Positions 1-63,035 are shown, counted from the whole stretch's first letter. The stretch is 63,035 nt of DNA, filler included, from Malassezia furfur (GCA_052055015.1; 41 parts of 41 records of this genome joined end to end with filler, not necessarily neighbours in it), one strand, 5' to 3'. Numbers and translations are program-made. Notes: generated by a model from the letters alone, not told the origin.

Positions 1-593
1 CAGCCCGTGGCGCGCGTCGGCGTGCGTCGCGTCGGGCGCCGCGGCGCGCCACAGGCCGAGGTCCGCGCGCGCAAGCGCCTGCGACACCAGCGCGTAGAAC
101 TCGAGCGTGGGGCCGAGGCCCGAGCCGACCTCGTCGCGGTACTCCACCTCGAGCACGTGCGGCCCCGCGGCGTAGAGCTCAAGCACCTTGACCGCGGACG
201 GGAGCAGCGCGTCGCGCGCGATGCGCACCTTTTGCCGCGGCACCTGCGCGAGCAGCGGCAAGACGTCGTCGGACGCCGCGCCGTCGCGCTTGAGGTACGC
301 GTGCAGCAGCCGCGCGTGCCCCAGCGCCGTCGCCTGGAAGTACGCAAGGCGCGTCGCGAACGAGAACAGGAACGGAAACGCGCGCGGCAGCTCGTGCGCC
401 CACGCCGGCAGGCACCGGCTCGCGACCAGCAGCGGCTCGCCAAGCTGCTGCGCAAGCTTCGCGGTGAGCTTGTTGTTCAGGAACACGGCGGCGTCCAGCA
501 CAAACGCCCCGTCGCCCATCGCGCCCTCGTCCGCAAGCGCATGCAGCGCGCCCAGCAGCTGCAGCGCCCGCGCGTACGGCGCGTCGGCCGGCG
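1..593 (-). CDS. UFD4: HECT E3 ubiquitin ligase, Ufd4/TRIP12-like, internal fragment (second copy; not in the ORF track)
   Basis: Manual minus-strand translation gives FLNNKLTAKLAQQLGEPLLVAS..LPAWAHELPRAFPFLFSFATR..RQKVRIARD..LEVEYRDEVGSGLGPTLEFY. It is colinear with 55698-57086. Confidence 0.9.
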
Positions 594-595
594 TG

Positions 596-1504
596 CATGC
601 GCTGCTCAACGACCTGCAGCACATCCTCACGCACGCGCTGTGTGCGCCGCCCGCCGACGACGCCGCCGACGACACGCTCGCGAGCCCCGGCCTGGGCATC
701 CCCGCCGCGGAGCTGCGGCGGTACTCGGTGCTGCTGCTCGTCCCCGACGCGTTTTCGCGCGCGGACCTCCGCGCGCTCGGCACGCTGCTGCTCACGCAGA
801 TGGGCTTTGCGGCGCTCAACGTGCAGACCGAGGGGCTGTGCGCCATGTTCGGCGCGGGCCTGTCCGCGGCGTGCATCGTGGACCTCGGCGCGACGAGCAT
901 CGGCGTGTCGTGCGTCGAAGAGGGCCTCGTCCTGCCCGAGACGCGCGTCGCGCTCGCGTACGGCGGGCAGGACGTCTCGCTGTTCTTCGGCGAGGTGCTC
1001 CGCCGCTCGCACTTCCCGTACCGCGCGCTGGACGCCTCGGCGCGCCTCGCGGACCGCGCGCTGCTCGACTCGCTCAAGGAGCGCTTCGCGACGCTCCTGC
1101 CCAACCAGGTGGGCCTCAACCTGTACGACTTCGTCGTGCGCCTCCCCCACACCCCCGCGACCAAGTACGCCCTGCGCGTGTACGACGAGCCGATCCTCGC
1201 GGGCCTCCTCCTGTTCCACCCCGAGGCGATGGTGCGCGCCTCGCTCGCCTTCCCGCGGCGCGCCGCCGGCGCCGCGGCGCTGCCCACGCGCTCCGCCGAG
1301 GAGCTCGAGAGCGTGACGAACCCGGTGAACACCAACGCGTCGCTCGGCGGCGACGAGGCCGTCGAGCTGCAGACCGACACGCCCTCGGACGTCACGCCGA
1401 CGCTCGCCATGTTCGGCACGCTGCCGCACCTCCCGCCCGCGGCCGCCGCCGTGCTCGGCACCGCCAAGGCGCCCGCGCCCGCCACCGAGAGCCCCGCGCC
1501 GAAG
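596..1504 (+). CDS. ARP8: Actin-related protein Arp8 (INO80 complex), internal fragment
   Basis: YSVLLLVPD..LLTQMGF..QTEGLCAMFGAGLSAACIVDLGATSIGVSCVEEGLVLPETRVALAYGGQDV..RSHFPY is the Arp8 actin-fold signature. Confidence 0.88.
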
Positions 1505-1604
1505 NNNNNNNNNNNNNNNNNNNNNNNNNNNNNNNNNNNNNNNNNNNNTTAATTAATTAANNNNNNNNNNNNNNNNNNNNNNNNNNNNNNNNNNNNNNNN
1601 NNNN
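1505..1604. other. Artificial contig linker (N44-TTAATTAATTAA-N44); first of 40 identical linkers separating 41 size-sorted contigs
   Basis: The same 100-bp block recurs about every 1.5 kb (3106-3205, 4700-4799, 6288-6387 ... 61552-61651). TTAATTAATTAA gives stops in all six frames. Contig lengths decrease along the window. Confidence 0.99.
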
Positions 1605-1720
1605 GCAACGGCGTGCGCGGCAAGATGCGCCGCGAGAACAAGGGGCAGGGCGCGCGCAGCCGGCGCGACATGGAGCTGAGCCGCGGCCGGCGGCTCGAGG
1701 AGCTCGACATGGACCGGTAG
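1605..1720 (+). CDS. 3' end of an unidentified gene (..GKMRRENKGQGARSRRDMELSRGRRLEELDMDR*)
   Basis: Coding-like codon usage ending in TAG at 1718-1720, convergent with SEC8. Confidence 0.45.
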
Positions 1721-1744
1721 GTGCGCCGTAGGACTAGGATCTAT

Positions 1745-3105
1745 CTACCGCGCCGTCTTGGCGCACTCGTGCAGCTCGATGAGCAGCTCGTTGTAGCGCT
1801 GCATGGTCACCGCGCGGTTGCGCGACGTGCCGGCGTGCGGCACACGCACCAGCACGCCGTCGACGGACGCCGGCTCGTCCGTGCTGCGGTCCACGCCGAG
1901 GCACAGGTCGAGCGCGGCCTTGTACTCGGCGAACGTGTGCTGCATGGGCGCGTGGCGCACGGTGGCGAGCCACTGCTCGGGCTCGTGCGCGAGCATCTCC
2001 CAGAACTTTTTGCTGCGCTCGAGGTCGATGCGCTGCGGCGACGCAGCGAGGTTCTTGAGGTTTTGCTGGAGCGAGAGGATGTTGCGCAGCATCTTGGTGA
2101 CGCCGTGCCGGTTGATGGCGCGCACGCTGCGCACGCCCTCGACCATCACGGCGTCGAGCAGCACGTCGAGGCCGTCCAGCACGAACTGCTGGTGCTCGAC
2201 GGAGAGCGTGTCCTTGAGCAGCTCGCTGAACGCCGTCAGCTCGCCGTTCCACTCGAGCACGTGGCTGTCCGGCTCGAGCGCGCCGCCATCCACGACGTAG
2301 GTGCCCTCGGCGAACGCGAGGCGCAGCGCGTGCAGCGCCTTGAGCCGCAGCTCGACGCGCAGCGTGATGAGGATGAACTGCGCGAGATGCTCGTACAGCC
2401 GCACAATCTCGGCAAAGCGCGGCGCAAGGCCCGCGCCGAGCGGCAGCAGCAGCACGCCGTCGGGCGCGTCGCGGCGCACGTCGTCGTGCTCCGCGGCGGC
2501 GCGCAGCTGCGCCATGTGCTGGTGGAGCCATTGGACGCTAAAGTGCAGGTGGCCGAGCGCCAGCAGCCGCTTGCGCGACGTCATGAGATCCGCGCGGCGC
2601 ACGGGCGTCTCGGCGGCGTAGCGGCGCTCGAGGCGCGCCTCGGTGTCGCGCAGCGTCGCAGCGTGCGCGTCGGCGGCGTCGGTGGCGCGCGCGTCGCACA
2701 GCACGCGGTACAGCTCGGGGCGCTGCGCCCACACCGCCGCCCGCACGTACGGCCCGACGGCGTGCGTTGCGGCGGCGTCCATGTCCTCGGACACGAGCTG
2801 CTTGAAGCGCTCGTTGCACCGCTCGTAGTACTCGACAAACACCACGAGGATCAGGCGCGCGTACGACGCGCGGTTCACCGGCGCGGCCTGCAGCATCGTG
2901 TAGAGGCTGTCGACGAGGGCGACGATCTGGGCGGCGCTGCGCACGACGGGGCGCGCGGCCGCGGCGCGCTTCGCGGTGTCGGGCGCAAACGCCTCGGTGC
3001 CGCGCGTCGCGGTAGACACGAGCTGCTGCACCTTGTCCTCGAGCATCGGCAGGAACATCATCTGCACAAACTCGCGCAGGAAGCCGCCGAACCCGCGCGC
3101 CGACG
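1745..3105 (-). CDS. SEC8: Exocyst subunit Sec8/EXOC4, C-terminal part
   Basis: YYERCNERFKQLV, LAQFILITLRVELR, EPDSHVLEWN, GVTKMLRNILSLQQNLKNL..DLERSKKFWEM. Confidence 0.85.
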
Positions 3106-3205
3106 NNNNNNNNNNNNNNNNNNNNNNNNNNNNNNNNNNNNNNNNNNNNTTAATTAATTAANNNNNNNNNNNNNNNNNNNNNNNNNNNNNNNNNNNNNNN
3201 NNNNN

Positions 3206-4692
3206 GTCGACGTGCTGCCTGCGAGCAGCGAGCCGCTGGCCGTCGAGCGCCGGTCCGAGCCGCGACTCGACTCGTGCGCCGACGCCGCGGCGCTCTGGGC
3301 CGCGACCGACTCGCGCACGCTGCGTGCGTGCTGCGACGCCGTGCCGCGCCCCGACGCGACCGACGTGCCGCTGCGCTGGCGCACGCGCTCCACGACCTGG
3401 GCCGCCTGGGCGTCGTCGTGGATCGATTCGAGGCGCACCGTCGCGATCGACGCGCGGAAGAGCAGCACGCACCCGGGCAGCAGCGCCGCGAGCGTCGCGC
3501 CGAGGCTCAGCTTGGCGAGCGTCGCGACGCCGAGCGCGCGGTGCAGCTTATACCGCCCGACGGGCAGCACCGAGAGCGCGCACCACACATTCGCGACCTT
3601 GTCCTCAAACAGGCCGCGCGCCAGCGGGAAGATGCGCACGAGGCACTGCCGCAGACTGCCCGCGTCCTGCACCCACGGCAGAAAGGCCACCAGGAACACC
3701 GCCGTGGTCGCCGCCGCGAGGCCGCCGAGCAGCCACGCGCCGCGCGCGGGGTGTGCCGTGCGCGCCAGGCCGACGCACCGCCCGAGCATGATGGCAAACA
3801 CCGCGGGCGCATAGTACAGTGCCATCTGCTTGAAGCACAGACTCAGCGAAAAGAAGACGGCCGCCAGCACGTACTCGTAGCTGATCTGCCGGCTGAGCGA
3901 GTCGAGCAGCATACGCTGCACGCTTGCGGCGCCGGGCGCATCGCCCGACGCGGCGCCCGACGCGCCGACGTGCACATTCGGCAGCTTGGAGTAGAGCAGC
4001 GCAAAGCTCAGCGTGCTCAGGCCGAGCATCACGCTGTTGTACTGGAAGTGGCCGTGGTCGACGAGCAGCAACGCGGGCTGCAGCAGCACCGTGTACCGCG
4101 CCACGTCGCGCGCACGCGAGCTGCGTCCCGCGAGGCGGCGCTCCACGAACGCATTCACCGCCGGCACATAGACCAGCGCCTCGAGCACCCACACCGACGC
4201 GCGCAGAAACACGATCAGCGCGGGCGACTCGGCACCGCGCGAGGTGTGCAGTGCAAAGCTCGGGCGCAGCGCGGCAAAGCGCGTCGCGACCCACCCACAC
4301 GCCCAGCTGACCCACGCGGTCAGCGGCGGGTAGTCGAGGCCCCAGTACGGCAGGTCGTACGTGTACCACTGGCGCGGCGGCAGGTGCAGCGTCAGCTCCA
4401 TCCAGTGCCGCTGCGCCTCCAAGTCGCCGTACATGGGCGGCGTCGCGCGCCCGCTGTACCCGCCAAGCGCCACGAGCGCCTTGACGAGCAGCAGGACGCC
4501 CAGCCCGAGCCATCCTACCGCCCACGCCAAATCCTCCTCGCCGAGCCACCGCAGCACATTGCGCAGCGGCGAGTCGGCGTTGTGCCACGCAGCCGCAGGC
4601 GCCTGGCGCCGCGCCGGCGTGGGCGCCGCCTGGGCGCCGAGCGGCGGCGAGGTGACGCAGCTCGGCGGCGCGCTCTGCCCGAGGTTCATCAT
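3206..4692 (-). CDS. ALG6: Dol-P-Glc alpha-1,3-glucosyltransferase Alg6 (3' truncated)
   Basis: YSGRATPPMYGDLEAQRHWMELT..YWGLDYPPLTAW, DHGHFQYNSVMLG, FKQMALYY, RIFPLARGLFEDKVANVWC. Confidence 0.95.
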
Positions 4693-4799
4693 GCTGCTCN
4701 NNNNNNNNNNNNNNNNNNNNNNNNNNNNNNNNNNNNNNNNNNNTTAATTAATTAANNNNNNNNNNNNNNNNNNNNNNNNNNNNNNNNNNNNNNNNNNNN

Positions 4800-6287
4800 C
4801 GCGGCGCGCGGCGCGGCCGTGCGCGGCTGGGCGCCCTGTGCAGCTGCACACGTCTGCGTGTTGGGCCGACTCCATCTATGCTTTGGCCAGCGGCCCGCCG
4901 CCGTGCGGGGTCAGTGTCCTACGCATCTCTGGGTACGTCGTGTGCTAATGCAGTGCGCAAGCCGCGCTTGTCTATGCCGCGCTGTGCCCCGACGCGCCGG
5001 CGCTTGTGCCCCGGCGTGCGGCGCTGCGCACGCTACGGCATCCCACGACGCGCGAAGTGCTCGACACGGCGCTCGTCCTCTTCTTCCCCCGGCCGCACTC
5101 GTACACCGGCGAGGATGTGCTGGAGCTGCACGTCCACGGCAGCCCTGCGGTGGTGCGCGACACGCTGCTGGCCATTGGCGCCGTGGACCCCGCGGCGCTG
5201 CGTCCGGCGCTGCCTGGCGAATTTACGCGGCGGGCGTTTGAGCAAGGGCGCATGGACCTCACCTCGTGCGAGGCGCTCGACGCGCTGCTGCGCGCCGAGA
5301 CGAGCACGCAGCGCCGCCTTGCGCTGCAGACGGGCGGCGGGCGGCAGGCGCAGCTGTACCATGCGCTGCGTGCGGAGCTGCTCGAGGCGATGGTGCGTGT
5401 CGAAGCGATGCTCGACTTTAGTGACGAGGACGGCATTGACGACGCGCTCTGGACGCCGGTGCGCGACACGGTCGACCGCGTGCGTGCGCAGATCCGGTGC
5501 GCGATGCCCGACGGCCGCCCGGCGGTGTCGGAGGCGATTGCGCACGGCACGCAGCTCGTGCTGTACGGCCGTCCGAACGCCGGCAAGTCGCTGCTGCTCA
5601 ACCGCCTCGTGCGGCGCGAGGCGGCGATCGTCTCGCCCGAGGCCGGCACCACGCGCGACGTCGTGCAGGCCGCGCTCGAGCTGCACGGCTTCCGTGTGCA
5701 GCTGAGCGACACCGCCGGGCTGCGGACCGGCGCGGCGGGCATCGAGCAGCAGGGCATCGCGCGGACCGAGGCGCACGTCCGCGACGCAGACCTGGCGCTG
5801 CTCGTGTGCGACGCGCGCGAGGCGTGCCGCGTGCTGGGCGGTGTGCCGCCGAGCGGCGCGACGCAGGTCTCGGCGCGGGGCGCGGACGCCCTGGGCCGCC
5901 TGCCCGGCGAAGAGCTGCTGCTGGTGGTGAACAAGATGGACACGGTGCGTGATGCGCCGGCGCCCGAGCCCGTCGACGACGGCGTGGCGTGTCATGTGTG
6001 GCAGGTGAGCGCGCTGCACGACACCGGCGTCGATGCGCTGCTGACGGACCTCGGTGCGCGGCTGGCGGCGCGGCATGCCGCCGACCTGCGGGAGCCGCCG
6101 CTCGTGACCGAGGCGCGGCATGCGCACCTGCTGGGCGGCGTGCTGGCCGCGCTCGATCGGTGCGCGGCGTGTGCGGAGGACGCGACGCTCGTGGCCGAGG
6201 AGCTGCGGCATGCCGCCTACCTCGTGGGCCAGATCACCGGCGAGACGCTCGGCGCGGACGAGGTGCTGGGCGCCATCTTTGCGCGGT
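4800..6287 (+). CDS. MSS1: Mitochondrial tRNA-modification GTPase Mss1/MnmE/GTPBP3 (one micro-intron; ends truncated)
   Basis: DSIYALASG..VSVLRISG, SYTGEDVLELHVHGS, PGEFTRRAF, G1 GRPNAGKS, G2 GTTRD, G3 DTAG, G4 NKMD, DEVLGAIF. Confidence 0.95.
4933..4953 (+). other. Spliceosomal micro-intron, 21 nt (GTACGTCGTGTGCTAATGCAG)
   Basis: Removal deletes an in-frame TAA and joins VLRISG to AQAALVY.. in the MnmE frame. Confidence 0.88.
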
Positions 6288-6387
6288 NNNNNNNNNNNNN
6301 NNNNNNNNNNNNNNNNNNNNNNNNNNNNNNNTTAATTAATTAANNNNNNNNNNNNNNNNNNNNNNNNNNNNNNNNNNNNNNNNNNNN

Positions 6388-7872
6388 TTGGTCGGCGTCG
6401 TGGGCGCCGGCGACGCGGCGCCGACGCGGCCCGACCAGGTGCTGGCGCGTGAGGCGGAGCCGCCGCTGCCCGTCGCGCCGATGCAGCGAGTGCTGCACGA
6501 GCGTGCGCAGACGGAGCATGGTGCGCTGCACACGGTGCTGAGCCCGGTGCTGCAGCGCGACCGCATGCTGGTCAAGATCCAGCACGCGCCGCACCAGAAC
6601 GTGGCGGAGTCGTTCAATGCGCTCGAGGCGCGGCGCTACGACCTGCGCTCGTTCCGGTTCACCGAGTACATGGTGGTGCTGCGCCCGCAGCGGCTCGAGC
6701 TGTGGAGCGAGGCGACGGTGCGCGGGCGTGTGCTGGGGCACACGGCGCGGCTGAAGCTGCGGCACGTGGTGCACCTCGAGCACGGCGCGACGGACGTGTC
6801 AATGTACAGCGAGATCGACGGGCTGTTTAGTGTGACGTGCCCCCGGCGGCTGCACAAGCAGTCGCGGACGACGCGGCAGCGGCTCTTCCGGCGGCACGGG
6901 AGCGTCATTTTGATCTTTGCGGCGCGCACGGCGTCGACCGCGAGCGACTGGATGTGGCTGCTGTACCGCGAGCTGGGCGGCATGGTGCCCGAGCATCTGT
7001 ATGTACATATCCCGAGTCTGTCGGTGCGTGTGCGCGTGCCGGTCCCGCCGCCGCCCGTGTACGGCGGGGTGGATGCGGCGCGCGGCGCGCCCGGGCGCTC
7101 TGCGGACGCCGCGGCGGAGTGGGCGGCGGCCGCGAGCCTGACGAGCGGCGAGGTGATCCGCAGCGTGGTGCGCCTCGTGCACGCGATGCCGAACTGGGCG
7201 CGCCTGTCGGAGCAGATGCTCGCGCAGGGCGTGCAGCCGAAGCTCGCGTGGCGCACCGGCGCGATGTACAACTGGGTGCCCGACGAGGCGACGTACGCGG
7301 GCCGCCCGCGCTTCTGGGCGGTGCTGGTGGGCCGCCTGTTTGCGTGGCCCGGGCGGCAGCCGGTGCTCGAGATGGTGCCGAGCAAGCACTACCCCACGAC
7401 CGCCAAGCACCCCAACGGGCGGCGCCTGAGCGAGCCGCCGGGGCTCGAGGGCGTCGTGTGGCGCGTGCGTGCGGTGAGCGGCGCGATGAGCCGCGTGTAC
7501 TTCACCACGCAGGAGAGCCGCATCTACATGACGCGCGTCGCGCGTGCGTTTGCGCCGGACGTGCACGACGGCGTGCCGCTCGACACGGCGCTCGAGACGC
7601 CGTCGATGACGCGCGCCGAGCGCCTCGCGCAGCACGCCGCGGCGTTCCACGCGCGCGAGCAGGCGCGGCAGCAGCTGCAGGTGCGCTACTGCGACGGCTT
7701 CATCGACCTGCGCGAGGTGTGTGCGATCCGGTGCGTCGGCACGGGCGTCACCGTGTCGACGGAGCTGACGCCGACCGCGCGCGAGATGGCCACGCACGTG
7801 TACGGCGAGTCGGCGCGCGCGGCGGCGGCCGTCGCCCCCGAGACGCACGCGCTGTTCGACTACGACGGGACA
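6388..7872 (+). CDS. SPO71: Spo71/Mug56-like PH-domain protein, internal fragment
   Basis: RDRMLVK, EYMVVLR..LELW, SMYSEIDG, ASDWMWLLYRELGG..LYVHIPSLSVRVRVP, KLAWR, HYPT..LSEPPGLEG, DGFIDL resemble fungal Spo71. Confidence 0.65.
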
Positions 7873-8154
7873 NNNNNNNNNNNNNNNNNNNNNNNNNNNN
7901 NNNNNNNNNNNNNNNNTTAATTAATTAANNNNNNNNNNNNNNNNNNNNNNNNNNNNNNNNNNNNNNNNNNNNCGCCGCTGCCGTCGCCGCAGCCGGGCGG
8001 CATCGACGAGGTCGAGCACATCTTTGGTGCGTAGCGACGGCGGCGCCCGCCGTGCCTCCACCCCCGGCCCACACCCTTGTACAGTGACGTAGCGAAAAAT
8101 CGGGCCGATTTCGGCGCCCCGCGCGCCGTGCGCTTCTCCACCCGGCGCAGCAAC

Positions 8155-9453
8155 ATGTACGATGCCGCGACGGTGCTCCTGCGCGAGTACTACCGCGTCA
8201 CCGGGTGGAATGAGCAGCAATCGTACGCACAGCTGATGCGCGCGGCGAGCCTGCTCGTCGACTTCGAGGTGCCGAACGGCGTGCTGCTCTCGTCTGCGTC
8301 GGCGCAGGTGCCGAGCCTGCTCTCCTCCGCACGGCTCCTGCTCGTGCCGCTGAGCGGCGCGCTGGGGTACGCGCACGTCGCGACCCCTGCCCCGTTCGAT
8401 ACCCAGTGCATCCGGCGCGCGGAGACGCGACTGTCGTGCGCGTCGCCGTTCCTCACGCCCGACCACCCCCCGGGCCTGCTGCCGTACCAAGGTGCCACGG
8501 CGCACGGGCTGTGGGACGCGCTGCGGCGGCGCGCGCCGCCGCGCGACGTGCTGCTGTACGGGTGCTTCCATGTGCCCACGACGTACGTCGAGGGCGTCGT
8601 TGCGATGCGCCTCGCGCCGCACTGGCAGCTGCTCATGACCGCGCTGTCGCACGCGCCGCGGTACCCTCTCATGCCGCTCGCCCGCCGCCTCGGGCTCGTG
8701 GCGCCCGGCGCGCCGCCGCTCCCGACGCTCGTTGCGCCGGGCGCGACCAACTTGCAGCTCACGCTCCAGATGCAGACCGAGCGGACCATGGCCGAATACA
8801 GCTACTCGGTGGACGACGCGCTGTGGGGAATGCGTGTGCTGCGCACGCTCACCGCGCCGACGATGCTGCAGCCCGGCACGCTGAGTGCGGGCGGCGAGGT
8901 GTTTGTGAGCGTCGCAGAGATGAGTGCTGGATGTACGTGTGTTGGCTGACCCAGTCTCGCTCGGGATGCGGTATGCGCAGCCGCCGATCTTCGATGCTCA
9001 GGGACGCCGCTTGAGCTATCCGGCGGTGTCGAGCGTGACGCTGAACCCCATGATGGGCCATGTGCGGTATGCGTACACGGCACAGACCGAGGAGGACCTG
9101 ACGCTGTGTGCGCGCTACGACCTAAATGTGTACTCCTACCTGTCGGACCTCACGCTCGGTGCCGAGTACTGCCTCGGCCCCCCGGCGGACGACGACGACG
9201 CACGGACCGCCGAGGCACCGACGGCGTCGCTGCGTGAGCAGCGGGGGGTTTGGAAGCCGGCGCCGGCGTCCACGACGGAGCTGTCGCTGCGCGAGGATAC
9301 ACTAGAGTGGCCAGCGGGGCCAGCGGGGTCTGCGGAGCCTGCGGCGCCTGCGGGGCCTGCCGGACCTGCGGGGCGCACCGAGGCGCCAGTGGGGCCCGCC
9401 GTGTCCGCGGTGAAGCCTGCGCTGGCCGCCAGAGCGCCGGCCGCCAGAGCGCC
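8155..9453 (+). CDS. MDM10: Mitochondrial outer-membrane beta-barrel Mdm10 (ERMES/SAM), one micro-intron, 3' truncated
   Basis: YYRVTGWNEQQSYAQL, LLYGCFHVP, EYSYSVDDALWGMRVL, LSAGGEVF, TLNPMMGHV, CARYDLNVYSYLSD. Confidence 0.9.
8933..8954 (+). other. Spliceosomal micro-intron, 22 nt (GTACGTGTGTTGGCTGACCCAG)
   Basis: Removal joins the two MDM10 ORFs in frame (EMSAG-FSLGMRY). Confidence 0.9.
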
Positions 9454-9553
9454 NNNNNNNNNNNNNNNNNNNNNNNNNNNNNNNNNNNNNNNNNNNNTTA
9501 ATTAATTAANNNNNNNNNNNNNNNNNNNNNNNNNNNNNNNNNNNNNNNNNNNN

Positions 9554-10532
9554 CCAGCGCATGGCCGACGCCAAGGCGCGGCGGCGCTCGGCCTCGGCGC
9601 GCCCGCTGGGCACCGCGCCGGGCATCTCGTCATCGACGTTCAGCTCGAGATCCGTGTAGTGTGCCTCGGCGCGCGGCACGAGGCCAACGCGCGCCACGAC
9701 GCCGTGCACCACGTCGCAGACACGCCCAAGCGGCTTGTGCACGAACGGCGGGAACCAGTGCACAAAGGCGAATGCTTCGCTCATGTCCCCGCGCGAGCCC
9801 ATCTCGTTCGGCTGGTAGAAGCGCAGGTACACCCACGACACGAGCCAGCCGAACTGGATCAGCAGGAAAGGCGACGTGAAGCCGAGCAAGCACATGACGT
9901 TCGACAGGCCGACGTACAGCATCGGCAGGTCATGGACGTGCATGCGGAAGCGCGAGCCAAGCAGCTGGATCTCGTGGTGCGGGATGAGCTGCGCCAGCGC
10001 CACGAGGAAGCCCGTCTGGAGCGCCTCGAGGCCGTGAAAGTGCGTGCCGAAGCTGGGGGTGAGCGGCGCGCGCAACGTACAGTGGGCGGTCGGTGCGCAG
10101 CACAACAAACAGAAGCACCGCGAGCACGACGGCGATCGCGTTCGACACGACGACCACGATGCCGGTGAAGCGCAGCAGCTCCACGGCGCCCCACTGCTGC
10201 TCGAGGTATTGCGCGGCGAGTGGCACAGCGACGATCGTCACGACAAACTCGGCGATGGATGTCTCACAAAATGCAGCGGTCAACAGCGTCCTGGGTCAGT
10301 CGAGCGCGCACACGCACCAGGGGTACCACGGCACCGCCCCGGGCACGGCGACCAGGTAGGGGTAACGCAGCGCCGAGCCCGGCGTGCCGGCGCTCGTGCC
10401 GAGCACATCGAGCGTGCGTAGCACGGCCAACACGCCCGAGAACGCAAGCACGAGCGCGACCAAGATCCGCGTCCCGAGCGGGAGCGCACGCGCGCGGTCC
10501 ACCGCGGCACGCACCGACGACTCCATCGGCAT
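9554..10532 (-). CDS. TMEM115/DUF1751 rhomboid-like Golgi membrane protein (two micro-introns, 3' truncated)
   Basis: After splicing: PWYPWTLLTAAFCE..YLEQQWGAVELLRF..QLIPHH..GWLVSWVYLRFYQ..RGDMSEAFAFVHWFP..AEAERRRALA. Confidence 0.85.
10053..10080 (-). other. Spliceosomal micro-intron, 28 nt (GTACGTTGCGCGCGCCGCTCACCCCCAG)
   Basis: Restores the frame TDRPL-FGTHFHGLE. Confidence 0.85.
10291..10317 (-). other. Spliceosomal micro-intron, 27 nt (GTGCGTGTGCGCGCTCGACTGACCCAG)
   Basis: Removes an in-frame TGA and yields the conserved YPWTLLTA motif. Confidence 0.85.
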
Positions 10533-10638
10533 ACCTGGAAGAACGCGGCGGGCCGCGCCGCGCGCAGCGCGCATAATTCCCCACACGCGCCGCGCGCCGC
10601 GCGCTCTGCACCGCGGCGACGAGCGAGGTTGGCGGCAC

Positions 10639-11033
10639 ATGGCGACCTCCGAGCGCGCCGATGAGCCACAGTTCGCGGCTAGCGAGGTGAATCTGCTCAT
10701 CTACCACTACCTCAAGGAGTCCGGCTTCCTGCATACGTGCTTCGCGCTGCGCTACGAGGCGCGGCTCGACGACACTCCGGCCGCGCACGAGGCCATCGTC
10801 CAGCCGGGGCAGCTCCTGCACTATCTGCAACGCGGCCTGCTCTACGCCACCGCCGAGCGCCACGTCGAGGAGCGCGCAGCCGCCGAAGCCTCGGCCACAG
10901 CAAACGACGCGGCGGCCGCGCCGCTCCCCACCCCGGACCCTCTCTTACCTCACCCCGACGGCGCCGCGACGGGCGCGACGCCGTCCGCGCGCCTGACGCC
11001 GCCCCCCGTTGCGCCGGACGCGCCACCCAAGCG
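10639..11033 (+). CDS. LisH-domain protein, TBL1/Sif2-like N-terminus
   Basis: SEVNLLIYHYLKESGFLHTCFALRYE..PGQLLHYLQRGLLY. Divergent from the TMEM115-like gene, about 100 bp apart. Confidence 0.8.
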
Positions 11034-11133
11034 NNNNNNNNNNNNNNNNNNNNNNNNNNNNNNNNNNNNNNNNNNNNTTAATTAATTAANNNNNNNNNNN
11101 NNNNNNNNNNNNNNNNNNNNNNNNNNNNNNNNN

Positions 11134-11755
11134 AGTGCTGCACAAACTCTTTGCGCAGCAGACGGCCCGTCTGCTTGTCGTGCTTCTTGACAATCTTCAA
11201 GAAACCCGTGTAGTTGAGCTTGGTGAAGAGCGCAAGGTCGTGCACGTCCGCAATGATGCTCGCGAGCTGCTCCTCGAGGTCCAGGAAACGGTCCTCCATT
11301 GCGTCCGAGTCCTCGTTGTCCGAGTCGAACTCGTCGTCGGAGCCGGCGTTGTCGTGCGCACGGTACATCATCTCGCGGTGCACCTCGTTGTCGCCGCGCG
11401 ACGCCTCCGACACAGGCGCGGCCTGCTGCGACGTCGACGGCGCATGCGACGGCGTGTCGGGCCGCGACGAGGTCTGCGAGCCCCCACTGTCGCGCAGCGC
11501 CAGCAGCTGGTTCACCTCGGCATTCACGCGCTCGATGCGGCCGGTGAGCTCGGAAACCTTGCTCTTCTGGAAGGAGTAGACCTTGTCGAGCTCCTTGCGC
11601 AGCTCCTCGACAAACTCATCCTCGTCCTTATCGGTCCAGGTGCCTTGGTTGTCCGAGATGCGCTTCTTGATCTGCTTCTTGAGGTCGGAATACTGCAGGT
11701 ACTGCGAAGACCATTCGGGGTACAGTGACGTCTTGATCGTCCTGCCGAACTTCAT
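11134..11755 (-). CDS. VTC4: Vacuolar polyphosphate polymerase Vtc4, N-terminal SPX domain
   Basis: MKFG..EWSSQYLQYSDLKK..ELDKVYSFQ..DVHDLALFTKLNYTGFLKIVKKHDKQTG. Confidence 0.88.
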
Positions 11756-12232
11756 CGTGAGACAAGCCCAAGCGGGTCAAGGCAAAACGCTTGGCGGTCG
11801 CAGCTAGGCCGGAGAGAGCGTCCCCCGTTCCGTGCGCGTACCGGCTTGCACGTGGCCCCCTAATGAAAGCGAGTCGCCGCTGCGCGCGCCCGCACGTGCG
11901 CATGTGGGGGAAGGCTGATATGCCCGCGCAGCAAGTGGAGGCCACCGCCGCGCACGGCCGCTCCGACGCAGCACACCGCACGCCTGCGCGCATGGAGGGC
12001 AGCGGTAGCAGCCACGGCGACGGCGATGGCAGCACCAAGCTCCTGTATTGACCAGTCCAGGCACAACACCATGCCTACCAGCCCGTTGGGTCGCGCCGCT
12101 AGGCACTGACGCGCGGCCGCTCGCACGCGTGCGCGCGCCCGTCTCGCCCGCACATCCAGAGCCGCCCTTCTCGCACCGTTTACGTACCGTTCCCGTAGCG
12201 GCCGCTCCCTTATGCCTCGCAGCTCCTCGGCC

Positions 12233-12612
12233 ATGGCCTCGCCGCCCTCGCCGCCCTCGCTGCTCGCCACGCCGCCGGGGCCCGACTCCGAGCACGACAC
12301 GGCCGGCGGCGCGCCGCGCTTCCTCGTGCACCACCTCGCCGTGCTCCTCTTCCTCCTGTCCACGGCGCACGCACGCACCGATACCCACTGCGCCGTGCTT
12401 GTGCGCGCCTGCACGCCGCTGCTCACCCTCGCGCAGCACGCGCTCGCGAGTGGCGCGCTCGTCCCTGGCACGGCCGCCGACGTGCCGTACGCCGAGCTGC
12501 TCGCCGACTGCCTCGTGCAGGTGCAGTGCGCCGTCGGCCCCACGGCGCTCGAGCCGTGGCTGCGCACCGCCCCGGCCGTGGCGCCTGCGCTCGCGCGCCT
12601 CGTGCGCTTCGG
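12233..12612 (+). CDS. Hypothetical protein, 5' part
   Basis: ORF MASPPSPPSLL.. with coding-like codon bias running to the contig end. No family recognised. Confidence 0.45.
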
Positions 12613-12712
12613 NNNNNNNNNNNNNNNNNNNNNNNNNNNNNNNNNNNNNNNNNNNNTTAATTAATTAANNNNNNNNNNNNNNNNNNNNNNNNNNNNNNNN
12701 NNNNNNNNNNNN

Positions 12713-13401
12713 GGCGTTCACCGATGGCACGGATCTAGTCACCTTTGACTCCGAGATACCCCCGCCCCCCCCAGCGCGCACGGCGTCGCGGCGCCTGGCG
12801 CTGCGGCCGCCTACGCTGCTCCCCACGCTGAGCACCGGTACGGCGCTCGCAAGCGAGATGAACAAGTTGCGTGCACAGTACCCCGACGCGTCATGGGAGG
12901 CCATCGAGGCGATGGTGCATGCGCGGCACCAGCGGCTGCGCGAGCAGCTGCTCGTTGGCGCGGGCGGCGATGCCGGTGGGTGGGGCAGCAGTGCGCAGGC
13001 GAGCGACGAGCGCGGTGCCCAAGGCGTGCGTGGGCGGCGTGCGGGCGGCGGCCTCGGTGTGCACCTGGGCGTGGCACGCGCGGCCAACATTGCGCCGTAC
13101 ACGCGGCACGCCCTTTCCCTGGAGGAGCGCATGGAGGCGTTTTTGGATCTGCACGGGCTGTACGCGAGCGAGGCGGTGCAGGCCACCGAGCGGTTTCTGC
13201 TCGCGCTCGAGGCGGAGCACTTTCGCGGGCTGGCCTACCTCGGCGTGGGTGCCGGCAAGCACAGCCGGGCGAAGAGCAGCAAGATCCAGACGCAGGTGCG
13301 CGCATTCCTGCACAGCTGGGGCTATGTACGTAACGCTACTGACGCAGCCCATGGCCGAGTACGACGGGGTGATTGTGTGCGATCCGTGTACGCATCTATA
13401 G
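12713..13401 (+). CDS. Smr/MutS2-domain protein, C-terminal part (one micro-intron)
   Basis: FLDLHGLYASEAV..LAYLGVGAGKHS..VRAFLHSWGY-PMAEYDGVIVCDPCTHL*. Confidence 0.85.
13326..13347 (+). other. Spliceosomal micro-intron, 22 nt (GTACGTAACGCTACTGACGCAG)
   Basis: Removal completes the Smr domain (GY-P..DGVIVCDP). Confidence 0.85.
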
Positions 13402-13404
13402 TGC

Positions 13405-14187
13405 CTACATAAAGGCGGCCTCGCCGCGGCGGGCCAGCTCGACAATCTTCCAGCCGCCCGTGATTTCGTTGTCGAGCTCGCTCTCGACGCGCGTGAGCAC
13501 CATGGCGTAGCGGCACAGGTTGGCCTGCTCGATGCTCCCCTCCTTGACCTCGCCGGTGCGCGGGTCGGTGAAGTACATCAGCTCCTGCGTCTGGAAGCTG
13601 ATCACCAGCACGGGCATCGGCCCGGTCTCGAGCATCTTGCCCTGGAGCACCTCGACGTTGGACAGGTCAAGCGTGCGACCTTGCGGGAGGTAGCCGCGCT
13701 GCAGGTAGGGGTCGATCGTGGCCATCAGCACGTTGTAGGTCGCGTCGCCGCACCACTGGCGCAGCAGGTGCCGCTGCCCAGTGTGGAAGGCATCGAGCAC
13801 CTCGGGAATCACATACTCGCGCAAATCTGTGCTGAACTGCGCAAGCGTAAACGAGGGGTCGAGCTGCTTGATGGCACGCACCACCTGCACCGTCTCGTTC
13901 TCCTCAAACCACGACGCGACCGTATTCGTCACGCCGCGCAGCCGCTCCACGAACGGGTGCTCGCTCTCCTGGTACTGCTCGTTCCACTCGCTCAGCCGGC
14001 GGCGCACCGCACTGTCCTCGCCAAACAGACTCCACCGGCTCGGCTGGGCACTCTCGGGCGCCAGGACCAGGTCGGCGCCGGCGTTGGCATTTTCGGCGGT
14101 GCGGCGGTGGCCCACAGCGTAGCCGCCGAGCCGCTTGGGCTTGGGCGCGGCGTCCTCGGCCGCGGCCTCGGGTGCCGCCTCGGGCTC
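13405..14187 (-). CDS. TIM44: Mitochondrial import translocase subunit Tim44, C-terminal domain
   Basis: YQESEHPFV, WFEENET, LDPSF..LREYVIPEVLDAF, WCGDATYNVL, ELDNEITGGWKIVELAR. Confidence 0.92.
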   Translation of the reverse strand, partial: EPEAAPEAAAEDAAPKPKRLGGYAVGHRRTAENANAGADLVLAPESAQPSRWSLFGEDSAVRRRLSEWNEQYQESEHPFVERLRGVTNTVASWFEENETVQVVRAIKQLDPSFTLAQFSTDLREYVIPEVLDAFHTGQRHLLRQWCGDATYNVLMATIDPYLQRGYLPQGRTLDLSNVEVLQGKMLETGPMPVLVISFQTQELMYFTDPRTGEVKEGSIEQANLCRYAMVLTRVESELDNEITGGWKIVELARRGEAAFM

Positions 14188-14287
14188 NNNNNNNNNNNNN
14201 NNNNNNNNNNNNNNNNNNNNNNNNNNNNNNNTTAATTAATTAANNNNNNNNNNNNNNNNNNNNNNNNNNNNNNNNNNNNNNNNNNNN

Positions 14288-15315
14288 CAGTTTGCCGCCC
14301 AGCTCGTCACACATGCGCCCTCTGCACGCGCGCGCGCCGCCTCGTCGTCCGCGTGCGCGTGGGGGTCGAGCGGGGTGCGCTCGGCGCCGCGTGCCATGCA
14401 TGTGGCGAGCGTCGGCGCAACGCACGCGCGGTCGATCTGCGCGAGCGCCGTGCGGTCGTAGGTGTGCAGCGCGCGGAAGGTGCGCAGCGCCAGCACCAGA
14501 TCGGCCTCGACTGTGTCGGCGAGGGCGCTCGCCAACAACGTGGTGGCGTGCGTCGCGAGCGTCTGGGCCGCGGCATCGCGGCGCGTGCGCAGCGTCGCGA
14601 GGAGCGGCGCAGCCTCCGCGTCGTCGAGGCCGCCGAGGCGCTCGTCCGCCCAGACGTAGGTGCGCAGCGCGTCGCCGAGGCGCGTACGCAGGCTGTGGGT
14701 GGTGCGGTCGGCGTGCCACGGCACGCGCGGCGCCATAAGCGCCGTGTCGTCCGTCAATGCGCCGAGCGACACGGCGTCGAGTGCGGCGTCGAGCGCTTTG
14801 ACGTCGACGTGGGCCGCCTGCGTGCCGTCGAGCGTCGCCGGGACGCGCTGCAAGGCCGCATCCACGTCGAGGAGCGTGCGTAGCGTGTGCTGGGTGAGTC
14901 GCGCACGTACCTTGCGTCGGCGTGCGTCAGCGCTTGCCTGCTTTTCGCCGACGAGCTGCTCGACGATCTCGGCGAGCGTGGTGCGCAGGGTTGTGAGCGC
15001 GTGCTCGGCATGTGCGACGTCGGGGTGCTCCGTGAGCGAGTGGATCTGTGGTGCGTCCGCGCGCAGGCGCGACGCGAGCGCGACAAAGTCGCGGTACTTG
15101 GCGTGGATCACGTCGAGGAGCCGTGCGTGCAGTGCCTGGTTGTATGCGCGCAGCTCCTGGCGGATGGAGTGCACGTCCTGGCCGTACGCGCGCGAACACA
15201 GGAAGGCATCGACGTCGAACGTGCGCTGCGCCGTGGGCGAGAGCAGCGCGTCGCCCGCCGCGAGGGGGGCCGGCAGCGCGAGCGCCGGCACCGCAGGCGC
15301 GGCGTCGTGGTCCAT
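14288..15315 (-). CDS. COG2: Conserved oligomeric Golgi complex subunit 2-like, N-terminal part
   Basis: FDVDAFLCSR..IRQELRAY..LLDVIHAKYRDFVALASRL matches the COG2/Vps51-type N-terminal motif. Confidence 0.65.
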
Positions 15316-15351
15316 GTGGAGGGGCAGCGGGGCTATACAGAGCTGCGTGCG

Positions 15352-15755
15352 CTACGGAGCGGGGGCCCACAGCGGCACAAACGCCGCGTGGCAGGGGTCG
15401 ATCTTGCGGCCGATGTCGCTCACGGCGCCAAACAGGCGCGTCGCGACCCAGTACTCCCAGATGACGTGCCATGGGTAGGCGAGGCGCCAGTGAACGAGGT
15501 CGTGGTACATGTAGTAGTCGCGGCGGTCGTAGGCTGGGTCAGCAAACGAGACGTACCGACCGCCACGCGGGGGTTGACATAAATCAGGGGATGCACGGGC
15601 GTTGCGAGGCGGTGCATGTCGAGCGACGTTAACAGGCACTCGGACGCGCGGCACAAGACGCCCTGCCGGAAGCGCAGCGGCAGCTTGGCGGGCGCCTCGC
15701 CGTCGGGCGCTGTCGCATTGCGCGGCAGCCGCTCGATGGCCGGCACCGGCGCGTC
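15352..15755 (-). CDS. CAP59/CMT1-like (GT69) alpha-1,3-mannosyltransferase, C-terminal part (one micro-intron)
   Basis: LPLRFR..CRASECLLTSLDMH..IYVNPRVAV-AYD matches the CxASECxL..NPxVxVAY end of this family. Confidence 0.65.
15534..15556 (-). other. Spliceosomal micro-intron, 23 nt (GTACGTCTCGTTTGCTGACCCAG)
   Basis: Removal yields NPRVAVAYD in frame. Confidence 0.85.
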
Positions 15756-15855
15756 NNNNNNNNNNNNNNNNNNNNNNNNNNNNNNNNNNNNNNNNNNNNT
15801 TAATTAATTAANNNNNNNNNNNNNNNNNNNNNNNNNNNNNNNNNNNNNNNNNNNN

Positions 15856-16166
15856 CGCCCGGTCTTTATTGGCTCACACTGGTGTACCAGCGGATCGGGT
15901 ACCTCGGCGGGGGCTTCGGCGGGGGCCTCGGTGTGGCTCTCTTCAGGCCCCGCAGCAGGCTGCTGCGCGGCCCCGACGTCGTCAGGGCCCTCGGCGTCCC
16001 CTGACCCCTCCGCCTCGGCGGCCTGCATCGCCGCCGACGCGAACTCGTGCACCTCTTCGTCCGCAGACGCCTGTACACCCTCGTCGACGGCGGCCTGCAC
16101 GTCGCCCCACATCGCGGGGCGCGGCGTCGCTCCGACCGCCGACTCGTCGTCGTGCGCGCCGTCCAT
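15856..16166 (-). CDS. Hypothetical protein N-terminus (acidic; EPIKTG at the contig end may begin a PH domain)
   Basis: ORF MDGAHDDES.. preceded by a (GAC)n tract. Confidence 0.4.
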
Positions 16167-16307
16167 CGTCGTCGTCGTCGTCGTCGTCGGCGTCGTTGGT
16201 GTCGTCGGGGCTTAGGTAAGCGTCACCCCCCCGCCGCACCGCGCGCACGTACGTGGGCCTCCACTCTCCTGGACGACGCCTCGACAGCTTCTCGGTTCTC
16301 GGTTGCG

Positions 16308-17323
16308 ATGCAGGCGACGCAGACGGCGGCCGAGTGCATCCGCACGCCGCGCGCGCTCGCCGAGGTACACTGGGTCGGCACCGCTGCGGCCGTGTACGCC
16401 GTGCACGCCGCGTCCGCAACACACGCACGCGTCACTGACGCGGCCTTGCCGAGTGCACACGCCTTGTTTGCGCCGCACACCTACGAGTGGATCCGTAGCG
16501 AGACGAGCGACGTGGGCGCCGACGGCGCCGCGTCGCTTTGTACGCTCCTCGCGGAAGAGGATGTGCCGCTCGTCGGCTACGTCAGCGACTACGTCCCGGG
16601 CGACGCACCCTTCACGACGCTCGCGCGGCACACGAGCATCGTACACGCAGGCACGGCCACGGGGCCCGCGGCCGTGCTCACCTCGGTGCCGCAGGCCGCG
16701 CCGTCGGCCCTCCCGCGCGATCTCTGGGACGCATTCTGTGCCGTGCGCGAACAGACCCCGGGGCCGGGCATGACACCGCGCACCGAACTCGCACGCGCGA
16801 GTGCGCTGCTCGTGCGCATCGTCGGCAATGCGCTCGCGGGGCTCGCCAGGGCCGTGCCGGTGCACGGCAAGGCGTTCTCGCAGCAGCTGCGCTGGGACCC
16901 TACGTGCGAGGCCCTCTTCCACTATATGGGATGGACCGTCGCGCCCCTCGACGACGGGCGGCCGGCGCTGCATGCGCCCAAGGAGCTGGGCGTCGCGACG
17001 AACGCTGCGCAAGGGCATGCCGGCGCAGAGCCGGGCGTGTCTGGCGCGCCGACCGAGGCGCCGGCCGAGGCGCCGGCCGAGGCGCCGGCTCCGGAGGGCA
17101 TGCACGACGGCGCGGCGGCACCGAGCGCTGTGCCCGAGGCGATGCACGACAGTAAGGCCGCACCGAGCGCCGTGCCCGAGGCGATGCACGACGGCGAGGC
17201 TGTGCCGAGTGCCGCGCCCGAAACGATGCACGATGGCGAGGCCGCAAACGCCACGACGTCCGCGGACCCCTCTGCGGACTCCTCCGCCGAACCCCCCGCG
17301 GACCCCTCTGCGGAACCCCCCGC
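16308..17323 (+). CDS. Hypothetical protein N-terminus, possibly ubiquitin hydrolase Ubp2-like
   Basis: LLVRIVGNAL..KAFSQQLRWD..LFHYMGW..ALHAP resembles the N-terminal region of basidiomycete Ubp2. No catalytic motif lies in the contig. Confidence 0.4.
17100..17246 (+). repeat. Coding tandem repeat, 42-bp unit (MHDGxAAPSAVPEA), about 3.5 copies
   Basis: ATGCACGA recurs at 17100, 17142, 17184 and 17226. Confidence 0.9.
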
Positions 17324-17423
17324 NNNNNNNNNNNNNNNNNNNNNNNNNNNNNNNNNNNNNNNNNNNNTTAATTAATTAANNNNNNNNNNNNNNNNNNNNN
17401 NNNNNNNNNNNNNNNNNNNNNNN

Positions 17424-17568
17424 CCCGATGGCGATGCTCGAGGCACGCGCCACGGCGCCCGATGCGCCCGCGTTTGTCGCGGCGACCGCCGTGTCGCGCC
17501 CGGCGGCCGACGCCGCGAACGCCGAGCAGCTCGGCGCGGGTACCGATGCGGATGCAGATCTTTTGTAG
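17424..17568 (+). CDS. 3' end of an unidentified gene (..AEQLGAGTDADADLL*)
   Basis: Open frame ending in TAG at 17566-17568, directly abutting the UBP3 stop. Confidence 0.4.
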
Positions 17569-18888
17569 CTATGGCGCGCAGTGCTGGTAAAAGAGGAGGT
17601 ACGCGGGGCTCGGCGTGCCCTCGTTGCACAAGTCGCCCGACAGCACCTCGTCGGGGGGGATGGCGCGCGCATACGTGTCGTCGATGTGCACCCAGCCCGA
17701 GTCGTCCTGGCGCAGGACTGCGGCGGTGTAGTGTCCGCCGGTGGCCAGGCGCCCGTGGTGGTACACCACGCCAAACAGCGTGTACTCGGGCGGTGGGCCG
17801 GCCATGCGCAGCGGCGCACTCATCGTCGCAGGGTCGATCGTGAGGCGGTGGCCGTACGCGATGGGCTTGCAGCTCTTTTGCACACCGCCCACCTCGTCGT
17901 ACACGAAACGCTTCAACTGCAACACGAGGACGGGGGGGAGCATCTCGATGCACAGCTGCTTGGTGGCATCGACGAGCGCGCCGCGCCCCGGCGACCACAC
18001 GCCCGAGATCTCCTCGGGGACGGTCAGGTGGCGCAGCGCGTCCTCGAGCGTGCGCACCGACGGCGGCTGGATATCGAGCGGCAGCGTGCGGTACGGCTCG
18101 AGCACAATGCTCGTCTTGGCGCCGGGCACATGCAGCACGCTGCGCACCTTGCCGTCAAACATGCGCGAGATGGGCGACGCAGCGTCGCGCGTGCCGCCGG
18201 TGCGCGTGAGCGACGTCTTGCCCTTTTGGCCGACCTCGAGCCACTCGTCCTGCTCGGGGCTCGTGGGGCGCTGCACCTCGCGCGCCTCGACGTCCCCGTC
18301 GGCGTACGCGGCGGGCGGCGGCGCCTGCGGCGCGCTCGGCGTGGACCGGTGCGCCGCGCCGAGGCGGCGCTGCGCGCGCTGCTGCGCGAGCAGCACCTCG
18401 TCGTGCAGCGTGTTGAGCACCAGACTGAAGAACTCTTCTGCATCCTCCTGGTGCCCGAGGTGGAAGAGGTCGAAGCGCTTGTGCAGACGCATCGCATCGT
18501 ACACGTAGTCGGGCAGGATCGGGTCGACGTCCATCTCGAGCAGCGGCGTGTGCGCCGCGAGCGGGATCTCGGCATAGAAGCGGAAGCTGCGTCAGATGCG
18601 CACGTACATGGCCTCGAGTAGGGGGGTGGAGTTGGACAAGTCCTGCGGGAGCATCGCGTGCAGCTCCGTGAGGAAGTTGTACAGCGGGCGGCAGTACACA
18701 AGCATTTGCAAGATCTGCGTGAGTGGCGCAACGTACCACGCTCGCAAAGCACGAGTTTCCCTGGTTCACCAGGCCGACGGGCACGGTGAGCGGCGCCGCA
18801 AAGTGCGTGTGCGCCCCGTCGTACAGCTCGTCGAGGGTGCGTGCCGGCCGCGGCGGACGCGCGGCACGCGGCGCCCGCGTCGGCGACG
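17569..18888 (-). CDS. UBP3: Ubiquitin-specific protease Ubp3/USP10 catalytic domain (two micro-introns)
   Basis: Cys box GLVNQGNSCFASV-ILQML, GHQEDAEEFF, LVLQLKRF, His box VVYHHGRLATGGHYT, WVHIDD, AYLLFY. Confidence 0.93.
18587..18607 (-). other. Spliceosomal micro-intron, 21 nt (GTACGTGCGCATCTGACGCAG)
   Basis: Removes an in-frame TGA; TPLLEAI-FRFYAE. Confidence 0.88.
18715..18736 (-). other. Spliceosomal micro-intron, 22 nt (GTACGTTGCGCCACTCACGCAG)
   Basis: Removal restores the USP Cys box NSCFASV-ILQML. Confidence 0.92.
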
Positions 18889-19073
18889 NNNNNNNNNNNN
18901 NNNNNNNNNNNNNNNNNNNNNNNNNNNNNNNNTTAATTAATTAANNNNNNNNNNNNNNNNNNNNNNNNNNNNNNNNNNNNNNNNNNNNAACCCCGCGCGC
19001 CGCCCGCGCCCGCCGCGCGCGTCACGCGCCGCGCCTGTCGGCCACGTGGCCTCGCCTTGCGCTTTCCTCCACC

Positions 19074-20184
19074 ATGGCCGACGACGAGTCGTTTTCGGAG
19101 TCGGAGACGGGGCGCTCCGCCGTGTCGGCGCCCGCGTCGACCGCGTTCCGCAAGATGTCGCGGCTGCCGAGCGGCAAGGAGCGCACGCGTCTGCGCCAGT
19201 CGCGCAGCGCCACGTCCCTGCGCAACCCATATCTCGAGGACGCCGAGGCCATGCACGAGGACGACGACGAGGCCGAAGAGGCCACGCCCGCGCCCGCGCC
19301 CGCGCCCAAGTCGGTGCTGTCGGCGACCGCCGCGCCGCACACCCCGGCGTCGGTGCTCGCCGCGCAGCAGCAGGCGCCCGTGACCGCGTCGTCGAAGCGC
19401 ACGCGCGCCGGTCCGACGCTGGTGCCGACGGCGCCCAAGGTGCCCAAGACGAGCAGCGAGAAGGACGCGACGCCGCGCCTGATTGTCGTGCTGGAGCAGG
19501 CGTGCCTCGAGACATACAAGGTGTCGAGCGGCAGCGCGACGCACGCGCGCGGCAACAAGGACGCCGGCGAAAAGTACGCGCTGCTCAACTGCGACGACCA
19601 CCAAAAGGTGCTCGCCAAGATGGGCCGCGATATCGCCGAGGCGCGCCCGGACATCACGCACCAGTGCCTGCTCACGCTGCTCGACTCGCCGCTGAACAAG
19701 GCGGGACTGCTCCAGGTGTACATCCACACCTCCAAGGGCGTCCTGATCGAGGTCAACCCGCAGGTGCGCATCCCGCGCACCTTTAAGCGCTTCTCGGGCC
19801 TGATGGGTACGTGCCGTACTGACGCAGTGCAACTCCTGCACCGGCTGAGCATCCGCAGTGTCAAGGGCTCCGAAAAGCTCCTGCGCGTGATCAAGAACCC
19901 GGTCACGGACTACTTCCCGCCCAACACGCACAAAATCAGTACGTCCCAACGCTCACCCAGCGCTCTCGTACAACGCACCCGTGCAGCGCGTCTCGTCGTA
20001 CCTCGCGAGCGTGCCGCCGGACCGCAGCATCGCCGTGTTTGTCGGCGCGATGGCCCACGGCGAGGACAACTTCGCGGACGACGTCGTGGACGAAAAGATC
20101 TCCATCTCGGAGTACTCGCTGAGCGCCAGTGTCGCGTGCGGCAAGTTTTGCTGCAGCCTCGAGGACCTGTGGGGGATCGTATAG
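19074..20184 (+). CDS. EMG1: 18S rRNA pseudouridine methyltransferase Emg1/Nep1, complete, with long N-terminal extension and two micro-introns
   Basis: [70 protein letters not shown]. Confidence 0.96.
19807..19827 (+). other. Spliceosomal micro-intron, 21 nt, in-frame and stopless (GTACGTGCCGTACTGACGCAG)
   Basis: Interrupts the conserved FSGLM-VQLL motif with GTCRTDA if unspliced. Confidence 0.9.
19939..19960 (+). other. Spliceosomal micro-intron, 22 nt (GTACGTCCCAACGCTCACCCAG)
   Basis: Restores the frame HKI-TLSYNAPV. Confidence 0.92.
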
Positions 20185-20313
20185 GCATATGTACATGTCG
20201 TAGCTACGGACGTGGGCGTGCCACAAACCGCGCGCGCGCAGGCGGCACATTTTCGCCCTCGCGCCGCACCGCTCCGCGCAGCTTCGCCGGCGACACGGGC
20301 GCAACGCTCCGCG

Positions 20314-20446
20314 CCGCCCAACACACACAAAATCAGTACGTCCGCATGGCTCACGCAGCGCTCTCGTACAACGCACCCGTGCAGCGCGTCTCGTCGTACC
20401 TCGCGAGCGTGCCGCCGGACCGCAGCATCGCCGTGTTTGTCGGCGC
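20314..20446 (+). repeat. EMG1: Second partial copy of EMG1 (19917-20048) carrying a different 23-nt intron (20336-20358, GTACGTCCGCATGGCTCACGCAG)
   Basis: Exonic sequence is essentially identical to the first copy; the intron interior differs in sequence and length. Confidence 0.9.
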
Positions 20447-20724
20447 NNNNNNNNNNNNNNNNNNNNNNNNNNNNNNNNNNNNNNNNNNNNTTAATTAATT
20501 AANNNNNNNNNNNNNNNNNNNNNNNNNNNNNNNNNNNNNNNNNNNNCCGCCACCGCGGGCGCGCGCACACTCGCCGCGGCGGTGCGCAGCCATCCGCTGG
20601 TCGTCCGTGCACTCATCATGGCGGTCGGTGGCGGACGAGCAGCCGCTCGGCCGAGCAAAAAAAAGTGGGCGGCTCTGCACGCCGGCGGCGCAGCGCCGCG
20701 TTTGTTCGTCGTGCGCGAACGGAG

Positions 20725-22000
20725 ATGACGAGCGCTGCGCGTACCGCCGCGCCGCTCCTCCAGACGCCCATCCAGCTCGCTGTACACAGCCACTCTGCCA
20801 AGGATGGGCCCCACACGAGCCTGTGCAGCTCGCGCGCGTGCAACACCACGCGCTCGCACGTCGCGCTCGGCGACGTCGTCCGCGTGCGCGGCGCCGGCGT
20901 GCGCCGCCGCCGCGGGCTGCTGGCGTGCGTCGAGCAGGGGCTCGCCATCACGCTGCTCGACGTGCAGACGCAGACGCCCGTGCACACCTACACGCTTGCG
21001 CCGTCCGACCGCGCGTGCACACCGCCGCTCGTCGTCGAGCGCCAGGGGGGCGAGGCGTGGGTGCGCACCACGTACGTCGCGTTCGCCGACGCGGACGCCG
21101 GCGCGGACGCGTCGGTGCTCTGGGCACTCACCGAGCACCTCGACGCAAGCGGGCGCGCGGTGCCCGGCGCGGCCGCCGACAAGCGCACCTGGCGCCTCGC
21201 CGGCGCCGTCGAGGCGCTGTATGCGCTGCCGTCCGGCGACCTGCTCGCGGTGCGCGCCGACGCCGTCGTGCTGCTCGCCGACCCGCTGCATGGCGACGCG
21301 CGCGAAAAGGACGTGCTCCGCGGCGCGTTCGACACACGCTACGATACCCAGCTCCTGCTCGGCGCCGACACTCCGAGCCTGCTGCCCGAGCCGACGGGCG
21401 CGGCGCTCGTGCTGGTGACGGGCGGCGCCGAGGGCGTCGCGGTGCACGTCGTCGGCGTGTACGCGGACGCCGCGCCGCACCTGAGCGCGCACACGCACGC
21501 CGCGGACGCGACGCCTGCGCGCGACGTCACCAGTGCCGCGTGGCTGCCGCACGCGACGCTGGCGGTGCTGCAGCGCTCTGGCGCGCTCGTGACGCGGCGC
21601 ATCCGCCGCGGCATGGAAGAGGACGAGGCGCCCGCCACGACGACGCTCGCGCCGCTGCGTGGCGCCGCGGCGCGCCTCGTCGGCCTCTCGGCGTCGCACC
21701 TCCTCGTGCTGGCGCTGCCGACCGGCGACGCGCGCAAGGAGCGTGCGGCCGCGCTCGTGTGGGACGTGGGCCTCGCGACCGTCCTCGCGCAGGCCGAATG
21801 GTCGCTCGGCACCGCGCCGACGGGCGCCGCGCACATCAGCGCCGCGCCCGCCTCCGAGACGCACGTCGCGGTGCTGGTCGACGTGCCGCACCGCGACGTG
21901 GTGCGGAGCAGCGTGCTCGCGCTGCCCGTGAGCGTGCCCGCGCGCGGCCTGCTGGTGCACGCGCTGCACACCGCCGCGCAGACCGCGGCGTGGGTCGCGC
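20725..22000 (+). CDS. Hypothetical beta-propeller-like protein, possibly Utp8/NOL11-like (3' truncated)
   Basis: Long coding-biased ORF rich in beta-strand patterns (TYTLAPSDRACTPP, ALVWDVGLATVLA). Family call is tentative. Confidence 0.4.
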
Positions 22001-22329
22001 NNNNNNNNNNNNNNNNNNNNNNNNNNNNNNNNNNNNNNNNNNNNTTAATTAATTAANNNNNNNNNNNNNNNNNNNNNNNNNNNNNNNNNNNNNNNNNNNN
22101 CGCGCCCCTCGGCGTCGTCGGCGGCGGCGCGGCGGCGTGCGTACGCATCTGCGCACGCGTTCGCGAACAGCGTGTCGTACCCCTCGTCGCAGCCGGCGCC
22201 CGGCGCCGAGGACGGCTCGGACGTGTTTACGCCGGCGATGCTGGGCCATAGTCCGATGCGCAGCGTATCGGGCCAGCTACAGAGCACGGCGCCGACGCCG
22301 CACGGTGCGGGCGCGGCGCGCGTCATGTC

Positions 22330-23552
22330 GACGGGGGCGCCCGGCGCGACGGCGCGCGCAGCGCGCCCCGCGTGCAAGAGGTACTGCATGCTGCCCCACT
22401 CGAGGATCTTGCGCTGGAGCCACGGGAGGCTCACGGGCTTGTTCAGGAAGTCGTTGCACCCCGCCGCGAGTGCCTCGACACGGTCCGAGCTGAGCACCGA
22501 GGCGGTGAGCGCGACAATGATGACCGAGTGCCGCGCCGCGGGCGACATGGGCGGCGGCACGTCGTCGCCGTGCGTGTGCGAGCGCGCCTCGCACTCGAGG
22601 CGGCGGATCTCCTTGGTGGCCTCGATGCCGTTCAGCACGGGCAGCTGGATGTCCATCAGGATCAAGTGGAAGTCGCCCTGGCGCCACTTGTCGATCGCCT
22701 CGCGCCCGTCCTTGGCGACCTCGTATTTGATCTGCCGCTTGCGCAGGAAGGTGGACAGGATGCGCTGGTTGATCACGTTGTCCTCCACGATCAGCACCTT
22801 GACCGGCGACAAGAAGTCGTCGCGCAGCGCGAGCTTGCGCCGCTGGATGCGCGCAGCCACCGTCGGCGACACGCGCCCCGGCGTCGCCGCAGCCATCACC
22901 GAGCTCGTGCTCGGCACCGCCACGTGCGGCACCTGTGCGTATACGGGCGGGTGCGCGACGCTCGCGGCGCTCGTGCCGGCGGGCGTCGTGCCGCCCGACG
23001 CCGGCTCGCGCACGTGCGAGTGGCCGCCGATGAGCATGCCCGACTGCGGCTGCGCACTCGTGCGCTTCAGCTTCGACGAGAGGTGTGAGTACGGCGTCGG
23101 CTGGCCCTTGACCGACTCGCTCGCGGCCTGCGACGGGATCGGCGGCGGCGGCGGCAGCTCGATCGAATGTGGCGCGCCGGGGCGCACCATCGACGGCGGG
23201 CGCTCGAGCGCCACGCTGCGCTCAATGTCGACATGCAGCGACGGCGGCACGACCGTGGGCGCTGCGGCGCTCGGCGCCGGCGCCGGCGCGACGGGCACCG
23301 TCGTGCTCGGCGCGCCGGGCGACACGTCCGGCGTGTCGAGGCCGAGGAGCGTCTCGAAGCCTACGGGCTTGAGCACGTGGCCGGTGGCGAAGAGCGGCTC
23401 GCCGCCGCGCGCGGGGTCGGTGACGTTCAGCGCATCGGCCACGGGCTCCGCGCGGAACGTAGTGTTGCTCAGGCTGAGCTCGGTCGCGCTGCTGGCGTGC
23501 GAGCGCGAGGAGCTCGGCGTGTCGGCTGCCGACGCCGACGCCGACGCCGTGG
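22330..23552 (-). CDS. SSK1: Response regulator Ssk1 (HOG pathway), receiver domain
   Basis: VKVLIVEDNVINQRILSTF..WRQGDFHLILMDIQLPVLNGIEATKEIR..VIIVALTAS..DRVEALAAGCNDFLNKPVSLPWLQRKILEWGSMQYL. The 3' boundary is uncertain. Confidence 0.92.
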
Positions 23553-23652
23553 NNNNNNNNNNNNNNNNNNNNNNNNNNNNNNNNNNNNNNNNNNNNTTAA
23601 TTAATTAANNNNNNNNNNNNNNNNNNNNNNNNNNNNNNNNNNNNNNNNNNNN

Positions 23653-23761
23653 CCCGCGGCCGTCCGGTGCCAACGCGGCGGCGGCGGCGCCCGACGGCCC
23701 CGCGCCCGAAGCCCCCCGCGAGCGGATCCGCATTGCGCTGGGCAAGCGCAAGGCACCGTAG
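23653..23761 (+). CDS. 3' end of an unidentified gene (..PRERIRIALGKRKAP*)
   Basis: Open frame ending in TAG at 23759-23761, with an NLS-like KRK. Confidence 0.4.
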
Positions 23762-23776
23762 TGTACTATACAACAG

Positions 23777-25103
23777 CTATCGCTGGATGGAGACGTTGCT
23801 GAACGCGTGGAACGGCTCGCGTGGGCTGCCGGGCGCCGGCACGTCCTCGGTGTCGAGGAGGGTCTGGCACTCCCAGTCGAGCGTGCGCACGGGGTGCTCG
23901 GCGGCGTCGCGCACCATCTGCTGCACGTCGACCTCGGTCGGGACGATGGGGGGCGTCATGTTGCGCAGCAGCCCCCAGGAGAGGTTGGCGAACCAGCGGT
24001 GCTGCTTGACCTCGCCCGCGCCGAGCTGCGAGCCGAGGCGCTTGTGCTCGTCCTTGACGAGCAGCTTGCGGATGAGCGCCTTGCCGTGCGACGAGATGGG
24101 CGTGCCCTCGCGGAAGGTGACCTCCTTGCGCAGCACGTTGGCAAACGTTGCGTTGCGTGTGTTGCCCTTGAACGGCGTCGTGGCAAAGATCATCTCGTAG
24201 ATCAAGATGCCGAGCGTCCACCAGTCGACGGCGCTCGTGTGCCCGCAGCCCTTGATCACCTCGGGCGCGATGTACTCCTCGGTGCCCACGAACGAGTTGG
24301 TGCGCAGGTCGGCGATGCACGAGCGCGTGTCCACGAGCGGCATGGCGCGCGGATTCGCCTGGAACACGGCGGCGGCCGCGCCGCCCTGCTGCACGGACTT
24401 CGCCGAGAGGTCAAAGTCGGACAGCATCAGGTGCCCCGAGTGGTGCAGCAAGATGTTTTCCGGCTTGAGGTCGCGGTAGATGAAGCCCATCAGGTGGAGG
24501 TACTCGAGCGCCGCCACCACCTCGGCCGCGTAGAACTTGGCGTCCTCCTCGGCGAGGCAGCGCCCCGGGCGCGACTGCAGCGTGCGGAAGAACTCGCCGC
24601 CGACGCAGTACTCCATGCAGAGGTAGAGGTAGTCGTGCGACTGGAAGGTGTGGTACAGCGGCACAATGAACGGGTGGTTCGACGAGACGAGGATCGCCTG
24701 TTCGGCCAGCACACGCTTCACCTTGTTGCGCTTCACCATCTCGGCCTTCGATAGGACCTTCATGGCATACAGCCGCGCCGTCTCTTTTTCTTGGACGAGG
24801 TACACACGGCCCACGTCGCCCTTGCCCAGCAGCTTGATGTGCTGGAAGGACTGCGCACTCACCATCGTGTGCACCGTCTTGACGCGCGACACGGGCGCAG
24901 GCAGCGGCACCGCCGCCGCACGCACCACAGGCACCTCGGGCACCGGCGGGATGGGCGGCGCGTCGCTCCGGTGCTGCGCCGAAACCTGGCGCAAGGCACC
25001 CGAACTCTTCGACTTGAACAGCCGCGAGAGGCCGCGCGCGCGCCCGGGCTCGCTGGGCGCCTCGTTCGCGCCGCGCGCACGTCCGCCACGCAGCGTCGGC
25101 AGC
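23777..25103 (-). CDS. AGC Ser/Thr kinase, Nrc-2/Fpk1/Kin82 (flippase kinase) family
   Basis: [63 protein letters not shown]. Confidence 0.93.
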
Positions 25104-25203
25104 NNNNNNNNNNNNNNNNNNNNNNNNNNNNNNNNNNNNNNNNNNNNTTAATTAATTAANNNNNNNNNNNNNNNNNNNNNNNNNNNNNNNNNNNNNNNNN
25201 NNN

Positions 25204-26654
25204 GGCGGGCCTGGCGGCGCTCCTGGCGCAGCGCGCGCGCAAGTCGGTGCTGGCCGCGGGCGCCGCGGCGTTCAACGCGAAGCCGCGCGAGGGCGTGGCG
25301 TTCCTGGAGCGCGAGGGGCTGGTGGATGTGTCGAGCGAGGCGGCGCGCGCCGAGAGCATCGCGCGCTTCCTCAAGGCGTCGTCGCTGGTCGACAAGCGGC
25401 TGCTGGGCGACTATTTGTCGCGGCCGGACAACTTGGCGGTGCTGTCTGCGTTCATGGGGCTGTTCGACTTCCGGGGGATCGACGTGGCGGAGGCGATGCG
25501 CGCGGTGTGTGAGGCGTTCCGCTTCCCCGGCGAGGCGCAGCAGATTGCGCGCATCACCGAGACGTTTTCGCACGCGTACTACGCGTCGAAGCCCGCGGGG
25601 ATCCGCAGCGAGGACGCGGTGTACGTTTTGGCGTACAGCATCATCATGCTCAACACCGACCTGCACAACCCGCAGGTGACGCGGCGCATGACGATCGCCG
25701 ACTACCAGCGCAACTTGCGCGGCGTGAACGACGGCGCGGACTTTGACGCGGCGTACCTCGCGCACGTCTACGAGAGCATCCGCAAGCGCGAGATCGTCAT
25801 GCCCGAGGAGCACGCGGGGCAGCTCGGCTTCGACTACGCGTGGAAGGAGCTGTTGCGCAAGTCGCGCACGCACCACGGCGTCGTGCGCGACGCGCCCGGC
25901 GCATGGGACCGCGCGCTGTTCCGGCATAGCTGGCGCCCGATCGTGGCGAGCATCGCGCACGCGTTTGCCACGATGCAGGACGAGCATGTGCTGCAGCGCG
26001 TGATCGCCGCGTGCCGCCAGGTGGCGGTGCTCGCGCGCGCGTACGAGGTGCCGGAGGTGTTTGACTACATGGTGCACCACTTTGCGCACGCCACCGGCCT
26101 GCCGCACTCGGCGCTCGCGCGCGACACGGCGGGGAGCGTGGAGCATGCGCTGCCCGACGGCACGACGATCGTCGTGAGCCGCCTGTCGGTGCACTTCGGC
26201 ACCAACTTCAAGAGCCAGCTCGCCGCCGTGGTGCTGTTCACCATCGCGAACGGCAACCCCGGCGCGATCCGTGCCGGCTGGGCCGACGTGGTCGACGTCC
26301 TCGAGAGCCTGCTGCTCAACGGCCTGCTCCCGCCGAGCGTCGCGGGGATGTGGGACGTGGCGCACAGCACGCGCGTCGCCATCCCGCGCACCGCCAAAAA
26401 GGGGCCCGCGCTGCAGGCGCCCGCGGCGAGCGGCGGCCTGCTGTCCACGCTCTCGTCCTACTTCCTCTCGCCCTACGCGGACGCCGCCGAGCCGATGGAC
26501 GTCGGCGAGGCCGAGGTCGAGAGCTCGCTGTGCACGCTCGACTGCCTCGCCTCGTGCAAGATCGCCGAGCTGCACGCCGCGCTGCGCACGGTGCCCGAGG
26601 CCGCGCTGGGCGCGTACATCGACGCGCTGCACACGCGCCTCGCGCCGCTCGCCG
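25204..26654 (+). CDS. GEA2: Sec7-domain ARF-GEF, Gea1/Gea2/GBF1 type, internal fragment
   Basis: VDKRLLGDYLS, FRFPGEAQQIARI, LAYSIIMLNTDLHNPQV, EIVMPEEH, FGTNFKSQLAAVVLF. Confidence 0.9.
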
Positions 26655-26754
26655 NNNNNNNNNNNNNNNNNNNNNNNNNNNNNNNNNNNNNNNNNNNNTT
26701 AATTAATTAANNNNNNNNNNNNNNNNNNNNNNNNNNNNNNNNNNNNNNNNNNNN

Positions 26755-26918
26755 CCGTCGAGCCCTACACGAGCTTCACCGACTGCTTCCGCAAGATGGT
26801 CGCCGAGGAGGGCTACGAGAGTCTCTACCGCGGCCTGCCCTTCTCGATGGGCCTTTCATTCCTGCTGACGCTCGGCCTGCTCCCAGAGCTGATTGACCTG
26901 TTTTCCCTCTTTTCATAG
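26755..26918 (+). CDS. Mitochondrial-carrier-superfamily protein, C-terminus
   Basis: PYTSFTDCFRKMVAEEGYESLYRGL is a carrier repeat motif. TAG at 26916-26918. Confidence 0.7.
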
Positions 26919-28202
26919 CGTACTCGGTAGCAGGCCACGCAGCGCCGCCAGCGCCGCGGGCGGATACACGAGCCACGCGTCCCACGCATCGAGCACGCCG
27001 AGCACGGGGCGCAGCACGGCGTCCGCCTTGACGCGCGACGCATACGCACGCACCACGTCGCCGAGGTGTGCAAAGATGCGTACGAGGTGCGGCTCGAACG
27101 CGTCGCGGTACCGCCAGGCATGCGGCACCCGCGCCGCACTATTGAACAAGATGTCGGACACGACGTAGAGCCGCGCGAGTTTCCGCGGGATCGGCGTGTG
27201 CGGCAGCACCAGCGACGCGGCGATCCGGGCGGCCACCGCATCCGCCGCGTACGCGTGATCAAGCGCCAGCACCATGCACCGCGCGATGCGCTCGCGCCGC
27301 GGCGTGAGTGTACGCAGCAGCGCACCAAGCCGTCGGTCGGCGAGCGGACTCAATGCCGCTTCCTTGGCCGTGCGGCCGGCCTCGGCCTCTTCGACCTCTT
27401 CCGAGTCGGTCGAGTACGGCGACGCCTCACCGTCGTCCACCGTCGGTACATCGGCGTACACGGGGCGCGTACGGCGCGAGCGCACGGGCGCGTCCGATCG
27501 ACGCGCCGGCGCTCGGCGGCGCACGATGCGGGGATGAAGAGGCAGAGGCACCGCCCGCGCCCACGACACGGCGAGCGCCGAGGCGCCCCAAGGCATGCCG
27601 TCGGCCGCCTCCAGGGCGGCCTCGGCGTCCGCGCGGCGCTGGAAGGCGACGAAGCCCACGTCGCGGTGCGGCAAGAGCTGCGTTAGCCAGGCACGTACCT
27701 TGACGGCCGCAATGTCGCCCCACTGTGCAAAGTAATCGCCGAGCGCCTCCTCCGAAACGCTGCGCGCCAGGCCACGCACGCAGAGATTCGTGGAGGCGGG
27801 GTCCGGCGCGGCCTGGCGAGGGCCGACGTCGGCGGAAGTGTCGGCGGCCTGCTGAATCTCGGAGAGGAGCTCGGCGAGGCCGCCCGGGCGCGACGCGGGG
27901 CGCGACACAGGGGGAGGGTGGTGGGTATCTTGGGCGGTCGCCGCTTGCGTGCGCACCGGTGTGGCCGCCGGCTTCGGGGGGACATAGGCTTGCCCTGCGT
28001 CAGTAGGCGCACCTACCGCCCTTGGCGACGAACTGCGTGCCGAGCACGCTGCGTCCGCGCGTCTCGTCCGTATCAAGATCGCGCAGGAGCGCATCGTAGG
28101 TCGCCTGCATCTCGGCATCGTCGCGCGCCTTGCACTCCGCCTCGGCTTCCTGCTGCCGCTCGAAGCGCGTCTTGGGCACGGGCCCATGCTGGAGCTGCTG
28201 CA
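26913..28202 (-). CDS. U2 snRNP-associated SR140/U2SURP homologue (RRM + CID; two micro-introns)
   Basis: KTRFERQQEAEA.. N-terminus; RRM STNLCVRGL..GFVAFQRRADAE; CID RRERIARCMVLALDH..IPRKLARLYVVSDILFNSA..HAWRYR. Confidence 0.82.
   Translation of the reverse strand, partial: CSSSSMGPCPRRASSGSRKPRRSARRATMPRCRRPTMRSCAILIRTRRADAACSARSSSPRAVGAPTDAGQAYVPPKPAATPVRTQAATAQDTHHPPPVSRPASRPGGLAELLSEIQQAADTSADVGPRQAAPDPASTNLCVRGLARSVSEEALGDYFAQWGDIAAVKVRAWLTQLLPHRDVGFVAFQRRADAEAALEAADGMPWGASALAVSWARAVPLPLHPRIVRRRAPARRSDAPVRSRRTRPVYADVPTVDDGEASPYSTDSEEVEEAEAGRTAKEAALSPLADRRLGALLRTLTPRRERIARCMVLALDHAYAADAVAARIAASLVLPHTPIPRKLARLYVVSDILFNSAARVPHAWRYRDAFEPHLVRIFAHLGDVVRAYASRVKADAVLRPVLGVLDAWDAWLVYPPAALAALRGLLPSTL
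27678..27698 (-). other. Spliceosomal micro-intron, 21 nt, in-frame and stopless (GTACGTGCCTGGCTAACGCAG)
   Basis: Consensus donor and CTAAC-GCAG end; phase 0 after IAAVK in the RRM. Confidence 0.8.
27995..28016 (-). other. Spliceosomal micro-intron, 22 nt (GTAGGTGCGCCTACTGACGCAG)
   Basis: Joins TQFVAKG-GQAYVPP, bringing the SR140-like N-terminus into frame. Confidence 0.8.
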
Positions 28203-28302
28203 NNNNNNNNNNNNNNNNNNNNNNNNNNNNNNNNNNNNNNNNNNNNTTAATTAATTAANNNNNNNNNNNNNNNNNNNNNNNNNNNNNNNNNNNNNNNNNN
28301 NN

Positions 28303-29747
28303 CGCAGCCCGAGCAGCGCTCGCCGCGGAACCCGATGGGCAACCCGCTGCGCTACTCGCACGGCAAGATGATGCCCGCCGGCACCCCGGAGCCGAACCGG
28401 CTGAGCAGTGCCCAGATGCAGAACCTGGCCGCGAACCGCAATCTGCGCCCGAGCAGCGAAATGCTGCCCATGGGCCAGCAAGGTACCCCCGAGAGTACGT
28501 TGGACGCCGCACTGACCGTTAGCTGAGGTGATTGACAAGTGGTTCGAGGACCTGCAGAACTACGAGGCGACGCTCGAGGAGATGGCCGCCGCGTCGCTCG
28601 ACCAGAACTTTAAGGAGGAGCTGAGCGCCATCGAGCAGTGGTTCCGCGTGCTGAGCGAGGCGGAGCGCACCGCGGCGCTGTACAGTCTGCTGCAGGAGTC
28701 GACGCAGGTGCAGATCCGCTTCTTCATCACCGTGCTCCAGCAGATGGCGCGCAACGACCCCGTCGGCGCCTTCCTCTCGCCGAACCAGGCGAACAGCGCC
28801 GTGGGCGAGCAGCTCGAGGCCAAGATGGCCTCGCTCGGGATCAAGACGCCCACCGCGGGCGTCGCCGCCTCGCCGAGCACGCGCGGCTTCCAGCGGCAGA
28901 GCACGGGCTTCCTGTCGCCGAGCAGCGCCTCGCTGTACGCCGGCAGCCCCGACGTGTCGGCGGCGCTCGCCGCACAGCGCAGCAAGATGAAGAGCAACCG
29001 CACCTCGGCGCCCGGCACGCTCCCGATGGAGTCGCCCATGAGCTACACGGGCGGCAAACTCGACCACGTCCAGGAGAAGCCGTCGGCGCCGCGCGAGCGC
29101 CCGCGCTCCTCGGACCACACCCCGCTGTCGCGCGCGCAGCGGCAGAGCGGTCCGATCGACGATGCGCTCTCGCCGCTCGGCATGGGCGGCAGCTGGGCGA
29201 GCATGGTCAACACGCCCATCATGTCGATGCTCGACGAGAACGCGCCGTCGGGCGGTGCCCCGGCGCCGGGCGACACCAACGCCAAGCTCGACGCGACGGC
29301 CGCGCAGCTCGCCCAGCTTGCCCAGCAGTACGGCGGCGACACGGACGCTGCGCTGCGTGCGCGCCGCGCGGCTGGCGGCCAGCCATCGGTGCAGGGCGTG
29401 CTGAGCGGCATGTACGACACCAACAGCCCGCCGGCGGCCAACTGGCAGGGCGCCGGCAGCCCTCCGACGAATGTGACGAGTCCCCAGTTTAACAACTTTT
29501 CGATTCCTATGAGCCCCAACACCCTCGCCGGGCTGCAGAGCCCCTCGGGCGGGATGGCGAACCCGGCCAACCTGCAAATGATGAACACGATGGCCGCCAT
29601 GGGCGGGCTGAACAACATGAACTCGACGCAACTTCTCGCACTCCAGCAGCAGATTCTGCAGCAGCAGCAGCAGAACCTGCAGAACTACACGCCAACCGCC
29701 CAGCGCATGGGCACGCGCGGCCCCGGGCGTCCGGGCGCGCCGGGCGC
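28303..29747 (+). CDS. VTS1: RNA-binding protein Vts1/Smaug, N-terminal part (one micro-intron)
   Basis: IDKWFEDLQNYEATLEEMAAASLDQNFKEELSAIEQWFRVLSEAERTAALYSLLQ..QIRFF and GSWASMVNTP. Confidence 0.88.
28495..28522 (+). other. Spliceosomal micro-intron, 28 nt (GTACGTTGGACGCCGCACTGACCGTTAG)
   Basis: Joins GTPE-TEVIDKWF in frame. Confidence 0.85.
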
Positions 29748-29847
29748 NNNNNNNNNNNNNNNNNNNNNNNNNNNNNNNNNNNNNNNNNNNNTTAATTAAT
29801 TAANNNNNNNNNNNNNNNNNNNNNNNNNNNNNNNNNNNNNNNNNNNN

Positions 29848-31157
29848 TCGACTTGGCGCCGGCGCCGCACGAGGTACAGCGCGAGGAGCGCGAGCGACCC
29901 GGCGAGCACCGCGCCGCCGATGCCGACGGGCACGCCGATCGCGACCTTGGTGCTGGTGTGGTCGTCGTCGCTGGCGTCGCTGGCGTCGTCGGAGCCGCCG
30001 CTGCCGCTGCCGCTCGTGCTGCTGCTGCCGCTGGACGTGTCGACGTTGCGGGTGCCGCCCGCGTACATGTTGGTGTTCGGCCCGTTCGCCGCGAGGTTCG
30101 GCGAGCCGGGCACGTCGTCGGGGCCGTCCGCGGTGGGGTCGGAGAGCAGCTGGATCTGGTCGCGCGACAGCGTAAACTCCGGCTCGCCCGACACGCTCGA
30201 GTTCTTGCCCGTGTACACAAACGACGTCGGCTGCGTCCCGCCGCCGGTGACGGTGACGTTGGCGAGCGTCAGATTGCCGCACGACACGTACATGTGCGTG
30301 AGCTCCTGCGCAAAGTAGCCCGTGGTCGTGTACGCGGAGGAGTCGTACGTCATTGCCCCGCCCGCCCACTTGCGCAGCCGGCGCGGCGTCTGCGGCGTCG
30401 CGCCCCACGTCGTGAACAGCACGCGCGAGGGCGAGCGCGGGAACTGCGCACCGGCCTCGCGGCGCGTCACATGGTGCACCGCACGCCCGTCGAGCGTCCA
30501 GGTGATCCCACTCGGGTCCCACTGCAGGCCGTACGTGTGGTAGTCGGCCATCGAGTAGTTCCGGCCGAGGTCGAGCGGCGTGCCCGCGGGGTTCGTCTCG
30601 TTGTTCAGCGCATAGTAGCTCGCCGCGGCCGACGACGCATTGTCGCCCGCAAACTTCCACGCAATCGCATCGCCGACGTCGCTCAGCGTGCCAAACGTCG
30701 AGATGAGCCCTTTCTGCGTGTCGTGGCGCAGCGTCGCGTTGATCGTGCCGTACAGCATGTACCGCGTCGTCGACACACGCGACGCATGCCCCTTGTTCGT
30801 CTCAAACAGCACACCCTGCCCGCCCTGGCCCAGGTAGCCCGACTCGAACAGGAACGGCCCGGCACTCGGGTCGCCCGTGAACGACTCGAGCGGCACAAAC
30901 ACGTCGCGCCGGTTGTACGCCGTGTGCGTCACATTAAAGTCCAGATTCGCACACACCGGGTTCGCGACGCACGACAGCGGCGAATGGCTGTACATCGGAT
31001 TGCACCCCGCCGCACACTGCACGGCGCCCGCACCACACTCGCCCTGCACCGAGCAGCACGGCGCGTCGCTCGGACACAAACTGCCAGGACCACACTTGAC
31101 CGCGAACGCGGCGTGCGCCAACGCGCTCACCACCGCCCACGCCGTCCACACGCGCAT
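29848..31157 (-). CDS. Crh/Utr2-type GH16 cell-wall protein: signal peptide, Cys-rich chitin-binding module, GH16 domain with degenerate catalytic motif, Ser-rich stalk, C-terminal TM helix
   Basis: MRVWTAWAVV.. signal; CPSDAPCCSVQGECG; VSTTRYMLYG; DYHTYGLQWDPSGITWTLDG; QFPRSPSRV; VAIGVPVGIGG..RRRR. Confidence 0.85.
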
Positions 31158-31388
31158 GGCCGTCGTCAGAAGCCCACGCAAAAGGCGAGGCGCACCGCGT
31201 CCACCCAAAAACGGCGCCCCACCGCCCTGGCGCCCCCGCCGCCGCCCCCGCCGCACTTTACGCGTCTCCACTTTCGCTGCATCTATGCNNNNNNNNNNNN
31301 NNNNNNNNNNNNNNNNNNNNNNNNNNNNNNNNTTAATTAATTAANNNNNNNNNNNNNNNNNNNNNNNNNNNNNNNNNNNNNNNNNNNN

Positions 31389-32826
31389 GCTCGGCAGCTC
31401 GGCCGAGGTGCCGAGCTGCGCGAGCGCGTGGACGAGGTGGAGGTAGCGCACCAGGAGCGCGTCGTCGTCCGCCTCGTGCAGCGCCGGGCGCACGGCCGCG
31501 AGCACGTCGTGCACGGCGCGGAGCACGTCGGGTGGCAGCGGCGCGCCCGCGGCATCCTCGGCCGCGCGCACGACCGCGCACGTCGCGTCGAGCGCCGCGC
31601 CCAGCACGTCCGGGTGCGCCGCGAGCGCCTGTGCGAGCTGCACGACGCACGGCAGCTGCGCCTGCAGGTGCGCGTGCACGTTGCGCGACGTGTACGGGTC
31701 CGCGCACGCGCCGAGCACCTCGACGAGGCGCAGCGCCGCGTGCACGGACGGCGCGAGGTGCGGCTGCGTGCGTGCGTGCATCGCCGCGGCGAGGCGCGCG
31801 TCGACGGCGCGCAGCACGAGCGGGTAGTACGCGGCGCGCGCGTCGTCTGCGCCCATCTCGGGCCCGTCGCGCGCGTGGTCGAGGCACTGGACGACGGCGC
31901 GTAGCAGCGGCGCGTGTGCGGCCTCGGGCAGCGTCTCGAGCGCGCCGAGCGCGTCGCTCACGAGCGCCTGCATCGCGGGGCGCGCGAGCACGACGGCCAT
32001 GGCGCCCGGCGTGTGTGCGAGCGCCTCGAGCACGAGCGCCGCGGCGGCGAGCACGTCGGCGTCCGAGCGCCACGCGTCGAGCGCCGTCTGGACGTCGGCG
32101 ACGAGCGCGTCGAGCACGCGCGCGCCCGACGCGCCCGCGAGCGCATGCGCGATGGCCGGCGGCGCGTCGTCGCGCAGCAGGTACGTCGGCACCCAGCGCG
32201 CAGTCGCCCACAGGAGCGACGCGACCGCGAGCGGACTCGCGGCGTGTGCGTCCGTCGGCCCGTGCGGCAGCAGCGCGGGGAGCAGCACGACGCTCGTGGT
32301 ATGCACGAGCGCGAGCACACGCGCCTGGACGTCGGCGCCGCCGTCGGCGACCGCGCGCGGCACGCACGGCTCCTCGGCCGCCGCGGGGTCGGCCACGAGG
32401 TGCCCCGCGAGGAGCGCCGCCCAGTGGAGCTGCTCCCACGTGGCCGGCGCCGCGTGCGCCGCAAGCTCGGCCTGCAGCGCGTCGAGCGTGCCGCCGAGCG
32501 CGCGCAGCGCGTCGTCGACACACGTGCGCGCGAGCGCCGCGTACAGCGTGAGCTGGTCGTCGTACAGCTCCGCGTCGCTCGTCTGCTCGTCGCCGACCTC
32601 GTCCGCGTCCGCGTCCGCGCCGAGGCGCGCCGCATGCAGCCGGCCCGCCTGGTACGCGAGCACGACGTGCTCGCGCACGTGTGCGTGCACCGCGTCGAGC
32701 ACGGCCGCGGGCACGTCGGCGGCCGCGAGCGCGTGCGTGAGCGCGCGCCAGAGCGCGAGCACTTCGGTGACCGCCGCGTCCGCCTCCGCGAGCGCCTCGG
32801 CGTCGACGGTCGACCGCGGCCGCGCC
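31389..32826 (-). CDS. XPO4: Exportin-4-like karyopherin, internal fragment
   Basis: DAELYDDQL, EQLHWAALLAGHLVAD, SPLAVASLLWATARWVPTYLL, LDAWRSDADV parallel exportin-4 motifs. Confidence 0.65.
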
Positions 32827-32926
32827 NNNNNNNNNNNNNNNNNNNNNNNNNNNNNNNNNNNNNNNNNNNNTTAATTAATTAANNNNNNNNNNNNNNNNNN
32901 NNNNNNNNNNNNNNNNNNNNNNNNNN

Positions 32927-34280
32927 GGGTATGCTGCGTGCGCTCGGCGTGCTCGTAGCAGTCGAGGACGCGGGTATACTGTCCGTGCTTGTCGTAGAAT
33001 GCGAGGATGTCGACGAGCATTTTGGGGGTCGCGATCGGCACGGGGTGCCACGTCGACGGCACCGAGTAGTGGATCGCCTTGGGCGTGTGGGTAAACGCCA
33101 CGCCGCAGTAGGTGCCGAGCAGCGCACTGATGGTCTGGACGGCGTCGCGCGGCGACCCGATCGCCAGCGTCCACACGAGCGTGTTGACCGCGGTTGCATC
33201 GAGCAGCGGCGCGGCGTGCGGCTCGGTGCGGGTCATGGCGAGCAGGTCAAACTGCCACCGTGCCCAAATGTCGCGGATCGCGGTCTGCTTGGCGGCCAGC
33301 GGCATGCGGCACCGCCCGAGGTCGCGCATGAGCGCCGTGTACGTTGGCGCCGTCGCAAACAGACTCCGTGGCAGGTGCGGCCTCCTCTGTGTCGTGCGGC
33401 GGCCGGGGTAAGGGTCCGGGCACACGTCGTTCCACACCTGCAGTGCGTCGTCCGGGCGGCCGAGTGCACAGAGCAGCGAGATGTATGCGCTGTACGCCGC
33501 GACGATCGCGTGTGGATCCTTGTGCAGCTCGTGGAGCACGCGCGACTTGCTTGCGATGACCGACGGCCGCCCGCGGGCGCCCGTGGCGTCTTCGGTGGGC
33601 GTGCCGAGCCAGGCGGTGTCGTCGGTGGGCGTGGCGGGCGCCGCCTGCGCCGCCTGGTGGTGGAGCTGCTCGAGGCCCGCGTACAGCTTTGGGATGTGTG
33701 CGAGCCACGCCGAGGTGGTCGCGACGTCGATGCGCTGTGCCCGCACAGCGGTCGCGAGTGCGGCAAAGTAGCCTGCGTACGTGCGGGCTGTCGGGCGCAC
33801 ATGTGCGCGTTTCATCTCGCAGTAGACGCGCCACGCGGCGCTCGGCATGCCCGCGCGCACCGCGAGGTCGATCACCTGGTTCCATGCCGCGGCCGCGAGC
33901 TGCGGGTGGATGTGCTCGGCGGTGGTGTCCTGCGTGCGAATGTTGCGGGCGAGGCGGCGCCATTCGTCCATGCGCGTCTGGAGGCGGGCGTGTGCCTCGT
34001 GGAAGGCCTTTTCCGGGACGCCGCCGCGTGCGAGCTCGGCCATCTCGTGCGAGGTGCGGAACAGGTGCTCGCGCAGGCTCGGCGAGGGCGGCCGCTTGGA
34101 CGCGACGCGGATGTCTGTGCGAAAATCGCCGCCACGGCGCCGCTGCATGTTGCGAAAGTTGACGACGTTGCGTGGCGGTGCTGCGTGCTTGGCTGCGCGC
34201 TGTTTGGGCGGTGGCGCAGCGCGGGGCGCGCGTGCTGGGCCCGTGGCGAAGCGGCGTACCGCGACGCGAGGCAGCAGCAT
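32927..34280 (-). CDS. Mitochondrial pentatricopeptide-repeat (PPR) protein, 5' part
   Basis: Presequence-like MLLPRVAVRRFAT; PPR WNQVIDLAVRAGMPSAAWRVYCEMKRAHVRPTARTY; AYSAYISLLCALGRPDDALQVW. Confidence 0.8.
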
Positions 34281-34459
34281 GGGAAGAAGCTATCGCGTCG
34301 GCCCAGCGCGGCGCTGACTAATGGGCGGCCCGGCGTTTGCGGCGTCCCCCGAGCGACCANNNNNNNNNNNNNNNNNNNNNNNNNNNNNNNNNNNNNNNNN
34401 NNNTTAATTAATTAANNNNNNNNNNNNNNNNNNNNNNNNNNNNNNNNNNNNNNNNNNNN

Positions 34460-35650
34460 CGCGGCAAACTGCGGGCGGATGGACGGGATGCGCATGAGCT
34501 GCGACGAGCGCTGCAGGTAGGGGTTGGTCAGCTCCTCGTCCGCCTCGTTGCCCGACGCGCGCGAGTAGGTCGACTGCATGGTCGACTGCGTGGTCGAGCG
34601 GCGCAGCGGTGCGGGGTGCGTGTGCGAGCGCAGCTCCGGTACGGCATCGACGCCCTCGTCGCCGGGCGCGCCCGCATTCACGCTCGACTCCTGCCACGCC
34701 GAGATGCGCTCCAACAAAAATTGGTCGGGGTGCGCCTCGGTGTCGCGCGGCGCCGCCAGCGCCGCAGGCGGGGGCATGGTGATCTCGGTGGCAGCCGGCT
34801 CCATGATGAATTCGTCCCAGTCGCCGTTGCGCGTAGCGGGCGACGAGCCGTAGGAGCTCGAGTCGTACTGGAAGCGCGTCTGGCCGCGCTCGATCCGGCG
34901 TGCCATCGGGATGTCGCGCTCGGGCGTCCCAATCGAGCCCTCCTCCTGGGAGCTGGGCGTCATCCGGCGACTGTGACGCGGCGAGCGGAAACTCGACGGG
35001 AAGCGCGACAGCACCGAGCGGCGGTTGCCGCCACGCTGGTGCGTCGGGCTCCCAAGCCGGATCGAGGCCATGCGAGAGCGCGAGCGCGACAGCGACTGAG
35101 AAAGCGACAGCTTGTTGCGCAGCGACGCCGAGCGGCTCTGCGGCGGCGCGGGGCCCATCCCGTTGCCGGACTGCAGCGAGGCTGGCACACTGCTGCGCGT
35201 CCACTGCACCGACGGACGCTGTGCCTGCTCGGCAATGGCGTGCGGGAAACGCACATCGTCGTCGTCCCTGGGCAGCATTGGCAGCGGGCCGGGTACGGTG
35301 CGGGGAGAAACGCCTTCTTCGGGAAGGTCTGGAAGGCCAGGTTGGCCGGGAATAACGGACGCGTCCTGCGCGTCGGATGCGAGGGGAGCGGGGGATTCGG
35401 GAACATTGTACAGGATATGCGCGGAGTGCTCCTCGTCGCCTGTGGGATACGCCCAAGTCTTTTCGAGATAGCTGCTGTGAGGGTCAGTATGCCAGAGTTG
35501 GCCCTGTGCGCGGTCCATCGACAGTTGGCGCTCCTTGTGCCAGTGACGCCGCACGAGGACGCCAGCGGTCACGCCGAGCACCACCACGACGGCCATGCCG
35601 ACACATAGGCCAACGGTCAGTCCAACAATCAGTGTGGTGCTGCCAGTCAT
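34460..35650 (-). CDS. Hypothetical single-pass membrane protein with disordered Ser/Arg/Pro-rich cytoplasmic tail
   Basis: N-terminal hydrophobic helix LIVGLTVGLCVGMAVVVVLGVTAGVLV followed by RRH; ORF of about 400 codons. Confidence 0.65.
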
Positions 35651-36086
35651 TGAAGAGATGCCAGGGGTTTGCTAGGGGGAATCAAACGGTGCCTGCACCG
35701 AACGCTGTGAAGAGCAATGAGGGGCACGCCAGCGTGCACGTCAACAGGGGTGAGTGAGTAGGAGGGAGGGGCCTGTGGTCCGGCTCGTCCGATACAACAA
35801 GGGGAGAATAAAGAAGCAGCGCAGCCGTTTTGCGCGTAGACGTCGGTGCACGGCATAGAAGTGCGCGTAGATGTTCCCTGCACCCCNNNNNNNNNNNNNN
35901 NNNNNNNNNNNNNNNNNNNNNNNNNNNNNNTTAATTAATTAANNNNNNNNNNNNNNNNNNNNNNNNNNNNNNNNNNNNNNNNNNNNCGGCCTGCGTGCCT
36001 TTGGGGGTCGGGTCGGGGCCCCGAGGCGGCGCGCGCCGTGGCTTGTGAGGCTCGGGTCGGTCGTGGACTGTACTACACGCGTCTCG

Positions 36087-37411
36087 CTATGGGTCGGGCG
36101 CCGCGACGGTGTGCAGCACCTGCGCAATGGCGTCCAGGAGCACCCGCGCGTCCTCCTCACTGAGCATCGACCGCATCGCCAGCAGCAGCGAGTCGCCCTG
36201 CACGGCCAAGTCGAGGTTGACGGGGTGCGCGGGGTAGCAGTGTGCGCCGTCCCAGTCGTCCAAGCGGCTGCGCTCGACGAGCGGCGTGCGTGTGCGGAGC
36301 AGCTCGAGCCCCGCGCCGGGCATCGGCGCCCATGCGTCCGGAGCGCCGTCTGCGCCGTCGGCCGGCGCCTCGTCGTGGAGCACATTCACCACGACGTTGA
36401 AGCGCGGCGTGAGTGGCAGGCCGAGCGCGCGGTGCAGCGCGTCCAGCGCCACCTGCTCGTACGCGCGGTGCGTGCGCAGCTCGTCGTCGACCGCCTGCGC
36501 CGTCGCATACACGGACGGCTGCACCGCCGGCGTGAGCGGCACGAGGTTGAGGCACGGCGCCGCGAGGCGGTCGATGTCCGCCACCGACGCGAGACGCGCG
36601 TGCTGCAGCACACCGAGCACGGGCGGCGACTGCGTCGCCTCGTGCAGGACGTTGGCGACGCTCGCGAGCAGCACACTCGTGAGCGCGACGCGGTCGCCGG
36701 CCGCGCGCGTGTCGAGCGCCGCGCGGACGGCGCCGAGCGGCGTGTGCATCTGCACAAACGTCTCGTCGCGCGACGAGTCGCGCAGCCAGCACGGCACGGC
36801 GTCGGCGTACGCGGCAAAGGGCGCCGCAAGCGCGCCCGGCGCAGGCGCCGACAAGACGCGCTCGATGCCGGGCACGCTCAGCCGCGCATCGTCTACCTGG
36901 GTGCCCTGGACCTGCGCCGCATACAGCGCGCGCAGGTCGTCGACGAGCAGGCGCAGCGAGTACGCATCGTACATCGCGTGGAAGAGCGTCAGGACGACGG
37001 CGTCGCCGTCGCTGCCCTGCACGACGTCGCAGTCGGCGATCGCGCGCGTGAGCGGCGCCGGCGGCCGCTGGCGCTCGCGCATCGCCGCGTCGACTAGCGC
37101 GGCACGCGGCATGCTGCGCACGGTGAGGACATGTGCGGCGTGCGTTTCGGTGCGCTGCACCTGCACGGGCGCCACCGGTGCGCCGGCGCCGAGGAAGACG
37201 GTGCGCAGGATGGCGTGGCGCGTCTGCAGCGCCGTCCACGCCGCGTCGAGCGCCGCGGCATCTAGCGCCAGTGCCGCGTACGCAAACGAAAAGACGCCCA
37301 CACGGTACGACGACTGCACAAAGTTGGCGAGGTGCATGGCCTGCCCGGCCGCGACGGGGCGCACCGCCTCGATGGCGGCGGCGTCGCAGCCCAGGGCGGC
37401 GGCGGCGTCTG
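36087..37411 (-). CDS. Non-ribosomal peptide synthetase, terminal condensation domain (ferrichrome-synthetase-like)
   Basis: PVAAGQ, LDAAWTALQTRHAILRTVF, LTLFHAMYDAYSLRLLVDDL, APCLNLVPL, PRFNVVVNVL; ends in a stop. Confidence 0.75.
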
Positions 37412-37511
37412 NNNNNNNNNNNNNNNNNNNNNNNNNNNNNNNNNNNNNNNNNNNNTTAATTAATTAANNNNNNNNNNNNNNNNNNNNNNNNNNNNNNNNN
37501 NNNNNNNNNNN

Positions 37512-38936
37512 ATGCCGCCGCGGCGGCCGCTCACGCTCTCCATGCCGATGCTCGCCAGCAGCGGCAGGTCCGCAGGCTTCTCGGTATATACGCTCATGAA
37601 CTGCAGCAGGAAGTCCCGGTCGTACCGGAACTTGCCTGGGGGCGCTGCCACGTTCAGCTTCGCGTCCGGCGCCTGCACCGACTCGGGGTAGTGCACCTTG
37701 CCGAGGTCCTGGATGGGCGCCGCGTGCTCGATCGCGCGGTTCGGCTCCGCGGACGTCGATGCCTCGGCGTTGTCGTCCGCCGGCGCGTCGGCAGCGCTGT
37801 CGGTCGCCTTGGCGGATGCGTCCTCCTCCGTCTTCGCCGGCGCCGCCTCCTCCGTCTTGGCCTGTGCAGCCTCGTCGGCCGCGGCCTTTTCAGCCGCGGC
37901 CTTGTCCGCGGCAGTCTTCTCGGCGGCGGCCTTGTCGGCAGCAGCCTTGTCGGCCGCAGCCTTCTCGGCGGCGGCCTTCTCGGCAGCAGCCTTCTCGGCC
38001 GCCGCCTTCTCCTCAGCGGCCTTCTTCTCGGCCGCCTCGCGCTCGGCCTTCTCCTCGGCGGCCTTCTTCTCGGCCGCCTCGCGCTCAGCCTTCTCCTCGG
38101 CGGCCTTCTTCTCGGCCGCCTCACGCTCGGCCTTTTCGCGCTCGGCCTTCTCGGCCTCCGCCTTGGCACGCTCGGCCTCCTCGCGCTCCGCACGCTCCTT
38201 CTCCTCCTGCGCACGCGCCGCCGCCTCCTTCTCGGCACGCTCCTTCTCCTCCTTCTCGCGCTCGGCCTTCTCGCGCTCCATCTTGAGCTTCAGCACACGC
38301 TGCTGGAAGTCGGCCTGCGTCTTGACGCGGCTCTGCTCCGAGGCCGAGGCCGGCGCCGCGCCGCTGGACCCGGTCGACTTGGGCGTGCCGGGCGCCGACG
38401 GGCCGTGCGACGACGGCGCAGGGCTGTGCGCGGCGTTCGGCGTGGACGTCGCCGAGGCAGCGGCGGCGGCCGACGTCTTCTGCCGCACCTGCTCGAGGTC
38501 CAGCTCGGTGTGAGTCTCCGGGTTGACGATACGCAGCGCCTTGCTCTTTTGCGGCTCAAAGGTGCGCGCACCCACGTTCATCGCAAAGTTGGGCGACGGC
38601 GAGGCAGGGGGGTAGAAGGGCTGCGCACCGCCGGGGCGCGGCATCATCGCAGGGCCGCGCGGCGAGTTGGCCGCGTGCATCGGCGACGCGGGCATGTTGC
38701 CCAGGTGCGGCGAGTTGGGCTGCTGCGGCCAGCCCTGTTGCGGCATGTAGGGGAAGCCTCCGGGGCTCATGGGGTAGCCGACGTGGGGGTACATCGGCGC
38801 GCCCTGCCACGGCGCAGGGCCGCCAGGGTACGGCATGCCGGGCACAAGCGGCGTGCCGGGCTGCGACGAGGGGGTCTGGGGCACCTTGTCGGGCCCCGCA
38901 CCCTTGGGCGCATGCGCCGCAGCGCCGCGCGGCGTT
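37512..38936 (-). CDS. TIF4631: Translation initiation factor eIF4G, internal fragment
   Basis: SKALRIVNP; IQDLGKVHYPE..GKFRYDRDFLLQF contains the eIF4E-binding YxxxxL-hydrophobic motif at 37604-37624. Confidence 0.88.
37876..38140 (-). repeat. Coding tandem repeats in eIF4G: 42-bp unit (EKAEREAAEKKAAE) x3, then 15-bp unit (EKAAA/DKAAA) about x10
   Basis: Visible directly in the DNA and the translation. Confidence 0.9.
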
Positions 38937-39036
38937 NNNNNNNNNNNNNNNNNNNNNNNNNNNNNNNNNNNNNNNNNNNNTTAATTAATTAANNNNNNNN
39001 NNNNNNNNNNNNNNNNNNNNNNNNNNNNNNNNNNNN

Positions 39037-39176
39037 AGCTGTCGCTGCTCCCGTGCGCAGTGAGCCCCGGCGCGCCTGCCGAGGCGCCGCCGGCCGTTGG
39101 GTGGCGTGCGCCGGCGGCGCCGCCCGCGAAGCGAGCCAAGTTTGCGAGCGGGGCAAATGCGGTTCGTCTCGGATGA
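39037..39176 (+). CDS. 3' end of an unidentified gene (..PPAKRAKFASGANAVRLG*)
   Basis: Open frame with an NLS-like PAKRAK ending in TGA at 39174-39176. Confidence 0.45.
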
Positions 39177-39186
39177 TGTGTCGTGT

Positions 39187-40459
39187 CTATGGCAGTACGT
39201 CTTGGGCGGCGTGCTTGGGCGCCGGCAGCCAGAGCGAGGGCAGTCGCCCTGTGATGGCCGGCTGCCCGTACTTGGACACGGGCTCGCGGAGCAGCCCCGC
39301 GTGGTTGTCGGACAGGGCTGGCTCGTAGGGCTCGTAGGGTTCGTACGGTTCGTACACGGGCTCTTCGTGCGGGCTGAGCTCGTGGGCGTCGTCGGCGGGC
39401 GCGTCGGCGGGTAGTGCGTCGGAAGGCGTGTCGTCGGCGGGCGTTTCGGTGTGCGACGCATTCGCATGGTCCTCGTCGTACGCCGTGTAGATGTCGTAGA
39501 GGCTCAGGTGCGACGTGAGCGGCGCAAAGGTGCGCTGGACATGCATCAAGAACCACACCGTGAAGGCGATGAGCGGCAGGATGAGCACGCTGTTGGCGAC
39601 CTGCTGGCGCACCGAGAAGAGCGACAGCTCAAACGTCTCGAACAGCAGCAGCGCCCAGATGCAGCGCGTCACGGCCAAGGGCCACGCATGTCCGTGCGAG
39701 TCGTACGGGATGCTGAGCACGTTGAGCAGCTGGTACTTGAGCACGGTGTACGACACGGCAAAGTACACCGCGCCAAACACCACGATCAGCGGCGAGACGA
39801 TCGAGTAGAGGACGCTCAGGGTGAAGATGAGGAGCGCCTGCGGGTAGAGTGTGCCGACGGAGAGCACGGGCGGCTGGTCGGCATGTGCGCGCGTGCGGGG
39901 CGTGCGGACGTAGAGCACGCGGTACACGAGCTGGAGCAGGATGCTGGGCAGCTGCACGAGCTGGAACGGCTGCATCGCGAGCCCCTGGAAGATGACGTAG
40001 CTCAGCGAGAAGTTGCGCGCGACGGGCAGGAGCGACTGTGCGAGGTTGTCGATCATGCGCTCTGGGCTCTCGGTGAGCTCCTTGAGCATCTGGCGCGCGT
40101 CGGAAAACGCAAACACAAACACCACGGAGAAGACGAGGTACAAGAAGTACTTGTTGAGCACGCCGTGGTCGATGCGCGAGCGCGAGCGGATCCGCTGGAA
40201 GAAGGTCGAGTACTGCATCGCGATCGGTACGAGGGCGTTGATCGCGACGAGCAGCAGGGTGGGCAGCGAGTAGGTCGCGAACGCCTCGAGGCGCACGTTC
40301 TTGCGCAGCACGTCGGCGAGCCACGGCGCGTACCGCTCGATGGTGTCCATGCGGAAGATGGCCGCGAGCGTCGCACTCAGCCCGAGGGTGAGCGACAGCA
40401 GGAGCGCCATGAGGAGCGTCATGAGCAGCTGCCGCACGCGGCGGTCCCACACGCCCGGC
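39187..40459 (-). CDS. CSC1/OSCA/TMEM63 (Rsn1/Phm7 family) cation channel, C-terminal part
   Basis: RSN1_7TM features: LNKYFLYL, ARNFSLSYVIFQG, GTLYPQALLIF..YSIVSPLI..YTVLKYQLL..YDSHGHAWP. Confidence 0.9.
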
Positions 40460-40559
40460 NNNNNNNNNNNNNNNNNNNNNNNNNNNNNNNNNNNNNNNNN
40501 NNNTTAATTAATTAANNNNNNNNNNNNNNNNNNNNNNNNNNNNNNNNNNNNNNNNNNNN

Positions 40560-41980
40560 CGCGGCTCAAGCACCGCTGGAACTATGCGTCGCTCGACTGT
40601 GCGGCGGTGCTGCACCAGGCGAACCCCTCGGCCAAGTTCCCGACGGCGATTCTGAGCGAGAAAAAGGACCGGTACATGCTGTCGCCGTGCCCCGTGTCGA
40701 ACCGGGAGCGCCAGTTTGTGGTGGTCGAGCTGTGCCAGCAGGTGCGCATCGACACACTGGTGCTGGCCAACCTGGAGTTTTTCAGCAGCATGTTTAAGCT
40801 GTTCTCCGTCCGCCTCTCCAACGACCTGCACGCGCCCGAGCATGAGTGGCGCACGTTCGGCCACTTTCACGCGCGCAACGTGCGTGGCCCGCAGGTGTTT
40901 GTGCTGAGCAGCGTGCCACAGTCCTACTACCGCTTTCTGCGGATCGATTTCCTGGAGCACTACGGCAGCGAGTACTATTGCCCCGTGAGCCTGCTCCGTG
41001 TGTACGGGCGCAACGAGCGCGAGGACGCCGATGAGGCGGACGACGTCGAGGACGACGAGCCGGACGCCGCCGACGCCGACGAGCCCGAAGAGGACTGGGA
41101 GACGCCGAACGCGTGCGACATCCACGTCGCGACGATCCGCGGACGCGTCCAGATGTGCCCCGCCCACGCCGCAAGCATCTGGCCGTGCGTGTGTGTGCCG
41201 CGCGTGCCGCTTGTGCTGCCTGCACACCCTGCGCGGCCCGACGCCCCGCGCGCGGAGCCGAGTGCCGCCGCGCCGCATCCCCCGCCCGTCGCATCGAGCG
41301 CGGCACATGCGGCGCGCGCGCCCAACACGACGGTGTCGAGTGCGCCGCCCGCCAATGCGACCGCCCGCGCGGAGCCCAAGCCCACCGAAAAGGGCACGGC
41401 CGGCGGCGAGTCCATCTTCCGCACCATCACCAAGCGCCTCGCGGCGCTTGAGACGAACACGAGTCTCAGCATGCAGTACCTGCAGCTGAGCAGCGAGGTG
41501 CTGCGCGACCGGCTCGCGAGCCTCGAGCAGACACGCCACACGCACATGGCCGAGTTCGCCGCGGCGCTCAACGCCTCCTATACCCAGCAGCTCCACACGC
41601 ACCTCGCGGAGCTGCGCAACGCACTCCAGGCGCGCGACGACGCGTACGGCGCGCTGGCGACCCGCGTCGAGCATCTCGCCACCGAGCTCGTGTACGAGCG
41701 GCGGCGCGGGTTTGCGCAGCTTCTGCTCCTCCTCGTGCTGCTCGCGCTGCTCGTCGTGACGCGCGCCTCGCGCCCGGTGCTCGCCCTCGCGCGGCAGCCG
41801 AGCGACCCACGTGGCACGGGCGAGGGCGCACCGACGCCGCGCCCGCGGTACGCGTCGCCGCTCGCGCGCGTTTTGTCGCCGCTGCGGCGCACTGCGTCCC
41901 CGCACCAGGACGCGTCCGCGGTCGTCACGCCGCTCCAGCACCCGCCGCACGACATGGCGCACCCGCCGCCGCGCACGCCC
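40560..41980 (+). CDS. SLP1: Mid-SUN-domain ER protein Slp1/SUCO-like, internal fragment
   Basis: RWNYASLDCAA, AILSEKKDRYMLSPC, LANLEFFSS, HYGSEYYCPVSLLRVYG, GGESIFRTITKRLAALETNTSLSMQYL. Confidence 0.9.
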
Positions 41981-42080
41981 NNNNNNNNNNNNNNNNNNNN
42001 NNNNNNNNNNNNNNNNNNNNNNNNTTAATTAATTAANNNNNNNNNNNNNNNNNNNNNNNNNNNNNNNNNNNNNNNNNNNN

Positions 42081-42997
42081 GGACCGTGGGCGGCACCTGC
42101 GCCGCGTCGCCCGGCGCCGCGTGCCGTGCGCCCGCTGCACTCGGCGCGCTGGGAAAAGGTTGTGGTCAAGTGGGAGGTGCCGCGCAAGGTGCTGCACGCG
42201 AGCATTGGGTTCGTGGTGCTGGCGCTGTATGGCCTCAACGTGGACCTGGACCGGATTGTACGCGTGCTGAGCTACATGCTGGTGTCGATCGCGTCGCTGG
42301 ACTTGCTGCGTCTCAATGTGCCGGCGTTTGAGCGCGCGTACGAGGCGGTGGTGGGTGCGCTGATGCGCGATGGCGAGCGGGTACGTGGATGGGCTGACCG
42401 TAGGAGCGCGTCAACGGCGTGGTGTGGTACCTGGTGGGGGTGCTGGTGAGCCTGCGCCTGTTCCCCGAGGATATTGCGTGCGTGAGCATCATGATCCTGT
42501 CGTGGTGCGATCCGTGTGCGTCGACGTTTGGGCGACTGTACGGGCGGTATACACCATCGATGCCTGCGCCGCTGTTTGCGCAGCGCAAGTCGCTCGCGGG
42601 CTTCTTGGCCGCGGTGCTGGCCGGCTCGCTGACCACCTACTTGTTCTGGGGCACGAGCCTGGCGCGGCGCGGCGAGCGTGCGTCGGGTCTCTCGTGGACG
42701 CCCGGCGGGACGGCGACGTTTGGCACGCGCCAGGCGCCCGGTGTGTTCCACACGGGCTGGACGGGCCTGCGCGGCGGGTTTGTGGCGCACGGCGATGCGT
42801 CGCTGTGGGCGCGCGCGACGTCCGTGGGCGGCGGTGCGCCGGCGGTGCCCGCGTGGCTGCTGTACGTCGCCGCGGGCCTGGTGGCCGGGGTGACCGAGTC
42901 GCTGGACATGGGCGGCATCGACGACAATCTCTTCATCCCCGTGCTCAGCGGGCTTGGGATCTGGGCAACACTATGGGTGTGGGGCCTCTTTGTGTAG
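42081..42997 (+). CDS. DGK1: CTP-dependent diacylglycerol kinase Dgk1 (one micro-intron; 5' truncated)
   Basis: WEVPRKVLHASIGF, LMRDGERE-RVNGVVWYL, LSWCDPCASTFGRLYG, KSLAGF, IDDNL. Confidence 0.92.
42381..42403 (+). other. Spliceosomal micro-intron, 23 nt (GTACGTGGATGGGCTGACCGTAG)
   Basis: Joins the two DGK1 ORFs in frame. Confidence 0.9.
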
Positions 42998-43096
42998 AGC
43001 GCACCGAGGCGAGTGCATCGTGTGTATAGGCGCGCACGCATGTCCGTGCTCGGACGGTGCGCGTAGTAGAGTGGCTGGTAGGCTGTGAGCAAGCAG

Positions 43097-43470
43097 CTAG
43101 TGTGCGCGGCGGGCTTGTGCGTTGCGGCCGTGGACGCGCGCGTAGAGCATGCCGTGGAAGCGGCGCGTCTGGTGCACCTGGCGCCAGACGTACACGGCCA
43201 GCGCTGCGACGACCACGATGACGTTCGCGAAGACAAACTGGCTGTACGCACGCACCTCGGCGCCAATAAACTTGCCGCAGGCGCTCCAGCCGTGGAGGGC
43301 AGGCGCGCTGGCGTTCGCGACGCACTGCACCGCCTGGCGGTTGTTGTACGGGCGGCAGTAAGGGTAGGCGAGCTGGGTCAGGGCGCGCGCACACGTACGT
43401 CGTCGGCCGGGCACGGCATGCACGCGCTCACCGGCGTGCACGTGTACGCCGGCGCCACCGAAGAGGTACG
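43097..43470 (-). CDS. Small Cys-rich single-TM protein (JTB-like), one micro-intron; start unresolved
   Basis: YTCTPVSACMPCPADD-LAYPYCRPYNNRQAVQC..GWSACGKFIGAE..FVFANVIVVVAALAVYVWRQ. Confidence 0.55.
43373..43398 (-). other. Spliceosomal micro-intron, 26 nt (GTACGTGTGCGCGCGCCCTGACCCAG)
   Basis: Brings the CxPC exon into frame with YPYC. Confidence 0.8.
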
Positions 43471-43601
43471 TGGCGTGCTCACCCAGTATTACGACCTCGT
43501 CNNNNNNNNNNNNNNNNNNNNNNNNNNNNNNNNNNNNNNNNNNNNTTAATTAATTAANNNNNNNNNNNNNNNNNNNNNNNNNNNNNNNNNNNNNNNNNNN
43601 N

Positions 43602-44330
43602 GCGGCTGGTAGTGTGCCTTGAGCTCGGCCTCCTTGGCCTCGATCGCGGCCTGCAGGCCGTCGGGCGCCGTGAGCTGCTGGGTGAGCTCGGCGATCTTGG
43701 CGGTGTCGGTGGCGTGCGTCGCTTCGAGCTCGGCGATGCGCTGCCGGGCCTGGGCGAGGAGGCCCTCGAGCTCGGCGATGCGCGCGCGGAGCGCCGCGTC
43801 GGTGGCGGCGTCGGTGGTGGTGGCGGTGGCGTCGGTGGTGGTGGCCTGGTCGGCGCCCTTGCCGGTGGCGTCGGTAGTGGCCTCGCCGGCGTCCTTGCCG
43901 GTGGCGTCGGTGGCGGCGTCGGTGGCGGCGGCGGCGTCCTTGCCGGTGGCCTCGCCGGCCTCCTTGCCAGTCGCCTCGCCGGCCTCCTTGCCAGTGGCCT
44001 CGCCGGCCTCCTTACCGGCCTTGGCCTCGCCGGCCTCCTTGCCGGCCTCCTTGGCCTCATCCGCAGCAGGCTGGGCGTCGCCCGCCTTCGCCTCGCCCGC
44101 CTCCGGCGCCTCCTTCTTGACACCGGCCGCGCCCGCCTCGGCGAGCCGCTGCTCGAGCGACTCGATCTGCGCGGTCTGCGCCTTGACCTGCGCCTCGGCG
44201 GCGCGCTTGTCCTTGAGGAAGGTGCGCGCAAAGTTCTTGTGCTTCTCGCACTCCTCCGTCTTGACGCGCAGGCGCTCGGTGAGCTCGGCCTTTTCCGCGT
44301 CCCACGCGGCGCGCGCCGCCTCGGCGTCGG
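43602..44330 (-). CDS. Long coiled-coil protein segment (possibly Mlp1/Tpr-like) with a 24-bp GKEAGEAT tandem repeat at about 43937-44055
   Basis: Heptad-like AWDAEKAELTERL..ECEKHKNFARTFLKDK.. and LRARIAELEGLL. Family call is tentative. Confidence 0.45.
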
Positions 44331-45021
44331 CGTCCGGCGACCGATCGGACGCCGTGCGTCGCACCGGCGATGCAGACGGCGGCGGCGGTGGTGGTGGCGA
44401 CGACGACGACGTGGTGCGTGCGTCGCTGGACGGGCGCGCGGTGCGTGGGCCAGTCTCGGGCGCCGCCCGCTTCGGGTTCGGGGCGTCGCTTGGTGCGTCG
44501 GCCATCGGCTCGATCGTCGCCGGTGCGCTCCTGGCATTTTCCGGCGCGGGCGGCGCATCCGGCGCGTCCGCGGGGCCAGGCGCTCCAGGCGCACTGGCGG
44601 AGCCCGACGCACCAGGCGCGGGCGGCGCATCCTTGTCCTTGGCATCGCGCGAGATCACATCGGCGAGCATCTGGAGACCGCCGTTGCCCTTCCACTGCCC
44701 AAAATTAGGGTGGCTCCGCAGCCGCGTAAACGCCTGCGGGATGCTCTCGCGCGGCGCGCCCGGGCTCGGCGCGGTGGCCGTCGGGCTGTATGCGGCTCCA
44801 GGCCCCGGCGTCTTGCGCTGCGTCGACGTGGGGACCTGCACGCTGCGTGTGACGGCCGAGCAGAACTCGGCGAGCGTCGGGTCTTCCTGGCATGCGCCAC
44901 ACGTGCGCTGGTCGCCCGAGCACGGCGTCGGCACATTGGGCGCGCGCGCGCGCGGGCTCGGCGCGGTGGTCGGTGTGGCGCCTGCGGGCTCGACGGCCAC
45001 CGGGGATGCAGGCGAGCCGGA
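44331..45021 (-). CDS. HapX-like iron-responsive transcription factor, C-terminal Cys-rich region
   Basis: CSGDQRTCGACQEDPTLAEFC and ESIPQAFTRLRSHPNF..LQMLADV match conserved C-terminal blocks of fungal HapX. Confidence 0.65.
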
Positions 45022-45234
45022 NNNNNNNNNNNNNNNNNNNNNNNNNNNNNNNNNNNNNNNNNNNNTTAATTAATTAANNNNNNNNNNNNNNNNNNNNNNN
45101 NNNNNNNNNNNNNNNNNNNNNCGGGGGGCCGCGTCTGTAGAGTCGATCCGTGCACCATTTAGTCATTCCCACGTGGTGTGGGCGGGCCCCAGCTCGCGGC
45201 GGCCGCCGGGGGATGGGGCCGTTTCCGTGGGACC

Positions 45235-46539
45235 ATGACGTCGCGTATGTGAGGAAGCGCTAACGCAGCTGCGATTACGCTCAATCTGAGCAGCGCAGAG
45301 CGCCAATCGTTTGGGCATCTGTTTACGCTTGCGGATCCGAGCCAGAGCGGCGTGATTACCGGCGATGCGGCCGTGAAGTTTTTTGAGGGGTTCAAGCTGC
45401 CCACACTGACGCTCGGTCAAATCTGGTCGATTGCGGACAGTAGTAATAATGGGTTCCTGACGCCGAATGCGTTTGCGATTGCGCTGCGCCTAATTGCGCG
45501 TGCGCAGCGCGGCGAGAGCGTCGGTGAGTCCGAGGTGCAAATCCCCGGCGCGCCGCCCGTCTACGAGGGCGCTGGGGCGCCGGCCGCGACCGGGGTGTCT
45601 GCGGCAGCCTCCGAGGTGTCAATCACGCCGGAGGACAAGGCGCGCTTCTCGCGCATCTTTGCGACGGTTGGCCCGACGAACGGCCTGCTGAGCGGCGACC
45701 AGGCCAAGGAGGTGTTTATGAAGTCCAAGCTGCCCTATTCCAGGCTGGGCGCGATTTGGAACCTGGCCGACACCAAGGCCCGTGGCGCCCTGGACCTGAC
45801 CGACTTTGTGATCGGCATGTATTACATCCAGGGCTCAATGAACGGCACGATCCCGTCCATTCCGACGGCGCTCCCGGCCGGCTTGTACGAGCAGGCCTCG
45901 GGTGCGCCGCCGCCGCCGCTGCAGCCGCAGCCGACCGGCACCGACCATTTGGCGGCGGCGTTCAACCAGCCGCCGGTGGCTGCCAAGACGGCGCCCTCGG
46001 TGGCGCCGAGCGTGGCACCGAGCGCGCCTAGCCTCGCCGGTGCGTCGCGCTCGAGCAGCTACACCTCGGTGCGCGCGATGAACGACTGGGCGATTACGCC
46101 GCAGGAGAAGGCCAAGTTTGACTCGTTCTTTGACTCGCTCGACACGGGCAAGACGGGCGCGATCGAGGGCCCGATGGCCGTGCCCTTCTTTATGCAGAGC
46201 GGCCTGGACGAGCCGACGCTTGCGCATGTGTGGGACCTGTCGGACCTTACGCAGAATGGGCAGCTGTCGCGCGACGAGTTTGCGCTTGCGATGCGCTTGA
46301 TCAATGACAAGCTCGAGGGCAAGGCGTTGCCCGATCAGCTCCCTGCGTCCTACCTGCCGCCGAGCATGCGCACGCGCGACCTGCCTGAGGCCGTCGATGT
46401 GAAGCAGACCGAAACGCAGAAGGAGCTGTTCTCGCTGCTCGACACGGACGCACCTGTAATGTCGCCCTCGGTCGCCGCCTCGGCGTTTGGCGGCGGCGCG
46501 CGCGAAATGCCGACCCGGAGTGCCGCGGCGCCTGCGGCG
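45235..46539 (+). CDS. EDE1: Endocytic scaffold Ede1/Eps15, three EH domains (one micro-intron; 3' truncated)
   Basis: Three EH repeats: LGQIWSIAD, LGAIWNLAD, LAHVWDLSD. ATG at 45235. Confidence 0.92.
45245..45268 (+). other. Spliceosomal micro-intron, 24 nt (GTATGTGAGGAAGCGCTAACGCAG)
   Basis: Removes in-frame stops and links the ATG (MTSP-AITLNL) to EH1. Confidence 0.88.
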
Positions 46540-46639
46540 NNNNNNNNNNNNNNNNNNNNNNNNNNNNNNNNNNNNNNNNNNNNTTAATTAATTAANNNNN
46601 NNNNNNNNNNNNNNNNNNNNNNNNNNNNNNNNNNNNNNN

Positions 46640-47205
46640 CGCCGCCGGCGCGCCGCGACGGGCGCGTGCGCCGCGTCGTGCGGCCGCCCACCGTCCTGTA
46701 CACGTGGGAGGGCCGTGTGCCGGACGTGGCGCTGGCGCTGGGCATGCAGCACTCGGTGGTGTGCGTGGAGCCGGCGCGGGCCACGCTGTGGCTCCTGGGG
46801 AGCAACCGGCAGGGCCAGCTGAACGTCGCCCCCGCCCTGGGGGCCGCGCGCGCGCACGGGCCGCCGGACGGGCCGCCGGACGCGGTGTGCGTTGCGGTGG
46901 GGCGCGCGGTGCAGGTCGCGTGCAACTGGCACACGACGCTCGTGTACGACGGGGCGACGCACCGTGTGCTGGGCGTTGGCGACGACCGGCACGGGCAGTG
47001 TGGGCGGGCGTGGTGCGTGGGCGCCGGCGCGCGCCTCGGGGCCGGGAGCGAGCACGCGGTGGTGCGCCAGGCGGACGGTGCGGTGCGTGCGTTTGGGTGG
47101 AACGAGCACGGGAACGTGGGCGCGGCGGGTGACGGCGCGGCGCTGTGCGCCGGTGCGCTGGGGGCGTGGCCCGGCCTGGCGACGACGTGGGTGCTGCGTG
47201 CGTAG
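46640..47205 (+). CDS. RCC1-repeat protein, Ats1/Kti13-like C-terminus
   Basis: VALALGMQHSV, LGSNRQGQL, QVACNWHTT, GAGSEHAV..AFGWNEHGNVG..GLATTWV. Confidence 0.75.
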
Positions 47206-47217
47206 AAAAACTATACA

Positions 47218-48056
47218 TTACAAGAGGCGCAGCCACACGAGCCCCGCCCGCGAGCGCTCGCGCAGGATCGACCAGGGGAAGGTCGGCGGCGCGCCCACCT
47301 CTTCGTACGGCTGGACGTCGGGCACGTCGAGCGACTCGCTCGCGCCCTTCATGACCGCCTCGAGCATCGAGGCGAGGAGCGAGTCGGGCTCGCGCGGCGC
47401 GACGCAGCGCGTGAGCAGCGCGCGCGCGTGCTCCGACGTGCCCTCGGCCTCGAGCACGAGCGTGCCGTTCCAGCCGTGGTGCGCGTCGTAGGGCGACTCG
47501 AGGTAGCTCGGCGTGTCGGTGGCGGGCATCTCGATCGTGATCACCGCGCGGTAGAGCCACTTGGCGACGCGGTACAGCTGGCTGTTGGCGCCGAGCGTCT
47601 CGACGTTGTCGCGCACGAGCTGGATGGAGCACACGAGCTGCGAGCGCCACGGGAGCAGGTCGAGGTAGACGACGGGCGCGTTGCGCGAGTAGCGCACCAC
47701 GCCGTGGTAGTACTGCGGGGGGTACAGCAGCATGTTCAAAAACGGCGGCAGGTGGCCGATCGGGTCAAACACGGTCGACAGCGGGACGAAGCCCTCGCCG
47801 TTGAAGATGTAGCGCCCGTCGTTGAACTGGTCGGGCTTCGCGACGTTGAGCGCCATGTCGCCGCGCTGCAGGAAGCGCCAGATGCCCGCGATGAACAGCT
47901 CGCGCTCGGTGCGCTGCAGCTCGGTGCTGTAGGCGTCTGCGGTGTGCTCGTCCTCGGGCGCCCACACGCGGAAGAGCGACACGCGCCCGGGCGTGAACGG
48001 CGCCTCGACGCGCGCGCGCCGCATCGCGCCGTTCGGCGCGGCGAGCACGAGCGTCG
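47218..48056 (-). CDS. Conserved-looking hypothetical protein, C-terminal domain
   Basis: Globular, strongly codon-biased ORF (HLPPFLNML..YYH..VYLDLLPW..GWNGTLVLEAEGT..PWSILRERS). No function recognised. Confidence 0.7.
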
Positions 48057-48156
48057 NNNNNNNNNNNNNNNNNNNNNNNNNNNNNNNNNNNNNNNNNNNN
48101 TTAATTAATTAANNNNNNNNNNNNNNNNNNNNNNNNNNNNNNNNNNNNNNNNNNNN

Positions 48157-49572
48157 GCACCACACCGACGTCGGTGCGCTGAGCCAGGACGTTGAGCAGC
48201 GTTGTCTTGCCGGCACCACTCTCGCCCATCAGCGCAGTCATCTTGCCGGGGGCCACAAAGCCGGACACGTCGTTCAGCAGACGGCGCGACTCGCCCTTGA
48301 TCATCACGTCGTAGTTCACGTGCTCCCAGCTGAAGACCTCATCCGAGACCTTGAGGATGCCGTGGCCGTGCTCGTCGGGGTCCTCCGGGGCCTCCTGGTT
48401 CTGCTGCTGCTCGACCTCCGCCTGCTGCTTTTCCTCGATGCCGTCCGACACGCCGGGGTTCTGCGCGGCGGACTCGGCCTGCTCAAGCTGCTCACGCTTC
48501 ACCGAGCCGCGCTTGAAGATCATCACACCGCCCGTCGCCGACGGGTCCGTCTGGAACTCCGAGCCCACCATGTACAGGATGATGAAGAAGATCCAGAAGC
48601 CAATCACGATACCAATGTTGCGGTGCGCACTCGACCACTTGTAGCCGTACTGGAAGTAGGCATACCGCGACGTGTCGATCAGCGTTTCGCCCGGGCGCGC
48701 ACCGGCCACCGGGCACACCTGGTTCGCCGAGTTCGCGCCGGGCGCCGGCGGGAACATTTGGCCAGGAGCACAGGGCAGGTACTCTCCACGGTACTCGTTC
48801 ATCATCATCACTTCGAAGCCGAACGCAATCGGGTTACAGTACGACAGCCAGCGCCACCAGATCACCATGGACGGACGGGGGATCGCATAGCCGGCGTACA
48901 GCGCCGAGTCAATGATCGTCAGACCGGCCACCATCGTCGCGACAGACACGGAGCGCGTCCAGGCCGTCACTGCACGGAAGAAGGTGACCATGGTGAAGGT
49001 CAGGAGCATCGTCGTGAAGTAGAAAATAAAGAACTTGTCCGCACGGACCGCCAAGCCGGTCATGAAGTAGAGCACCACCACAAAGATGGTCATGGTGATC
49101 GACCGAATGGGAATGTCCAGCAAGACATTACCGAGCGAGTCCGCAGACGGGTGGAGCATAGCGAAGCGTTGTTGACGGATGACGACCGGACGCTGCATGT
49201 AGCCGTTGGGCACCTCGGCCATGGCCGAGAACGAATTGTACAGCAAAGCAAAGAAGATCACACCACTGCGCGAGAACAGCGCCGAGGTGTTCTTGGCCAT
49301 CAGGAAATACACGGAACCAATAATCAGCGCCTGGAACAACGAAGCAGCGGACGTGATGATCGTCGTGTTCATGTCACCCCACGCAATCTGCGCACGACGC
49401 TTGACCGCCAGGCGGATCTGCTGTGGCCACGAAAGCATGTAGCGCGAGTGCTTGCGCGCACGGCGCGTGCGCTTGCCACGGACGCCGTTGATGTACTCGT
49501 GACGGAACTCACTTGAATGCTTCGCCTCCATCTCTGCAATGTATGCATCGACCTCGGCCTGGTTCGCACGGC
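48157..49572 (-). CDS. Pleiotropic drug resistance (ABCG/PDR, Snq2-like) transporter, TMD1 to start of NBD2
   Basis: FSRSGVIFFALL, YAGYAIPRPSM, LLNDVSGFVAPGKMTALMGESGAGKTTLLNVLAQR. Confidence 0.95.
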
Positions 49573-49672
49573 NNNNNNNNNNNNNNNNNNNNNNNNNNNN
49601 NNNNNNNNNNNNNNNNTTAATTAATTAANNNNNNNNNNNNNNNNNNNNNNNNNNNNNNNNNNNNNNNNNNNN

Positions 49673-50367
49673 AGGACACCCCCACCCCTTCGGGCCCCAA
49701 GGGCCTCTGGTCGTCGTACTACCGCCGCGTCCTGTACTTTGATGCGCCGGCGCGCGTCCTGCTGCGTTTCCAGCACAAACTCTACTACATCATCATGAGC
49801 CTCGCACGCTTCAACCTGTACGCGCTTTCGTACTCGTTCCTGCTGCTGCGTGCGCGCCGCGACCGGTGGTTCGCGCTCGAGTGCTTTGGCCTCGTGTGCT
49901 TCTGGACGTGGTTCGGCGCGGGCGTGCTGCGTGCGCTGCCATCGTGGGGCATCGTCGTCGGCTACCTGCTCGTCTCGCACGTCTTTGCCTCGCCCGTGCA
50001 CGTGCAGATCGTTTTGTCGCACTTTGCGCAGGACACCACGGACCTCGGGCCGCAGGAGTGCTTTGCCTCGCGCCAGATCCGCACCACGATGGACGTGCAG
50101 TGCTCGCCGGCGCTCGACTTTGTGCACGGCGGCCTCCACATGCAGGTCACCCACCACCTCTTCCCCCGCCTGCCGCGGCACAACCTGCGCGAGGCGCGCG
50201 ACCGCTTCGTCCGCCCGTTCTGCACGCGCTACGGCCTCGTGTACGAGGAGCGGCGCTTTGCGCCGGGCAACGGCAAGGTGCTCGCGCGCCTCAAGGAGGT
50301 CGCGGACCAGGTGGCGTTTTTGGCGTGCGTCGCTCAGGCCCAGGCGCGCGGCGAACTCCATAGCTAG
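49673..50367 (+). CDS. Delta-8 sphingolipid (front-end) desaturase, C-terminal part
   Basis: QHKLYYIIMSLARFNLY, HVQIVLSHF, QIRTTMDV, HGGLHMQVTHHLFPRLPRHNL (third His box QxxHH). Confidence 0.88.
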
Positions 50368-51086
50368 AGACGTCCTACAGTCGTATGCAGCTCGACGGCA
50401 ATGCCGCGGTGCAGCGCGGGGCGCAGCGTGTCGATCTGCGCAAGCACGTCGCGCATCCACGCGCGCCACGCCGCATCGTGCGCCGCCGCCGCCGCATACG
50501 CTCGCACGGACGACAGCAGCGCCGACACGCACTGAATCGCATACCCGAGCGAGAACGGCGGCGCGGCTTGCACACACGCCGCATCGACGTTGTGCAGCAC
50601 GCGCGCGACGGCCGCGGCACGCGCCTCGACTGCGAACGGCGCAGGGCGCACGGCGTCCCACGCCGCGACGTCGTCGGCCTCGACGCCGTCCCTGGGCGCG
50701 GGCGCCACGTCGACGCCCGCAAACACGCCGCCGGGGTCGAGCTGCGCGAGGTGCGCGGTCAGCTCCGCCTGGTACGTCGCGTGCGGCGCCGCAATCGTGT
50801 GGAACCAGATGCCGACCGCCTCCCACACCTCGTCCGCAAAGCCGCTCGGGTCGAGGCGCGCGACCAGCACCGCCAAATGCACCGCGACGGAGCGGCGGTG
50901 CGTGTCGCCGGCGATGCGCCGCCACGACTCGGCACCGAGCGACAGGTAGCTGTGCCACGTACGTGCCTCGGCGTGCACAAGCACCGCCGCACACGCCGCC
51001 CAGCACGCGACAAGCTCGGTGGCTTGCACGTCGCGCTCGGCGTCGGCAACGAGCGCCTCGACGGCCGCGTGCGCCGACGCGTCGTC
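50364..51086 (-). CDS. Mus7/Mms22-like protein, C-terminal part
   Basis: CWAACAAVLV..RTWHSYLSLGAESWRRI..IWFHTIAAP resembles the fungal Mus7 C-terminus. Tentative. Confidence 0.5.
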   Translation of the reverse strand, partial: DDASAHAAVEALVADAERDVQATELVACWAACAAVLVHAEARTWHSYLSLGAESWRRIAGDTHRRSVAVHLAVLVARLDPSGFADEVWEAVGIWFHTIAAPHATYQAELTAHLAQLDPGGVFAGVDVAPAPRDGVEADDVAAWDAVRPAPFAVEARAAAVARVLHNVDAACVQAAPPFSLGYAIQCVSALLSSVRAYAAAAAHDAAWRAWMRDVLAQIDTLRPALHRGIAVELHTTVGRL

Positions 51087-51186
51087 NNNNNNNNNNNNNN
51101 NNNNNNNNNNNNNNNNNNNNNNNNNNNNNNTTAATTAATTAANNNNNNNNNNNNNNNNNNNNNNNNNNNNNNNNNNNNNNNNNNNN

Positions 51187-52288
51187 GCCGACGACGCGCC
51201 TCGGCGGGCTGCTCGCGCGGCGCCCCGGGCTGGCGCTCGCGGCGTCGTACGCGTACACGCTCGTGTCGCGCGGCCTCGTGCCGCTGGCGTTTGCGGTGAT
51301 GTACGTGGCGCTGTCGGTGTACACGGGCGCGTGCCGGCACAACTACCAGAACACGTGCCTGGCGCACGGCATCAAGGGCGCCATCTTCTTCTGGTACGGC
51401 GTGCTGTCGTTTGTGCGCTTTTTGGGCGCGTTTGGCGAGTACGGCTGGGCGTGGAACAAGCGCCCGACGCCCGCCAACACCGACCGCCATGTGGCGCGGT
51501 GGCGGCGCACGATGCCCTCTGCCGAGTTCGTCGAGTGCCTGGTGATCTTTTTGTACGGCGTGTCGAACACGTGGCTCGAGCGCCTGAGCGCGCGCCCGGG
51601 CGACCCGTACACGGTGAAGCAGATCCAGCACATCTCGATCGCGGTCATGTTCTGGTTCGTGGGCCTCGTGGGCATGGGCCTCGAGTCGGTCACGCTGCGC
51701 TCGCTGATCGCGCGCGTCGTGGTGCAGGCGCACCCCTCGGTGGCGCCCGAGCCGGGCGTGCGCGCCGACGTGGACGAGGCGCTCGCGCAGGCGGCGCCCC
51801 CGCCGTCGTACGCGTACAGCTTCAACCCCTTCCCCGCGCTGGTGATCGGCGTGACGGGCGTGGCGATGGCCGCGCACCACCAGGACTATGTATACGAGGT
51901 GCAGGTGCACGTCCTCTGGGGCGAGATGCTCGCCGCCTTTGCGCTCTTCCGCATGCTCACCTACTTTTTGCTGTGGCTGCGCCCCCCGTCGAGTCTGCTG
52001 CCGAGCCGCCCGCCGACCGAGATCATGGCGAGCTTTGCGCTGACGTGCGGCGGCCTGCTGTTTATGCTGTCGAACGAAGAGGTGTCGTTCGCGGCGATGC
52101 GGTCCAACTACAGCGACTTTATGGCGATGCTCAACGTGGCCATCGCGCTCGTCGCGCTCGTGTTTGCGTGGTCGTTTGCCGTGATGGTCATCAAAGCCTG
52201 GGCGCAGGCGCGCGAGTCGCGCAAGGCCCCCTACGAACACCGCGCCCACGCCCAGCACCACACCCGCGCGTGGGTCTCGTCGATGTAG
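51187..52288 (+). CDS. Ytp1-family multi-pass membrane protein, C-terminal part
   Basis: CLAHGIKGAIFFWYG, GWAWN, SAEFVEC, QHISIAVMFWF, NPFPALVIG..MAAHHQ, PSRPPTE..GGLLFMLS. Confidence 0.85.
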
Positions 52289-52700
52289 TCGGCGGAGCGC
52301 CCCGGCGCACCACCCCTCGCTCGTTAGCCGCCCACCCCTGAGATACCTAGATAGGCCCTGGATAATGCTGACTCAACCGCGCAGGCGCCGCGCGCGCGCC
52401 CCCCTCGACCCCACGCCGCACGCAACCATGGCGGCGACGGGCTCGGCGTCCGCGGACGACGTGCCGCCCGCGCCGCACAGCCCGACGCGCCTCGCGCACT
52501 CGCGCGGGCAGCAGGCGCGGCAGCTCTTTATGCGCGCGGGCGGCGGGTCGAAGAACAAGCGGCTGCCGGCCATCTCGGCAGAGATGGAGGGCGTGCGCCG
52601 NNNNNNNNNNNNNNNNNNNNNNNNNNNNNNNNNNNNNNNNNNNNTTAATTAATTAANNNNNNNNNNNNNNNNNNNNNNNNNNNNNNNNNNNNNNNNNNNN

Positions 52701-54089
52701 TGCAGGGGCCGGCGCCGCGGCGGGCAGGTCGAGCTCGGCCGGCGCGCGCTTGGACCGCTTCGCGGCGAGCCGCGCATTCTGCTCGTAGGTCTTTTGCAGG
52801 AGCGTCTCGTTGAGCTGCGCCAGGTCCATGACCATCGGCACGTGCTTCACCGCGTCGTGGTGCACGGCCTGCTTCTCGTCCGCGCGGCTCGGCGACGTGG
52901 GCGGCAGCGTGCCGGCGACCTTGTGGGCTGCCAGCGCAAACGCATGCGCGGCGGCATTCATCTCGCGATCCGTCACGGGCGGCGCTGCGGGCGTGTGGGC
53001 GTTCGGCGAGCGGTACACGTCGGAAGAGATGCGCCGCGCGCGCGGCGTGCGTGGCCCTGCGCCGAGCTGGATCAGCTGGTGGTCCGCCTCGGCACGGTCC
53101 GTGTCCTTGGGCGGCGGGCGGAAGAGCACCTTTTTGGCGCGCTGCTGCTTGGGCTGCGACGCCAGCGCCACGACCTCGACGTCGCTGTCCGCGTCGTCGG
53201 GCACCGACGGCTGGTGCGCACGCAGCATGGCCCACTTGCGCTGGATGCGCTCCTGGTTCGGATCGGTCGGCACGCTCGGCACCGGACGCGGCGCGGGCTC
53301 CGGCGTGGACCGCGCGGCGGTCGACGACGACTCCACGGGGTCCGAGCTGCTGTGCTGCTCGGGACGCGCCTCGGCGTGCTGGATGGTGCTCAGCAGCTCC
53401 GAGAGCTGGTACCGCTTGGGCTCCGGCCGCGCAATCGTCGCGCGGTGCTCGCGCCGCAGACGCGCTGACATGCTGTGCATTTCACGCTGCTCCTTGCGCG
53501 ACAGACCCTTGGCGCGCGGCTTGGGCACCGGCACGTCCATCTCCGACTCGCTGCTCGTGTCGTTGAGCAGCGCCAACTTTTTCGGCGAGACGCGCAGCGG
53601 CGACGGCGACTTGGCCGCGGGCGGCGACGAATCACGCACGGGTTGAGCGGGCACGTCGTCGTCGTCGTCGTCCGCCGCGCGCTGTTCTGCGCGCTGCCGC
53701 GCCAGATCACGCAGGCGATCCATACGCGAGCGCCGCGCATCGGTTTCGTCGTCGCTCTCGTCCAAGAACAGCGGCTCCTGCGCGGTCTCCTCTCGGGCGC
53801 GCATCCGCCCGGCCATGGACGTGCGCGGGGGGTGCGGTGCCTCGCCGTCGCTCTCTTCCAGGTCCGTCTCGAGCTCGGGCGTGGGCGGGCGCGCTGTGCG
53901 CTTTTCCGGCGCGGACGCGAGGCTCGTATCGTAGCTCGTATCGGCGTGGCCCGCCGAAGCGCCGTGCAAGCGCGGCGACGACCCCATCTGGAACGACGGG
54001 GAGCTCGAGGGGGACGGTGTGGAGCGCTCGTCACGTTCCGGCGGGGGAGTACGCCCGACACGCAGCGGGGGGGCGACGATCCCTGCCAT
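52701..54089 (-). CDS. Replication-checkpoint mediator Mrc1/Claspin-like, 5' part
   Basis: Acidic, disordered sequence with KGLSRKEQREMHSMSARLRRE and LNETLLQKTYEQ blocks reminiscent of fungal Mrc1. Confidence 0.5.
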
Positions 54090-54203
54090 GCACGCAAGAG
54101 CTGNNNNNNNNNNNNNNNNNNNNNNNNNNNNNNNNNNNNNNNNNNNNTTAATTAATTAANNNNNNNNNNNNNNNNNNNNNNNNNNNNNNNNNNNNNNNNN
54201 NNN

Positions 54204-55597
54204 GGCGCTCCGACTTGGCGCGCGGTGCCGCGGACGGCACGGGCGACGCACGCCGCTTGGACGACGACGTGGCGTCGTCGCTCGTGGGCGGTGCGAGCGT
54301 AGACGAGGCGCTCCATTTCGGGGCGGCGGCCGGCTCGGCGGCGGAGAGCGCGGGCGCAGGCGCGGGCGCAGGGGTAGGGGCCGGCGCGGGCGCAGCAGCA
54401 GCAGGTGCGGGCGCAGGCGCAAGCACAGGCGCAGGCGCAGGGGCGGGCGATGCGTCGGACGACGGCACACGCACCGGCTCTGCCGACACGTCCGACTCGG
54501 CGCGGCTCGTGGCGACCGACGCCTTGCGCGGGCGCCCCGACTCCCCGTTCAGGCGATGGGGGAGGAACGACGTGAGGCTCAGCGGCGCCTGGCCAAACGA
54601 CGTCAAGACGCTCTCGCGCGGCGGCGCAGGGCGCTCGGCGGGCGCCGTGGGCGTCGGGACGAGGCTCGCGAGCGATGCCTCGGGGCTGTGCGCGTACGCC
54701 TCGGCACGCGCGTCGTCGTTCATGTCGGGTGCGACGATGGGCGGCGGCGTCGTGATCGGCGACGTGCTACGCGGCGCGGCGCGCTCCGTCTCGGGCGCTG
54801 CAGCGAGCGGCAGCTCGGGCGCGGCGGTGTCCACGGGCGTGTCGCTCGCGCCGGGGCTCGGCTGCGTCGAGGAGTGCGACGCACGCGAGCCTTGCACACG
54901 GTCCTCGGACTTGTCGAGCGCTTCGACACGCGCCTGCGACAGCGGCCAGAGCCGCATGTTGCGCTTCGACCCGCTGCTGCTGCGCGACACCGATTCGGGG
55001 TTCGACGGCGAGCGCCGCGACATGTTCGACATGGTGCGCCGCGCGGCATTGCCGAGCGCCGCGAGGTTCAGCTCGGTGGCGCCCAGGCCGTTGCTCAACT
55101 TGCGCGCCTTGATCTCGGACGACGCACGCGACGCACGCGACTCGGCCCGCGGCTCGTCGGCAGCATGCACCTTGCTGGGCTGCTCGGTGGGCTCCGCGGC
55201 CGCCTTGCGCTTCGGCGGCTCGGCCACGGCCGGAACCGCAGCCGGCTCGGGCTCGGGGGCGGCCACCGGCTCGGCGGCCACCTCGGGCTCGGCAGCCACT
55301 TCGGGCTCGGCAGCCACCTCGGGCTCGGCAGCCACTTCGGGCTCGGCAGTCACCTCGGGCTCGGCAGCCACCGATTCGGCGGCCACCATCTCGGCGGGCT
55401 CGGCGGGCTCGGCGCGCACCGCAGGTGACGCCGGCTCCGAGACGCGGCGAGCATCTGCGGCGCTTGCAGCCACAGGCTTGGAGGGTGTGGCCTTGGACGG
55501 CGTAACCTTGGAGGGCGTGGCCTTGGCGGGCGTGGCCTTGGACGGCGTCGCGGTCGCCGACGCAGGCTGCGGCGTGGCCGGCGCCGTGTCGCGCGGC
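54204..55597 (-). CDS. Low-complexity Ala/Pro/Ser-rich protein fragment
   Basis: Open frame across the whole contig. No domain recognised. Confidence 0.6.
55266..55372 (-). repeat. Coding tandem repeat, 18-bp unit (AAEPEV), about 6 copies
   Basis: CTCGGGCTCGGCAGCCAC-type unit repeated on the + strand. Confidence 0.9.
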
Positions 55598-55697
55598 NNN
55601 NNNNNNNNNNNNNNNNNNNNNNNNNNNNNNNNNNNNNNNNNTTAATTAATTAANNNNNNNNNNNNNNNNNNNNNNNNNNNNNNNNNNNNNNNNNNNN

Positions 55698-57086
55698 CGC
55701 CCACGCGCGCGCCGCCGAGCATCCCCGCCGACGCGCCGTACGCACGCACGCTGCAGCTGCTCGGCGCGCTGCGTGCGCTCGCGGACGAGGGCGTGTACGG
55801 CGACGGGCCGTTTGCGCTGGACGACGCGACGTTCCTGAACAACAAGCTCACGGCGAAGCTCGCGCAGCAGCTCGGCGAGCCGCTGCTCGTCGCGAGCCAG
55901 TGCCTCCCCGCGTGGGCGCACGAGCTGCCGCACGCGTTTGCGTTCCTGTTCTCGTTCGCGACGCGCTTCGCCTACTTCCAGGCGACGGCGCTCGGCCACG
56001 CGCGCCTGCTGCAGGCGTACCTGAAGCGCGACGGCGCCGCGTCCGACGACGTGCTCCAGATGCTCGCGCAGGTGCCGCGGCAAAAGGTGCGCATCGCACG
56101 CGACGCGCTGCTGCCGTCGGCCGTCAAGGTGCTCGAGCTGTACGCCGCGGGGCCGCACGTCCTCGAGGTCGATTACCGCGACGAGGTCGGCTCGGGCCTC
56201 GGCCCGACGCTCGAGTTCTACGCACTCGTGTCGCAGGCGCTCGCACGCACGGACCTCGGCATGTGGCGCGCCGCGCCGCACGACGCGCCGCACGCCGACG
56301 CGCGCCACGGCCTGTACCCGCGCGCAGACGCCGAGCGCTCGGCGAAGGCCACGGCGCTCTTCACGACGCTCGGGCAGCTCGTCGCCAAGGCGCTGCTCGA
56401 CGCGCGCCTGATCGACGTGCCGCTGCACCCCGTGTTCTGGCGCCAGCTGCTCGGCCAGCGCGTCGCGGACACGGCGGCGCTCGCACACATCGACCCCGCC
56501 GTCGCGCGGTCGCTCGCGGCGCTGCAGGCGCTGCCCTCGGCCGAGCTCGACGCGCTCGAACTCGCGTACGCACTGCCCAGCACCGACGCGCTGCTGCGCG
56601 CCGACACGCCGCTCGTGACGCACGCAAACGTCGACGCGTACGTGCGCGACGTCGCGCACGCGACGCTCGCGATCGACGGCGCGCTCGCCGCGTTCCGCAC
56701 GGGCTTTGCACACGTGATGCCTCTGGCGCACCTCGGCGTGTTCTCCGCGACCGAGCTCGGGCACCTCGTCGCGCACCGCGACGAGGACTGGAGCGAGGCG
56801 GCGCTGCGCCGCGCGCTCGTGCCCGACCACGGGTTCAGTAGCGAGAGCCGCGAGTTTGGCGACCTCGTCGCGATCCTCGCGGCGTACTCGGAGGACGAGC
56901 GGCGCGCGTTTGTGCAGTGGCTCACCGGCGCGCCGCGCCTGCCGATCGGCGGGTTCGGCGCGCTGCAGCCGCCGCTCACGGTCGTGCGCCGCGACCACGA
57001 GCCGCCGCTCGCGCCGGACGACTACCTGCCGAGCGTGATGACGTGCGTCAACTACCTCAAGCTCCCGCGCTACTCGAGCCGCGACA
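55698..57086 (+). CDS. UFD4: HECT E3 ubiquitin ligase Ufd4/TRIP12-like, C-terminal HECT domain
   Basis: NNKLTAKL, DEVGSGLGPTLEFY, LGQLVAKALLDAR, FVQWLTGAPRLPIGG, DDYLPSVMTCVNYLKLP (catalytic Cys). Confidence 0.93.
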
Positions 57087-57186
57087 NNNNNNNNNNNNNN
57101 NNNNNNNNNNNNNNNNNNNNNNNNNNNNNNTTAATTAATTAANNNNNNNNNNNNNNNNNNNNNNNNNNNNNNNNNNNNNNNNNNNN

Positions 57187-58575
57187 GCCGCGCCGAGCGC
57201 CGCGGGCGCCGCACCGTCCGCCGGCGCCTGGAACTCGGCGAGCGGCACCGGGTCCATGAGCGTCGCGCCGAGCTCGGCGTTGAGCACGCGGATGACCGTG
57301 TCGCGCTCGCCGATGTGGTTGTACAGGAGGATGGCGTCCGTGGTGCGCTGCTCGCGCTCGCACTGCTCCGCGGCCGAGTGCACGATGCGCCGCACAAACG
57401 CGCGCTGGTCGTCGAGGTGCAGCAGGTCGAGGTGCTGCTCGACGAGCCCGGGCACGGGCGTGCCGTCGGCGCGCGTCGTGCCGAGCAGCTCGACGAAGCT
57501 CGACGAGGGCGCGTCGAGGATCAGGCCGCGCACCAGCTCGTGGCAGCGCTGCACCTGCTCGGCGCCGACCGGCGCGGGCGCATCGGCGTTCAGGCTGAGC
57601 ACGCTGATGTACGCGAGCGCCTCGCGCGGCGCCGAGGACGCAAACGCGCGCGCGTACCGCTGCACCATCTTGGCGAGGTCGACGTACGCCACGCCGCGCA
57701 CGACGCTCAGCAGCTCGAACTGCGACGCGTCTGCCGCGGCGGGCACGCGCAGCAGGCCGTAGTAGGTGAGTGCGATGGCAAAGTGCACCGCGTCCACCTG
57801 GTACGCGGGCTGCGCGTACAAGAACGCCACGGCGCGCTCAAACTCGCCGACGAGCACGAGCAGCTGGAAGTAGTGCAGCGGGCGCGTGCCCTTCGGGTCG
57901 AAGTGCGCCGCGCCGTACTTGTCGAGCTTGCCCGCGAGGTCGCGCAGCGTCAGCGCGCGCAGCGTCGGGTCCTGCGCCTCGCCGTCGCCGGGCGCCTCGC
58001 ACGTGAGGCACAGCTGGAGCCAGAGCCAGTTCTCCGTGCTCCCGACGAGCGCCGCGGGGAACTTTTTCGCGACGTCGAAGCGGCCCATCAGCCGGTACAG
58101 CGCATAGTGGTACGGGTCCTGCGCGTCGAGCGCCGTGGCGCGGAAGCGCGTCACGTACTCGGCCATGAGGTGCTCGCGCATGGCGCGCGGCAGCTGCCGC
58201 GCCGGCGCGTCGAGCCACGCCTTGAAGTACGCGAGGAACGCGCCGTCCGCGCGCTGGAGCACCGCCTCGTTCGCGTGCGCACACTGCAGCGCCTCGGCAG
58301 CGTGCCCGGTGCGCACGAGGTAGAAGAGGTGCGCCCACAGCGGCGTGTCCGTCTCGCTATCCATCTCGCGCGCGACGCCCGCGGGCCACGCACCCTGCGG
58401 CGTGCGCAGCTGCGCACGCAGGAACGCGGCGACGGTCGCCCGCACCGTCGGCACACCGCCGCGCTGCGCCTGCAGCGGCGCCGCGGCGATCACCTGCTCC
58501 ATGTACGCGGCAAACTGCGCCTCCAGGTAGGCGCGCGCGCCGGCGACCCCCGCCTCGCGCAGCGCCGCGCCCGGC
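57187..58575 (-). CDS. NIC96: Nucleoporin Nic96/Nup93, internal fragment
   Basis: PLWAHLFYLVRTG, DPYHYALY, TENWLWLQL, KYGAAHF, GEFERAVAFL..VDAVHFAIALTYYGLL. Confidence 0.92.
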
Positions 58576-58675
58576 NNNNNNNNNNNNNNNNNNNNNNNNN
58601 NNNNNNNNNNNNNNNNNNNTTAATTAATTAANNNNNNNNNNNNNNNNNNNNNNNNNNNNNNNNNNNNNNNNNNNN

Positions 58676-60063
58676 CGGCGTCGAGGGCCCCGACGTGATC
58701 CACACGGACGCGGCGTTTGCCGAGGTGCTGAGCCCCGCCGCGGAGCGTCTGCACCTTGCCGAGCACGCCGTGCCCGACGCGGCCGGCGAGGAGCACACGC
58801 TGTGCATCAGCGTGGACTGCAAGGGCCTGCGCGGCGCGGACGGCCGCAAGTATCTGCTCGACGTGTCGCGGACGTGCCCCGTGGACGTGGCGTTCCTGGA
58901 GCGCGACACCACCGGCGCGGTGCTCGAGGGCTCCGAGGCGCCGACGTACCCCCACCGCCTGACGCTGCTCCGCCCCGAGCTCGTCGAGCTGTACTACGAC
59001 CATGCGCTGCGCGAGTTTGCGCGTGCCAAGCTCGCGAACAAGGACCCGAACGAGGAGACGCCCGCGCGCATCGACGTCGCCGACTTCCGTCTGACGTTCA
59101 ACCCCGACGCGTTTGTCGAGTACAGCGTGCAGGGCAACGTCGTCGTGCCGGTGCGTGACGAGAGCGACCCTAGCGTGCGTGCGGTGCGCGACGCGGGCGC
59201 CTACCTGCGCGACACGGCGATCCCCCGCTTTGTGAGCGACGTCGCGGCTGGCCTCGTGTCGTGTGCGGACGGCATGGCTCTGGCGCAGCAGCTGCACGCG
59301 CGCGGCATCAACCTGCGCTACCTCGGCCGCATCGCGCACCTGTGCCAGCCGTCGCAAAAGGAGCAGCTGGACGAGCGCATCGTCGCCAAGCTGGGCCCCG
59401 GCCACGAGGCGCTGTTGGCGTCGATGCGCCGCGTCGCGATCCAGACGATGGTGGTGCGCGCCGCCAAGCATGCGGTGCGCCGCCAGCTGCGCGGGGCACT
59501 GCCGACCGCCGTCGCGCCGTGCATCGCCCACGTGCTCAACTGTCTGCTCGGCACCGAGGTCGAGGCGAACCCGAAGCCGGTCGTGCCCGCGGCGCCGTTT
59601 GGCGAGCGCGGCACCTCGGCGTGGGCCTCGCTGACGCCCGCGGCGCTTGCCGACGAGCTGCGTGCGTGCGTGCGTGCGCGCTTCCGCTTCGAGCTGCCCG
59701 AGGACGCGCTGGCGACGCTGCACAAGCCGCAGGTGCTGCGTGAGCTGTGCATGGCCCTGGGCGTCCAGCTGCGTGCGCAAGAGTACGTCTTTGTGAAGCG
59801 CGCGGCGCCGGCGCCCACGTCGGCACCGAAGAAGCAGAGCGCCAAGGAGAAGAAGGCACAGGCACAGGCGCCGCCGCCGCGGTCGACGACGTTTGTGCCG
59901 GAGGACGTGCTGAACGTCGTGCCGCTCGTCAAGACGTCGACGCCCAAGAGCGCGCTCGTCGAGGAGGCCTTTGAGGCAGGGCGCCTCGCGTTTGCGCGCG
60001 GCGACCGTGAGCTCGGCACGGAGCTGCTGCTCGAGGGCATCGGCTTCCACGAGCAGGTGTACG
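58676..60063 (+). CDS. CLU1: Clustered mitochondria protein Clu1/CLUH, internal fragment
   Basis: SVDCKGLRGADGRKYLLD, YPHRLTLLRPELV, FNPDAF, LHARGINLRYLG, VLRELCMALGVQL. Confidence 0.92.
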
Positions 60064-60163
60064 NNNNNNNNNNNNNNNNNNNNNNNNNNNNNNNNNNNNN
60101 NNNNNNNTTAATTAATTAANNNNNNNNNNNNNNNNNNNNNNNNNNNNNNNNNNNNNNNNNNNN

Positions 60164-61551
60164 GACGCTGCGACGCCGCCGGCGCCCTCCACCGAGCCGC
60201 CCAGCGCGCCGCCGGCGCCCGACGCGGTCGTTGCGTACGTGCCGCCGCGCCTCTTTTTCCCCGAGCCGCACGGGCCGCACCGCAACATGCTCACGGACGA
60301 CACGGGCGCAACGCTGTATGGCCTGCGCGACGACACGCTCGTGGTGCGCGGCCAGTGTCTCCTGACGGTCGTGCACGGCGCCGTGCGTGCGAGCGGGGCG
60401 CTTCGGACGCCGTCGACGCCCGCGCTCGTCGTCCTCGCGCCGGACGTGTACCCCGCGCTCGAGGTCGCTGCGGAGCCGAGCGACGCGGCGTCGCCCGCAC
60501 CGCTCGCGGGCTATGCCGCCGTGGTGCGCCTTGCGCCGCTCGGCACCGGCCTCGAGGCGATCGGGCGCGTGTGCCCCGTCGCGGGCCTCGACCCGCTCCC
60601 GCCGATGCCCGTGCTCGCGCGCGACACCGCGCAGGACGCGCTGCGTGTGCCGGACGAGTGGGCGGCGGCGCTCGCGGCGCTGCACGACGCGCCGGCGTGC
60701 GTCGGCGTCGTGCGCGGCCCCAAGAACGCGGGCAAGTCGGCGCTCGCGCGCCTCGCGCTGCATACCCTCCTTGCGCGCCACCGGTTCGTCGCGTTCCTCG
60801 ACGCGGACGTCGGGCAGCCCGAGTTTGGGCCGCCGGGGTTCGTCGCGCTGCACATCCTGGACGCGCACGAGCCGCTCGTGTACGGCCCGTCGTGGGCCGT
60901 GCCGCGCGTCGCACAGCGCGCGCACTTCTTCGGCGACGTGACGCCGCGCGACGACCCGCAGCGGTACGCGGCGCACGTCGCGGACCTGATCGCCTTCTAC
61001 CACGCCGAGCTGCAGCACTACCGCGACGACGCACGCATCCTGCACCTGCTCCACAGCGCGGTGCCCCCGCGGCCGCACCGCGCCGACTACACGATGCCGC
61101 TCGTGGTAAACACGCACGGGTGGACCAAGGGCCTGGGCGCCGACCTCGTGGCGCAGGCGACGCAGCACCTGCGCCCGACGCACGAGTGGGCGCTCGACAC
61201 GCCGGCGCTCCCCGCGTTCGGCGACACGCCGTGCGGCCGCCATGCGGCGCTCGCGCGGCGGCGGCGCCTCAATGCCGCCGAGACGCGCACGCTCGCCCTC
61301 GTCGCGTACCTGCACGCGACGCAGCTCGTCGCGCCGGGCGCGCCCGTGCCGCGGTATGTGTGTGCGCCGCTCGTCGCGCGCGTGCCGTGGGTCGTCGACG
61401 TGTCGACGGGCGTGCGCGGCGGCCTGCAGATCCTGCCGCTCGGCGGCGAGGTCGCGCGGCCGCTCGCGCTGCATGCGCTGAACGGCGCGCTCGTCGCGCG
61501 CGTCGCGCATGCGCCCCCGGAGGACGCGGTGGCCGACGTGCCCGCGCGCGA
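60164..61551 (+). CDS. GRC3: Polynucleotide 5'-kinase Grc3/Nol9, internal fragment
   Basis: P-loop GPKNAGKS, FLDADVGQPEFGPPG, AHFFGDVTPRDDP, PLVVNTHGWTKGLG, LHALNGALVA. Confidence 0.88.
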
Positions 61552-61651
61552 NNNNNNNNNNNNNNNNNNNNNNNNNNNNNNNNNNNNNNNNNNNNTTAAT
61601 TAATTAANNNNNNNNNNNNNNNNNNNNNNNNNNNNNNNNNNNNNNNNNNNN

Positions 61652-62885
61652 CAAATCGTCTCGCCGACCTCGACGACGTACGCACCGAGCGCCGGTGCGG
61701 CGCCGCCCGTGGTGCCGGCGGCCGTGCCGCCCGGCGGCGTGGTGCCGTCACCGCACAAGGTGGTCGCACAGGCCACAGCGCCGCCCGCCTCGTCGACGGT
61801 GCCGATGCCCGCATCGTCGCAACGCAAGGTGACGCTGAACGACTTCAACTTCCTCGCGGTGCTCGGCAAGGGCAACTTCGGCAAGGTGATGCTCGCCGAG
61901 GAGAAGACGACGGGCACGCTGTATGCCATCAAGGTGCTCAAGAAGGAGTTTATCATCGAGAACGACGAGATCGACAGCACGCGCTCGGAGAAGCGCGTGT
62001 TTTTGACCGCCGCGCGCGAGCAGCACCCGTTCCTGCTGGGCCTGCACTCGTGCTTCCAGACCGAGACGCGCGTTTACTTCGTGATGGAGTACGTCAGCGG
62101 CGGCGACCTCATGCTGCACATCCAGCGCGAGCAGTTCAACTTGCACCGTGCCAAGTTTTATGCGGCCGAGGTGCTGCTTGCGTTGGAGTACTTCCACAAG
62201 CACGGCATCATCTACCGCGACCTCAAGCTCGACAACATTATGCTCACGCTCGATGGCCACATCAAGATTGCCGACTACGGCCTCTGCAAGGAGGGCATGT
62301 GGTACGGCAACACCACCTCGACCTTCTGCGGCACGCCCGAGTTCATGGCGCCCGAGATTCTGCTCGAGCAGCGCTACGGCCGTGCAGTGGACTGGTGGGC
62401 ATTTGGTATTCTGCTCTACGAGATGCTCCTGGGCCAGGCGCCGTTCCGTGGCGACGACGAGGACGAGATCTTTGACGCGATCCTCGAGGACGAGCCGCTG
62501 TACCCGATCCAGATGCCGCGCGAGTCGGTGTCGCTGCTGCAGCGCCTGCTCACGCGCGACCCTGCGCGGCGCCTGGGCGCAGGCCCCAACGACGCAGACG
62601 AGGTCAAGGCGCACCCCTTCTTCCGCGACGTCAACTGGGACGACCTACTCCACAAGCGTGTCCCGCCGCCGTTCTGCCCGACGCTCAAGAACGCGAGCGA
62701 TACCACGTGGTTCGACACGGAGGTACGTTGTCTCTCTACTTACCCGCTAGTTCACCAGCGAAAAACCGACGCTGACGCCGGTGCACAGCGTGTTCTCGGC
62801 CAAGGACCAGGCCGAGTTCCGCGACTTCTCCTGGTACGTCCCCCGCACGCACTGACCACGCAGGACCGCCCCGCACGTGCTGTAG
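61652..62885 (+). CDS. PKC1: Protein kinase C (Pkc1), kinase domain and C-terminal tail (two micro-introns)
   Basis: [76 protein letters not shown]. The true frame is not in the ORF track. Confidence 0.95.
62723..62750 (+). other. Spliceosomal micro-intron, 28 nt (GTACGTTGTCTCTCTACTTACCCGCTAG)
   Basis: Restores the AGC tail FDTE-FTSEKP. Confidence 0.9.
62834..62863 (+). other. Spliceosomal micro-intron, 30 nt (GTACGTCCCCCGCACGCACTGACCACGCAG)
   Basis: Consensus donor, branch and acceptor. Spliced end FSWTAPHVL*; unspliced end FSWYVPRTH*. Confidence 0.75.
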
Positions 62886-63035
62886 ACCTCCACATGTCAC
62901 ATGGCAATTCGTATAGTTTTGGATCAGTTCACACGGTCTCGGCCGAGTCTGCGCCTTTTCGCATGTCGGCAGCGCTTGCATCTCGCCCTTGTGCTCCTCC
63001 AGCTCTTCTTCGCAAGATGCCGAAGTACGTGGTCG

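Follow-up and report, generated by a model that had tools for sequence, protein, structure and literature searches.

Introduction

That Malassezia has very short introns is already on record, in publications and annotations alike, and a branch point that abuts the acceptor is also known, for instance from Yarrowia and Trichomonas. The curated annotation of M. sympodialis contains 5350 introns with a mean length of 30 bp and RNA-seq support for 99% (PMC5389616 Table 2). In M. restricta the median intron length is 30 bp (PMC9241646 Table 1), and the annotation of this species set the minimum intron length at 15-20 (PMC6473144). A review terms Malassezia introns "very short" (PMC7426719).

Outside the genus, introns measure about 25 bp in Paramecium (PMC5014332) and have a median of 22-27 bp in myxobolids (PMC13644364). 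The latter source, published in 2026 and devoted to the shortest introns of animals, gives in its introduction ciliates, Microsporidia and Dicyemida as the exceptions below 30 bp; Malassezia is absent from its text. Irimia and Roy (2008, PMC2483917) put the distance between branch motif and AG at 2 nt for Y. lipolytica and at 4 nt for both Trichomonas and Giardia. Our literature searches brought up no paper that dissects the spacing of donor, branch and acceptor in the genus.

Here we analyse a window of 63,035 nucleotides from the Malassezia furfur assembly GCA_052055015.1. It is made up of 41 contigs of 1.38-1.5 kb each, joined by N44-TTAATTAATTAA-N44 linkers. Protein identity places the host genome, which is GC-rich, in Malassezia and close to M. 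brasiliensis, so that the genus named in the original prediction was right: the best named protein matches reach 90% in M. brasiliensis and 80% in M. psittaci and M. yamatoensis, and 71% for the ubiquitin hydrolase (USP). The original prediction placed ultra-short introns throughout the window. Since the window consists of 41 joined contigs, this means many unlinked gene fragments, for which the statement holds, and not one locus. Because the contigs are short, an intron of more than a few hundred nucleotides would not be visible in the window.

Motif frequency and intron length

The strict motif was defined as GT[AG]NGT-N(3-14)-YTNAY-N(1-4)-YAG with a total length of at most 32 nt. It matches 22 times in the 41 contigs, at 21 distinct places plus one nested match. 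By chance, a mean of 1.22 matches (standard deviation 1.15, maximum 7) is expected, as estimated by simulating the 41 contigs 500 times under a first-order Markov model. A looser motif, GTACGT-N(5-24)-YAG, matches 30 times where 7.53 ± 3.19 matches are expected. The donor and branch consensus are themselves search criteria, hence the list is partly circular and signal frequencies among the matches are not independent evidence. The same is true of the GT start and AG end seen in 20 of 20 sites; the informative part is the excess over chance. The one independent check on the motif list is codon-usage segmentation, which reveals no other unexplained frame break and, within these contigs of 1.38-1.5 kb, none that hints at a longer coding intron.

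The 21 places comprise 20 independent sites in 15 genes and a second copy of one of them at a contig end (20336-20358). Each of the 20 sites lies on the coding strand, defined as that of the flanking coding segments. Six sites are 21 nt long, five 22 nt, two 23 nt, three 28 nt and one each 24, 26, 27 and 30 nt, with a median of 22 nt. No independent candidate is shorter than 21 nt, as every match of 17-20 nt either lies within a longer one or is antisense. The original prediction of 21-30 nt GT-AG introns with a branch motif abutting the acceptor is thus borne out as a matter of sequence features, with slightly different counts: it listed 19 sites in 14 genes, four introns of 21 nt and a median of 23 nt.

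Lengths leave a remainder of 0, 1 and 2 on division by three in 9, 8 and 3 sites, respectively, which means that 11 of the 20 are not multiples of three. If retained, eight segments would introduce an in-frame stop and eight would shift the frame; four would stay in frame and stop-free.

In principle, interruptions of this kind could reflect lesions of pseudogenes, or mistakes made in sequencing or assembling a poor draft. The assembly does come as 41 contigs of about 1.4 kb, and it holds at least one duplication that resembles a misjoin. In this duplication an exon-intron-exon segment of the Nep1 gene is repeated at a contig end over 133 bases, with 96% identity to 19917-20048, and carries a 23-nt second copy (20336..20358, plus strand) of the 22-nt Nep1 intron at 19939-19960. 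Four of the five differences between the copies, including the sole indel, fall within the 22/23-nt intron and one falls in about 110 nt of exon. The second copy is probably an allelic or homeologous copy that the assembler misjoined. But errors would share neither one three-part motif, nor one strand, nor a floor of 21 nt, and they would not fall on introns that are annotated in other species. We regard the probability of this explanation as practically negligible.

Signal anatomy

The donor is GTACGT in 17 of the 20 sites, a figure that is partly circular because GTRNGT was searched for; sixteen had been predicted. Minor (U12-type) introns resemble the set in their strongly conserved donor and branch motifs and their short branch-to-acceptor distance. 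Their donor consensus is of the RTATCC type, which occurs in 0 of 20 sites (GTACGT is found instead), and we rejected this class.

Branch motifs are CTGAC (11 sites), CTCAC (5), CTAAC (2), CTAAT (1) and CTTAC (1), i.e., CTNAC in 19 of 20, again with partial circularity because YTNAY was part of the search. The putative branch A occupies intron position 16-22. It is followed by 5 bases in 15 sites, 6 in one, 7 in two and 8 in two, and so, counted from the 3' end, it is the 6th base in 15 of 20 sites and ranges from the 6th to the 9th, as predicted. The gap between motif and AG is 2 nt in 15 of 20 sites.

A pyrimidine tract between branch and acceptor is typical of animals; fungi do not require one. 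The predicted lack of such a tract agrees with our data: the 3 to 6 bases between branch A and AG, although mostly C (53 of 71), leave no room for a tract.

The introns are built from modules. The donor takes up 6 nt and the branch motif 5 nt, with a spacer between them that is never shorter than 6 nt and reaches 12 nt; from the branch motif to the end there are usually 4 nt. The sum of the smallest modules, 6 + 6 + 5 + 4, gives a floor of 21 nt. An intron of this minimal size has 15 nt ahead of branch A and 5 nt behind it.

Judged from sequence, the segments are very probably ordinary major-type (U2-dependent) GT-AG spliceosomal introns that have shrunk to the minimum set by their signals, and they would be removed by splicing. 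We infer that branching uses the A of CTNAC, and likewise the order in which the snRNPs bind. U1 and later U6 would read the donor, and U2 would pair with the branch motif. The acceptor would be the first AG 3' of the branch, chosen by proximity alone and without a pyrimidine tract. Strong, near-invariant signals would compensate for the absence of other intron sequence.

With only 3 nt between branch A and AG the spacing is very tight, which we counted against this explanation.

The geometry led the original prediction to a different proposal: the introns are real, but early spliceosome assembly is remodelled. A donor-branch gap of 6-12 nt would bar U1 and U2 from being seated together, the A-complex geometry of yeast and human would be impossible and, given that there is no pyrimidine tract, U2AF-type recognition would be dispensable. 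The geometry is indeed as tight as first described, with branch A at position 16-22 and 5-8 nt behind it. One U2-associated factor encoded in the window is altered: by Pfam assignment and a gap in the alignment, Malassezia orthologues of U2SURP/SR140 have an RRM and a CID and no SURP domain, while those of Violaceomyces and Tilletia have SURP. For the tiny introns of Stentor, changed branching-factor regions and an avoidance of steric clashes have both been conjectured (PMC9505925), and in human short introns SPF45 can replace U2AF (10.1101/784868). However, the signals in the window are fully canonical, and neither an snRNA nor another spliceosomal gene lies within it. The loss of SURP is one observation on one protein and may be unrelated. 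Moreover, the same geometric argument fits every lineage with introns below 30 nt, hence remodelling would not be special to Malassezia. Overall we think remodelled assembly unlikely.

Homology restored by removal

The explanation as ordinary but minimal introns predicts that removal restores conserved protein. This earlier claim held up for Nep1, USP, U2SURP, COG2, MDM10 and the tail of the PKC-type kinase. All seven sites tested against full-length homologues (two each in Nep1, USP and U2SURP, one in COG2) become gap-free after removal. Domain profiles are fully continuous for MDM10, and partially for the PKC tail and TrmE. The other 10 of the 20 sites are assigned by the motif together with reading frame or codon usage.

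Nep1/Emg1 contains two phase 1 introns on the plus strand, one of 21 nt that is in frame and stop-free (19807..19827) and one of 22 nt (19939..19960). The spliced product aligns gap-free with four named Malassezia species, Ustilago, Meira and Cryptococcus. Four of five named Malassezia proteins are spliced as in the window; the fifth, the NCBI protein of M. psittaci, is garbled between the two introns. In one relative (P0002) the site at 19939-19960 is read through with 8 extra residues. Its intron therefore measures 24 nt against 22 nt here, so that length varies among relatives.

The USP10-like ubiquitin hydrolase gene has a 21-nt intron in phase 2 (18587..18607, minus strand), where homologues align and retention would give an in-frame stop, and a 22-nt intron in phase 0 that splits the Cys-box region (18715..18736, minus strand), where the alignment is gap-free and retention would shift the frame. 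Its spliced product is gap-free with four of four named Malassezia proteins and with others. Proteins of M. yamatoensis, M. vespertilionis, M. cuniculi and M. pachydermatis share these splice positions in Nep1 or USP.

In COG2, homologue alignment supports a 21-nt intron in phase 0 that is in frame and stop-free (14890..14910, minus strand). A full-length homologue of 754 aa with 87% identity lacks exactly these 7 codons. So do six of seven other aligned homologues; the seventh breaks off at the junction.

The U2SURP/SR140-like gene carries two introns on the minus strand, both placed by homologue alignment: one of 21 nt in phase 0, in frame and stop-free, within the RRM (27678..27698), and one of 22 nt in phase 1 with a GTAGGT donor (27995..28016). 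The NCBI protein of M. brasiliensis, 90% identical, lacks exactly the 7 codons of the former. Across the junction of the latter, the spliced product matches the proteins of M. brasiliensis and M. japonica.

Segments that keep the frame invite the objection that some are not, or only partly, removed and encode 7 residues. This concerns 14890-14910, 19807-19827, 27678-27698 and 43466-43486, all of which are multiples of three without a stop. Naive ORF calls in relatives do read such segments through (P0002, P0121, P0124), and in the RRM case the Pfam match alone is not decisive. Against retention, three of the four segments are among the alignment-tested gap-free sites (the fourth is 43466-43486), and for these three the annotated full-length homologues lack exactly the 7 residues, as do distant homologues from other genera. 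All four segments show the full donor-branch-acceptor motif, which is unexpected for 7 coding codons. In a relative at 64% protein identity, a read-through of equal length at the place of the U2SURP segment conserves only the residues that donor and branch motif encode. Retention is accordingly very improbable. The garbled M. psittaci Nep1 and the naive ORFs with introns of 3n length read through also confirm the warning that gene predictors would miscall such genes.

In MDM10 the evidence is profile continuity. The exon before a 22-nt, phase 1 intron (8933..8954, plus strand; stop if retained) covers the profile up to position 239, and the exon after it resumes at 241, with the split codon as position 240.

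The PKC-type kinase has two introns on the plus strand. The first, of 28 nt and in phase 0, lies in the C-terminal tail (62723..62750) and shows partial profile continuity. Exon 1 aligns with PKN/PKC structures through its last residue, and the match of exon 2 to Pkinase_C sets in at the first exon residue with profile position 14 (E 8e-6); exon 2 also weakly matches residues 313-340 of PKC beta II (E 1.2). The second, of 30 nt and in phase 2 (62834..62863), lies in the terminal hydrophobic motif of the kinase; it has the strict motif and would bring in a stop if retained. Its removal yields a last exon of 7 codons that starts with the junction-spanning split codon for tryptophan.

A TrmE/MSS1-type GTPase gene contains a 21-nt intron in phase 2 (4933..4953, plus strand) with the strict motif, and its retention would introduce an in-frame stop. 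In the downstream exon the match to TrmE_N begins at exon residue 8-9, which corresponds to profile position 27-30; the upstream exon of 43 aa has no Pfam match of its own.

Sites assigned by motif and reading frame

The remaining sites combine the strict motif with breaks in the reading frame or with coding context. Two lie in a gene for a DUF1751/TMEM115-like membrane protein, both in phase 2 on the minus strand: at a 28-nt intron (10053..10080) the frame changes exactly there, and a 27-nt intron with a GTGCGT donor (10291..10317) would introduce a stop between sequences that are coding on both sides. The middle exon matches DUF1751 positions 8-76. In the Smr-domain gene, a 22-nt intron in phase 0 precedes a last exon of 17 codons (13326..13347, plus strand). 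With the motif and a frame change this is a weak case; the upstream exon covers the Smr profile to position 51 of 77 (E 0.0014). Frame changes also accompany the motif at a 23-nt, phase 1 intron in the C-terminal part of an unnamed gene (15534..15556, minus strand) and, between coding segments, at a 28-nt, phase 1 intron with a TAG acceptor in a Vts1-like gene (28495..28522, plus strand), where reading through leads to a stop 10 codons downstream.

Another TAG acceptor ends a 23-nt, phase 0 intron with the strict motif and a frame change in a CTP_transf_1/Dgk1-like gene (42381..42403, plus strand). The Dgk1 label is a lead, given by an atlas score of 0.94 to the CTP_transf_1 cluster with no Pfam match. 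In an EH-domain gene, a 24-nt, phase 1 intron with a GTATGT donor follows a first exon of 3 codons (45245..45268, plus strand; strict motif, stop if retained), and a long EH-domain exon lies downstream.

A 26-nt, phase 0 intron with the strict motif (43373..43398, minus strand) follows a first exon of 7 codons, with an ATG 21 nt ahead of the donor; the downstream coding segment scores 59. The least certain member of the set is a 21-nt candidate, in frame and stop-free, located 15 nt from a contig end (43466..43486, plus strand). It was picked up by the strict motif, its coding score is weak (19.7), and its position conflicts with the opposite-strand gene of the intron at 43373..43398.

Comparison with known systems

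The original prediction named published annotations of such introns in this genus as what would remove their novelty. The NCBI protein of M. brasiliensis has both U2SURP introns, of 21 nt and 22 nt, spliced out. As published Malassezia annotations show such introns, the novelty is removed. Other Malassezia resemble the window in that their NCBI proteins show splicing at these 21-22 nt sites. They differ in length: the window has a median of 22 nt with 6 of 20 introns at the 21-nt floor, compared to a published mean or median of 30. An unvalidated motif scan gives mostly 24-28 nt for a metagenome locus of the M. sympodialis group and 23-58 nt for two more distant loci.

It is conceivable, though doubtful, that both peculiarities belong together: introns of the M. 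furfur/M. brasiliensis clade would sit at a hard physical floor of 21 nt and the early spliceosome would be remodelled, which may involve a U2SURP orthologue without SURP and a choice of the acceptor without a pyrimidine tract or U2AF. If this were true, the introns would fall below the 30-bp mean or median of other Malassezia and would be among the shortest in any free-living fungus. Malassezia is a free-growing, transformable yeast (PMC5654937), and such a culturable organism would then serve as a model of splicing at minimal intron size.

Among more distant systems, the intron-poor eukaryotes Yarrowia lipolytica, Trichomonas, Giardia and some Candida share with the window a strong branch motif at a near-fixed, very short distance from the AG. 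Median intron lengths of Trichomonas and Yarrowia are about 100-200 nt (PMC2483917), whereas in the window the part from donor to branch has collapsed as well. Ciliates, microsporidia, dicyemids and myxozoans have similar lengths of 20-30 nt in different lineages. The tiny introns of Stentor raise the same question as those described here, namely how the spliceosome handles a sharply looped lariat (PMC9505925). Myxobolids come close in length, but their splice-site motifs are reduced (PMC13644364), while those in the window are very strong.

Excess of short intron motifs

Short intron signals are far more frequent in the window than expected by chance. The sequence GTACGT followed by 5–24 bases and YAG matches 30 times, compared to 7.5 ± 3.2 matches in shuffled versions of the window. 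A strict motif, defined as GT[AG]NGT, 3–14 bases, YTNAY, 1–4 bases and YAG with a total length of at most 32 nt, matches 22 times at 21 distinct places. In 500 Markov simulations the same motif occurs 1.22 ± 1.15 times, with a maximum of 7. One of the 21 places (20336–20358) duplicates a Nep1 intron and lies at the end of its contig, which leaves 20 independent sites spread over 15 genes. Every one of them shares the strand of its flanking coding segments, as determined by codon-usage segmentation.

The segmentation, which uses log-odds of codon usage, replaced a scan of all GT..AG pairs that join open frames with high GC3. That scan returned thousands of pairs and was dropped because several frames stay open in DNA with 67% GC. 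Used as a filter, codon usage retained just 13 window sites; ten of them belong to the 21 motif places and three are longer. Across all contigs (numbered from 0) the segmentation leaves no frame break unexplained, with the sole exception of a 42-nt candidate in contig 10. No independent candidate is shorter than 21 nt; the shorter matches of a looser scan are either nested in longer ones or antisense.

A few cases required separate inspection. A candidate from the looser scan at 38510–38536 (+) was ruled out, being antisense to an eIF4G frame that fills its contig. A seeming frame change in contig 22 (35266–35405) turned out to be a single continuous reading frame once the sequence was inspected, and two coding segments in contig 28 are parts of a single continuous low-complexity frame. 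The 42-nt candidate in contig 10 (16211–16252, minus strand) combines the donor GTACGT and the branch motif CTTAC with the acceptor AAG, and no other candidate exceeds 30 nt. Since a start codon follows about 45 nt downstream, this segment may represent an intron of the 5' UTR. Finally, 43373–43486 contains two perfect intron motifs, one on each strand and separated by about 70 nt. The two genes are divergent, and their candidate start codons overlap within a single GCATGC palindrome near 43415–43420. If both motifs are real, then the two transcripts must share sequence at their 5' ends.

Gene content

The 41 contigs are 1,384–1,504 bases long, arranged from longest to shortest, and range in GC content from 61 to 69%. 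The linkers between them consist of TTAATTAATTAA flanked by 44 N on either side (for example, 1505–1604 and 18889–18988). Genes that adjoin in the window therefore do not adjoin in the genome.

According to codon-usage segmentation and Pfam scans, nearly all contigs carry pieces of ordinary eukaryotic housekeeping genes, many of which span the entire contig without interruption. The fragments identified include ALG6/8, TrmE, MDM10, Tim44, COG2, USP, Nep1, a Sec7 protein, eIF4G, Nic96, HECT, CLU, CLP1 and PKC. The closest named match of the U2SURP-like protein is from M. brasiliensis (90% identity), those of Nep1 are from M. psittaci and M. yamatoensis (80%), and the closest named Malassezia match of USP reaches 71%. 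All of these best named matches are Malassezia proteins, which agrees with the genus assumed in the original prediction. Other database proteins match the window proteins at 91–99%. An Rfam scan of the window found no RNA families.

Two further features of the contigs stand out. Positions 1–591 (contig 0) and 55724–56314 (contig 36) share 591 bases of a HECT-type coding region at 90% identity and in opposite orientation. Possible explanations are paralogy, a genome that is hybrid or heterozygous, and mixed strains. The contig at 43602–45021 (minus strand) is a single open frame from end to end. It encodes a low-complexity repeat protein rich in alanine, glycine and glutamate whose ends resemble coiled coils.

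Removing the introns restores host proteins

Seven sites were spliced computationally and aligned to full-length homologues, and all seven are free of gaps. Spliced Nep1 (19807–19827 and 19939–19960) aligns without gaps to proteins of M. yamatoensis, M. vespertilionis, M. cuniculi and Malassezia sp. CBS 17886, and also to those of Ustilago, Meira and Cryptococcus. The U2SURP-like protein (27678–27698 and 27995–28016) aligns to an M. brasiliensis NCBI protein that lacks exactly the seven codons removed here. USP (18587–18607 and 18715–18736) aligns to four named Malassezia proteins and to others. For COG2 (14890–14910) the aligned homologue is 754 residues long and 87% identical. The seven residues are also missing in six of the seven other COG2 homologues aligned; P0260, the remaining one, stops at the junction. 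The aligned sites include three of the four that are in frame and free of stops, cases that the sequence alone could not decide.

For three more sites the evidence comes from protein profiles. In MDM10 (8933–8954) the profile continues across the junction from position 239 to 241. Two sites are partially supported. In TrmE (4933–4953) the profile resumes at about position 27–30 directly after the site. In the PKC tail exon 1 is aligned through its last residue and exon 2 begins at Pkinase_C position 14. The remaining 10 of the 20 sites are based on the motif, a change of frame and codon usage. Scanned singly against Pfam, small exons (USP exons 1 and 2, TrmE exon 1 and the Dgk1-like exons) gave no match at E values up to 1. 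We treat the assignment of the gene at 42381 to Dgk1 as a lead only.

The original prediction that intron removal restores conserved proteins is thus borne out for both Nep1 and both USP introns, which are among the gap-free sites. For PKC the continuity of the tail is partly supported; exon 2 matches a structure only weakly (E 1.2). We conclude with high confidence that the introns are real. That they are spliced we infer from sequence, homology and published work.

Intron anatomy

The 20 introns are 21 (six introns), 22 (five), 23 (two), 24, 26, 27, 28 (three) and 30 nt long. Seventeen donors read GTACGT, while GTGCGT, GTAGGT and GTATGT occur once each. The branch motif is CTGAC in 11 introns, CTCAC in five, CTAAC in two, and CTAAT and CTTAC in one each. 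The spacer between donor and branch motif measures 6 nt in six introns, 7 nt in six and 8–12 nt in eight; it is never shorter than 6 nt. The branch A is followed by 5 bases in 15 of the 20 introns, by 6 in one, by 7 in two and by 8 in two, and these bases are mostly C. This anatomy is as originally described, with slight differences in the counts: we find 20 sites instead of 19, a median of 22 instead of 23 nt, 17 instead of 16 GTACGT donors, and six instead of four introns of 21 nt.

A donor of 6 nt, a spacer of 6, a branch motif of 5 and an end of 4 add up to a minimal intron of 21 nt. Six introns lie exactly at this minimum. Intron length modulo three is 0, 1 and 2 in nine, eight and three sites. 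If retained, eight of the introns would introduce a stop, eight would shift the frame and four would leave it open and in frame.

Ordinary splicing or modified assembly

The anatomy makes ordinary two-step splicing the most likely mechanism. The signals are canonical for the major spliceosome, only packed end to end. U1 would recognize the donor first and U6 later, CTNAC would pair with U2, and the first AG 3' of the branch would serve as acceptor, being the only one within reach. Under selection on length, just the signals and a spacer of 6 nt or more would have been kept.

Alternatively, U1 and U2 could not both occupy such an intron and spliceosome assembly would have to be modified, as originally proposed. 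As a question this is reasonable, and the argument would hold equally for ciliates, microsporidia and myxozoans.

One spliceosomal gene lies in the window itself. The minus strand of 26916–28202 encodes a U2SURP/SR140 orthologue with RRM and CID domains and without SURP, and it is interrupted by two of the tiny introns. Other Malassezia orthologues likewise lack SURP; those of Violaceomyces and Tilletia retain it. The absence of SURP is possibly relevant to the handling of tiny introns.

Variation between copies and relatives

At the 3' end of contig 12 a Nep1 exon–intron–exon segment is repeated (20317–20446 compared to 19917–20048, 133 bases with 96% identity). The two copies differ at five places; four of these, with the sole indel among them, fall within the intron, which is 23 nt long in the repeat and 22 nt in the first copy. 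The repeat looks like a second allele or homeologue that was misjoined by the assembler.

Database ORF calls of relatives translate through some of the introns. One relative carries eight extra residues at the second Nep1 site, hence its intron is 24 nt long, not 22. A relative whose protein is 64% identical has seven extra residues at the RRM site, and only the residues that the donor and the branch–acceptor motif encode match the window. Together with the Nep1 duplicate, these read-through comparisons hint that the intron segments are noncoding.

We also compared intron lengths with three metagenome loci of relatives, using motif-defined candidates only, since the codon-usage filter yielded nothing for L002 and L003. 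Such candidates are mostly 24–28 nt long in L001, a locus of the M. sympodialis group (GC 65%), 23–58 nt in the more distant L002 (GC 56%) and 23–51 nt in L003, also more distant (GC 60%). These ranges hint that introns of the present lineage are among the shorter ones in the genus.

Consequences for annotation

That gene predictors miscall such genes was part of the original prediction, and public records support it. In the NCBI Nep1 protein of M. psittaci the stretch from one Nep1 intron position to the other is translated in a wrong frame, evidently because the tiny introns were miscalled. Many other database proteins end or read through at these intron sites. Gene callers whose intron minimum is set higher than about 20 nt, as well as bacterial-style ORF callers, mistranslate Malassezia genes. 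Annotations of draft and metagenomic Malassezia sequences should permit introns down to 21 nt.

Comparison with known short introns

Very short introns in Malassezia are already found in published annotations of the genus, and so the novelty is gone by the original prediction's own measure. The M. sympodialis study reports a curated annotation of 5,350 introns with a mean of 30 bp, 99% of them supported by RNA-seq, read mappers run with an intron range of 10–2000 bp, and an intron distribution in Figure S8 (PMC5389616, Table 2 for the intron statistics). For M. restricta, a second article gives a mean and median of 37 and 30 bp (PMC9241646, Table 1), and the annotation of this species used minimum intron lengths of 20 and 15 (PMC6473144). 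A review also mentions very short introns in Malassezia genes (PMC7426719), and public proteins of several Malassezia species are spliced at exactly the same sites as in the window. Hence our finding mainly confirms and sharpens a phenomenon present in the literature and in public annotations. In our literature search, no paper turned up that analyses donor–branch–acceptor spacing in Malassezia or states a floor of 21 nt. With its 6+6+5+4 modules, the layout sets a clean lower limit on the length of a functional intron whose signals are at full strength.

Outside the genus, a 2026 paper on the shortest animal introns lists ciliates, Microsporidia and Dicyemida in its introduction as exceptions with introns below 30 bp; Malassezia is absent from its text (PMC13644364). 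The closeness of the branch motif to the acceptor also has parallels elsewhere. As in the window introns, the branch motif sits near the AG, at a fixed tiny distance, in Yarrowia, Trichomonas, Giardia and some Candida species, according to PMC2483917.
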